From: Macrostomum lignano
Lineage: Eukaryota
Reading direction: 5' to 3'
Assembly: GCA_002269645.1 (NCBI GenBank)
Contig: NIVC01000651.1
Coordinates: 1 to 64,000 of the forward strand
Length of the DNA stretch: 64,000 nt
Shown here: positions 1 to 64,000 of the stretch, piece after piece
How positions within the stretch are numbered: position 1 is the stretch's first letter
Layout: each line of letters begins with the position of its first letter
The notes under the pieces: generated by a model
Seen by the model: only the letters and a program-made list of their open reading frames with translations
Told to the model about the DNA's origin: nothing
Database searches by the model: none
Position numbers and translations under genes: made by a program

Positions 1-350
1 TTCAGGATTAACTTTGAGACTCGAAATTTTACACGATTGTGTCAAAATAGTGAAAATTGATTGTGTCAAATTTGAAGAGGATCGGTAGAAGTGGAGCGGC
101 GCTATGGAGGCTTTAGTAAAAAAATCGCGCATTTTGAGCAGTTTTTTGCACTTTTAGGTAGAAAGACTCAAGTTTAGGAAATTTAAAGGTAGCCTAAGAC
201 ATTCTCCGTAGTGAGTTTAGGGTGGATGTAAAATTTGGTGTCATTTGGTTGAGCGGTTTGGGAGTCCATAGCGATCAAAATTGTCCACACACAGACAGAC
301 ACACACACAGACACACACACAGAGTTTTGATTTTTATAGTTAGAGACAAG
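1..350. mobile_element. 3' part of a probable non-autonomous Helitron/Helentron-like interspersed element, truncated by the window start
   Basis: AAATTTG(A/G)...CGG motifs followed by a (CAGA/CA)n microsatellite at about 286-322 and a TTTTTATAGTTAGAG tail, a layout resembling Lep1/HINE-type elements. A 7-bp GC hairpin (CCGGGGA/TCCCCGG, 376-396) lies just downstream. Family call is by resemblance only. Confidence 0.3.
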
Positions 351-617
351 CTGTTGAAACCCGCGGATTTTGAACCCGGGGAATTCCAATCCCCGGAACT
401 ATTTTTGCATGTATTCTGAAATCTGAGCCCATACTCAAACAAAAACTTGTTAATAGTTAGGATGGAGTTAAACATAAAATAGAGTGTACATTCGTGTAAA
501 ATTAGCATTTGAAGCAAGCATTGATATTGTTGGCTGGGGGGTACTGCACAGAATGTCAGGCAAACTCTGGCCTCTGCCTCCGCCTCTACCTATGTCCCTT
601 GCATCCTTTGAAACTTC

Positions 618-1655
618 CATTTTTTCTGTTTCCTATCTTCTCTCTCGGCTCTTCTCTCTCTCTCCTCTTATCTCTTCTTTCTTCTCTCCTCTGTCCTCTC
701 TCCTCTCTCCCCTCTTCTCTCTATTCTTTTTTTCTCCTCTCCTCTCTTCTCTCTGGTCTCTCATATCTTCTTTCTCCTCTTTTATCTCTTCTCATTTCTC
801 TCTGCTCTCTACTCTCTCTCTCCCTCTCCCCTCTTCTCACTCCTTACTCTACCCTCTCTCAACACTTCCCTCGTCTCTACTCTCTCCTTTTCCTCTCTTC
901 TCTCAACTCTCATTTTTCCTCTCTTCTCTCAACTCTCTCCTCTCCTCTGTCCGCTCTCTGCTCTCATCTCTTCTATCGTCTCTTCCCTCACCTCCCTTCT
1001 CTCTCGTCTTTGCTCTCTTATCTCTCATATCTCTTCTTTTATCTTCTCTCTCTCTCTTATCTTTTCTCATTTCTATCTTCTCTCTCTCTCCCCTCTCTCT
1101 CTCCTCTCATCTCTCTGCTCTCTCCTGTCCTATCTCTCTTCTCTCTAATCTCTTCCCTCTTTCCTCTCCTCTCTCGTCCTTTTCACCAGTTTCACTGTCC
1201 TCTAGATTCTCTCCATTCCCCTCCTCTCTCTTCACTCACTTCTCATCTCTCCCCTGTCTCCACCTCTCATCTATTATTTCATATCTCTCCTCTTTTCTTT
1301 CTACTCTCCCATCTCTCGTCTGTTCACTCTCGTTTCTGCTCTCTCATCTCCCCTCTCTCATCTCTCATCTTTACTCTCATATGTTCCCTCACCTCTCTCT
1401 TGTACTCATCTCTTTCCCCTTTTTTTGACTCAGGACTCTCTTTCCTTTCTTATTTCTTCTCGTCTCTTCTCTTCTCTCTTCTATACTCTCCCTCTCTTGT
1501 CTTCTCTCTTCTCTCTCCACTCTCCTCTCTTCTCTCTTATATCGTCTGTTCACTCTCATCTTTGCTCCCTCATTCCCCTCTCTCTTCTGTCATCTCTACT
1601 CTCCTCTCTACTGTGTACTCTTCTCTTCCCCTCTTCTGACTCCTCTCTTTCCTTA
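618..1655 (+). repeat. About 1-kb aperiodic polypyrimidine (CT-rich) low-complexity tract
   Basis: Almost exclusively C/T on the + strand. The S/L-rich ORFs 484..1428 and 509..1639 are artefacts of it. It lies in the presumed NDUFA12 intron. Confidence 0.95.
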
Positions 1656-2148
1656 CTTAGAATGTTGCCAAATTATTGTGCAAATGCAAAATGATGTTAT
1701 TTGGATCATCAAAATGAGAGATATAACCAAAAGTAACATTGCTTTTGGGAACCCCTTGTATATACAAAAGTGATTGGATTAGTTTGGTGTCATTATTTAC
1801 ACAAAGTGAGTGTTTATACTAGCCATTAGCAATGTAATGGGCCACAGCAACTGAGGATCTGGGAGGCTGGCCCAGCAACTTAGGATCTGGGTCTTATAAA
1901 TTTTCTGATATTTGATTATATGATTCATAATTTAGGTTTGCAAAAATAAATTATTGAATTCCTTTTTTACGAGTATATTATAATTATTTTGATCAAACCA
2001 AATTATAAAAAGTTAAAAGAAATTTAAAATTGCATTCTGTTTCACTTGTATGTCCTCAACCATTGGTATGGGTATACTATACATGTAAGCATGTGAATGC
2101 AGTTGAGAATTCAGCCTTGTCTTCTCTCCCACCTGCCATTTCTCACAG

Positions 2149-2487
2149 CACTGACGAGCTGAAGTGGGCAAGCTGGTCGGAGAGGACAAGTATGGCAACA
2201 AGTACTTCGAGAACAACGAGTACTTCCTCGGCAGGAACCGCTGGGTGCACTATGCGCCCAAGCACGGGCTTGAGTACGACGGCTCCCAGATCCCATCCGA
2301 GTGGCACCGCTGGCTGCACAGCATGACAGACGACCCGCCCAACAAGGTGCCGCCCTCTCCGCAGCACAAATGGTTGGCCGACCACGAGCAAAATCCCAGT
2401 GGAGTTAATCCCAGGCGCGAGTACGTGCCCTACTCAACCACGCGTCCAAAGATCGAGGCTTGGAAGCCGCCGTCCAAGCCGCTGTAA
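2149..2487 (+). CDS. NDUFA12: NADH:ubiquinone oxidoreductase subunit A12 (B17.2), terminal coding exon; first exon is upstream of the window; apparent 1-bp deletion near 2162-2164
   Basis: Translation GKLVGEDKYGNKYFENNEYFLGRNRWV...DGSQIPSEWHRWLHSMTDDPP...YVPYSTTRPKIEAWKPP matches the NDUFA12 family. Acceptor TTCTCACAG ends at 2148, stop TAA at 2485-2487, AATAAA at 2681-2686. Confidence 0.95.
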
Positions 2488-4310
2488 TGAGCAAAGCGAG
2501 GCTCGCCTTTGAGTCTGTTAAACTCTTAGTAACGTTAGCCGTTAGCTTCTTGCGCACTCGGAACTCTACTCTTACAGAATTTGATCTGCGCGAGCTCTCT
2601 GCACAGCGCAGTTATTATCCTGTCCCCTATTGTTTATTTCCCCCTCGACACCGATTGCCCTCCAGTTTTCAGCAAAGAGAAATAAATATACGTAGGTGTG
2701 CTCGCCGAGTGTGGAAATGCTCTGCAGTCTAACCGCTGTCATTAGATTATTATAACAGTTAGTTAACCTTAGAAATAACAACCTGTTTTTGGTAACTTTT
2801 TAATTTAGTTGTTAAGTGAATCTTACCAGCTTGCATACATCGTACATAATTGGCTGGATATTTAGCTGCTGGTATTTTTGTTTGTCAACAATTTTTTAGT
2901 GCTTTTAGAGCAAGCGCATTGACACTGGGCAGGGGCAGGCATCGGAATTTTCCATGCACTACTGCGAGTAGTACGTGCTGCTTTGGTAGTGTGGATTCAC
3001 GGTTTACTCTATAGAAACTTACACGCGTTAAGCTTAAAGAATATTATCGTCTGCAGTTGGTTTTCCGAATCGCCAGAATAAAGTTGGAAATATTTAGGGG
3101 CGTGTCATAAATAACAAGCACTCGCATGCCTTCCATTGAAGGCCTCTAAATTGACTCGGATAAGTTTTTCAACCCGGCGGTCAAGGCGCCGATAAACATG
3201 TACAGCCATTAACATCACAAGAATTGGACTCAAATAATTGCAGCGGTGTGAGCGAGTCTGAGTAAACTCATTTTATTCCAAATCCAGATTACAAAAAACA
3301 GCTGTCTAAAAGTTAGTTTTAAGCTTTCTTCGTCTAATATGAAAGCCAGCCTTGGTGCCAATCGCAGAGTTCAAATGTTGCAATATAAATGTATTAATGC
3401 TGTGCTTTGTTTCCCAATATGAATAGTGCTAACCTGACATGAAGAGGGTCCAAACGGTCAATGTTCAAGTTGTTAAGATGCAAATCCTCAGAGTTGTTAA
3501 GATGCCAATTCTAAAGAGGAGTTGTTGAGATGCCAATGCTCGAGCAGAGTTCTTGAGATGCCTTTCAAGGGGAGTTGTTGAGATGCCAATGAGTTGTTGT
3601 CAAGCCGAGGTTCAAAAGTAAATAGTTGCGAATCGCCGCAGGGCGAATATGTCTTGCATTTGTACAATAAATAGTTGCTAATCTTTGTTTTTATACGCAT
3701 TTCCTAGAGAGAAATTCAACTTGTACTAAAATTCTACATGTGCGAGCGTATTTTAAAAACCCACTAAAGTACAAGAGAAGAAAGAATATTTTGTTGCACT
3801 TTACAAACTTGAAACAGCTCAGTCGATGTCGTACCGAAATTTAAATTTCCGCTATTAGCGTGATTAGCACCTGTTCCATCCACAAACAAAGAAACAAAGA
3901 CCTGCAAGCGAAAACAAATTGTGAGCAAAAATCTGCCGCACAGAGCACTGCGATGTCCAATGCAGAACAAGAAATGCACTTTTGTTTATTTTTGATAAGG
4001 AGACATCTCATCTGTGCGCGACCCGCCTGACGGGGAGGCGAACGAGCTGTGGATAGAAAAACAGTTGCAGAGAAAGCAGAATCGCGAGCGGCTGTCATAG
4101 CAGCTGGATAGCAAGCTGATTGGGCAGTTTAGGGCTGGGTGTGCAGCTCTCAGAACTCAGGCCGCGGGTTTAGGGGAGACTGCAAAGGGCGAATCTTCAG
4201 AGTTAAAAAGAATGGGCGAATGCCGGCCCTGGCGTGTCTCTGGCGAGGGCCAAACAGATGGGAAATGGAGTGGTTGGCATCAGCCCAGCCAGAACGGGCT
4301 CGGCAGGCGC

Positions 4311-7300
4311 TTACTTGGCTGCCGCGGCCTTCTTGGCCTGAATCATCCGCACCAACTCCTTGTAGCGGACCATGCAGTCCCGCTTGGTCCGGCTGCCCAC
4401 GGCGGAGGCCACGCGGTCCCAGCGGTCCGGGTCGCTGGCCGGGAATTTCCTCAGCGCGGCCTCCAGCAGCCGCTGCTCCTCGGCGCTCCACGGCGTTGGC
4501 ACGCAAGCGGGGTCCCGCTGCGAGATGTCCGAGTCCGCAGTTGCCGCCGCAGCCGCCGCTGTTGTCGCTTTGGCCGCCTCGGCAGCGACTCGGCCGGCGG
4601 CTTGTCTACGGGGTTCGGGAAGGTCGCGGCGTGAACGACAGGACTGACACACCAGCTGCAATTGTACTGACACACCAGCTGCAAGTGTACTGACACACCA
4701 GCTGCAAGTGTACTGACACACCAGCTGCAAGTGTACTGACACACCAGCTGCAAGTGTACTGACACACCAGCTGCAAGTGTACTGACACACCAGCTGCAAG
4801 TGTACTGACACACCAGCTGCAAGTGTACTGACACACCAGCTGCAAGTGTACTGACACACCAGCTGCAAGTGTACTGACACACCAGCTGCAAGTGTACTGA
4901 CACACCAGCTGCAAGTGTACTGACACACCAGCTGCAAGTGTACTGACACACCAGCTGCAAGTGTACTGACACACCAGCTGCAAGTGTACTGACACACCAA
5001 CTGCAAGTGTACTGACACACCAGCTGCAAGTGTACTGACACACCAGCTGCAAGTGTACTGACACACCAGCTGCAAGTGTACTGACACACCAGCTGCAAGT
5101 GTACTGACACACCAGCTGCAAGTGTACTGACACACCAGCTGCAAGTGTACTGACACACCAGCTGCAAGTGTACTGACACACCAGCTGCAAGTGTACTGAC
5201 ACACCAGCTGCAAGTGTACTAACACACCAGCTGCAAGCACACAGTCATACTGTCAACAGCACCTGTGTAGATGCCTGTCTCACCTGTTAGCCTCGGCTCT
5301 GAGCGCATCGTCCGACGAATTTTTTGCGAGCTCCTTCGCCTTGCGCAGAGCCGACTTCGCGTCAACCTCCACCACGGGCTGTTGCGGCTGCTGCATCGGC
5401 GCCGAGGTGGCCGCTGCCGCCTCCCAGTGGGCGTTGACGTATTCTGCCACCTTTTCCCACCGGGCCCCGGTGCCTGCCGGGAACAGCTTCACAGCCTTCA
5501 CCAGGGCGCACAGCTGACCGTAATTCCATTGCGACTCTGCAGGAGGCCGATTGGGGATTTCGAACTGCTGGGATAAATAAAAACCGCAACCACTCCGTCC
5601 CATTGACTGCCAGTCTCCGCCCCCACCCACTGAGTGCCTGCTTTCCGCCCCGCCCTTTGCTCCACTGACCGCCTGCCCCGCCGCTATCCGCCGCAGCCGC
5701 CTGCTTTCGCTCCTTCTGCTGCACCGCTGCCGCCTCCGTTTCGGCCCGCCGCCTCTCGCGGAGCTCCGTCACGGCGGCCTCCAGTAGAGGCCCGGCAGCA
5801 CCGTCAGTAGCGCCGGCCAAGCGGTCTCGCAGCTGCATCAGCTCTCCAGCCTCCAGACCGTCAGCCAGCAGCCCGACCGCCTCCATGCGGGCCACCCGCA
5901 CGGAGTCGGCGTCGCCAGCGGTCAAGAAGAAGTCGGCCGACTTGGCGAGCGCACGGAAAGCCTTACGGGCCTCCTTCAACGCCTTTTTGACGGCCTCGCG
6001 GTCCCGGCGCTGCCGCTCTGCCTCCGCGCGGGCCGCCGCCTCAGCGGCCTCCTCGGCAGCCCGACGCGCTGCCGCAGCCTCTGCTTCGGCTGCCTCGGCG
6101 GCTCGCCTGCGCTGTTCGGCGGCCTCCGCCTTGGCCTGCGGGAGGAACGGGATTTATTCCTGAATAATTTCTGAAGCAGCATCAAAGGTGGGAATCCGAT
6201 AAACTGAGAGCGACTGCGCACCTGCTTGGCCTTCTGCTTGGCGCGGGCCTCCTCTTCCTTGAACCTGGCCAGTCGCGGGTCGCAGTCCCGCGCCGCGTCC
6301 ACCAGGCCGCGCAGCCGCCGCGTCTCATCACGCCGTCGTCGCTGCCGGGCCTCGCGATTCTGGCGCTCGATCCAGCGGCGCTCCTCGCGATTCTCACCCT
6401 TCTCCTTGTCCTCCTCGTCCAGGTAGGAGAACTCCCGCCAGGAGTCGAAGTCGTACCAGAACGAATAAAAATCCTCGACTGTCTCGCGCGAGTCCGAGCT
6501 AGTGCCGAGCTGCGGCACCGGCTGGCGCCGGGACCAGCGCGAGTTGGCCGCAAAGGCCGGGCCGAAAACGGCGAAGAAGTCGGCGCCGCCGCGGGTGACG
6601 TCGCTCGCCGTCGGGACGGTGTTGTCGAATTGCGGATCGACGCTGTCATATGCGCGTCGTCGGTCGCGACTGCCAAGCGTTTCCCAGGCTGTTTGGGCGG
6701 TCGGCAAGAGATCCGAATGTTGAAAATACTAGGGAGATGGGAAACCCAGGTGGGCAATGGGACTCACGGACATGGGGAATCCAGGTGGGCAATGGGACTC
6801 ACGGACATGGGGAATCCAGATGGGCAATGGGACTCACGGACATGGGGAATCCAGATGAGCAATGGGACTCACGGACATGGGGAATCCGAATGGGCAATGG
6901 GACTCACGGACATGAGGATTCCAGGTGGGCAATGGGACTCACGGACATGAGGATTCCAAGTGGTCAATGGGACTCAGGAATGAGTCCATGTGGAGAATGG
7001 GACTCAGAGGAATGAGTCCATGTGGAGAATGGGACTCAGATGAGCAAAGCCCTGTCGCTTCCTCACCCCTGGTGATGCAGGTGAAGTAGTCCGTGCTCTC
7101 GTCAGCCACCACCTCGCCCCGAGCTTTCCGCTTGTCCGGGTGGTGCTTCAACACCATGCGACGGTCTGGAAATTCGGAGACGCTGCTCTGCATTGCGTTG
7201 TCATCAGCAAGTCCCTCTCAGTCTAATTCTCCAGTTGATCATACATAGGGCGTAGAATTCATATTCTTCATATTCTTAGTGTCGCAACGAACGTCTCCAC

Positions 7301-9032
7301 TGCTCTTAATTCGCTACCTTATCTATGTTGCTTGACATCTTTGTAAGCTAAATGTCCCCAAAAGTGAGATCCGCGTCACATTCCTTACTTGCAAGGCGAT
7401 TTAATATATAAATATATATGCTGCTCAAATCTACTGATTCTTCCATGCTACTGACCCTTTCCATACTACTGACCCTATCCATACTACTGACCCTTTCCAT
7501 ACTACTGGCCCTTTCCATACTACTGACCCTTTCCATACTACTGGCCCTATCCATACTACTGACCCTTTCCATACTACTGACCCTTTCCATACTACTGGCC
7601 CTTTCCATACTACTGACCCTTTCCATACTACTGGCCCTATCCATACTACTGGCCCTTTCCATGCTACTGGCCCTTTCCATACTACTGGCCCTTTCCATAC
7701 TACTGGCCCTTTCTCTACTACTGGCCCATTCCATACTACTGGCCCTTTCCATACTACTGGCCCTATCCATACTACTGGCCCTTTCCATGCTACTGACCCT
7801 TTCCATACTACTGGCCCTTTCCATACTACTGGCCCTTTCTCTACTACTGGCCCATTCCATACTACTGACCCTTTCCATACTACTGGCCCTATCCATTCTA
7901 CTGACCCTTTCCATACTACTGGCCCTATCCATTCTACTGGCCCTTTCCATACTACTGGCCCTATCCATACTACTGGCCCTTTCCATGCTACTGACCCTTT
8001 CCATACTACTGACCCTTTCCATACTACTGGCCCTTTCTCTACTACTGGCCCATTCCATACTACTGACCCTTTCCATACTACTGGCCCTATCCATTCTACT
8101 GACCCTTTCCATACTACTGGCCCATTCCATACTACTGGCCCTTTCCATACTACTGGCCCTTTCACTACTACTGGCCCATTCCATACTACTGACCCTTTCC
8201 ATACTACTGGCCCATTCCATACTACTGACCCTTTCCATACTACTGGCCCATTCCATACTACTGGCCCTTTCCATACTACTGACCCTTTCCATACTACTGG
8301 CCCTTTCTCTACTACTGGCCCATTCCATACTACTGACCCTTTCCATACTACTGGCCCTATCCATTCTACTGACCCTTTCCATACTACTGGCCCATTCCAT
8401 ACTACTGGCCCTTTCCATACTACTGGCCCTTTCACTACTACTGGCCCATTCCATACTACTGACCCTTTCCATACTACTGGCCCATTCCATACTACTGACC
8501 CTTTCCATACTACTGGCCCATTCCATACTACTGGCCCTTTCCATACTACTGGCCCTTTCACTACTACTGGCCCATTCCATACTACTGACCCTTTCCATAC
8601 TACTGGCCCTATCCATTCTACTGAAACTTTCCATACTACTAACCCTTCCTATACTGCTGGTCCGTTTCAAAACCGGCAATTATTTCATGCTGGTGACCCC
8701 ACCAAGTTCCGTGCGTACTCAAACTCAAACTCTGAGCCAGACTTACAGGCCGTCTTGATATCCCTGTCCGTGGCCTGCCAGCGCATAGTTTTGATTCCCA
8801 GCACAGCGTAGTGGTCCTGGTTCTTCCACTCCTTAGGGTCCAGGCTGCGCAGGAACAGCAGCTCGCGCTCCTCGTCAGCTGGCGACACAGCCGCCTCGGC
8901 GGCCTCGATCTCGGCGTCATCGACAATGGGCTCGTCATCTGGCAGCAGCAGCGGATAACCGGCCAGCTGCCGCAGTTGCCAAACGTCGTGGAAGTGAATG
9001 TAGGGCACCACCGACTGCGGCTGGGAAACCAT
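4311..9032 (-). CDS. DNAJC2: DnaJ homolog subfamily C member 2 (MPP11/zuotin-like: J domain, ZHD/middle domain, two SANT domains), about 634 aa
   Basis: Exons 9032-8747, 7165-7067, 6688-6222, 6135-5631, 5536-5284, 4605-4311 (1905 nt, in frame, all GT-AG). Motifs [94 protein letters not shown]...[14 protein letters not shown]. Strong Kozak gccacATGG. The 5537-5630 and 4606-5283 intron boundaries are inferred from phase. Confidence 0.93.
4643..5237. repeat. Intronic minisatellite, 23-nt unit (TACTGACACACCAGCTGCAAGTG), about 25 copies, DNAJC2 last intron
   Basis: Near-perfect tandem copies read directly; the 23-aa ORF periodicity equals 3 x 23 nt. Confidence 0.95.
6749..7040. repeat. Intronic minisatellite, 35-nt unit (GGGCAATGGGACTCACGGACATGGGGAATCCAGGT), DNAJC2 intron
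   Basis: About 6 good copies plus decayed copies. Confidence 0.9.
7436..8655. repeat. Intronic minisatellite, 18-nt unit (CCATACTACTGGCCCTTT and variants), over 60 copies with higher-order variant pattern, DNAJC2 intron
   Basis: Read directly; ORFs 7348..8679, 7418..8758 and 7431..8561 are its 6-aa-periodic translations. Confidence 0.95.
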
Positions 9033-9036
9033 GTGG

Positions 9037-9868
9037 CTGCTGCGGGGTCAGGATTGCGGACTCAAACAAACCTGCTGATTTGGGGTCAGGGCGGACTCAA
9101 ACTAAACCTGCTGATTTGGGGTCAAGGCGGACTCAAACTAAACCTGCTGATTTGGGGTCAAGGCGGACTCAAACTAAACCTGCTGATTTGGGGTCAGGGC
9201 GGACTCACACTAAACCTGCTGATTTGGGGTCAGGGCGGACTCACACTAAACCTGCTGATTTGGGGTCAGGGCGGACTCAAACTAAACCTGCTGATTTGGG
9301 GTCAAGGCGGACTCAAACTAAACCTGCTGATTTGGGGTCAAGGCGGACTCAAACTAAACCTGCTGATTTGGGGTCAGGGCGGACTCACACTAAACCTGCT
9401 GATTTGGGGTCAGGGCGGACTCACACTAAACCTGCTGATTTGGGGTCAGGGCGGACTCAAACAAACCTGCTGATTTGGGGTCAGGGCGGACTCAAACTAA
9501 ACCTGCTGATTTGGGGTCAAGGCGGACTCAAACTAAACCTGCTGATTTGGGGTCAAGGCGGACTCAAACTAAACCTGCTGATTTGGGGTCAGGGCGGACT
9601 CAAACTAAACCTGCTGATTTGGGGTCAGGGCGGACTCACACTAAACCTGCTGATTTGGGGTCAGGGCGGACTCAAACTAAACCTGCTGATTTGGGGTCAG
9701 GGCGGACTCACACTAAACCTGCTGATTTGGGGTCAGGGCGGACTCACACTAAACCTGCTGATTTGGGGTCAGGGCGGACTCACACTAAACCTGCTGATTT
9801 GGGGTCAGGGCGGACTCACACTAAACCTGCTGATTTGGGGTCAGGGCGGACTCACACTAAACCTGCTG
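9037..9868 (-). repeat. 36-nt tandem array that makes up a DNAJC2 5'UTR intron (each unit GTTTAG...CTGAC...CAGCAG on -)
   Basis: About 23 copies. The array starts at donor GCAGCAG|GTTTAG (GT at 9862-9861) and ends at acceptor CCTGACCCCGCAG(CAG), 4-7 nt before the ATG. Confidence 0.85.
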
Positions 9869-10423
9869 CCTAGGGTTCCTTAAAAGAACTCTAATAGAAT
9901 TAAAGATCAACCAAGAAGTGCCAACAAGTCAGCGGGGAGCCAAGGCTACAAACAGCTCTATATTTGGAAACAGGAGCGGTGCTATGTACACAGCAGCAGC
10001 AAATCTTCAGTCTGGCCAACAGCGTGAATGAAAAACACAAAAGCAAAAAGCCAAGCAGCGCTGCTCAACAGAAGCTCAGAAGAAAAGGAAAAAAACCGGG
10101 AAATCCGACAAAAAAAGAGAATAAATTTAAATTTAATCCAACTTAGATAAAAGGAGGTCTCATGTGATTTTAGAAAATAAATTAGTGACGGCACAAGCAG
10201 GCCGCGGCATCCTACCGTACGGCAGTGAAATAGACCGCTTTAAGCATTGAGATAAAAGCCGGGCATCCGCTTAGCAGCATACGGTAGCGAGACTATAAGC
10301 AAAAATATTCGCGCGCGACAGGAGCCCGGAATAACAAACCGACGGCGATATGCATTTCAAATATTGATTTATGAAAATAACACGTGCTGAACAGCCAATC
10401 GCAAAGTTGGTAAAGTACACAGC

Positions 10424-10616
10424 GGGCCGTATGCAGAAAGCCTAGTCCAGACTAGCTAGTCCGGACTTGGGTAGTTCAGTCTATAGTCTATGGTCCAGCT
10501 AGCATAGTTCTGCTATAGTAGACTGGTCTAACTTTGTGTTTCTGCATACCAAATCCAAGTCCAGACTAGCTTTTCAAGACCGGACTACCCTAGACAGAGC
10601 TTTCTGCATACGGCCC
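10424..10616. mobile_element. MITE, 193 bp, with perfect 18-bp terminal inverted repeats
   Basis: GGGCCGTATGCAGAAAGC (10424-10441) and GCTTTCTGCATACGGCCC (10599-10616); internal TAGTCCAGACTAG-type subrepeats; no clear TSD. Confidence 0.7.
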
Positions 10617-10649
10617 ATTGTTTCGGCTAGCCTGGCTTTCTGCCATGTA

Positions 10650-11978
10650 CTGTCTGTGATCTGAGCTGCTGTAAACTGATTCCTGTGATCTGAGCTGCTG
10701 TAAACTGATTACTGTGATCTGAGCTGCTGTAAACTGATTCCTGTGTAACCTGAGCTGCTGTAAACTGATTCCTGTGTAACCTGAGCTGCTGTAAACGGAT
10801 TCCTGTGAACTGAGCTGCTGTAAACTGATTTCTGTGAACTGAACTGCTGTAAACTGATTCCTGTGTAATCTAAGCTGCTGTAAACTGATTCCTGTGTAAC
10901 CTGAGCTGCTGTAAACTGATTCCTGTGATCTGAGCTGCTGTAAACTGATTCCTGTGTAACCTGAGCTGCTGTAAACTGATTCCTGTGTAACCTGAGCTGC
11001 TGTAAACTGATTCCTGTGATCTGAGCTGCTGTAAACTGATTACTGTGATCTGAGCTGCTGTAAACTGATTCCTATGTAACCTGAGCTGCTGTAAACGGAT
11101 TCCTGTGAACTGAACTGCTGTAAACTGATTTCTGTGAACTGAACTGCTGTAAACTGATTCCTGTGTAATCTAAGCTGCTGTAAACTGATTCCTGTGTAAC
11201 CTGAGCTGCTGTAAACTGATTCCTGTGATCTGAGCTGCTGTAAACTGATTCCTGTGTAACCTGAGCTGCTGTAAACTGATTCCTGTGTAACCTGAGCTGC
11301 TGTAAACTGATTCCTGTGATCTGAGCTGCTGTAAACTGATTCCTGTGTAACCTGAGCTGCTGTAAACTGATTCCTGTGATCTGAGCTGCTGTAAACTGAT
11401 TCCTGTGTAATCTGAGCTGCTGTAAACTGATTCCTGTGTAATCTGAGCTGCTGTAAACTGATTCCTGTGATCTGAGCTGCTGTAAACTGATTCCTGTGAT
11501 CTGAGCTGCTGTAAACTGATTCCTGTGATCTGAGCTGCTGTAAACTGATTCCTGTGATCTGAGCTGCTGTAAACTGATTCCTGTGATCTGAGCTGCTGTA
11601 AACTGATTCCTGTGATCTGAGCTGCTGTAAACTGATTCCTGTGATCTGAGCTGCTGTAAACTGATTCCTGTGATCTGAGCTGCTGTAAACTGATTCCTGT
11701 GATCTGAGCTGCTGTAAACTGATTCCTGTGAACTGAACTGCTGTAAACTGATTCCTGTGATCTGAGCTGCTGTAAACTGATTCCTGTGAACTGAACTGCT
11801 GTAAACTGATTCCTGTGATCTGAGCTGCTGTAAACTGATTCCTGTGATCTGAGCTGCTGTAAACTGATTCCTGTGATCTGAGCTGCTGTAAACTGATTCC
11901 TGTGTAATCTGAGCTGCTGTAAACTGATTCCTGTGATCTGAGCTGCTGTAAACTGATTCCTGTGAACTGAGCTGCTGT
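10650..11978. repeat. Intergenic minisatellite, 29/31-nt unit (CTGAGCTGCTGTAAACTGATTCCTGTGAT), about 45 copies
   Basis: Read directly; lies between the DNAJC2 5' end and the VKR 3' end. Confidence 0.95.
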
Positions 11979-12352
11979 TAGCTTAGTGCAATCTAAAAAC
12001 TGTAAAATTATATTGGGTAATTTTAATTACGCATCTAATAAGCATCTCGTTTACATAATGCATTGTACGCAATGTACAAAAATATTTTCAAAAAACGAAA
12101 CAAAAAACAGGTTGATCGAATTGCTAAAGAAGAAGATTGTATTCCGAATTGATGCATGTTTTTACATGTAAAATGCAGGCCTTGCTACACATTAAGAGGT
12201 AAGAATTAGCGAGATAGCCAAATCCAGGTGAATCTGCAGCAGCCAGGAGCCGCGCAGGGAAGGCCTTGGTTCGATTCCAAGAATCAGCTGCTATTTCCGG
12301 GCGGCTGCTGGCCGCAATCTATCCGTATTGCACAGTTGAGCACTGCAGCTGC

Positions 12353-15300
12353 TCAGAGTATGAGCTCGGCACTGGAGTGCCCGTTGTCAGCTGAGTGCTG
12401 TCCAGGCCGGGAGAAGCCCGCGTGCACCATGACGGGCTGCTGATGATGCAGGCGGGACCGCCCGACAAGACGGCCGACTGAAAAAGTGGAATTCACGCTG
12501 AGCGAGTTCAGCGCCTTGGCGCTTTCCGAGAGCAGCGCGCCACCAGAGGCTGAGGATGCCTCCCTGCAAAGTTGCGATTAAGCAAAGTAAGTGAATGAGT
12601 GAGCCAGTGGGTGAGTGAGTGAGCGGGTGAGTCAGTGAGAGTTGGTGAATAAGGGCCAGTGAGAGTTGTGTGAATAAGGGCCAGTGAGAGTTGGTGAATA
12701 AGGGCCAGTGAGAGTTGTGTGAATAAGGGCCAGTGAGAGTTGGTGAATAAGGGCCAGTGAGAGTTGGTGAATAAGGGCCAGTGAGAGTTGGTGAATAAGG
12801 GCCAGTGAGAGTTGGTGAATAAGGGCCAGTGAGAGTTGGTGAATAAGGGCCAGTGAGAGTTGGTGAATAAGGGCCAGTGAGAGTTGGTGAATAAGGGCCA
12901 GTGAGAGTTGGTGAATAAGGGCCAGTGAGAGTTGGTGAATAAGGGCCAGTGAGAGTTGGTGAATAAGGGCCAGTGAGAGTTGGTGAATAAGGGCCAGTGA
13001 GAGTTGGTGAATAAGGGCCAGTGAGAGTTGGTGAATAAGGGCCAGTGAGAGTTGGTGAATAAGGGCCAGTGAGAGTTGGTGAATAAGGGCCAGTGAGAGT
13101 TGGTGAATAAGGGCCAGTGAGAGTTGGTGAATAAGGGCCAGTGAGAGTTGGTGAATAAGGGCCAGTGAGAGTTGGTGAATAAGGGCCAGTGAGAGTTGGT
13201 GAATAAGGGCCAGTGAGAGTTGGTGAATAAGGGCCAGTGAGAGTTGGTGAATAAGGGCCAGTGAGAGTTGGTGAATAAGGGCCAGTGAGAGTTGGTGAAT
13301 AAGGGCCAGTGAGAGTTGGTGAATAAGAGTCAGTAGAAGTGGGTCAGTAGTGAGCAAACCCGTGGGTCAGTAGTGAGCAAATCCGTGGTCAGTAGTGAGC
13401 AAATCCGTGGGTCAGTAAGTAGTGAGCAAATCCGTGGGTCAGTAGTGAGCAAATCCGTGGGTCAGTAGTGAGCAAATCCGTGGGTCAGTAGTGAGCAAAT
13501 CCGTGGGTCAGTAGTGAGCAAATCCGTGGGTCAGTAAGTAGTGAGCAAATCCGTGGGTCAGTAGTGAGCAAATCCGTGGGTCAGTAAGTAGTGAGCAAAT
13601 CCGTGGGTCAGTAAGTAGTGAGCAAATCCGTGGGTCAGTAGTGAGCAAATCCGTGGTCAGTAGTGAGCAAATCCGTGGGTCAGTAAGTAGTGAGCAAATC
13701 CGTGGTCAGTAAGTAGTGAGCAAATCCGTGGGTCAGTAGTGAGCAAATCCGTGGGTCAGTAGTGAGCAAATCAGTGGGTCAGTAAGTAGTGAGCAAATCT
13801 GTGGGTCAGTAGTGAGCAAACCCGTGGTCAGTAGTGAGCAAATCCGTGGGTCAGTAAGTAGTTAGCAAATCCGTGGGTCAGTCACCTGGCCCGGTCACCG
13901 CTGGCGTGTCTGCCGAGTCCGCGCAGGTTCAGGTGGTCTCCGCTGCTGCGCAGAGCCTCTAGCGGCTGCTGCGGCGGCGCCTCCTCCAGGCAGGGGGTGA
14001 CGCATTCCGGCGAGTTCAGCAGCACCTCCAGCGCCTCCTCCACGCTCGGCCGGTCCTTGGGCTCGAACTGCCAGCAGCGGCCGACCAGAGCGCGCAGCTC
14101 CGGCGTGGCGTCGGCGGGGAAGGCGGTGAAGAGGGTGAGGCCGCGGCTCACCTGACTGATGACCTGCTGCTGGCTGAGGTGCTGGAAGGGGAACTTGCCG
14201 AAGGTGACAATCTCGTACAGCACAACAGCGTAGGACCACATGTCGCTGTTCACGGTGAAGTACATGTACTGGATGGACTCGGGCGGCATCCAGCGCACTG
14301 GCACGAGCTTGTTGTTCTGCACCCGATAGTACTCCTTGATGTAGCGCGCGAGCCCAAAGTCGCCCACCTTCACCTGCGAAAGGCAAAGGTTGGCACAGCA
14401 GTCATGCCCACTCCGATGACACAGGGTGAACAGCAGTCCTAACTCTCTCATCGTGAGGCACTGTGCACTGGGGGTCGGCTCTAGTAATGCGGCCGGGTTA
14501 CCGCTGGGCTACTGAGGAGCTCAGCCTAATATGCCACTCGCCTGGAAGTGCAAGCCTCTCATTCACTTCAGCTGCAGACCTTCATTGCAGACCTCAAGAC
14601 AAAGACTCCCTGATATTCAAGCATATGCTCACTGCTGAGCAGCTCACCTGGAACCGGTCATTGATCATGCAGTTCCTGAGCGCCAGGTCCCGGTGCACCA
14701 TATGCCTGTTGTGCAGGTAGTCAATGCCGCGGGCGATGTCAATGGCGTACTGGGTGAGGGCGGCCGGGCAGGTCTCCGGGGAGGTCTTCGTCAGCGCCTG
14801 GGTGCGCCGGGCCATCAGGAAGGACTTGAGGTCGCCGTGGAGGCACATCTCCATCACGATGTAGAAGGGCTGCTCGGCGGTGCACACGCCCAGCAGCTGC
14901 ACGATGTTGTCGTGGCGGAACTGCGACAGCGTAGCGGCCTCCTCCAAGAACTGCATGATGGCCTCCTGCTTCAGGTCGTCGTTCATCACCTTGACGGCGC
15001 AGGAGGTCCAGCCGCTGCGCACGCCGGAAACCAGAAGGTTGACTTCGCCGCCGTAGACTGTGCCGAAGCAGCCCTTGCCCATCTTGCGGTTGAGCACCAC
15101 CTGGGCGAGCGGGTTGGTTCGCTAATCAGTTCGGTCACGGATACGTATGCAGACAGTCGCAGGGCTTGAGGAGTCCGGGTTTTTAAGGAGGTGTCTTGAG
15201 GAGTCCGGGTTTCTGGTGTATTTAGGTGTCCGCCTGTCCGGGATTCAGGTGTCTTTAAGGAGTCTGGGTTTCGGGTATCCGCACTGAGGTGTCCTAGTTG

Positions 15301-18300
15301 TGAGGTGTCTGGATTTCGGCTGTACACATGGGGTTCGGGGATCAAAAACCACTACTGGGACTCCAATGCCTAAAAGCAAAACGGCCAAGACTCAAATCCT
15401 CCCCACCTGTTGTTTTGGGATCTCGACCTCGGCTAGGCGGTCGCGCAGTTGCTGATAGGGCTGCGTTTGCTTAGCCTCCTCGCGACTCTGATAGAAGCGC
15501 AGCAGGCCGACAAAGATGGATAGCAGGCCGGCCAGGCAGAGCAGGAAGATGCTAGAGATGAGGGCGACAATGGTCTGGGGGCAGGTAAGATCGCGGTAGA
15601 AGACTCGCATGAAGGCCGTGGTGCAGTTGTCCTCGATGGCGAAGCGCTTGGGGAAATTTCCGTCCACCGTGTCAAAGGAGCCCTTCGTTTTCTGATGCGA
15701 ATCGCTGATCCTCACTTCGATGCGGGAGCCCGTCTGCTGCCACTTGAACTCGGCCAAGAAGTCACTGGTGACGATTTTCCCCCGCACCTTCATCTTGTCA
15801 GAGATTGGCGCTTTGTCGTTGGTGTTCGCGGTGCCAAAGAAGTCCTGGGCCCTTGGCGACAAGTCCATGTCGAATCGGCGCACAAGGACCTGCAGAGACA
15901 AACAAGTGCATTGCGTTTCGGGTGACCGGGTGGGGTTTCTCGGCTGCAGGTGCCCAGGTAGGAGTGTCCGAATGGAGGTGGTGTGTCCACGTAGCAGTTT
16001 TGGTGTTACGGGTACCTGGGGTGGAAATGGATATCGGGTGTCCGGGTTGCGGGTGTCCGGGTGGGTCGGGGTTGGGTGTCCGGGTGGGTCGGGGTTGGGT
16101 GTCCGGGTGGGTCGGGGTTGGGTGTCCGGGTGTGTCAGGGTTGAGTGTCCGGGTGTGTCGGGGTTGGGTGTCCGGGTGTGTCAGGGTTGAGTGTCCGGGT
16201 GTGTCGGGGTTGGGTGTCCGGGTGTGTCAGGGTTGAGTGTCCGGGTGTGTCGGGGTTGGGTGTCCGGGTGTGTCAGGGTTGAGTGTCCGGGTGTGTCGGG
16301 GTTGGGTGTCCGGTGTGTCAGGGTTGAGTGTCCGGGTGTGTCGGGGTTGGGTGTCCGGGTGTGTCAGGGTTGAGTGTCCGGGTGTGTCGGGTTGGGTGTC
16401 CGGGTGTGTCGGAGTTGGGTGTTCCAGTTGCCGAAGTCCAGGTTGTGCATGGGTTGGGTGTCCGGGTGTGTCGGAGTTGGGTGTTCCAGTTGCCGAAGTC
16501 CAGGTTGTGCATGAGTTGGGTGTCCGGGTGTGTCGGAGTTGGGTGTTCCAGTTGCCGAAGTCCAGGTTGTGCATGGGTTGGGTGTCCGGGTTGCGCATCT
16601 AGGTTGCAGCAGCGGGTGACAGACAGTGAAAAGTTGTGGGCAGTTCGCATGCATGCACAGCTCGAATTACCATCATGAGGCCCCTATCAATGCCGTGGCT
16701 GCGGCTGAGGTGCAAGTCGTCAAAGCTGCTGTTCTCCAGAGCCTCCTTGTACATCGTGGCCACCCGCGGGCTGTTGAGATGGTAGGCGGCCGAGGGGTCG
16801 AGCATCAGCACCCGGGACAGAGCGTGCGCCATGAGCTGCACCGCCTGGGTGGTGTACACTCCGTAATAGAAGGAATCGGACTTGCTCGGCGGTCGCGAGC
16901 TCTTGCCCACAAACTGCAGTTCCGGCCTGGGTTTCACGTGGTTCTGCACAACAACATGGCCATTGGCCACGTTTTTAATCTGCTCTGCGGTGCAGCCGTC
17001 GGGGTTCTCCTCCAGCAGCGCGGTGGTGTTGTGGCAAACCACCCTGCTGTTGACGAACACGTCCAGGGCTCTGTTGGCCAGGATGAACAGGTAGTTCTCT
17101 CGCTGGTACATCTCCAGCTTGTAGGCGGAGCACAGGTACAGGCAGGTGCCCCGCTTCAGGTAGTCCATGGCAAACACCTGCGATTTGGGGAGGCTGAGGC
17201 CTCTTAATGTGAATGCTTCGACTCGCATCTCATTTAGCTGGATGGCCCTCCAGAATTCTGATAAAAGATAAAGCTTAGCCAAATTAGTTAGAATTTGATT
17301 TTCAACTGGTTTCATAAATTACGGAAAAACCGGCCTTTAAAAACACTTCACCAAGCTCAGGGATACAGAGGGACGGAGGTCGGAAGAGGCAATTTCAAGG
17401 AATTGCTTCCCAGTGCAGTGGGTAAATGGAGGGGCGGCAACTTGAATAACCCCCAAACACTGCACCTGGCACTTCTTCTTCTTGGCAGCCTCCAGAATTT
17501 TCTTGGTGTGCTCGAGCGTCAGCGACTCCTCCTCGACGACCTCCTCGAAGCAGACGCTCAGGCCGCCGTCCTTCTCAAATTCGTCGCGGCGCAGGAAGAG
17601 CTTCCCACTGGACAGCAGCGCCACGTCCGGCCAGTTCTCGCTGCGCAGGTACTCGGCCACAGTCTTGGAGTAGGCGGCCAGGCTGGGCACAGTGCGGAAG
17701 AAGTAGGGGTAGGCGTCCACGTCGCTGTACACCGCCGACTCCACGGTGGGCGACACGACCACGGTGCGGCTGTGGCTGCTGATCTCGGCAATGGGGCCTA
17801 CAGTCTCTGAGCAGGTGCCGGCGATCATGCCGACCAGCGGCCGGGCTGGGCTAGAGGAGCACGTGACCTGCGGGGCGGGTTGACAGGCCATTTGTAGGTC
17901 ATTTCTGAGCCTGAGACATGGCGATATACTAGAAACAAATTCTGTAGATTTTAAATATTATTAAGGGAAGTTATCCTAGGGAAGGCCTGGGAGGCACCAG
18001 CTGCAGTAGGAGGAGTTCTGAATTCAGTTCTGAAGTAACAGGAGGCACCAGCTACAGCAGAGGTGTCAGTAGCAGGAAGCATCAGCTACAGCAGAGGTGT
18101 CAGTAGCAGGAAGCACCAGCTACAGCAGAGGTGTCAGTAGCAGGAGGCACCAGCTACAGCAGAGGTGTCAGTAGCAGGAGGCACCAGCTACAGCAGAGGT
18201 GTCAGTAGCAGGAAGCATCAGCTACAGCAGAGGTGTCAGTAGCAGGAGGCACCAGCTACAGCAGAGGTGTCAGTAGCAGGAGGCACCAGCTACAGCAGAG

Positions 18301-21300
18301 GTGTCAGTAGCAGGAGACACCAGCTACAGCAGAGGTGTCAGTAGCAGGAGGCACCAGCTACAGCAGAGGTGTCAGTAGCAGGAGGCACCAGCTACAGCAG
18401 AGGTGTCAGTAGCAGGAGACACCAGCTACAGCAGAGGTGTCAGTAGCAGGAGGCACCAGCTACAGCAGAGGTGTCAGTAGCAGGAGACACCAGCTACAGC
18501 AGAGGTGTCAGTAGCAGGAGGCACCAGCTACAGCAGAGGTGTCAGTAGCAGGAGGCACCAGCTACAGCAGAGGTGTCAGTAGCAGGAGGCACCAGCTACA
18601 GCAGAGATGTCAGTAGCAGGAAAGCGCTATTAAGAGACGCCAGCCAGAGGAGAGGAGGGCAGGTTTTGCAGAAGACAGCCAGGTGACAAAGAAGCGACCA
18701 GGCAAGCCCCGCTCACATTGGAGAGAAACTGCAGCGCGTCGGCCTTGTCGCAGTCCATGCCGCGGGTCACGAGCCGCAGGCTGAGCCCGGACTCACGCAG
18801 GTGGCACAGCGCCTGGCGGTACAGCGCTGTTACGCTGCTGGCGCCATCGGCCTCGGCGAGCTCCGAGCTGGCGTTGGCGGACTGGCGGACGGCGCTGACA
18901 TTGCACGGCTGAACCTCCCTGATGGTCCTGTACGCGGCGTCCAGCACCGTCCGGTCCGTCAGCTTGGGGCCGCTGGGCCACAGCAGCGCCAGTGTCAGCG
19001 GCAGCGAGCTGTTGCTCATGTGGCGGAGGCCCCAAGGCGCTGGCAGCTGCCGGAGCGAGTTGGCGAGCCACCTGGAGTTTGGGGTACGGGGTTAAGCTGG
19101 GCGAGTCTGGTAGGACGTCTGAAGAATGACAAACGAATGACTTGGAACCTTTTGAAAAATTCCAGATGTCCATCTATGAGTATGACCCTCCGATAAGTCT
19201 CTATGACCCTTCAATGAGTTTTTATATGACCCTCCAATAAGTCTATGACCCTCCGATGAGTCTCTATGACCCTCCAATGAGTCTCTATGACCCTCCGATA
19301 AGTCTCTATGACCCTTCAATGAGTTTTTATATGACCCTCCAATAAGTCTATGACCCTCCGATGAGTCTCTATGACCCTCCGATGAGTCTCTATGACCCTC
19401 CAATGAGTCTCTATGACCCTCCGATGAGTCTCTATGATCCTCCGATGAGTCTCTATGACCCTCCGATGAGTCTCTATGATCCTCCGATGAGTCTCTATGA
19501 CCCTCCAATAAGTATATGACCCTCCGATGAGTCTCTATGACCCTCCAATGAGTCTCTATGACCCTCCGATGAGTCTCTATGATCCTCCGATGAGTCTCTA
19601 TGATCCTCCGATGAGTCTCGATGATCCTCCGATGAGTCTCTATGATCCTCCGATGAGTCTCTATGATCCTCCAATGAGTCTCTATGATCCTCCGATGAGT
19701 CTCTATGACCCTCTCATGAGTCTCTATGACCCTCCGATGAGTCTCTATGACCCTCCGATGAGTCTCTATGACCCTCCAATGAGTCTCTATGACCCTCCCA
19801 TCACACGCATCTTTGAGAACAGCTCACCCGCAGAGGCCGTCCATCCGAGCGGGCAGAGAATCCGACAGGGCGAAGTCGCGCAGAAAGTCAGCGAGCTGCG
19901 GGTCGTAGGCCGCCAGGCGGGTGAGCATCAGCTTCTTCTGCTGCCGCCGGACTCCCGAGACGTGCGCGTAGCCGCCGACCGAGACGCTGGCAAAGTCGCG
20001 AATGTCGTTGGCGCTGCCGCACTTCTGGGCCATCATGGACACGATGGGGAAGCCGGCCTGGGACTCGGCCTTCTCACCAAAATGGTTGATTGCGCAGTCC
20101 CTGTGCTCAGGAGCAGCGTAAAAATACCTGTGGGTGTTGATCACAAGTGAGCAGCTATGAACTCTAATATTACTAATTGAGACGTCACACTCGTCACAAC
20201 CTATCATGAAATGTTAAATTGAAGACGCATCTTATCCGCCTTCCCAGCCGGGGGACCGTATCTACACCAAGGGAACCGCATCTACACCAAGGGAACCGCA
20301 TCTACACCAAGGGAACCGCATCTACACCAAGGGAACCGCATCTACACCAAGGGAACCGCATCTACACCAAGGGAACCGTATCTACACCAAGGGGACCGTA
20401 TCTACACCAAGGGGACCGTATCTGCACCAAGGGGACCGTATCTACACCAAGGGGACTGTATCTACACCAAGGGGACCGTATCTACACCAAGGGGACCGTA
20501 TCTACACCAAGGGGACCGTATCTGCACCAAGGGGACCGTATCTACACCAAGGGGACTGTATCTACACCAAGGGGACCGTATCTACACCAAGGGGACCGTA
20601 TCTATACCTACCAAGGGGACCGTATCTACACCAAGGGGACCGTATCTATACCTACCAAGGGGACCGTATCTACACCAAGGGGACCGTATCTATACCTACC
20701 AAGGGGACCGTATCTACACCGGAGGGCCTCAGCAGCGAGTAGCAGCTCAGCCCGGCCCGAGCACTTACGACTGCGCATCCCGGAACAGAAAGCCGTAGTC
20801 AACATAGCTGTTGTCAACAGACAGCAGGTCGCTCAGCTTAATGACGCAAGCGTAGGGGTGCCGGCAGCTGTCGGAGCTGACCACTTCGGCATCCGGGTAG
20901 CGGAAAATCTCCCGCAGCAGCACCGCCAGGGCCTCGCCGCGCACCTCGTCGCCTGGCCCGACTGCCACGCTGATTGGATTTTGCGCATCGTCATGCGTAG
21001 CGTTGAAAAAATACCTCAGGCGGGACGACACGTCTGTGGATTGGGGAGCGGCAGAACGACTCGATAGATTTGCGGGTATGAGATCAGTGGTACAGTGAGT
21101 ACAGTGGGAGAGGTGAGCAGTGAGTACAGTGGGGAGAGCTGAGCACAGTGGGGAGGGCTGAGCAATGAGTACAGTGGGGAGAGCTGAGCACAGTGGGGAG
21201 GGCTGAGCAGTGAGTACAGTGGGAAGAGCTGAGCACAGTGGGGAGGGCTGAGCACAGTGGGAAGAGCTGAGCACAGTGGGGAGGGCTGAGCACAGTGGGG

Positions 21301-21897
21301 AGGGCTGAGCACAGTGGGGAGGGGGCTAGCTGAGTTCAGTAAAGACAGTAGAACCATGAGCTACAACGGTGACTGAGTGAGCAGTGGAGGCTGAGCAGAG
21401 TGGGGGGGGGGCTAGCTGAGTTCAGTAAAGACAGTAGAACCATGAGCTACAACGGTGACTGAGTGAGCAGTGGAGGCTGAGCAGAGTGGGGGGGCTAGCT
21501 GAGTTCAGTAAAGACAGTAGAACCATGAGCTACAACGGTGACTGAGTGAGCAGTGGAGGCTGAGCAGAGTGGGGGGGGCTAGCTGAGTTCAGTAAAGACA
21601 GTAGAACCATGAGCTACAACGGTGACTGAGTGAGCAGTGGAGGCTGAGCAGTGGAGGCTGAGCAGAGTGGGGGGGCTAGCTGAGTTCAGTAAAGACAGTA
21701 GAACCATGAGCTACAACGGTGACTGAGTGAACAAAACACAGAGAACAGGCGGCAGTAGAGACTCATTAGCATTGCTCACACTGTGCAATTTGCTCATCAG
21801 CAGACAAGTTGCAGTGGAGCGGCGCCCCCTCAGCAGGCAGTTGAGCCAGCAGAAACAGCAGGCAGGACAGCAGGCGGGGGCGGGTCGGCGGCTGCAT
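12353..21897 (-). CDS. VKR: Venus kinase receptor (VKR): signal peptide, extracellular Venus-flytrap/ANF-receptor-like region, single TM helix, insulin-receptor-like tyrosine kinase; about 1193 aa
   Basis: Exons 21897-21780, 21033-20769, 20127-19828, 19071-18717, 17867-17466, 17177-16671, 15889-15407, 15100-14648, 14373-13886, 12563-12353 (3582 nt, in frame). Signal MQPPTRPRLLSCLLFLLAQLPAEG. VFT motifs LVGMIAGTCSETVGPIAE and YSDVDAYPYFFRTVPS. TM IVALISSIFLLCLAGLLSIFVGLL. Kinase GKGCFGTVYGG, CAVK, HRDLALRN, DFGLARYIKEYYR, PVRWMPPES, then PCL. The last exon is inferred from phase. Confidence 0.85.
12635..13330. repeat. Intronic minisatellite, 24-nt unit (AATAAGGGCCAGTGAGAGTTGGTG), about 28 copies, VKR last intron
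   Basis: Read directly. Confidence 0.95.
13335..13881. repeat. Intronic minisatellite, 23/27-nt unit (GTGGGTCAGTAGTGAGCAAATCC), abutting the previous array and the VKR exon 9 donor
   Basis: Read directly. Confidence 0.95.
16035..16590. repeat. Intronic G/T-rich minisatellite (GGGTGTCCGGGTGTGTCGGGGTT, about 23 nt, evolving to longer units), VKR intron 6
   Basis: Read directly. Confidence 0.9.
18045..18622. repeat. Intronic minisatellite, 34-nt unit (AGCAGGAGGCACCAGCTACAGCAGAGGTGTCAGT), about 17 copies, VKR intron 4
   Basis: Read directly. Confidence 0.95.
19180..19800. repeat. Intronic minisatellite, 21-nt unit (ATGACCCTCCGATGAGTCTCT), VKR intron 3
   Basis: Read directly; the MSLYDPP-periodic ORF is its translation. 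Confidence 0.95.
20250..20720. repeat. Intronic minisatellite, 20-nt unit (ACCGTATCTACACCAAGGGG), VKR intron 2
   Basis: Read directly. Confidence 0.95.
21085..21730. repeat. Two adjacent intronic arrays in VKR intron 1: short CACAGTGGGGAGGGCTGAG-type units, then an about 84-nt unit x5
   Basis: Read directly. Confidence 0.85.
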
Positions 21898-22029
21898 GGC
21901 GGCTACGGCTGCATCGGGGTGGGCCGGACCTCGAGCTGCCAGCTGGCTGAAGCGAATGGCAGAATGGCAGTGAATTTGCCCGGCTGCTAACAATTATGAA
22001 AACTGGTGACTTCTGAAGTTGGCCAGCCT

Positions 22030-22430
22030 CAAATCTCGGGACTCTGGGATCAGCAGACAGGAAATGAGGCGGCTTAAAATCTCGGGACTGCGGACTCTGT
22101 GATCAGCAGACAGGAAATGAGGCAGCTTAAAATCTCGGGACTCTGGACTCTGTGATCAGCAGACAGGAAATGAGGCGGCTTAGAATCTCGGGACTGCGGA
22201 CTCTGTGATCAGCAGACAGGAAATGAGGCGGCTTAGAATCTCGGGACTCTGGTCTTTGTGATCAGCAGACAGGAAATGAGGCGGCTTAAAATCTCGGGAC
22301 TGCGGACTCTGTGATCAGCAGACAGGAAATGAGGCAGCTTAAAATCTCGGGACTGCGGACTCTGTGATCAGCAGACAGGAAATGAGGCGGCTTAAAATCT
22401 CGGGACTCTGGTCTCTGTGATCAGCAGACA
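22030..22430. repeat. 53-nt tandem array (about 7-8 copies) between the zinc-finger gene 3' end and the VKR start
   Basis: Unit CTCTGTGATCAGCAGACAGGAAATGAGGCGGCTTAAAATCTCGGGACTGCGGA. Confidence 0.9.
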
Positions 22431-22776
22431 AAAAAATGAGCGAATCTCCGCAACAACTAACAGGCGGGCAGCTCTCGTAAGATCAAAAGCACAACAGGCA
22501 GTCTGTGGTGCATTGCATTTGAACTGATTGATTTATTGAAAGCAAATCACTGACAAAGCAGTGCAAGAATGCCGAAAGTTCAGTACAAGAGAGATTAACT
22601 TGGAGTAAAAATACGATACTAACAGTTTAGTAAGCTTAGACAATTATAATTTCATTGACTTAATTAATGCACAATTCTTAACATAGGGAAAGCTTATTGC
22701 AGAGCCGGAGATAACTACAGAAAATGCAGAGCCGATGCCAACGCTACTGTGAGTAGTATTATATATATTCGCTGCT

Positions 22777-25700
22777 CTAATCGGCTGGCCGAATTCGCTT
22801 GGCCGGCGGCGGCCTGGCGGCGGCTGCTGCTACCTCCGCCGGGCTGAGGCGCTTCAGGCGCACCAAGCACGGCCGGGTGTGCGACCGCAGCAGGTGGCAG
22901 GTGAGCGGCAGCCCCACCTGGAAGGTCTCCGGACAGGCGATGCACCTGGGGCGGGCGGTAAGTAGTTGGAGATCGTAAACGAGCTCAGGACTTTACGGTG
23001 TTTTCTCTCTGGGGTTTGACTTTTCTTATTGATTCTTTTGCATTCTATTATCTATAAATACTCCCCCCACTAATCATTAACCATAGATGACTATTAATTC
23101 ATATTTCATCATTCAAAGTAATTAAAAACGAAAATAATGAAATGCGGACAAAGCTACACCAACAGCAGGCAAGCAGGAAGGCAGCCTCACCTCTCTTTGT
23201 CAGTTGCGTGAGCAGAGAGCAGGTGCGCCACCCAGGCCTCCTTGCTGGGCAGCAGCGAGTCGTCCCTGGGGCAGCGATGGCAGCGGTAGCCGTGGCCTGA
23301 GGTCAGCATGTGGTCGCGCAGCTGCAGCTCCGTGGCAAAGCACCGGCTACAGGCTGGGCAGTCGTGCGGCGCCCGGCCCGCGCCAGGCCGCGGCGCGAAG
23401 GACACGGCGCCGGAGTCGAGGGAGACGATTAGGCCGTGGGCGGAGGCCAGATGGCGGAGCAGCTGCCCGGCGGCGCCAGCGGAGGCCACACAGAGCGGAC
23501 AGACGCCGCGGTTGATGAGAGAGCGCAGCTCGCGCGGGTGCCGCTCGGCCAGGTGGCCCAGCAGGTGATGGCGCGCCAAGTCGAAGGGCCGCTGGCAGAA
23601 GGCGCAGACCCGGCCGATGGGGCAGCCGCCGCCAGCCGACCGATGAGCCCGGAGGCCGCGTCGGGTGACGAAGCCGCGGCCGCAGTCCGGACAGGCGGAG
23701 CCGCAGCCGGCGGTGATGGCGGCGGCCACCCGCGCCTGCAGCTGCGGCGACTGCTCGGCGCTGCCTCCGCCGAGAGCGTCGGGGTGCGCGGCGGCCAGGT
23801 GCTTGGCGAGGGCGGAGGCGGAGGCGCACAGACCGTTGCACAGCTCGCAATGGACGGCAGTCGAACTGCCGCGCTCCCGCAGCGGAGCGGCGATGAGAGG
23901 CGCAAAGGAGCCGAGGGGTGCCGGCCTGCGGGGATTTGAGTCGGCTTAGTGTGCAATTTGGGATTGACGCACAGATTCTTGGGCCTGCTGGCGCTGTGTG
24001 ACACCAAGGCGAAGGAGAGAGCATTCACTGCCTGACGATGTTTACAATTTTAGGCATCGTATGTCCATGCCCTGGGCTATAAAAAAGCAAAGTTGCAACT
24101 TGCAGTGATTGAAATGTCGCGGGTTTTGGCAGTTGAAAGCGAAGTTATGCATAGACTGCAGTCCGCTGTAATTTTTTGAACAAACTGACAACAGACTCAT
24201 CGAATTACCCAGAAAGAGCGGAGTCTCCGACTCTACTGCACTCAATTCGTGTCTCAATTTCTCACCATGTCTCATCTTTATACCCTTTGAGTCATCTCTC
24301 AACCCAGCTCAACTCTAGTAGCTCGGATGCTGGGATCTTTAAGAAGCAGACAGAACTTTCAAATCTTACCTGGAGCTGAACAGGCCGTCGGGTCGTCCTA
24401 CAGACTGCTGACTCTGCTGTATCTGTTGCTGGGCCGGTTTCACCTGCTGCACTTTCAGAGGCCCAGCGGCCGCAGTGGCAGCAGCGGAGGCCGCGGCAGG
24501 AGCGGCGACAGGCAATGGGCGGTAGCTGCCCTTTGGCATGACAATTTGGCGTCCGCGGAAGACGCCGGGCTCGAGGCGGCCGTGCAGTTCGGACACGCCA
24601 AACCTGTGCAGGCTGTCCAAGCGCAGGCAGCAGTTCAGGTCGGCGCCGTCCGGCGACAGCAGAGCGGGGTGGCCGGCGGAGGCGGCGGCCGCGGTGCAGA
24701 CAGGCAGGTGGCGGTAGAAGACAGCCGGCGTAGCGGCGCCGAAGCAGCAGAAGGTGCAGGCGTAAGCAGGCGGCTTGTCCTCGGGCAGGCCAACCAGGCA
24801 GTGCATTCGGCTCATGTGCTGCCTGCAATGCCGGCACAGATTTAGCCAAGCCTGCTCTGCTTGCGAAATAAATGAGCTTTTAAGGTCTCCCCCAGTCTCA
24901 TGGAGATTGGGCTAGTTGTGGGTCACCCCCACAGTCTCATGGAGATTGGGCTAGTTGTGGGTCACCCCCACAGTCTCATGGAGATTGGGCTAGTTGTGGG
25001 TCACCCCCACAGTCTCATGGAGATTGGGCTAGTTGTGGGTCACCCCCACAGTCTCATGGAGATTGGGCTAGTTGTGGGTCACCCCCACAATCTCATGGAG
25101 AGATTATGACAGTTGTGGGTCACCCCCACAGTCTCATGGAGAGATTATGACAGTTGTGGGTCACCCCCACAATCTCATGGAGAGATTATGACAGTTGTGG
25201 GTCACCCCCACAATCTCATGGAGAGATTATGACAGTTGTGGGTCACCCCCACAGTCTCATGGAGAGATTATGACAGTTGTGGGTCACCCCCACAGTCTCA
25301 TGGAGAGATTATGACAGTTGTGGGTCACCCCCACAGTCTCATGGAGAGATTATGACAGTTGTGGGTCACCCCCACAATCTCATGGAGAGATTATGACAGT
25401 TGTGGGTCACCCCCACAGTCTCATGGGGAGATTATGACAGTTGTGGGTCACCCCCACAGTCTCATGGGGAGATTGGGGTAGCTGTGGGTCACCCCACAGT
25501 CTCATGGGGAGATTGGGGTAGCTGTGGGTCACCCCACAGTCTCATGGGGAGATTGGGGTAGCTGTAGGTCACCCCCACAATCTCATGGAGAGATTATGAC
25601 AGTTTTGGGTCACCCCCACAGTCTCATGGAGATTGGGACAGTTGTGGGTCACCCCACAGTCTCATGAGATTGGGGTAGAACATGTGGGTCACATAATTAG

Positions 25701-27238
25701 GCTGCCAGTGACAATTCACTGCCAAATTTCACTGCCAGTGATAACAGACTGTAAGACAGCTGACTATAAAGAATTTGATATTTTGACAGTGAGTTTTGCT
25801 CTCAATTTCTTGGTTAGATCAATGAATGCAAAGGACCTGGCTCTAGGCAGCAGTGCTCCATTGAATCGGTAAACATTGATAGCAGTGTGCAATCTGGGGC
25901 AATCTGCAGCCAAATTTCGGAATTCCGGTTCATATGAACTTCACTCTGCGAAAACAGCGTCTTCGTAACCTTTTCATGTGCTAAATCTTAACTAGCAGCT
26001 TGTTGGGCCTTTCAGTAGCAGCGGCCTTCAGGCCTTCAAGGCGCATACAAGATGCATGCCCCTCACAATCTCCAGATCGCGCACCTGAATGCCTGCGCAT
26101 CCCTGGTCCCGTAGCGGTCCAGCGCGCAGGAGTAAACTCCGTCATCGCTGAGGTGGCCTCGCTGGTAGTGCAGCAGCACTGACAGCTCTGTGTCGCTGCG
26201 GAACGAGCACGAGTGGCAGCGGAATTTAAAGGACGCTAGCAGGTGGTCGACACTCGGCAGATCGGCCAGCTGCTCCGCCTCCGCGGTAGCGTCCGCCTCC
26301 TCGCCTTCCTTGTCTCCCGCGTAGGCAGTCCGCACCAACGCCAGCCCGGTGTCGAACAGGAAGCGCGCAGTCGGCCGCAGCTGCTCGACGCCACTGGCGC
26401 CCGCGGGCTCTGCCGCCACCAGCTGCAGCCGCTTCTGGTGCACGAACAGGTCACCAGCCCGGTGCGGCACCTGGCTGTAATTCAGCACCACCATGTCGGA
26501 GTCCGGCCTCAGACCCGCTTCGCCTTCGCTGAGCAACTGCGGCCCGGGGCACGCCGGACGCGACTGAAGATTGGGCGCCCGGGGCCTTGTTGCTGCTGCA
26601 GGTTGGGGATGCTGGCGCTGCTGATGCTGAAATTGCTGGATTGGCCGCTGAGGATACTGGAGTTGCCGCTGATAATACTGAGGACGTTGGAGTGGCCGCT
26701 GCTCAGTATGCTGGAGTGGCCGCTGCTCAGGATGCTGGAGTGGCCGCTGCTCAGGATGCTGGAGTGGCCGCTGCTCAGGATGCTGGAGTGGCCGCTGCTC
26801 AGGATGCTGGAGTAGCCGCTGCTCAGGATGCTGGAGTGGCCGCTGCTCAGGATGCTGGAGTAGCCGCTGCTCAGGATGCTGGAGTAGCCGCTGCTCAGGA
26901 TGCTGGGTCAGCCACTGCTGTTGATGCTGAATGGGCCGCAAAGGAGTTCCCGCAATCGCAGACGGGGCAGCAGAGGCAAACGGAATCCACGGCAGTGGAA
27001 TAGGCGGCCTCGAGTGGGGAGGTTTGTGCGCATTGCACGGAGGCGCCGGCATGGCCAGCGTGGCGGAGCTGGTGGCGGACTTCAGCAAGCCTGTCTGTTG
27101 GTGCTGGTTCAGTTGGCCTTGCGGCTGGTAGAACTGCTGCATGGAGAGCTGCTGGTACCACTGCTGATGTTGCTGCTGCTGCTGCAGACTCGCCGCTTGC
27201 TGGCCAGAGATGCCCAGCCAAGGCTGCTGCTGCTGCAT
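22777..27238 (-). CDS. Multi-C2H2 zinc-finger protein with Q/P/H-rich N-terminus, about 836 aa
   Basis: Exons 27238-26085, 24822-24370, 23925-23191, 22945-22777 (2511 nt, in frame, all phase-2 GT-AG). Fingers include CHSCSFRSDTELSVLLHYQRGH, CALDRYGTRDAQAFRQHMSRMH (spans a junction), CELCNGLCASASALAKHLAAAH, CPDCGRGF, CAFCQRPFDLARHHLLGHLAERH, CPACSRCFATELQLRDHMLTSGH, CIACPETFQVGLPLTCHLLRSH. An AATAAA on - lies at 22537-22532. Confidence 0.85.
24890..25690. repeat. Intronic minisatellite, 39/40-nt unit (GTTGTGGGTCACCCCCACAGTCTCATGGAGATTGGGCTA), zinc-finger gene intron 1
   Basis: Read directly; each unit carries a small TGTGGG/CCCACA hairpin. Confidence 0.95.
26690..26905 (-). repeat. Coding 24-nt tandem repeat (RPLQHPEQ/RLLQHPEQ x about 9) within zinc-finger exon 1
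   Basis: Visible in ORF 26063..27238. Confidence 0.9.
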
Positions 27239-27637
27239 TGGGTCTCTGCTGATAATAGCGATCAGAACCCAGGAATGTGGTCAGTGCATGCAAGCAGGCG
27301 AACATTTTTTAGCTTATCATTGACAGACAAATCAATGAGCACTGGCTGTGTTCCTTTTGTTGGCTTCAATGACAAGTAAAAATAGTGATGGGCATTGGAG
27401 CTAATAGAATTTTGAAATAAGCTAATAATTTTTCTAAACTTCCTAAATGCATATTTACTCAAAGTAGTTCTATTAGCTACATTTTAGAACTGATTTTAGA
27501 GTGATAAATTAAGGGCACTGAGAACACAAGGTTGATGGTATTTTTATTATTTTGTTCACTTGATCTGGTCAGTGCAGAGCTATTATGTTGCCTGTTTCTT
27601 TTGTGTAATGTGATGTTCCTGCTTCAACCAGGAGCAC

Positions 27638-28086
27638 AAGAATAGCCCATAGACAAATTGCCTGTAGAAGATTTGCCTGTAGAAGATTTGCCTGCAGGAG
27701 ATTTGCCTGTAGAAGATTTGCCTGTAGAAGATTTGCATGCAAGAGATTTGCCTGTAGAAGATTTGCCTGCAATGCAATTTGTTCACAAGTGAATTGCCTA
27801 TGAAGTTTTTTTCTTGCCAAGGTTTGCCTGTAGGCCTACAAAGTTTTTTTCTTATAGCACATTTAGCCACATGGCAGATTTGTCTGCATTGCCTCCCCAT
27901 TGCTTAGTAAGTCTTAATAAAGGGATTGAACCTAAATGTGCTATAGGAAAAAAGCATGCAGACAAATCTTGGTAGGGAATTTGCTTGCAGGCAATCAATT
28001 GAGAGCAAATTGCACTGAAGGCAAAGCTTAATGGGCAAATCTTAATAGGTAAATCTTGGTAGTCAACTTGTCTATGGTCAATTCTT
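27638..28086. mobile_element. Degenerate foldback/MITE with about 23-bp imperfect TIRs and 15-bp subterminal repeats
   Basis: AAGAATAGCCCATAGACAAATTG (27638-27660) versus CAACTTGTCTATGGTCAATTCTT (28064-28086); GATTTGCCTGTAGAA units on the left and inverted GCAAATCTT units on the right. Confidence 0.55.
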
Positions 28087-29789
28087 ATAGACCCACTTCA
28101 ACTATCATTTGCTTAATAGATCTGAATCATCTAGTATAGCAGTCAACATGCTTTTGTTTGAAGGCATTTTAATTTTAAAGTGCTTTCAAATAAATAGTAT
28201 TCATTTTTACAATGTATTTCAAGTCAAAAGAGCTGCTTGACCTTTGCAAAAAGCATGTTTTTAGAATATTTAATATCTTTAGCATCAAGCAATTTTTTAG
28301 CCATGTTGTATATACTGTCACAAAACAATTTCTGATTGAACAGTGCAAGTTCAAAAAAAATTGGCTGAGCCATTTTTGCTAAAATGGATTACATACCTAC
28401 TTAGATAGATAGATAGATACTTATTACTGACAGACAATTTTTAGTACAAGTATATATATATGGATTTTTTGTGACTAATAGTAATTTACAAGCATACAAA
28501 CATTAGAGATTTAGTATATTTGGATAATACACTTGGCCCATTCCATATAAGATGGACATACTTGGAAAATAGAAAAAAGTCAATATTTTTGCTTGTCATT
28601 GCCTTATCAGCAAATTTTTTTTACCAAATCTTTTTTGTAGGTAATGTATACAATCTAAGAATAAATAAATGATTAAATGTTGGATTAGAATGTTATCAAT
28701 TGGCAAAAAGTTATTTTTGTAAAAATTGGACATTTTCTAAGCAAAAGACATCATTAAGTCTATGTACCTTTTAAAAACAAATAGAAAGCTTTAGAAGGTT
28801 AAAACAAACTATATATAAAATTATAGTACTTGTATCATCAGATAAAAGCATTAGCAACCATATAATCTATTATATTTTTAATATATTAGTACTTCAAAGT
28901 TACTAAATTGACAGAAAAAATATATTACAACCATAATGTTACAACCATAAGGCTGCCTTTTCTTTTGTATCTTTGTTGCCTTTTTGAGTTTATATATTCT
29001 AATAAGAGTATGACTTCTAAAGATGTTCTTATTCAAATTTAAAAAAATTATTGCAAAATATCAAAAATGAAAAATGGTATAAGACTTTTACCTTTTTGTT
29101 TCTATATGTCAAAAATCCTGTTGTTACGACCATAAGTGGTTTAATAGCATCTATACTAATGATGATATCTATATGAAACTTTATAAACATATTCTTGACA
29201 AAATAATCTTTCATTCAAAATATTGGTTTAGTATATTCTATTATTAGATTTCATTTTATAAGTAAAAATAGTCTGTCATGTTACGACCATAATTATATAG
29301 AATGGCCCACTTGTAATATATCAATTTTTATACAAAATTTACCTTTTATAAACTGCCAATTTTATTGATTAAGTTTCTTTTTAATCCCTATTAAATTGTA
29401 GAATTGTAAGACAATAGTTAGAATTTCTTTAAAACTATCTTAGCTAACCTATAGACATTTACTAAGGAAATATAGAAAAGCCACAAATAAAATCGATCCA
29501 TTTCAAACATAATAAAAATAAATTACATGCTACTTTTGCTAAAAAATCTCTATTCTAAGTGAAAGTAAATAGCATGATATTAATAAAGTAGATTAATATC
29601 ATTAAATTTATGATATAAATTTTATAATGTAAATAATTATAAAATGGTTTGTTTTTATCCTGATTGAGATAGGCATACAAGTTTAGCCTTAAAATTAAAT
29701 TAGGCCTAAGGCTTAATGTTTAGACAAAGAATAATTCACAAAACTGTTAGTTTTACCTTGAATTTATTTATTAAGAAAATACATACTCC

Positions 29790-32073
29790 TAGAGAATTTA
29801 TGACATTTTGTCCAAGGGACATTTTGTCCAGGACACTTCATTCAAAAATGTTGGGGCATAACATTTTGTCCAAAGGGTATACAACATTTTGTCCAAAATT
29901 TTGTTAATTTTAGTCTAATTGATTGAAATGTTCATTGTTGAAAAGGGTGCATTCAGTAAAGGGTTCAAATGTCAAACAGGTACCACTTATGTTTGCACTA
30001 ATGTCCCATTGAAAATCAAAGGATTACGAGAAGGTACAACTAATTGTAATCAAAAAATAAATAATGAGACCATACAAGTATGTGTATATGTGCCTGTGCA
30101 TTTACATTTTAAAATTCTTTCTAACATTTTAAAGGTCTTTGACTGCTTTATTGAGTGCAGCAATCTGGGCACATACTGTCCAACTCTTGACATTGCAGAC
30201 TTCAAGCAAGGCACGTACATATTACCTATGTTACATATGCAAGCTATACTGTTAATTTGTTATATGTCATATTTCAAACTATAATTTCTACATGTTCAAC
30301 CACTTCATACATGTAGGACTGTGGAGGGCCATCAGGACAATACTGCCAGGGGTTAAGCTGCAAGGATGCTACTTTCATTGGACTCAGGCAGTCTAGAGAC
30401 ATATGCAGACTTCTAGACTTGCTGTGCATTATGCTAAGCATGGTACAGTGCACAGGGTTGTCCAGCATATCTTGTCCCTACCTTTTCTCCCAGCTGACAA
30501 TTGCTGAGGTGTTCTCCATCATCATCTGAGACAGCCAGCACAATAAGCAGTTGTCACAATTGGCACAGTACATTTGCTCAACTTGGGTAGTGCCATTTTC
30601 CCTGTTGTATCATGGAGCGTTTACTGGCACACTGTCCACACAAACAATGATGTTGAAAGCTAGCATCGCCACCTTAACTCTAAAGCCCATGGCTCTTTGT
30701 TGCCTATGTATCAGCTTATTGGCATTCTGCACAAGGAGGCTTAGTTGATTCCAATACAAAAACAGCTTCTAGACTAGGATGTTGTGCTGTAATACCAATG
30801 TAAAGTGTCAAAGACAGTCCAGGGACACATTGCTCATTAGCGACAACTTCTAAAAAAAGGACAAATTAGCCCCAATAGCTTCCTGAAGTCTGTGAGCCTT
30901 ATTTATTTGTCAAAATTTGTCAAACCTGATGCATTGCCTGGTTAACATTTACATTAACATGGCATTCTATATGTGTGCTTTGTGGGTAGCCATAGGCTGT
31001 GTACAAAGTAGGTTAGGGGTGGCAGGGTGGCATCTGCGTTGGGGGGTTGTCACAGTTGGCTAGCTTTTTAACCCCCAACTTTTGCTCTGTTTGCAGTGTC
31101 GCACACCTGCTCAATTTTACGCGATGGCTAGCCTTGCTAAACTTATAACCCAAAAATTGAAAGCCTAACTCTCTGTGGCTGGCCAGCCAACTACTGGTAA
31201 CAAGAGAACTCTGTTAGCACATCTGAAAAGTTTGCAAGGTAGAGACCCTGAATAAGACAACTCAACTAGCAGACAAGAGGAATCAACTGACAGCAAGACC
31301 AATAGCCAACTGCAGCCCTAGCCACTGCCCCCCTAACCACCACTGCTCGACAAAGGGTCAGACTTTGCGCAATAAGATCAAAGCAACCAAGGAAGGCATC
31401 AGGCTATTGAGACTCCAAAAAGAGGAAGCAGAGTTGACAGCCAAGCTTAGCAACAGACACCATGGCATAAAGATGTATGGTAAGCTAGCTTTTTTTGCTA
31501 GTTGGGGCACCACATATTCAGCCTTAGAGAATATTCCCCTCCTGGAGCAAGATGCTGACCCCACCAAGAGGGGGCCACTTCTCATACCTGACTTTATCAA
31601 AGACTCTAGAAATGTCAGCATTGGCAATAAGAAAGGAACAAATACCAAACAGAAGCCACTAGAGCAGATTAGCATTGGCGAGTGGATAAGTGCAAATGCG
31701 AGAATTCTCCAGTCCCTGATCAAATTTGGGGAGATGATTGACTGGGAAGTGTGTGCTGCTCCAAGGTTGCATAAGTACCTTGCCTATAACCACCAGTTAG
31801 GCAAACTGCTGAATATTGGCAATAGCATATTACATATACCATTTTAAATAATGTTAGTACTTAAAGTTTTACTGCAATGCTATTGCAATGCACTGCTACA
31901 TACTTAAATGCACTCTCATCCAAACACTTCTATCAATTAGACTAAAATTTGTATATTGGACTTAGACAAATTGTTGTGCCCATTGGACAAAATGTTGTAC
32001 CCTTTAGACAAAATGTCTCATTTGGACAAAAAAAGACCTAGACAAAAAGTCTTTGGATAAAATATCCTATTCC
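29790..32073. mobile_element. Decayed TIR DNA-transposon-like element with inverted GACATTTTGTCC subterminal repeats, enclosing foreign coding remnants
   Basis: ACATTTTGTCC x4 at about 29800-29895; inverted (G)GACAAAATG copies at about 31960-32062. Confidence 0.45.
31125..31815 (+). pseudogene. Gag-like ORF1 remnant of a DIRS/Ngaro-type tyrosine-recombinase retroelement (SAP-like motif at the N-terminus, interrupted by stops)
   Basis: KQKPLEQISIGEWISANARILQSLIKFGEM...KYLAYNHQLGKLL resembles DIRS-like gag from invertebrates. GQPTTGNKRTLLAHL is SAP-like and follows an in-frame stop. No RT or recombinase follows. Confidence 0.5.
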
Positions 32074-32185
32074 CGTCATAGATAGTAACTAGGCCTAGTA
32101 TTTACTATTAAGTTAGTTAATATTTAAACATCTAAATATCATGTTATAAATTATAATCATATAGGCCCCCTACCAATGGCATATG

Positions 32186-32446
32186 CTAGGGTTTTTTTTC
32201 GCCAGAGACAAGGTGTAAAATCACACCTTGTGCCAAATTTCAAGGTGCGATTTTAAGGCTCAGAGTGCAATTTCTCTTGAGTCTTGTTTCAGACAACTGG
32301 GAACATATAGACATGTCTTATGTCTATATGGTTATGGTTAAAATGGTTATAAGACCGCACCTAAATTGCACCTACTTTTTTAATTTCAAGGTGCAATTTT
32401 AAAATTTAGGGTGCATATGCACACTCTGCGCATAAAAAAACCCAAG
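32186..32446. mobile_element. hAT-like MITE, about 260 bp
   Basis: Ends CTAGGGTTTTTTT / AAAAAAACCCAAG, flanked by the direct repeat (G)GCATATG at 32178-32185 and 32446-32453. Confidence 0.6.
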
Positions 32447-32456
32447 GCATATGACT

Positions 32457-32708
32457 AAGACCACCACACACCAAGACCACTACAGCTATTGTTGGCTTAT
32501 TGAGAGGGAGCTACTAATTATTGAGCATATTAAGGGGGGCTACCAATCTTCTAGCATTGCTATTCCTCTCATAGGTTCTTTTCTTGTAGCCTTGTCCTGC
32601 TGGCTCTCTTATTCACTTATCTCTCCTCTAGCACCATCTAATAACACATTAAATCAAATTTCTTCCTTAGCTCCCCCAAGTGTGGTAGTCTTGGTGTGTG
32701 GCGGTCTT
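32457..32708. mobile_element. MITE-like element with about 25-bp imperfect inverted ends
   Basis: AAGACCACCACACACCAAGACCACTAC versus GTAGTCTTGGTGTGTGGCGGTCTT. Confidence 0.5.
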
Positions 32709-35700
32709 GGTCCTACACTCCCCTACCAATAATACCTAGGCCTATACTAGGCTAGGCCTTATGTTATAGCAAAGGCTAAAAGAACTAGGCCTATAGAGTA
32801 GGCCCTATTTATTGATTCAATGAATCAATAATTGCAATAAACTTTTTAGAACTTGATATAGGCCTAGTAGTTGGGGTAGGCTAAAGGTCTAATTAATATA
32901 GGCTTAGCCTCATAGGTTTATAGGCCTAGGCTTAGGCCTAGCCTATAGATTTTATGGTTTAGGTCCTAGTAAATTTAAGCCCCTAAGCCTAAGCAAGCTG
33001 GCCCTAACACTTAGGCTTAGGCTTAGCTAGGCCTAATGACTAGGCCTAAATGAGCAAAGACCAAAGCAAAGGCCTATATAGGATGTAATCACAATGGGCC
33101 TAAAGCTAATAAATGGGGCTCTATTTTAATTTAGGCCTATTTATTAAACTTGCTATTTAGCCATTGGAATGATACTTAGATTAAATTTTAGTATAGGCTA
33201 TACGCTATAGGATATCAAGATAATAGCAATATATAAGCCTAGGCCTATTAGTATTAGTATTATTAGGACATGGACATTAAGTTTATATAGAAATAAAAGC
33301 TAGGGCCTATCTAAAAATACTTTTACACGACTTTTACCATGGCTCATTTCACACAAATTGTCTAGTTAATCCCCGATCTACCGGTCAAACTCTACATAGT
33401 CTTACGATTCGGCCTTAGGCCTATCTATGCATGAGGCTTTTCATATTACCAATTCCAGAATCAGAATCGGTTATTAGGATCTTCCAAGAAAAAACAGCAG
33501 TATAACTATTTAATTCTGTTGAATGTTTGACTGCCTTAACAACCTCACTTAGCACAATTTTTCACTTTCTTCTTGGCGATTGTCATTCAATAATAAAAAC
33601 TTTATAGCACGTATCTCCCTCTAGTTATGGAGACAAAAAGTTTTACTTCACAAATTGGTTCTGGTTCTGGAACCAGAACAAGCAATATGAAAATGCCTTA
33701 TAGGCAAGGCTTGCGGCTAGAGTCCCGACAACCCGGAAAATTATATTGCATTTGTTAAATCTCATAAGCAAAGTTTCTAAAAGGATGTATCTCTCCAAAA
33801 ATATTCACAAATTTTACCTTGAATTTACCTGTGTAAAAAGAGGAAACTCAATTGGGTTCTTTTAATGTGCTTAAAATGTGCTCAGTACAATTTCTTGGAA
33901 ATATATTATCAATAACACTGACTTCCATTTACAAAAGGCTGACGACAGGTTAGGACCTTTATCACCTCACCATTATCTTTTAGTGCACTCAAAGTGCAAT
34001 CCAATTACACTCAGCAAAGTGCAGTGCTAAATTTGAGTGAAACCAGTATGAATTAGTCACCCAATCAATACGTTAGTCTGCATATCGAATTTCTTCCATA
34101 ACAGGGGGCTGGATCCGAGATTTGTCTTAAGAAAGAGGTTTTTCTATAAAAGTTTATGTAGGGGTAATGTAAATCGGTAATGAGCCATCAATACTTGCAT
34201 ATGACATGTCTGCCAATGTCCCTGGCCTGTTAGGACTACTAAGAACTGCAAAATGCAATAAAACTGGGCAAAATCTGCCCCGGGACTATGCACGGCAGGA
34301 AAAAAAGCATTGCGCGGGCAAATCGTCAGTGGACAAGTCTCATGAACTCGTTAGTTTCTCTGTGCTGATTGTGTAATCAGGCCCATAAGAGCGATCGCGG
34401 GCGTGGTGTGCAGTTCGTCACTTGGGGCGGAGATCTGACGCAAATTGACGCAAATGACGCAAATTATAAAAAATGCCTTTTTTCTGTGTCACTACTAATT
34501 AAACCTTTGATCTCTTCTGAATTCAAGTCGCTAATAAAGTAGCCTAAGTCTATTAAAGTACATGTAGGTCCATGGATCGATTCGAGAAGTTTCGGGAACG
34601 AGAAAATTCCAATTCTTTTCGGTGCACTTGTTTTCACTGGTTGCAGAAATTTCCTGCAGAAAATATTGAGCTTTTGTTTGTAATTTAATGCATGCATGTG
34701 CGTACATGTACCTGTACTGTGTGTAGATTCTGAATCGGTGTGCAGCTCTCAGCCTCACTTGGAGATACACATACAGAGCACGCATATACGTGCACTGGGA
34801 GGCGTCAGTAATCAAAATCCATAAGGCCAAAAAAGAAGCAAATTTAAGGTTGAAAAGTTTAATTTTTCCTTTATTTGAAATTGAAAAAAGCACAAGGAAA
34901 GGCGGTCTCTATCAGCTAAAAAAGAACAACAATGATTTGAACCATTCTTACTTGCAAGTTCGCTAGCAGGAAACTCCGGAAAAAAACAGGCCAACCGAAA
35001 AGAAAAAAATAGCGTGGGTAAAATTGGGGCATTGAAGAACAGAGTCAAAAACTCAAAGCCTGTCTCTGCAGCCAGCTGATGGCGAGTTGCAGCTTCCACG
35101 AACTCGGAGTCCTGAAACAGCAGCCACTGCGAGAAAGGCCGGACCAAAACAGCAAGTGGAAACACTAATAATAAAAAATCCCGTGACCAAATGGCAGCAT
35201 AAAGTGCCAAAATATGAGAAAATAACAAAAGCAGAGAGCAGAGCCCGCTCAAAGGGCAGAGAAAAAAACAAAAGCGGGACGAGATGGGGCAGGCAGCTAG
35301 AGAACAGTAGCTGATGAGGTGCGAGTCTGGGCGGGGACAACGCCAATGAGACTGACTTTCAATCATCAGCTGGCAAGCGGTGCGTAGAAGTTAAAGGCGA
35401 ATAAGAGGGCCGTATGCTATAGATAAACCTTTCACAACTAAGGTTCAATGAGCTCCCGAGCAGTGAAACCTGGATATTGCCCGAGGAGGATGACGCAGAG
35501 AGACAAAAGCGAAATGGCTATAAAACACTGAAAAGGGTGGCGCTAGAAAACGAGAAGGGCGGGATTTACAGAAAATGGTGCTGAGCTGTCAGCCAACCCC
35601 ACCTGGGGCGACGGCTGTGTCTGCAAGAAATCTTCCAATGTAATTGGAGTCTGAAAATTCTAAAACCTTTTCTTTGTTTTAACTGCAGCAGCAACTCCAG

Positions 35701-35784
35701 TAAGCTTAGATTATCATCATTTCGAGTTCATTTCCAACTTCTGGACAATGAACCGAGCTGGTCCGTGACCGGAGCCCCGCCAAC

Positions 35785-38700
35785 TCAGTTGGCCCGCATG
35801 TTCAGCCGATTGTACCCTGACGTGCCCGCAGCGCTGGAGGTGGCCGCGGCCGGGCTTTTGTTGCTGAGAAGGTCTGCCATCAGTTGCTCCAGGTTGTCCC
35901 GGCTGTCATCTTCGGCTTGGGTCTGCTGCTGCTGCTGTAGATGCTGTTGCTGCTGTGGCGGCGGCGGCAGGCTGGCCGGCGCCATCTCCAGGCCGCGGAT
36001 CATCTGCTTTACGGGCGTGAAGTCCGGCCATCCGCCGCCCCCGGTGGCTCCCACGCCGCTTCCGCAGACGCCGCCGGAGAGTCGCGGATCGGGCAGCTCT
36101 GTGGCGCGCATGGTCTGCGGCGGCGAGATGAAAGAACCAAGCAAGGCGGCGGCCGAAGGGTGGCCCGCATGCGGATTCTGGGCCTGCTGGTGCAGCGGCT
36201 GCGGCTGCTGAAAAGGCTGCTGTGGCTGGTAGACGGCGGACAGCGAGGTCGGCGACAACTCGTTGGCGAGGTCACAGGAAGCGGACGGCACCGGGCGCAG
36301 CTGGTCGCGGGAGAGCTCCTGGAGAAGCTCCTCGTGTGATAGCAGCGGCTCGGTGGAGTAGGCGGTCTGGTAGGCCAGGCGGGCCACGAAGTCGCTGCAG
36401 AGCAGCACGGTGGCGCGCTGGTTGCGGCCGCGTGTCTGGCACACGAAGGACACGGCAGATATCAGCGAGGCCAGCGATGGGTAGCCGTAGTTGGAGGGGC
36501 GCAGCGGCACTCCGAAGTAGCGCTGGTAGTCTGGCTCAAGCTGGCTGAAGGAGATGCGGCCCTGGTTGGCCTGCAGCAGCGAGCTGAGGTCGCGGGCAAA
36601 CAACACCAGCGGGCGCAGGGTGACGCACTTGCGACCAGGACTGAGCGGGTCGTCAGTGACGGTCAGGATGTCTGAGAGCTCGCGCTGCACCCAGTCCAGA
36701 TTCAGCGGGGTGCGGTAGGCGCGAAGGAAATCCTCCTGTTAATTGGGGGTGGTGCTTGGATCACGGATTGAAGACCAGGGTGACTTCTGGCGAGTTGGGG
36801 GAATCTGTTCATAAAAAAACTGATGACCAGTGAAGTGAAGTTAAAGTTTCTGCTGGGAGCCTCTCTACGTCAAAGGCGCAAATGTAAACAGGGGTTAGGA
36901 AGCTATCTTGGTTGTTAGTGGCGTCAACCAATGAGTGTCAGGTGCACAATTTCGGTTGCCAAAGGCACCACTTTGTAACATGGCTCCTATATGCGAGTGT
37001 CAGAAGTTTGAGGCGCGCCAATATTGATGCAAGAAGCGCCAAAAGAGTCGAGTTGAGTGCTCAAAAGCGCATCACAGCAGTGCAAAATGTTGTGCAACAA
37101 GCGGCTGGGCAGCTCACCAGCGGCATGGAGCCGGTGCTGCAGTCCCGCAGCAGCAGCAGGCACTTGTAGGCGCAGTTCTTCACGTCGGTGCGGTCGGCCA
37201 GCCGCACCCAGGACTCGCCGGCGTCGTCTCGCCACAGCTCGGCCACGGTGGGCATCTTGGCCACCAGCTGCGGCACCGACTCCACGCCCAGGTCGGCCAG
37301 GTTCAGCGCGCTGCCGTACTGCCTGACGTACACCGACAGGAAGTCCGCCACCCGCAGGCGCCTATCCGGACAGGCCTCCAGCATGGCCAGCACGTGGCTG
37401 GCGCAGACTCGCAGGTGCTCGCGCAGGGTCAGGCAGATGAACTTTTCTCCCAGCTCGTCGCGCATCTCGATCACGTGACTGACGGCCTCAAGCAGGTCGA
37501 TGAGCTTCACGAAGCCAAATTCCGACACGCGGCATTGGCGAGCAAAGTAGTGATGGTAGCTGGGGATGAACTTGCTGAAGGGGACGCGGCAGCGGGGCGC
37601 CTGGCGTAGCAGGTCCACCACCTGGTAAGAGCAGTGGAGGGAGCGGTGGCTCAGGTACAGATTGGAGCAGGTCCACCACCTGGTAAGAGCAGTGGAGGGA
37701 GCGGTGGCTCCAGTGGTGTGATTGGAAAGTTTGCCACATTTCGCGCCGACTGAAAATTTTCGTGCCATGCCAATGATATTCTACTGACAGCCAAATAAGT
37801 CAATTGATGACACTTTTGAAGATGCGTCTGCATACATGCGCAACTGCTGGCCGACCTGGCCGATCTGGCCACTGTAAATTGTGGTGGACCAGGGGTAAGT
37901 CGCAAAAATGCCCACCCCAAAGAAGACATAGTACTAATTAGGATGACGAGACATTTAGCCCTTATAAGAGAGTCATAGTTACTCCTGCCGTTTACCCAAA
38001 ATTGCGTTAATCTTGCTCTAGGGTTTCTTTTACAGGTAAGTCGCATTTTTGGTCAAAAAGTAAGTCGCATGGCCAGTGTAAATCAGGGGGGTTGCGCATG
38101 TATGTGCGTCTGGCTACCAATTAGCATGTCTCTCAAGTCCCAGCCGTGTCCCGCCTGAACTTCTTGTTGGCGATGCTGGGTGGAATCTTTGAATCTGGGC
38201 AAATGGCCATCAGATCCTCGGCAAAGGTCCTCTTTTGATTCGAAGCTGCGATTCTTCAGTGCAATCCTGACAACACATCTGATCTCTGCCACCCTTGCAG
38301 ACGTAGCAGCCACATCTTCAGTGTCACTTTGCTTCTTTGCGACCACGAAAGTCTCCACGAATCTCGAAATTCTCGAGATTAATCTCCTAAGCTATGACAT
38401 TCTTGTATTTCATACTGTCTGACAAGAGAATAAGTGTAAAAAGCAGAAAATAAGAATGCAATTTTCGCGCCCATGGTTCCACAAAATTTCGCGCCAGACC
38501 CCCAGGATTCGCGCATTCGCGCCATTTTCGCGCCTGGCGCGAATTCGCGCCTGAATCACACCACTGGGTGGCTCAGGTACAGATTGGAGCAGGTCCACCA
38601 CCTGGTAAGAGCAGTGGAGGGAGCGGTGGCTCAGGTACAGATTGGAGCAGGTCCACCACCTGGTAAGAGCAGTGGAGGGAGCAGTGGCTCAGGTACAGAT

Positions 38701-41700
38701 TGGAGCAGGTCCACCACCACTGGTGGGTGCAGTGGAGGGAGGGGGGTTGATCACTGCTCAGCCTCCGCAGCTGCGCTCACCTCCAGAGCGAAGTGCGCTG
38801 TCTTCGCCCTCTCCGCCAGAGTCTGAACGCGGGTCGGCAGGCCGAGCTGCAGGTCAGGCGAGCCCTCAGTGCAGCTGACATCGATGCTGTTCTCCGGCAG
38901 CTCCTCCAGCATGTCCTCCAGGAAGCAGACCCCGTAGTCGGCGATGTTGAACTGGCGGCCGAACAGGCGGTTCATGTAGTAGGGGAGCTCGGATGCCAGG
39001 CACTGCTTGGCTGGCGCGAGCTTCAGGATCTTGCTCAGGTCGGAGGAGAATCGGCGCACCTGGTCAAGCAGATTTTGAGAATTTGCTGAGCAATCGCAAA
39101 GTTCAGAATGAGATCTTATGCATCGCGGACGAATTTGAGACAAAGTGTAAAGCTACTTCAGTTCGAAATTGATGACAGTGAGAAGCACGAAAAGTCACAG
39201 ACGGCTTTGAGAAGCATGCGAGAGGCTATAGGCAGTGAGGAGCATGAGAAAGAGTTGACTCAGGCAGTGAGGAGCATGAGAAGAATGAGAAAGAGGAAAT
39301 AGGGAGTGAGGAGAATAAGACGGAGGGAACACAGGCAGTGAAAAGAGAAAAGTGAGCGGTGTCGCACCTGCACCCGGTGCGTGAGGAAAATCATCCTGGC
39401 GGGCCCGGAGCCCACCACGTGGACGCTGTGCGGCAGGGCCTCCAGCAGGTCGGCCAGCTTGGTAAAGCCGTAGTCGGCCACGCGGCACTGCCGGCCGAAG
39501 TGGTGATGATAGGCCGGGATGAACTTGGACAGCAGCAGACGGCAGCCGGGCTGGACACGGACCAGGTCCACCACCTGGGGAGGGAGAGAAAGAAATTGAA
39601 AAGCATTGAGTCCTATATGCAATGTCCGCATCAGTGTGTCCTACAGTCAATGTCTGCTTCAGTGTGTCCTACAGTCAATGCCTGCTTCAGTGCGTCCTAC
39701 AAGCAATGTCTGCTTCAGTGTGCCCTACAACCAACCAATGTCTGCTTCAGTGTGCCCTACAAGCAATGTCTCCCTCGGTGTCCCCTTACATGCAAGGTTT
39801 TTTTGTCTGCATTTGGGTCAGTGTCCATGTCCTTTTGTCATTGATTATGAATAATTGTGCCTCCAGTTGAATCAATTGATTTCTTATCGTCCTTCTACAC
39901 AGGGATTTACAGAATTCAGCCCCTCCAGTGAGCCGGCTCCAAACCAAAGGCCCCTTCTAGCCACTAGCCAGCAGGACAGCTTCCACTCACCTCCCGGGAG
40001 AACTGCGCCATCTGGTCGCTCAGCGGCGGGCCGGACTGGCCGCTCCGCTCCTCCCAGCAGAGGTTCTTCACCCCGGCTGCCGACACGCAGACCCGCACGC
40101 CGGTACAGCGGACAGCAGGTGCTCCAGGTAGACTCCACCGCCTAGCGGAGGCTCCCGCGCCAGCGCCAGGCCGCCGAACTCGGCCTGGTAACAGGCGGGG
40201 AAGCTGCCGACCGGCATGACGCCGTTGTGCTGCTGCAGCAGCTTGTGCAGCTGGTGCTTGAACGCGCGCAGAGACAGCAGCACGCAGGGCAGCAGGCAGC
40301 AGTCCAGGGCTTGCACGTACTCCGGCGAGCCCTCGCGGCAGTGGATGCCGCAGACCACCGGCTCGACGTCGGCAGACAGCGCCTTGGAGGCTGAGGAGGC
40401 AGCATTCAGTATCACTACTCGGCCGCCGTTGGGGCCCTCCTTCACCTCGCAGACGTCGCGGTGGCGGTAGAGCTCGGCCAGAGCGAGGGACCGGTGGTAG
40501 CTGCGGGGAGGCAGAGGTGGCATTCAACCAGCGGCTGCATTGGCGGGATTGCGCCCTTGCCGAACCCAAGATACGCGCTTCAAGTTTCGCCAGGACAACT
40601 TTGGCTTTCAGCCAATAATAAGAGTGTCAATTGTCTAAATTAAGTTCAATTTCATCTCTGTCGATAGAACTTTTACAGGTGATGACACGAAGATTTAGAA
40701 AAGTGAGAGGATGCGAAAAAACGATAGGCCTGAACTTACTCGAGTATTTAACTGTGCAAAGTTTAAACACACTAGAAGAAATTTGTTTAAAATGATTCCC
40801 TCACTACTTGTTAGTAGGGCGATACGAGCGCATGTGCAATGAGACAGCAAAACCAAGACAGTTGTATTGGTACACCAGTGGAGCGAACTGGCTCACCGTC
40901 TCTCGTAGAGTTCCAGGAACTTGGTGACGGCCAGCTGCTTGCCGCTGACGCCGCCAAGCAGCCCGACAATGTCCAGCTTGATCCGGTTCTGCGCCTGGGA
41001 GGCTGTGCAGCCCCCGGCGCCGCCTGCGCCCAGCAGCTGTACCTGGGGGAGGGCGAGGCAGATTAAGCACTAGTTACAAGTGCTGCTAGTAGGCCGCACT
41101 GGCAAATTTGGGATTCCTCGTTTCTAGTGACGCAGGTGCGAGTAAGCTCTTGGCTGCTATTGGCTCGAAGGTCGAAGCGGTCACGTGACAACTGCTTCGT
41201 CATCAGGCAGCACTGGCAGAGCAGCAGACTCACCTGGATCCGCTTGTAGCCGATTTTTTTGCGGTGGAACTGCGACACGGCCAGCCGGGCGTCCTCCAGC
41301 GACCGCAGCTTGACGACGGCGGCCACGGAGTCGTCCGCCAGGCTGTGCATGGCCACGTCCAGCACGGGCAGCGAGGCCCCGATCTGCGTCTCCAGAATCT
41401 TCTTCCACTCCTTCGGCGCGATGTTGTAGTCAAGGTTCGTCACCTGCGCGGTTTGGGGGCGACTCAACTGCACTGCGGGGATCGCTGCATCGTTGGACTT
41501 TATTTGGTATACAGTACCTACACCCAGCTCCTGATGTCTGTGCCTACACCCAGCTCCTGATGTCTGTGCCTACACCCAGCTCCTGATGTCTGTGCCTACA
41601 CCCAGCTCCTGATGTCTGTGCCTACACCCAGCTCCTGATGTCTGTGCCTACACCCAGCTCCTGATGTCTGTGCCTACACCCAGCTCCTGCCTGATGTCTG

Positions 41701-44700
41701 TGCCTACACCCAGCTCCTGATGTCTGTGCCTACACCCAGCTCCTGATGTCTGTGCCTACACCCAGCTCCTGATGTCTGTGCCTACACCCAGCTCCTGCCT
41801 GATGTCTGTGCCTACACCCAGCTCCTGATGTCTGTGCCTACACCCAGCTCCTGCCTGATGTCTGTGCCTACACCCAGCTCCTGCCTGATGTCTGTGCCTA
41901 CACCCAGCTCCTGATGTCTGTGCCTACACCCAGCTCCTGATGTCTGTGCCTACACCCAGCTCCTGATGTCTGTGCCTACACCCAGCTCCTGATGTCTGTG
42001 CCTACACCCAGCTCCTGATGTCTGTGCCTACACCCAGCTCCTGATGTCTGTGCCTACACCCAGCTCCTGCCTGATGTCTGATGCCTGATGTTTGTGCCTG
42101 ATGTCTGTGCCTACACCCAGCTCCTGCCTGATGTCTGATGCCTGATTCTCCCTCTGATCTGATTCTGCTGTCCCTCTGATCTGATTCTGCTGTCCCTCTG
42201 ATCTGATTCTGCTCTCCCTCTGATCTGATTCTGCTCTCCCTCTGATCTGATTCTACTCTCCCTCTGATCTGATTCTGCTCTCCCTCTGATCTGATTCTAC
42301 TCTCCCTCTGATCTGATTCTGCTCTCCCTCTGATCTGATTCTACTCTCCCTCTGATCTGATTCTGCTCTCCCTCTGATCTGATTCTACTCTCCCTCTGAT
42401 CTGATTCTGCTCTCCCTCTGATCTGATTCTACTCTCCCTCTGATCTGATTCTGCTCTCCCTCTGATCTGATTCTACTCTCCCTCTGATCTGATTCTGCTC
42501 TCTCCTGCGATGCAAAGCGATTCAATACTCACCTGTATTTCCACGCTGTCGAGGGCAGCGGCGCCGGCGGCTCCGGTCCCCGAGGAAGAGGCGGTGGCCT
42601 CCGGCGACGCCTGGCTCGGCGTGGAATCGTCAATGGAGCCCGCGGACTGCTGGCGCTGGTGCTGGCGCTGGTGAGAGTCGGCGAAGGTGCCACTGTTGCT
42701 GCGGTTGCGGTGGTGCTGCGGCTGGTTGAAGTGCCGTCGCGAATTGTACAGCTGCTGGCCGGAGCGGAAGGCCTCCTTGGACGAAGTGAAACTGTAGCGG
42801 CGCTGCTGATGGTGCGGCGGCAGCTGCTGGTACGGCGGGTTCTGCTGACCGTGGGACTCGTTGAAGGAATTCGGTCGCTTGATGAACACGGAGCTCAGAT
42901 TTCGGCGCAGCTGCACCTGTTGGTTTGGGTGTGTGGGGTGAGCTCAAAAGCTAACAGAATCAGATGGTGTTCTCTAAGTAGCTGGTGCGGCTTCACGGGC
43001 AACTGGGTGGGGAGATCTGGGGAGTTGGGTGGGGAGAGCTGGGGAGTTGGGTGGGGAGATCTGGGGAGTTGGGTGGGGAGATCTGGGAGTTGGGTGGGGA
43101 GATCTGGGGAATTGGGTGGGGAGATCTGGGGAGTTGGGTGAGGAGAGCTGGGAGTTGGGTGGGGAGATCTGGGGAATTGGGTGGGGAGATCTAGGGAGTT
43201 GGGTGGGGAGATCTGGGGAGTTGGGTGAGGAGAGCTGGGAGTTGGGGTGGGGAGAGCTGGGAGCTGGGGTGGGGAGAGCTGGGAGTTGGGGTGGGGAGAT
43301 CTGGGGAGTTGGGTGGGGAGATCTGGGGAATTGGGTGGGGAGATCTGGGAGTTGGGGTGGGGAGAGCTGGGAGTTGGGGTGGGGAGAGCTGGGAGTTGGG
43401 GTGGGGAGATCTGGGGAGTTTGGTGGGGAGAGCTGGGAGTTGGGGTGGGGAGAGCTGGGGAATTGGGTGAGAAGAGCTGGGAGTTGGGTGGGGAGATCTG
43501 GGGAGTTGGGTGAGGAGAGCTGGGAGTTGGGGTGGGGAGAGCTGGGAAATTGGGTGAGAAGAGCTGGGAGTTGGGTGGGGAGATCTGGGGAATCGGGTGG
43601 GGAGATCTAGGGAATTGGGTGAGGAGAGCTGGGAGTTGGGGTGGGGAGAGCTGGGGAATTGGGTGGGGAGATCTGGGGAATTGGGTGGGAGATCTGGGAA
43701 TTGGGTGGGGAGATCTGGGGAGTTGGGTGGGGAGAGCTGGGGAGTTGGGTGGGGAGATCTGGGGAGTTGGGTGGGGAGATCTGGGAGTTGGGTGGGGAGA
43801 TCTGGAGAATTGGGTGGGGAGATCTGGGGAGTTGGGTGAGGAGAGCTGGGAGTTGGGTGGAGAGATCTGGGGAATTGGGTGAGGAGAGCTGGGAGTTGGG
43901 GTGGGGAGAGCTGGGGAATTGGGTGAGGAGAGCTGCGAGTTGGGTGGGGAGATCTAGGGAATTTGGTGGGGAGAGCTGGGAGTTGGGTGGGGAGATCTGG
44001 GGAATTGGGTGAGGAGAGCTGGGAGTTGGGGTGGGGAGATCTAGGGAATTTGGTGGGGAGAGCTGGGAGTTGGGGTGGGGAGATCTAGGGAATTTGGTGG
44101 GGAGAGCTGGGAGTTGGGGTGGAGAGATCTGGGGAATTGGGTGAGGAGAGCTGGGAGTTGGGGTGGGGAGATCTAGGGAATTTGGTGGGGAGAGCTGGGA
44201 GTTGGGGTGGGGAGAGCTGGGGAATTGGGGTGGGGAGATCTGGCGAGTTGGGTGGGGAGATCTGGCGAGTTGGGGTGGGGAGATCTGAGAGTTTGGGTGG
44301 GGAGATTGGGGAGTTGGGTGCGGAGATCTGGGAGTTGGGGTGGGGAGATCTGGCGAGTTGGGGTGGGGAGATCTGAGAGTTTGGGTGGGGAGACTGGGGA
44401 GTTGGGTGCGGAGAGCTGGGAGTTGGGGTGGGGAGATCTGGGGAGTTGGGTGCAGAGATCTGGGAGTTGGGGTGGGGAGATCTTGGGAATTGGGTGGGGA
44501 GAGCTGGCAGTTTGGATGGGGAGATCTGGCGAGTTGGGTGGGGATGCTAGTTGGGATGCGGAGATCAGGGGAACTGGGTGGGAAGATTTGGAATTGGGTG
44601 GGGAGACCTGGAAGTGGTTAAGAAGACCTGGAATTGGTCGGGTAGAGTAAATACCTGAATTAAGTGGGGAATTATAGAGTTTTTGCTTAATTGTTTTAAA

Positions 44701-45268
44701 GGTCATTATTTTTACCCATCCAAAACAGCAGCAGACTTGGAATTGGGTAAGGAGACCTGGAATTGGGTGGAGAGACTTGGGAGTTGAGGTGGAGAGACCT
44801 GGGGATTTGTGTGGAGACTTGGGGGCTGAGTGGTGTCTGGGGAGGACAGGAGCAGGACAGGATCGAAGTGAACGTCAATGTAATTGTATTTGTTCCATAA
44901 CTATATTAACAAAAAATTAGGTTGATAAAAGTACATTACTATATAGTCTACATCTAGTACTACTACTAGGTCAAGTAGGCAATTATAACTGCACTCGCCT
45001 CTTCGTCCCCCCTGTCATCGTCGAAGTGCAGTTCGGTGCGCCCGCCGAACGGCGGGCTGCTAGCGCCTAGGCTGTCCGGCGGCGAGCTGGGATCGAGGCC
45101 CCAGTAGTGCTGCTGCTGCTGCTGCCGCCTGAATGCCTCCCCTTTGCATTGGGGGCGGCCTTCTGCTGCAGCAGGGACGTTTCTGCCCCTGCAGCCTGGC
45201 ATGCTGCCATGCTCGTATTCGTGTTGAGTTGCCGAAGCTTCCGAATGTCCAGACGAGGCGGTTGCCAT
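35785..45268 (-). CDS. MARF1: Meiosis regulator and mRNA stability factor 1 / limkain-b1 homolog (RRM + about 8 LOTUS/OST-HTH domains, no NYN seen); about 1153 aa after restoring one base near 40101
   Basis: Exons 45268-44999 (GC donor), 42916-42533, 41443-41234, 41042-40897, 40500-39991, 39574-39368, 39059-38781, 37621-37118, 36735-35785 (3461 nt, +1 closes the frame). Motifs EIQVTNLDY...AVSQFHRKKIGYKRIQV (RRM), LEHLLSAVP, QFSREVVDL...SKFIPAYHHHFGRQCRVADYGFTKLADLLEALP, FSKFIPSYHHYFARQCRVSEFGFVKLIDLLEAV. Confidence 0.9.
37608..38725 (-). repeat. 58-nt acceptor-junction repeat (intron end plus first 14 nt of MARF1 exon 8), split by a hAT insertion
   Basis: Identical GCTCTTACCAG|GTGGTGGACCTGCT units with AG at 37623-37622 (functional), 37681-37680, 38603-38602 and 38661-38660, plus a variant near 38720. 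Confidence 0.9.
37711..38566. mobile_element. Non-autonomous hAT transposon, 856 bp
   Basis: Perfect 13-bp TIRs CAGTGGTGTGATT / AATCACACCACTG; perfect 8-bp TSD GGTGGCTC (37703-37710 and 38567-38574); internal fragment ATSARVAEIRCVVRIALKNRSFES resembles a hAT transposase N-terminal segment. Confidence 0.9.
41515..42500. repeat. Two adjacent intronic minisatellites in MARF1 intron 2: a 26-nt unit (CACCCAGCTCCTGATGTCTGTGCCTA) then a 22-nt unit (CTCTGATCTGATTCTGCTCTCC)
   Basis: Read directly; the switch is near 42145. Confidence 0.95.
43005..44835. repeat. About 1.8-kb G-rich degenerate minisatellite (GGGTGGGGAGATCTGGGGAGTT-type) in MARF1 intron 1
   Basis: Read directly; G3-G4 runs every 5-10 nt on the + strand. 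Confidence 0.95.
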
Positions 45269-47454
45269 TTTTACAAGGCGCCAAAGAGGTTGTAGCGTAG
45301 TCTGAGTCTGAGTGCCGCTATATTGTCACTGTATAATAATGCACACACAGAATGAATCCACGGTCAGGCTTGGCTTGCAGGCTTGTGCGGGCCTTGCAAG
45401 TAAATAAAAACTCAGTTTAAGTTAACTGTGCGCAGTGCGGGCCAGAGTTAATAAGGCTGGCCTCTTATCTCGGGGTGGGGTGTTGGGGTCTGACTTGCCG
45501 GCGTGTTTGATATCGTGCTAGCAGACCCACCCCTCCGTCCTCCGATTGGCTGGCTGAGGGAGGCGCCAGATTAAGGGGGGTCTTGGAGTGAGGGTGAAAA
45601 GAAAGGAAAGTGTGGGCCAACGCCTGAGTGAGGTGCAGCTGCACCCAGACGAGGCTTATGGAGTAGCTGGTAGCGACTGCATTATTTTCACCTACCACAG
45701 TCTTGACTTGGCAATCGTACCATTTGCCCTTGTCCCTCACTATCAGACACTCAATAACAATTGATGCATTGCATAATGCAATTTAATTTTGAAATTCACA
45801 TACTTTTTTCTTGGTGTAGCTTGTGTGCTCAATATACATTGCTTCATTCATTTTATTGACCCTAAAGTAAAAGGTTCCCTAGTTATAAATACTCATGTTA
45901 AAGGTTCCATCCCTGAAACCAGTGGTCCACTTTTCTCAGTTCTCAGCCCCGCCCCCCAGTCACACCACGCCCACAGTTCCCGTCTCAACTGAAGTGTGCA
46001 TGATGCAATTCGCGTCACAATGTCCCAGCTTAGGAGAGCAGAGGGTGTAGAGTGTTCTACCTCCCGTAAGAAGACATAAAAGTGTTAATGTACTACTCAC
46101 ACATTTTATTTAGTAGTAAATTGAAGAGCATGAATGAAGGTATGCTTTGAACTATAAGTATATTCGGACTAACCAATAGGAAGAGAGAGACCTCGAGCAT
46201 GCTAATTTTAGAAATCACCCAATCACGTGCGACCAACAACTGTCAATTCAAACCCCACCTTCAAGTCATCATTTTGTTTGCACTCGGGTTGCACCCGGAT
46301 GAACCAATCAAAGTCTACCAGCTACGGTAACCAATCATGCGCTTTTACAGTAGACTAGTTGCGCAACTTTCTACCCTGTCATGCTTGACAGCCACCGAAT
46401 CGTGACCCTTTGACATTTGCGAAGACAGTGATGTACGACCTCGAGAGAGGTCTGAACGCCTATAAATACAAGTGGTCCGGAACGGACCCGGAGCCAGAAA
46501 ATCTCCAAGAGAGAGAAGCTCCGAAGAGGAAGCTCTAGTGAAGCCTTCCTGAAGAAACTCGCGTCGTGGACGAGTTCTTGCGGTAAGCCTTACTCATTTG
46601 CGCCCGTTGGTTGAGACGTCTCGCTCAAGTCTATTGAGACTTGAGTTTATTTGAGTCTGCTGAGACTCTTGAGTCTGTTTAGACTCCACTGGTTGCAGTC
46701 TCCAGAAGGACTGCCCCTGATAGGTCTTAGAAGACTATCAGTGGTTTCCGGAGCTATACCTAGAGTGCAGAGAGGCACTGCTAGAAGGAGTAGGCTTATA
46801 TTAAACCGCAGTTCGGCGCAGGGATCCCCATTGTTGATTTGGAAGCTTCCCATTGGTCCGCACTACAGATACCGGCCGGAAACGACTTCAGTGGACAAAA
46901 GGAACGCGGACCTGGTTACGAACATAGACGTCTAAAGAAGTTCGAGGGACAAAGGAAGTCAGAGAACTACAGAACACGGAAGAGCTCTCCGAGACAGGAC
47001 TCAAGGTAATACATACCTTCATTTGATTACTGGGTTGCCTAGCTACAGAGCTAGAAGTGATTGTTCCTTGATTACAGTGGAGGACTGGTAATAAGGAACA
47101 CATCAAGGGCATGAAGCGGCTCCTAAACAAGCTGTTCCGCTCCAGCTGATCTGCTGCTCAGGAGACCTGTTCAGCACTGCATCCCAGAGGCTGCATGGCT
47201 AACCGGTAGCGGCAGCCGTCGCCACCACAGCAAGGTCAGAGGAGCCCGAGGCCATTGTCGGGGAGTCGCCGGACCTGCCCTGTCCGCATTGAACATTGGA
47301 CTACAAAATCTAGAGCCCACGATTTGCTGATTGAACTTGGTTGCCGCAATGAATGGACTGCTCTGCTCACGAACTTTTAACTCAACTTATGGCAGATACG
47401 AGCGTATTTTTGAAGGCCCCTTTTCATGCGTTTTAACTTTTTCGAAAATTCGTG

Positions 47455-47932
47455 GGGGTCGCTTCACAAGCTCGAAATTTCGCAACCTCGAAAACTTCCT
47501 TTCACAAACCCGAAACTCCATAAGCTCGAAATTTCACAACCTCGAAATTTCACAACCTCGAAAACCATTTTAGCAGCCACTTTCACAAACCCGAAACTTC
47601 ATAAGCTCGAAATTTCATATCCTCGAAAATTTTAGCAAGCGACTTCACTAGCTCGAAATTTCACAAGCTCGAAAACCATTTTAGCAGCCGACTTCACAAG
47701 CTCGAAAACCATTTTAGCAGCCGACTTCACAAGCTCGAAAATTTTAGCAGCCGACTTCACAAGCGAGGTTGTTTCGAGGTTTGTGAAAGTGGCTGCTAAA
47801 ATGGTTTTCGAGCTTGTGAAATTTCGAGCTTGTGAAATTTCGAGCTTATGAAATTTCGAGCTTATGAAATTTCGAGCTTATGAAAGTAACTGGTTTCGAG
47901 CTTGTGAAATTTCGAGCTTGTGAAAGCAACCC
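47455..47932. mobile_element. Foldback-type (probably Mutator-like) non-autonomous element with modular inverted arms
   Basis: GGGTCGCTTCACAAGCTCGAAATTTC on the left versus GAAATTTCGAGCTTGTGAAAGCAACCC on the right; CTCGAAATTTCACAA modules invert near 47765; direct repeat AATTCGTG at 47447-47454 and 47933-47940. Confidence 0.75.
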
Positions 47933-48288
47933 AATTCGTGCATTCACAGTACTCCAGTGCATGTTGCGTTCAGAAGTGCTGACTGGGCCGCTGGCACATC
48001 AGAGCACCGCACTAGACCACCTAGGCCAGCCCCTGCCCCCCGAACTATATTCGAAAAGCGCACCAGATTACTGAAAATTTTTTCAAGAAATAACTGTTGA
48101 ACCGAGTTCCAAGCCGCCAGTATTCATTCGCTCTCGTTTGTTTAATTAAATCATTTTGACCCCACAGACCAATCGGGAACTGAAAACAATTGCAATCGGG
48201 TACTCGGGAAATGATGCTGTTGTCTGAAATATCGTCATGCGAGTTAAGTTTGCCACTTTGCCGGCTCATTTCCTCCGGGCATTCATCT

Positions 48289-50021
48289 TCATCCATAATA
48301 ATGGCAGTGCGAATATTCGGTTTCCGAAGCTGCTGTGCTCGGAGTTGCAGTCTGGGCGACAGTGCAGGTGCAGGCACGGTTGCGCGTCCTTTGTTTCCTG
48401 CCATGATTATAGCCACAATAGCTTTGATGCCAGCCATACCAGCTGCTCCAGGGGCTCCACTGGCACCAGCCAATAAATCTGGTCTGCTGCTGCCAAGGCT
48501 TGGCCAGCGGACTCGGCACCGCTTCGATGAGGCAGCTGCAGTCTCTCCTCCTGCTGCGCTGCTGGTTCCTATTGCACCCTGTGAAGTTGCGGTGTTCGAA
48601 TATCCGAAAATGTTAAACGGAAAATGTTACTATAGAAATATCTATAACATCGCGTCTCACCCGAACTCCACAAGCTCCAGCCTTTCCAGGCGCACCAGCC
48701 GATGAACAGTTCATTCGCCGATGGGCCGTCGCATTTCGCTGCCGCCGCCTGCGGCTCCGGGCACTGGCACTGGCGGGTGCGCCGTTTTGATCCGACGTGA
48801 CAGGCAGGCGTCCAGGCAGACCAGCCGCTCCAGGAGCACCAGCCGCCGCTTACTGGCAGGAATTTTGAGGGAAATAAAAGCCCGGAGCTGCAATAAATTT
48901 CCTCTGGATTTGTCAAGGAACCCGCTGGGGCCTCTAGCATCAAAATGGACAAAGACTCACTCCGGCTGAGGAACCCGCTGGGGTCTGTGGCATCAAAATG
49001 GACAAAGACTCACTCCGGCTGAGGAACCCGCTGGGGTCTGTGGCATCAAAATGGACAAAAACTCACTCCGGATGAGGAACCCGCTTGGGTCTGTGACATC
49101 AAAATGGACAAAGACTCACTCCGGCTGAGGAACCCGCTGGGGTCTTTGACATCAAAATGGACAAAAACTCACTCCGGATGAGGAACCCGCTTGGGTCTGT
49201 GACATCAAAATGGACAAAGACTCACTCCGGCTGAGGAACCCGCTGGGGTCTTTGACATCAAAATGGACAAAGACTCACTCCGGCTGAGGAACCCGCTGGG
49301 GTCTGTGGCATCAAAATGGACAAAGACTCACTCCGGCTGAGGAACCCGCTTGGGTCTGTGACATCAAAATGGACAAAGACTCACTCCGGCTGAGGAACCC
49401 GCTGGGGTCTGTGGCATCAAAATGGACAAAGACTCACTCCGGATGAAGAACCAGCTGGGGTCTGTGGCATCAAAATGGACAAAGACTCACTCCGGATGAA
49501 GAACCCGCTTGGGTCTTTGACATCAAAATGGACAAAGACTCACTCCGGCTGAGGAACCCGCTTGGGTCTGTGACATCAAAATGGACAAAGACTCACTCCG
49601 GCTGAGGAACCCGCTGGGGTCTGTGGCATCAAAATGGACAAAGACTCATTCCGGCTGAGGAACCCGCTGGGGTCTGTGATATCAAAATGGACAAAGACTC
49701 ACTCCGGCGCCGGCTGGTCAGGGCCAAGACTCGACAGCCAGCTGGAAGAGCAGACGGGGCTCCTGCGGTGTCGCCCAGCAGCCGGCATTGGTCAGGCGAG
49801 CACCAGACAACGCCGAAGCAGGCCGAGCCCATCACCTCGCAGATGGCGGCGCATTCGACTTCGGAACGGGCGTCAAGGATGGCAGTGGAGGAAGATGTTC
49901 CTGAAGCTGCTCCGTCACTTCCCCAGGCAGCCTGATCCGAGGTGTACATGTACTGGTCGGCGGCGAACGACAGAGATGTCAGCAGCAGCAGGACCCAGGC
50001 AGTCAGAGTAGCGAGGTACAT
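48289..50021 (-). CDS. Small secreted protein: signal peptide + PAN/apple-like domain + three thrombospondin type-1 (TSR)-like repeats, about 266 aa
   Basis: Exons 50021-49703, 48852-48661, 48578-48289 (801 nt, in frame, both introns phase 1). Signal MYLATLTAWVLLLLTSLSFA; ARSEVECAAICEVMGSACFGVVWCSPDQCRL; GGWCSWSGWSAWTPAC...RRTRQCQC; GWCAWKGWSLWS..C....RSRRRDCSC; GWCQWSPWSSW...C...RTRNRACTC. Confidence 0.8.
48915..49708 (-). repeat. 53-nt donor-junction array (about 15 copies of (G)CCGGA|GTGAGT...) filling intron 1 of the PAN-TSP1 gene
   Basis: The first copy is the real exon 1 donor (GT at 49702-49701). Confidence 0.9.
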
Positions 50022-50794
50022 AACTTGGCTTTTTGCTGTTTCTTATTTTAGGTAAAAATGTGCCGGCAGTCCGCCCTCCCTGCTCAATTTATACACGCTT
50101 TGTTTGAAAAAAAGCATTCCGGAATTGCCACGAAAACCAAGGAAATGTGAGTGAGTAAAGCAAAGCGACGAGTTAAGAAGACAGACAGCATGAAGCAAGC
50201 AGATTGCCTGACTCATGCATGTCGCTCATGGAAGCATTAGCGTGTCTCACTTTTATAACCGTCACTCAAAGCTTGGCAGATAACTAATAAAAGCTAAATA
50301 GCTAATGCTAGCTGCAGTCACTCCAGTTTGAAAATGACAGCTTTTAAAATTCGGAATGCAATTTGCTTTTAAGATTTCTTCAAAATATTCCTCCCAGAGA
50401 TAAACTCGCGGGGTGTTAAACTCAGACAATCCCACGTACGCTCGTATATTTGGGAAGAATTCTGCTCAACTGATGCCCTACGAAACTCAAATAGGGGGCG
50501 GAAACTGGCAGACTTTCGCCTAAAGCAGAATTGGTGCAGTAGGGATTTCTGAGCTTTTCGGCACAAAATTCATTTTCTCACTTCGCGGACTTCCGAGCAT
50601 GATAATTTTGCACTCCCGAATGTCAACACAATTGTTTTTCGATAATTGCAAAGTCGTACAGCGGCCTTGAATGTGACTTGCTGGCAGCCGGTTCTCCATT
50701 ACGGCTGCTGCAAGAACTGTCAAGGCGATCAAATCCCCTGTTCGCTGATAATGTCAGTCAGAATTTTGTATGCCTTATGACCTTCTAACTCTTG

Positions 50795-51160
50795 TGCTTC
50801 AGAGCTGGTGTTTCAGAGCTGGTGTTTCAGAGGTGTTTCACAGCTTGTGTTTCAGAGCTTGTGCTGGTTCAGAGCTTGTGTTTCACAGCTTGTTTTTCAG
50901 GGCTTGTGTTTCATAGCTCTTGCTTCAGAGGTGTTTCAGAGCTTGTGTTTCAGAGCTTGTGTTTCAGAGCTTGTGTTTCGGGGGTTGTTTTCCAGAGGTT
51001 GTGTTTCAGAGGTTGTTTCACAGCTCGAGTGTTCAGAGCTTGTGTTTCAGAGGTTGTGTTTCAGAGGTTTTGTTTCAGAGCTTGTGTTTCAGAGGTTGTG
51101 TTTCAAAGATTGTGTTTCAGAATTTGTGTTTCAGAGTTTGTGCTTCAAAGCTTGTGTTTT
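50795..51160. repeat. Degenerate short-unit repeat (GTGTTTCAGAGCTT-like)
   Basis: Read directly; intergenic. Confidence 0.8.
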
Positions 51161-52798
51161 AGAATCTTTTTTTCTTTGATGTGCCTGTTTGCTTTTTTCT
51201 GCTCTAACTATCTGTAACAGCAAAGGTTGTTCTTTCTCCAACTTTGACTTGTGTTTTGGCCACGCAAGCGCGCTTTTGCCAGCACTTCTGCCGAGGCGCG
51301 TTTACGCCAGTTGCCTGCAATCAGTCTTGACTTACTTGACTCAGCTGCAGGGCTCCGGGCATCCGGATACAGCGGGGAAGGCGTCACCACCCATTCCGCT
51401 AACCACTGGCAGCTGGTGCTGCGCAGGGAGATCCGGTGGTGCCGGTGTCCGCAACGCGGTCCCCCTTCCCCCTCCAGAGTCCAGGAATAAATTGGTCGTT
51501 CGCCCGGTAGCCTTTAGGTAGCGGACAAGCTGCATGGCAGATTCTTGGGCCAAAAACGTCGGAGAGATCCGGGTAGGTGAGCCTGTCCTGAGTAAGGGCG
51601 GGGCATTAACAGATGAAGTGCTCCGCATTTTGGACACCAGATAGGCAGAATGGGCATTCCTCGCTACGGATCTTCCCTGGAGGTGGCGATGTCTGGCAAA
51701 ACAGCCATGTCCTGAGAGGGCGCGCTAATGCGCGCGACGTTTATTCACTCTTCCCCAGACACAGTAAGGCGCGAGTCCAAAATTCTGGCTGTGCGCGTCC
51801 AGACTCACTGGAAACCATGGTTGCATGCACAAAAGATTTCGCAATGCGTTGCCTGAAGCTGTCTAAAGCTTGTGGGCGAGGGCGTTGTCGTGATGAAGTA
51901 CACCCCCGAGCTGGGAGTCCTTGGACGGCAACTGGAGAGAGCACTTCTGGCGCTGGCAGTAGTTGGCATAACAGTTGCCAGTGACTATGCGGTGCTGCAC
52001 AAGTGGCGCGGTCGCTAGATGACCCGCTCTCGTCACAAAAACGGCCGACATCTGCGTTGCCACGCTGCGCTCTCGCTCAAAAATACGAGTATGTGATGAG
52101 AAAGGTTAAAAGCCCGGAGGCCACACATATTGTTGCGTATATGAATTAGAGCCTATTCTGCTTTTGAGGAGTTTCACGCCGTTTCAGGGGTGCACATTTG
52201 CCATTACTGAGCGGGAGTAGCGCCAGTTTTGCAGAGCGGCAACAATGGATTAGTAGAACTAACCGAACTCACAAGTTAGTCAAACCAATCGTCATGGATT
52301 AGTAGAACTAACCGAACTCACAAGTTATTGTAGTCAAACAAATTCTAATCGACTTCAGATTTGATCGAAACAGTAGATCAACATAATTATAATTTAGTTA
52401 TGAATATATTTATCCACGATAATCTAGTTAAGATCTGGATTATAAGGAATGGTTGTTCTCAAATGTCACCAACACGTAGCCACGCACTGTACATGCAGAA
52501 TCAAGAGAGGCTAGAAAGGCAGGTAAATTAACTACTGTGGACACAATGGATAATACTCTGCACTACATGACCCGCCAATAGCAAATTTGCTTTAAACGAA
52601 AAAGTCGAACTATTGCAGCCTCGGGAGCATAGCTGTCCCTTCTAGCTTATCGGGAACGTATGAGCTCGCATTGAGATTTTGCCTGCATCAGGTGGCAGCG
52701 GCCCCCATCAGAGGATTAGATGAGGGCAGCGGCGCAGTGTGGTACGATTACCCAAGAGCACAATGAGTAGCACCAGCTCTTCCCAATGCACTCTGGAG

Positions 52799-55025
52799 TC
52801 ACTCGATAAACAGGATGCTGTGGAACTGCGCCTGGCAGAGCCGGGACACCTCCTCGGTGACCAGGATGAGGTTGGCCGGCCGGAACTGAGTCACCAGGGC
52901 GAAGAAGTCGCGCCTGTCGAACTTCTTGGCCACCAGCCAGGCGTCGCCGGCGGTCTTGGCGACGGTCTCCGTGTCGACGAGGTCGCCGTGCCTGCAGTGG
53001 TCGGCGTGCACGTCGGCGCAGAGGCGCATGAGGTCCCGCTTGACTGCCAGCACGCCGGGCCGCTTGGAGCCCTCGGGCTGCACAAACACGGTGCTCTTCT
53101 GCGCCGAGTTCATGTGGTTGAAGTACAGGAAGCGGATGTGGCTGTCGGCGCCACCGCCGGAGCCGGAAGCAGCCGAGGCGGAGGCAGCGCTGGCCTCGCT
53201 GAGCTGCTGGCTGCAGGTCTGCACGGTGTCGCTGGCGTGGCGCATCAGCGGCTGCAGCAGACGGTCCAGCGCCAGGTACTGCTCGTACGTCACGGGGTCT
53301 CCGGCGTCCACAAACAGGCAGAGGCTGCTGCGGCCGGACCGGTACACCAGCATGTGGCACTCGGCCAGCGAGCCGCCGTCCGGCCCCGTCAGGAACAGAC
53401 GCGGCACTGAGCCCAGCTGGCTCGGGTCGTCAAGGTTGGGTGGCCCCGTGATGAAGCTGAAAAGTGAGTAGAAATGCCAAGCCAATTTTTGTCTCACTTT
53501 GAGCTCGGTAAAGCTTCTAGCCGATGACTCACCGTCCAAAGGCGCCAGAGCTGCCGATGCCCTTGTCCAGGTTTCTGAGGTCGTCCTCGGCGTGCCTGGG
53601 GAACAGGCTGTGCACCAGGTAGGCGTACACGCAGCGGGTGTCCGTGGGGTGCAGGGAGGTCCACACCAGCTGGTCGCTGTGCAGGTAGCAGGCAAAGCGC
53701 ACCCGGGAGAAGGTGGCCTGCACCCGCTGCACCAAGCAGTGCACCTGCAGGAAGGCCCGCTTGCTCAGCGGCAGAAACGTGACGCCCCGGTAGACCTCTA
53801 GCAGCGTGGATTGGTAGATGGAGAAGCACGAATGGTTTGGGTCCGCCAGGTACCTGCACGGCGGGTTGAGTGAGGATGGCCGAGGATTGAGTAAGCAGAA
53901 ATGATGCGGGAGGAAAGGTGGAACTGAAAGCACAAGCGTTAGGGCTAAAACAAACTGCAGGCACAGACAGCACAACAGAACTGAAGAAGTGGTTGCAGAA
54001 ACACACTGCAGACACAGACAGCACAGCAGAACTGAAGAAGTGGTTGCAGAAACACACTGCAGACACAGACAGCACAGCAGAACTGAAGAAGTGGTTGCAG
54101 AAACACACTGCAGACACAGACAGCACAGCAGAACTGAAGAAGTGGTTGCAGAAACACACTGCAGACACAGACAGCACAGCAGAACTGAAGAAGTGGTTGC
54201 AGAAACACACTGCAGACACAGACAGCACAGCAGAACTGAAGAAGTGGTTGCAGAAACACACTGCAGACACAGACAGCACAGCAGAACTGAAGAAGTGGTT
54301 GCAGAAACACACTGCAGACACAGACAGCACAGCAGAACTGAAGAAGTGGTTGCAGAAACACACTGCAGACACAGACAGCACAGCAGAACTGAAGAAGTGG
54401 TTGCAGAAACACACTGCAGACACAGACAGCACAGCAGAACTGAAGAAGTGGTTGCAGAAACACACTGCAGACACAGACAGCACAGCAGAACTGAAGAAGT
54501 GGTTGCAGAAACACACTGCAGACACAGACAGCACAACAGAACTGACCTGCTGAAGAAGTGGTTGCACTTCTGGCGCAGAATTTCCACGTTGCCCCGCTCA
54601 AGAGTCATAGCGATGGAGCCCTTGAACAGGCGGTACATCAGGTAGGCCTGGTGCAGCAGCTCATGGCAGACAACGTCCTGCACATTCTCTGCCAGGTACT
54701 CGGCGTCCTCCTTGGCCTCAGCTGCGGCCTGCTGCTGCAGGGGGATCTTGGGCACGGAGAAGCGCATGACAAACCAGTAGCCGGGCTCGGGCTGCAGGAA
54801 CACCTGGCGGCTCTTCAGGGTGGTGAGGCAGCGGACCGGCTGGTCGCTGAAGTCGGCGGTGAAGCGAACCACCGCCTCGGCCAGGCCCACGCATTTCACC
54901 TGCAGGTTGAGCTCGGTGCTTGCCGGATAAAAGTACACAATTTTCTGGGCTTCCTCGCCCTCCCGAGTGCAGAGGCTGGGGCTGAAGATGAAGAACTGCT
55001 CGCACTGGGCCTCGCTGTCTTCCAT
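52799..55025 (-). CDS. CCZ1: Vacuolar fusion protein CCZ1 homolog (Mon1-Ccz1 Rab7 GEF subunit), about 485 aa
   Basis: Exons 55025 (or 55061)-54547, 53853-53533, 53456-52799 (1458 nt from 55025, in frame). Motifs FFIFSPSLCTREGEEAQKIVYFYP, VGLAEAVVRFT, FLPLSKRAFLQVH, DQLVWTSL, RFLYFNHMNSAQKST, KTAGDAWLVAKKFDRR. Confidence 0.93.
53955..54565 (-). repeat. 51-nt exon-end-derived array (about 12 copies) in CCZ1 intron 1
   Basis: Unit on - is TGCAACCACTTCTTCAG plus TTCTGCTGTGCTGTCTGTGTCTGCAGTGTGTTTC. Confidence 0.95.
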
Positions 55026-55731
55026 GCGGCCGGCGAAGCAGCAGCGGCAGAAGCGGGACATGAGTGAAATTTGCCAGATGGCCTACTGACGAAAGTAGTC
55101 TGTCTAGTGATTTACTGCTGCTACTATAGAAATCATTGATGAAAATACCGCCTGACCCTCTCTGTAAGTAGGTCATGTGCAAGCAGCCAATGGCACAGCC
55201 GCTTCAACTGGGTGCAGCCTATTCATCTGCATACTAACCACAGCCAACTCTGCTTAACTTGCAGCACTGACGGTGAATGCACTAATCCACTCGGCTACTG
55301 TGGTTGCTTCAACCTTTACCTCTTGGCTGGTAAGCAAGCATAGTAGTAACACTAAGTTAAATACAAGCTGGTGAATCACGGCAAATGAAGTGGAAAAGAT
55401 ATGCCTGCTTTAAATATCAATAATTTTAACAAGCGAGGCGAGCGAGCGACAAGCAGTTTATGTTTAGAAAATTTAGCTTTAATTTACAGGCCAAAGTGCA
55501 GCTGAAATTTGTTGAAAACTAGAATGGAACGGTACATAATAAAAGCTTTAATACGCATAGAAATATACTATATAAGAAAGTACAAATATAATAAAAGTGC
55601 GTAAAATTGCTGCATCGAAGAGCTGAGCCAGACTGAAGTCAGCGGAGTTCAGTTAGAAAATTGACAAACAAGCGAAACACATATGAACGAATGCAGCCCC
55701 TGCGTCACACCGGCTTCTGGACCCAATGACG

Positions 55732-58700
55732 TCACTTCCGGCTGCCGCCGCTGCGCTGATGCTGATGGTGCCCGCCGGAGCGGGAGGCGGACTTCCGGGA
55801 AGCGGCCGAGCTGGGCGAGTCCTGCGACGAAGACTGAGCCAGCTGCTGGCCCGCCGAGGCGATCGACTTCTTGGGCGGCGGCGCAGCGGCGTCGGTGGAA
55901 TGCGACGACGACGTCGACTGCTGCCTGCTGGCGCCCGGCGGCTTCTTGGCGCCCGACTGCAGAAACGGGTGCAGCTCGTCGGCCGGAGCGCCGGGCAGGT
56001 CGATGTCGTGCGTGCGCGTCTTGCGCCGCTTGGCGTCCGGACTGGCGCCGGAGCTGGCCGGGCGCTTCTTGTCCGGACTGGCGCCGGCCAGGGACTGATC
56101 GGACAGGGTCTGGTCCGCGTCGTCGATCTGCGGGTTGAGCGACGAATTCATAAAGTCAAATCGCCTACTCATATGAGTAGTATAACTGAGCACGCATGAG
56201 CACTGCCATGGACTGGCAGGATCGCAACTCCCACACCTTCAGAATGCATACCTGCGTACTAACCGCAGCCAAGTCTGCTTAACTCAGCCGAAAATCGATC
56301 CTCAAAACAAAACTCTGTAAGCCAAAGTTCACTAGGTGAGGAGATGGATTTCACTAACAGCGCTGAAAGTTAAGCAGAGTTGATCGTGGCTAGTACGCTG
56401 TCTGTGTCAGCCGTGACAAGTGACAAATTAAGCTAAGCTGCAAATGCTGCAGATTTCACCTGCTGTGATTGGGCAGCAGCTCTAAGCTGCAGATTTCACC
56501 TACTGTGATTGGGCAGCAGCTCTAAGCTGCAGATTTCACCTACTGTGATTGGGCAGCAGCTCTAAGCTGCAGATTTCACCTACTGTGATTGGGCAGCAGC
56601 TCTAAGCTGCAGATTTCACCTACTGTGATTGGGCAGCAGCTCTAAGCTGTAGATTTCACCTGCTGTGATTGGGCAGCAGCTCTAAGCTGCAGATTTCACC
56701 TACTGTGATTGGGCAGCAGCTCTAAGCTGCAGATTTCACCTGCTGTGATTGGGCAGCAGCTCTAAGCTGCAGATTTCACCTACTGTGATTGGGCAGCAGC
56801 TCTAAGCTGCAGATTTCACCTACTGTGATTGGGCAGCAGCTCTAAGCTGCAGATTTCACCTACTGTGATTGGGCAGCAGCTCTAAGCTGCAGATTTCACC
56901 TACTGTGATTAGGCAGCAGCTCTAAGCTGTAGATTTCACCTGCTGTGATTGGGCAGCAGCTCTAAGCTGCAGATTTCACCTGCTGTGATTGGGTAGCAGC
57001 TCTAAGCTGCAGATTTCACCTGCTGTGATTGGGCAGCAGCTCTAAGCTGCAGATTTCACCTACTGTGATTGGGCAGCAGCTCTAAGCTGCAGATTTCACC
57101 TGCTGTGATTGGGCAGCAGCTCTAAGCTGCAGATTTCACCTACTGTGATTGGGCAGCAGCTCTAAGCTGCAGATTTCACCTGCTGTGATTGGGCAGCAGC
57201 TCTAAGCTGTAGATTTCACCTGCTGTGATTGGGCAGCAGCTCTAAGCTGCAGATTTCACCTACTGTGATTGGGCAGCAGCTCTAAGCTGCAGATTTCACC
57301 TACTGTGATTGGGCAGCAGCTCTAAGCTGCAGATTTCACCTGCTGTGATTGGGTAGCAGCTCTAAGCTGCAGATTTCACCTGCTGTGATTGGGCAGCAGC
57401 TCTAAGCTGCAGATTTCACCTGCTGTGATTGGGCAGCAGCTCTAAGCTGTACACAAAGCCCTCAGAGCTGCCACACTTGTGGCCATCTCGCAGCGGTTCC
57501 CGTATTATGCAGCGCATTACAAGTAAGCTGAGGCTGAGGCTATCATTCTGCTCAGCCAGTCCCCGCAGCGGCAAATCACCTCGGGTGCGACTGGCAGGAA
57601 CAGCAGCATGTCCGGGTCCGCCTCCTCGTCCGAGCTGAGCAGCGCCTGCACCGGCTCGCAGCGCTCAACGTCCACCTCCTCGTCCGAATTGCTGGCAGAC
57701 GGCACCGCAGCGGCCTTCGGCTCCGCGTCCTCGTCCGATAGGTCGAACTCGCTCTCGCGCTCCTCGTACTCGACGTTCTCGTCCAGCTCTTTGAAATCCG
57801 GTGCGAACGCGCTCCAGTTTTGCACCTGGGAGGAGGGCGGAGCGCAATTTAGTGTAAAGTATGACAAGTTAGCGAACTGGTTGCTGGGCTTGAGATAGCG
57901 ACTGTGCCTGCTACCAGTGAGTCACTGCTTGCCGCTCCCAGCCCAGTGAGTCACTGCTTGCCGCTCCCAGCCCAGTGAGTCACTGCTTGCCGCTACCAGC
58001 CCAGTGAGTCACTGCTTGCCGCTCCCAGCCCAGTGAGTCACTGCTTGCCGCTACCAGCCCAGTGAGTCACTGCTTGCCGCTTCCAGCCCAGTGAGTCACT
58101 GCTTGCCGCTCCCAGCCCAGTGAGTCACTGCTTGCCGCTCCCAGCCCAGTGAGTCACTGCTTGCCGCTCCCAGCCCAGTGAGTCACTGCTTGCCGCTACC
58201 AGCCCAGTGAGTCACTGCTTGCCGCTCCCAGCCCAGTGAGTCACTGCTTGCCGCTACCAGCCCAGTGAGTCACTGCTTGCCGCTTCCAGCCCAGTGAGTC
58301 ACTGCTTGCCGCTCCCAGCCCAGTGAGTCACTGCTTGCCGCTCCCAGCCCAGTGAGTCACTGCTTGCCGCTCCCAGCCCAGTGAGTCACTGCTTGCCGCT
58401 CCCAGCCCAGTGAATCAGTCCAGGGGTTTGCAGAATGGGTGCCCGAGAGTGTGGATACAGTAAAAATGAGCGGCCGACCGCAGCGCACCTGGCTCTGGCT
58501 CCAAACGGTCACGAGCCCGTTAGAAATGGAGCAGATGATGGGCCGCAGCGGGTGCCACACGACATCCAGCAGCGTCTCGCCCTTGGTGCCCTGCAGCATC
58601 TTGACCATGGCGCCGCCGATGCGGTCCCAGATGTAGATGGAGTGCGCCTTCATCGATCCCGCGCACACAAACTCGCCGTCTCCGCTGAAGCAGCACTTGC

Positions 58701-61700
58701 GCCAATGGTTGCCAGTCACCAGGTCCTGCGGGATGGTCACAGGTAATGGCAGATTGCTCTAAGGTGCTGAGGGGGGACTGCTCTAAGGCTCAGGGGGGGA
58801 CTGCTCTAAGGTGCTGAGGGGGGACTGCTCTAAGTTGCTGAGGGGGACTGCTCTAAGGCTCAGGGGGGACTGCTCTAAGTTGCTGAGGGGGGACTGCTCT
58901 AAGGCTCAGGGGGACTGCTCTAAGTTGCTGAGGGGGACTGCTCTAAGGCTCAGGGGGGACTGCTCTAAGTTGCTGAGGGGGACTGCTCTAAGGCTCAGGG
59001 GGGACTGCTCTAAGTTGCTGAGGGGGACTGCTCTAAGATGCTGAGGGGGGACTGCTCTAAGGCTCAGGGGGGACTGCTCTAAGTTGCTGAGGGGGACTGC
59101 TCTAAGGCTCAGGGGGGACTGCTCTAAGTTGCTGAGGGGGACTGCTCTAAGGCTCAGGGGGGACTGCTCTAAGTTGCTGAGGGGGACTGCTCTAAGATGC
59201 TGAGGGGGGACTGCTCTAAGGCTCAGGGGGGACTGCTCTAAGTTGCTGAGGGGGACTGCTCTAAGATGCTGAGGGGGGACTGCTCTAAGGCTCAGGGGGG
59301 ACTGCTCTAAGTTGCTGAGGGGGACTGCTCTAAGATGCTGAGGGGGGACTGCTCTAAGGCTCAGGGGGGACTGCTCTAAGTTGCTGAGGGGGACTGCTCT
59401 AAGATGCTGAGGGGGGACTGCTCTAAGGCTCAGGGGGGACTGCTCTAAGTTGCTGAGGGGGACTGCTCTAAGATGCTGAGGGGGGACTGCTCTAAGGCTC
59501 AGGGGGGACTGCTCTAAGTTGCTGAGGGGGACTGCTCTAAGATGCTGAGGGGGACTGCTCTAAGGCTCAGGGGGGACTGCTCTAAGTTGCTGAGGGGGAC
59601 TGCTCTAAGTTGCTGAGGGGGACTGCTTTAAGGCTCAGGGGGACTGCTCTAAGTTGCTGAGGGGGACTGCTCTAAGTTGCTGAGGGGGACTGCTCTAAGG
59701 CTCAGGGGGGACTGCTCTAAGTTGCTGAGGGGGACTGCTCTAAGTTGCTGAGGGGGGACTGCTCTAAGGCTCAGGGGGACTGCTCTAAGTTGCTGAGGGG
59801 GACTGCTCTAAGTTGCTGAGGGGGACTGCTCTAAGGCTCAGGGGGGACTGCTCTAAGTTGCTGAGGGGGACTGCTCTAAGTTGCTGAGGGGGGACTGCTC
59901 TAAGGCTCAGGGGGGACTGCTCTAAGTTGCTGAGGGGGACTGCTCTAAGTTGCTGAGGGGGACTGCTCTAAGGCTCAGGGGGACTGCTCTAAGTTGCTGA
60001 GGGGGACTGCTCTAAGGCTCAGGGGGGACTGCTCTAAGTTGCTGAGGGGGACTGCTCTAAGGCTCAGGGGGGACTGCTCTAAGTTGCTGAGGGGACTGCT
60101 CTAAGATGCTGAGGGGGACTGCTCTAAGGCTCAGGGGGGGACTGCTCTAAGTTGCTGAGGGGGACTGCTCTAAGATGCTGAGGGGGGACTGCTCTAAGGC
60201 TCAGGGGGGACTGCTCTAAGTTGCTGAGGGGGACTGCTCTAAGTTGCTGAGGGGGACTGCTCTAAGGCTCAGGGGGGACTGCTCTAAGTTGCTGAGGGGG
60301 ACTGCTCTAAGTTGCTGAGGGGGACTGCTCTAAGATGCTGAGGGGGACTGCTCTAAGGCTCAGGGGGACTGCTCTAAGTTGCTGAGGGGGACTGCTCTAA
60401 GTTGCTGAGGGGGACTGCTCTAAGATGCTGAGGGGGACTGCTCTAAGTTGCTGAGGGGGACTGCTCTAAGTTGCTGAGGGGGACTGCTCTAAGATGCTGA
60501 GGGGGGACTGCTCTAAGGCTCAGGGGGACTGCTCTAAGTTGCTGAGGGGGACTGCTCTAAGATGCTGAGGGGGACTGCTCTAAGTTGCTGAGGGGGACTG
60601 CTCTAAGTTGCTGAGGGGGACTGCTCTAAGATGCTGAGGGGGGACTGCTCTAAGGCTCAGGGGGACTGCTCTAAGTTGCTGAGGGGGACTGCTCTAAGTT
60701 GCTGAGGGGGACTGCTCTAAGTTGCTGAGGGGGACTGCTCTAAGATGCTGAGGGGGGACTGCTCTAAGGCTCAGGGGGAGTGTTTTAGAGTGCAGCGAGT
60801 TGTCAAAGTGCGACTAAGGTGGCTAGTTAGATCCCAAAGGCCGCACCTTCAGCTTCTGCAGCGGCTCGACCTCCTGGTTGCGCCTGGCCTCCAGCACGAT
60901 GTCGCAGGAGTACACGCGCACTATGCGATCCGAGCAGTTCAGCAGGAAGTTGCGCTGCTTGCGCGCGAACTCGATCGATTTTACAGCCGTGTTGGACGTG
61001 GCCGGTGTGGCTCGGAAGGCCGCCACCTGGCGGAGCGTGCGCGTCTGAATGGATTCGACCGGGTGAAATGCGCTGATGGAGAGTAACAGATTTGCATAGT
61101 AACTGGTACACAGTCGGGTTTAGTCTCTCAACCCACCTGGTACACAGCCACCCAACCCATCTGGTACACAGTCAGGTTTAGTCTCTCAACCCACCTGGTA
61201 CACAGCCACCCAACCCATCTGGTACACAGTCAGGTTTAGTCTCTCAACCCACCTGGTACACAGCCACCTAACCCACCTGGTACACGGCCATCCAACCCAC
61301 CTGGTACACAGCCACACAACCCACCTGGTATACAGCCACCCAACCCACCTGGTACACGGCCATCCAACCCACCTGGTACACAGCCACCCAACCCACCTGG
61401 TACACAGTCACCCAACCCACCTGGTACACAGTCACCCAACCCACCTGGTACACAGTCACCCAACCCACCTGGTACACAGCCACCCGACCCACCTGGTACA
61501 CAGCCACCCGACCCACCTGGTACACAGCCACCCGACCCACCTGGTAGAGGGCCATCCAACCCACCTGGTACACAGCCACCCAACCCACCTGGTACACAGC
61601 CACCTAACCCACCTGGTACAGTCACCCAACCCACCTGGTACAAAGTCACCCAACCCACCTGGTACACAGCCACCCAACCCACCTGGTACACAGCCACCCA

Positions 61701-62713
61701 ACCCACCTGGTACACGGCCACCCAACCCACCTGGTACAGTCACCCAACCCACCTGGTACAAAGTCACCCAACCCACCTGGTACACAGCCACCCAACCCAC
61801 CTGGTACACAGCCACCCAACCCACCTGGTACACGGCCACCCAACCCACCTGGTACAGTCACCCAACCCACCTGGTACAAAGTCACCCAACCCACCTGGTA
61901 CACAGCCACCCAACCCACCTGGTACACGGCCACCCAACCCACCTGGTACACAGCCACCCAACCCACCTGGTACACGGCCACCCTGCCGCGCGAGTTGCCA
62001 ACGTAGACGTGATCGCCGCGCGAGTTGAAGGCGGCCGCGGTGCTGAACTCGCCCTCCTCGTCGGGCGGCAGGCAGCTGTGGCTGCCGGTTTCAGCGTCCA
62101 CCAGCACTGGCGGGTGACGCATCGGGCACACCAGCAGCCGCTGGCTGTTCCGGGGGTGAAAGGCAGCTCTGGAAATGGGCAGGTGAAGTCGGTCAAGCTT
62201 TCTCATCAGCTGCCGCACCGGACAACTTTAACAGTGCGGAAGGCTGTGCCAGGTAGACTGGGAATTCTACCTGACAAGTTCTGCCGCGCCGGAATGGAAA
62301 GCAGTTGGAAAAAAATCAGAATGCTATTCAACACAAAATCCTTAAATAGCGAAGATTTGACAGCCCCCAGCAACGCACTTGAGCACAGGCGAGGGGAAGC
62401 GGAACACCTTGTCGCACTCGCCAGACAGCACATCCCACAGCGCCACCGTGTTATCCGTGGAAGCCGTCAGCAGCTTCTTGGAGTCGCGGCTCCAGCTGAC
62501 GGAGCAGACGGTGACCGCGTGCGCCGTGATGGTCTTGGCGATGCCGCGGGTCAGGAAGTCCCAGATCACCACGCGGCCATCGTTGCAGCCGACGGCCAGC
62601 AAGGTGCCGAACCTGTTGAAGGCGCAGGTCACGGCGAAGGAGACGCAGTCCAGCACGCCGTCGTTTTCCTCCGGGTAGTTCTTGTGGAAGGACTCCAGCA
62701 GCTCCAGGTTCAT
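55732..62713 (-). CDS. RBBP5: Retinoblastoma-binding protein 5 (WD40 subunit of COMPASS/MLL H3K4 methyltransferase complexes), about 537 aa
   Basis: Exons 62713-62379, 62168-61967, 61044-60847, 58725-58489, 57825-57580, 56127-55732 (1614 nt, in frame). MNLELLESF..NYPEE.DG, GTLLAVGCNDGRVVIWDFLTRGIAK, TAVKSIEFARK, WRKCCFSGDGE, NWSAFAPDFKELDENVEYEERESEFD, DIDLPGAPADELHP. Confidence 0.97.
56256..56397. mobile_element. Short degenerate MITE with about 30-bp imperfect inverted ends; a related sequence occurs near 55232-55265
   Basis: CGTACTAACCGCAGCCAAGTCTGCTTAACT versus AGTTAAGCAGAGTTGATCGTGGCTAGTACG. Confidence 0.5.
56447..57450. repeat. Intronic minisatellite, 40-nt unit (GCAGATTTCACCTACTGTGATTGGGCAGCAGCTCTAAGCT), about 25 copies, RBBP5 intron 5
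   Basis: Read directly. Confidence 0.95.
57912..58412. repeat. Intronic minisatellite, 29-nt unit (AGTGAGTCACTGCTTGCCGCTCCCAGCCC), about 17 copies, RBBP5 intron 4
   Basis: Read directly. Confidence 0.95.
58755..60780. repeat. About 2-kb intronic minisatellite, about 22-nt unit (GGGGGACTGCTCTAAG + TTGCTGA/GCTCA/ATGCTGA), RBBP5 intron 3
   Basis: Read directly; three unit variants are interspersed. Confidence 0.95.
61105..61981 (-). repeat. 24-nt donor-junction array (GTGGCCGTGTACCAG|GTGGGTTGG and variants, about 30+ copies), RBBP5 intron 2
   Basis: The first copy is the end of RBBP5 exon 2 and its donor (GT at 61966-61965). Confidence 0.95.
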
Positions 62714-62914
62714 GGCTGGGGCTGAGGGAAGGCGGCGGGTGCTCATACTGCCTTACAGGTAATTGCACTGCCTGAACTGAATGGGCCTGGCTTATTCGTC
62801 GTGCAAAAATCTCGAAACCTGGTAGCCCACTAACCTAATGCTGGGCTGCATGGAAACCGAGGATTAGGGCTGAATCATCTCAGGATTGAACAAACTTTAC
62901 AACGGAGCCACAGA

Positions 62915-63430
62915 TCTCAGCTCAGTGATGAGTGTCTCAGCTCAGTGATGAGTGTCTCAGCTCAGTGATGAGTGTCTCAGCTTAGTGATGAGTGTCTCAG
63001 CTCAGTGATGAGTGTCTCAGCTCAGTGACGAGTGTCTCAGCTTAGTGATGGGTGTCAGCTCAGTGATGAATGTCTCAGCTCAGTGATGAGTGTCTCAGCT
63101 CAGTGATGAGTGTCTCAGCTCAGTGATGAGTGTCTCAGCTTAGTGATGAGTGTCTCAGCTCAATGATGAGTGTCTCAGCTTAGTGATGAGTGTCTCAGCT
63201 TAGTATTGAGTGTCTCAGCTTAGTGATGAGTGTCTCAGCTCAATGACGAGTGTCTCAGCTTAGTGATGAGTGTCTCAGCTCAATGACGAGTGTCTCAGCT
63301 TAGTGATAAGTGTCTCAGCTTAGTGATGATGAGTGTCTCAGCTTAGTCATGAGTGTCTCAGCTTAGTGATGAGTGTCTCAGCTTAGTAATGAGTGTCTCA
63401 GCTCAGTGTTAAGAGTCTCAGCTTAGTGAT
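62915..63430. repeat. 20-nt minisatellite (TCTCAGCTCAGTGATGAGTG), about 25 copies, upstream of RBBP5
   Basis: Read directly. Confidence 0.95.
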
Positions 63431-64000
63431 AATTTGATTAGCAAGACCAATTATCAATTAAAGCTAAAGTACCTTTACAAAGCGTTCAAAAATGTTTCCA
63501 AAGGATCCAACGAAGTCACTAACTTAACCATTCAAATATATGTCAATAATTAACAAACAAGAAGTTACAGCTTTGAAAAGTTAAAAAAGGCACAGCCAAA
63601 ACTGAAAAAAGATTGTATATTTGCTGATCTCAAAATAAAAAGTGAATATAAAATAAACTCAAGCAAAAAGTTGACTAGCGAGGAACTCAAAACAAAGCAA
63701 AACAAAAAGAATGCTAAATAAATATTGCGGACCAAAGCAACAGAGAATTCGGTAGTTGGCTTGGGCCACGAGCGAGGAAATTCTATACGAGGAATGCACT
63801 AAACAGTTTGTAAATATGAAACTTTCTAATAAACTAATACTCAATCTCACAATACGCAGACAGAGAGCTAAAATATAATATTGAAGGCCAGGTGATAACA
63901 ACAGAATCATGCTAGATAAGACATTGCTATCGAACACAGCAGTAAACAATGTTTATGATGCTTCACAGTGAATACAGGTGTATTTTACCTGTTTCAAATA

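Follow-up and report, generated by a model that had tools for sequence, protein, structure and literature searches.

Does repeated sequence that copies an exon/intron junction reflect a mutational process aimed at splice sites, or do arrays that arise throughout introns sometimes take in a junction by chance? The question is raised by a 64,000-nt stretch of DNA from Macrostomum lignano (the window; NIVC01000651.1:1-64000 of the Mlig_3_7 assembly, GCA_002269645.1), in which an initial annotation had described five arrays whose units carry sequence of the adjacent splice junction. All five arrays were found at the places described, each with the described sequence in its unit (TRF, sequence). 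TRF assigned them periods of 24, 36, 51, 53 and 58, with 3-31 copies and 91-99% matches.

The Mlig_3_7 assembly is based on PacBio reads, and the genome it represents is repeat-rich and partly duplicated; genome-wide, simple and tandem repeats make up 15%, mean intron length is 1.1-1.4 kb and 38.8% of genes are trans-spliced (PMC5730564). In the window, TRF detected 34 distinct arrays covering 33% of the sequence, and the arrays studied here lie within the minisatellite unit range of 10-160 bp and are arranged head to tail. An Rfam scan across the window gave no matches. The genes present are DNAJC2, a tyrosine-kinase-like gene, an ANF-receptor-like gene, a C2H2 zinc-finger gene, MARF1, an unannotated TSP1-like ORF, CCZ1 and RBBP5; nearly all are on the minus strand, and GC3 of the coding sequence is 0.90. 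Tandem arrays resembling the intronic ones also occur outside confirmed introns.

NCBI transcript-based proteins for RBBP5 (P0241), CCZ1 (P0244), MARF1 (P0247) and DNAJC2 (P0248) were placed on the window with GT/GC-AG refinement. The mapping of these four genes yielded 21 introns with zero mismatches near any junction, and the complete RBBP5 protein modelled from window sequence was 99% identical to an M. lignano protein. Array-free introns measured 76-396 nt, the shortest confirmed intron in the four genes being 76 nt, and array-bearing introns 378-2121 nt. After subtraction of the arrays (and one transposon), the latter came to 40-448 nt. Across the four mapped genes, arrays accounted for 68% of intron bases and the residual introns are of this small size; the arrays have therefore expanded within ordinary short introns.

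The locus found through P0241 (L002, on NIVC01000651.1) matches the window with 0 mismatches in 18,269 nt and at identical coordinates. The assembly has two further copies of the region: L003 is near-identical to the window, and L001, L004 and L005 represent a more diverged homeolog whose unique intron sequence is about 3% divergent. No second Macrostomum species was among the RBBP5 homology matches, and homeologous copies were compared in place of sister species.

The RBBP5 array lies in intron 2 (61103..61983, minus strand; TRF, sequence and P0241 mapping). Exon 2 ends in GTGGCCGTGTACCAG and the intron starts with GTGGGTTGG, 61967 being the final exon nucleotide, with the authentic donor next to it. 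As had been described, the 24-nt unit contains 15 exon nucleotides followed by GTGGGT; it comprises 15 exon and 9 intron nucleotides in all (GTGGCTGTGTACCAG+GTGGGTTGG), and its first copy covers the final 15 nt of exon 2 (61981-61967). About 31 copies are followed by a 58-nt higher-order tail. The unit carries CAG|GTGGGT (the bar marks the junction), the same as the authentic donor, and intron 2 holds 32 more copies of CAGGTGGGT, which are identical pseudo-donors. The transcript-based protein P0241 reads VAVYQ|TRTLRQ across the junction, so the first donor is used. Intron 2 measured 322, 650 and 922 nt in three assembled copies; the array has about 11 degenerate copies in L001 and is present in L003. 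This array expanded with every donor still intact. The proposal that its units had been selected to remain in frame fared poorly: the frame is lost beyond the fifth unit, owing to a 22-nt variant, and only two of the four spanning periods in the window are multiples of three. A non-canonical GC donor for RBBP5 intron 1 was considered and rejected, the annotated protein showing a canonical CTCAA|GTGCGT.

CCZ1 intron 1 contains an array at 53948..54566 (minus strand; TRF, sequence and the P0242-P0244 junction). Exon 1 ends in TGCAACCACTTCTTCAGCAG|GTCAG, with 54547 as the final exon nucleotide and the authentic donor adjoining it, and the junction in P0242-P0244 reads NHFFSR|YLADP. A founder copy (54566-54508) consists of 17 exon nucleotides, then CAG|GTCAG, then intron sequence. 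The 51-nt units that accompany it repeat 17-20 exon nucleotides and the intron start, minus 8 nt, the donor among them. About 12 (11.7) of these donor-less units are present in the window, with a mutual identity of 99%. The described unit of 17 exon nucleotides plus intron start with its donor deleted was thus confirmed, and the deletion is 8 nt long.

The assembled copies of CCZ1 document a three-step array history. L001 carries a 59-nt junction-spanning segment twice, each with a donor CAG|GTCTGT; this plain two-copy duplication of 59 nt across the junction is the founder state. L003 also has 2 copies, the second without the 8 nt that hold the donor, giving a copy number series of 2, 2 and 12.7 for L001, L003 and the window. 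In this single case, the order is compatible with expansion having followed, and not preceded, loss of the second donor. It also fits repeated donors being mildly harmful, again for one case only. Selection favouring donor-deleted units, as had been suggested, agrees with the homeolog order to that extent and rests on one example.

The third confirmed junction is an acceptor. MARF1 contains a 58-nt array at the intron whose junction reads HFALE|VVDLLRQ in the transcript-based protein P0247. The array is split into an upstream block of 3 copies (38567..38741, minus strand; TRF, sequence) and a downstream block of about 1.5 copies (37609..37710, minus strand; sequence, with the acceptor from P0247). 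Between them lies an 856-nt MITE-like insertion (37711..38566, no strand assigned) with 13-bp terminal inverted repeats CAGTGGTGTGATT and an 8-bp target duplication GAGCCACC. The insertion is absent from L004, where the 58-mer runs for 4.6 uninterrupted copies, compared with about 5 in the window. The unit contains 44 intron nucleotides, the acceptor CTCTTACCAG| and then 14 exon nucleotides, GTGGTGGACCTGCT, in agreement with the description of an acceptor plus 14 exon nucleotides. In the downstream block the authentic acceptor ends at 37623, the final intron nucleotide, and the exon part occupies 37622-37609. A 26-nt MARF1 array at 41517-42126 was also considered as a junction case, with CATCAG|GAGCTGG.. 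in frame, and was rejected; it is internal to its intron because P0247 places the true acceptor, GCGCAG|GTGACG, at 41444. Amplification of the host gene's own junction was therefore borne out by transcript-based proteins for the RBBP5 and CCZ1 donors and the MARF1 acceptor.

The two other arrays were upheld in part. A 53-nt minisatellite of 15 copies (48916..49708, minus strand; TRF, sequence and a donor/acceptor model) lies at a putative donor of the unannotated TSP1-like ORF that had been called PAN-TSP1. There the exon ends in GCGCCGGA|GTGAGTC (GCCGGA|GTGAGT), the final exon nucleotide being 49703. The unit ends in CAGCCGGA and has 6 nt in common with the exon, or 8-9 nt if a 6-nt slip is allowed; the array holds 13 identical pseudo-donors. 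Donor and acceptor are phase-1 compatible in our ab initio model. The GenBank record has no called gene at this ORF. Pfam searches gave no match for the raw ORFs, and for the spliced pieces they gave sub-threshold matches to TSP1 and none to PAN. The described 5-6 exon nucleotides plus GTGAGT are present in the unit, and the junction they would copy is a putative one, in an uncalled gene. The arrays do create many identical pseudo-sites, with 32 in intron 2 of RBBP5 and 13 in the array of 53-nt units. Copies of the 53-mer numbered 3 in L001, 15 in the window and about 17 in L003, with intron lengths of 214, 850 and 956 nt across the three copies.

In DNAJC2, a 36-nt array of 22.6 copies (9041..9868, minus strand; TRF, sequence) adjoins the ATG (9034) on its upstream side. 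The homeolog L005 has 10.8 copies. The unit, GTTTAGTGTGAGTCC...AAATCAGCAG, has the form GT...AG, as expected if it copies a whole 36-nt intron of the 5'UTR. That part of the description holds; its status as an intron was not confirmed, the shortest confirmed intron being 76 nt, and the array may represent a 5'UTR intron, an outron or 5' flanking sequence.

Every array was found at the same site in all assembled copies, with differing copy numbers, and intron length varied 1.1- to 4.5-fold among three assembled copies. An array-free control intron measured 209-210 nt in two copies and 329 nt in the third, the latter because of a 119-nt non-tandem insertion. The states of the homeologous copies therefore indicate one junction-crossing tandem duplication, followed by drift in copy number.

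The likeness between unit and junction is true copying and not a chance resemblance. Whether junctions are preferred was assessed against a founder null, in which a segment of one period is placed uniformly over all positions touching the ancestral intron and is scored as spanning if it includes at least 5-8 exon and at least 2-6 intron nucleotides. Present residual intron length and present period stand in for the founder state, and junction-spanning duplications are assumed to be tolerated equally to internal ones. The kinase 3' arrays (12586-13882; intron or 3'UTR) were not counted. In the four transcript-anchored genes, 3 of 14 arrays span a junction, compared with 2.6-3.6 expected. Inclusion of the receptor gene and the 53-mer intron gave 3-4 of 20, compared with 4.1-5.5 expected. 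The probability of at least the observed number was 0.5-0.87, in a small sample of 14-20 arrays from 4-6 genes of one window. The number of spanning arrays thus agrees with chance placement in this one small window. The splice-site-anchored process put forward in the initial annotation is not supported in this window, where the outcome is the very one named there as refuting, junction overlap at the frequency of random placement (overall 3-4 spanning arrays among 14-20, vs 3.0-5.5 expected).

Other properties of the spanning arrays were compared with the same null. Their periods (24, 51, 53 and 58) are longer than those of the 16 non-spanning arrays (Mann-Whitney p=0.026), in the direction that the null predicts. 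The length of exon overlap differs among them (6, 14, 15 and 17 nt), without a fixed anchor. Donors account for three of the four spanning arrays and an acceptor for one; this is not significant, though the null predicts 1:1. Donor-like motifs in the 16 non-spanning intronic units showed no sense-strand excess, the best match averaging 4.25 of 9 on the sense and 4.69 of 9 on the antisense strand (p=0.55).

We consider it probable, at about 0.8, that these are ordinary minisatellites of the kind known as amphioxus 'mirages' and from human F7 intron 7 (F7-IVS7), for which no splice-site-specific mutational process is necessary. Native M. lignano introns would be short, about 75-450 nt once repeats are subtracted, and highly prone to tandem duplication of segments of 18-86 nt. 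A founder duplication would then by chance straddle a donor or an acceptor in some cases. If the exon-proximal site is used, the mRNA would be unaltered, and such a duplication would therefore be tolerated as well as a purely intronic one. Replication slippage or unequal exchange could subsequently shift copy number, leaving as many as about 30 copies of the splice site in original or mutated form. Slippage or unequal exchange is the probable mechanism, and the pseudo-sites are presumably neutral. The annotated products use the first donor in RBBP5 and CCZ1 and the last acceptor in MARF1, and the protein models contain zero repeat-encoded residues. From these protein models, on which the assessment of pseudo-site use also relies, the exon-proximal site appears to be the one in mature mRNA. 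Transcripts using internal sites would be silent or rapidly decayed. By analogy with human F7 (PMC1557585), the repeats may be tolerated through choice of the exon-proximal site. This explanation does not account for how extremely dense the arrays are in M. lignano introns.

A different reading is that the arrays are selected splicing devices, serving recursive splicing as decoy or 'ratchet' sites, or regulating splicing efficiency or isoform choice. The CAG|GTGGGT in each RBBP5 unit, identical to the authentic donor, would suit such a role, as would the retention of the arrays in all homeologs and the growth of the CCZ1 array only in the copy with its second donor deleted. However, copy number varies freely, 2- to 6-fold, among near-identical gene copies, and use of internal sites in arrays with 53-nt and 58-nt periods would shift the frame. 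Only the exon-proximal site appears in annotated products. All introns here are shorter than 2.2 kb, and introns known for recursive splicing are far longer. Ratchet points consist of a 3' splice site directly joined to a 5' splice site (YAG|GTRAGT) in a very long intron; the RBBP5 and DNAJC2 units have CAG|GT, in introns of 0.8-0.9 kb. We regard selected devices as improbable.

A genome-wide mutational process, coupled for example to splicing or to AG|GT, that amplifies splice-site-anchored segments of 24-58 nt would account for the finding of 4-5 arrays that copy a junction within a 64-kb window, and for donors making up 3 of the 4 coding cases. Yet the observed frequency equals the chance expectation, and an anchored process sits poorly with an exon overlap that ranges over 6-17 nt. 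Another 16 or more intronic arrays are 26-318 nt away from any junction, with units that lack a sense-strand donor bias, and comparable arrays exist outside confirmed introns. These results make a process of this kind most doubtful. Mis-assembly of long noisy reads as the source of the arrays or of their junction overlap is scarcely credible, since both recur in three contigs that were assembled independently and show point substitutions relative to one another, although copy numbers taken from a PacBio assembly of such a repeat-rich, partly duplicated genome (PMC5730564) may not be exact.

The evidence thus favours ordinary minisatellites, a known repeat type occurring at the chance rate where short introns meet very active minisatellites. 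A broader proposition, that M. lignano has junction-spanning minisatellites genome-wide at a density unmatched in other animals, with selection on splice-site content shaping which arrays expand (cf. CCZ1, with its repeated donor lost before expansion), is speculative and rather unlikely on present data. If true, this transgenic model would offer a natural setting in which to study spliceosome choice among as many as about 30 identical donors or acceptors. In any case, this flatworm is amenable to transgenesis, and its natural introns, with as many as 32 identical pseudo-donors, could be used to test splice-site choice. Caution is needed in predicting genes in this genome, as in-frame repeat units beside exons can be mis-called as coding.

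Known systems provide several points of comparison. In the Rogers model, introns are reportedly gained through tandem duplication of an AGGT-containing exon segment. The arrays described here likewise involve a tandem duplication that doubles a splice signal, with the extra copy spliced out. Unlike in that model, a pre-existing junction is duplicated and no new intron position is created, and where the model has a single duplication, the arrays have many copies.

The resemblance to junction-spanning minisatellites of other animals is closer. The initial annotation knew of no description of junction amplification as a genome-wide process, a claim of novelty that fails: such arrays are known in human F7 (the IVS7 37-bp VNTR), IFI6 (6-16), CBS IVS13, LMNB2 and PDGF (PMC1557585), and amphioxus 'mirages' were proposed as a general phenomenon in that animal (PMC3087553). 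As in the human F7-type arrays, the first monomer lies over the exon-intron boundary and the donor is repeated identically in the intron, with similar unit sizes (31-100 bp there). The most upstream donor is the only or main one used in both; this is deduced from annotation here and was tested with minigenes there, exon-proximal donor choice having been demonstrated experimentally for F7 (PMC1557585). Copy number is polymorphic between alleles in the human arrays and varies between homeologous gene copies in ours. In contrast to the human cases, several arrays occur within 64 kb of one genome, one of them at an acceptor.

Like amphioxus 'mirages', the M. lignano repeats extend over a 5' or 3' exon boundary, with many units bearing AG/GT signals, and they combine undisturbed normal splicing (here according to annotated products) with unstable array length in a minisatellite-rich genome. 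They differ in phylum (Platyhelminthes), in their shorter units (24-58 nt here vs 10-160 nt) and in the CCZ1 array, which documents loss of the repeated donor preceding expansion. As far as we found in the literature, this is the first description of junction-spanning minisatellites in a flatworm. The four defining features of the 'mirage'/F7-IVS7 class that we tested were all found in these arrays, that of site use as read from annotated products.

Tandem arrays take up 33% of the window; within the introns of the four mapped genes (DNAJC2, MARF1, CCZ1 and RBBP5), they account for 68% of the bases. In the AT-rich block at 28000-35500 (26-46% GC) there were no tandem arrays; within the window, such arrays appear to be associated with GC-rich, genic regions. 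The array in DNAJC2 intron 2 (window 6733-7040) has a 35-nt unit whose sense strand begins with a consensus GTGAGT, and the array occupies all except 70 nt of the 378-nt intron. This unit does not, however, copy the authentic donor, which reads GGG/GTGAGGAAGC (slash, splice position).

Arrays were also found outside these introns. The open reading frame of the tyrosine-kinase-like gene ends in a TGA overlapping the donor-like CAG/GTGACT, and is followed by three arrays with units of 23, 24 and 8 nt, separated by hardly any unique sequence and extending to a good acceptor at window 12564. The stretch at 12586-13886 is either a 3'UTR or an intron consisting nearly entirely of repeats. A 24-nt array (window 26636-26906) lies within a GC3-rich open reading frame for a Q-rich protein with SSILSSGY repeats, and is probably a coding minisatellite. 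Two arrays of one 16-nt unit, at 47463-47764 and 47806-47930, run in opposite orientation (TTCACAACCTCGAAAT versus TTTCGAGCTTGTGAAA), and the pair makes up a large inverted repeat whose arms are tandem repeats.

Intron 1 is the sole array-free intron of RBBP5. In the more diverged homeolog of the region (L001 10344-10672), this intron carries a 119-nt non-tandem insertion, and its remainder differs from the window by ~3%. The annotated RBBP5 coding start (window 62719-62727) lies 6 nt upstream of the ATG and 2 nt past CCCTCAG/, which looks like a spliced-leader acceptor. From the RBBP5 stop to the CCZ1 start on the same strand is 707 nt (window 55025-55732), and fused RBBP5+CCZ1 models are present in UniRef (P0245, P0246); the two genes may be a single polycistronic unit.

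The first mapped MARF1 intron, at window 44999, is of the GC-AG type (GAAGAG/GCGAGT ... CCAACAG/GTGCAG) and is backed by the transcript-based protein P0247. Within the 58-nt array of MARF1 lies an 856-nt MITE-like element (window 37711-38566), which was not in the homeolog L004. The element has 13-bp terminal inverted repeats, CAGTGGTGTGATT, and is flanked by an 8-bp target-site duplication, GAGCCACC, which points to the hAT type.
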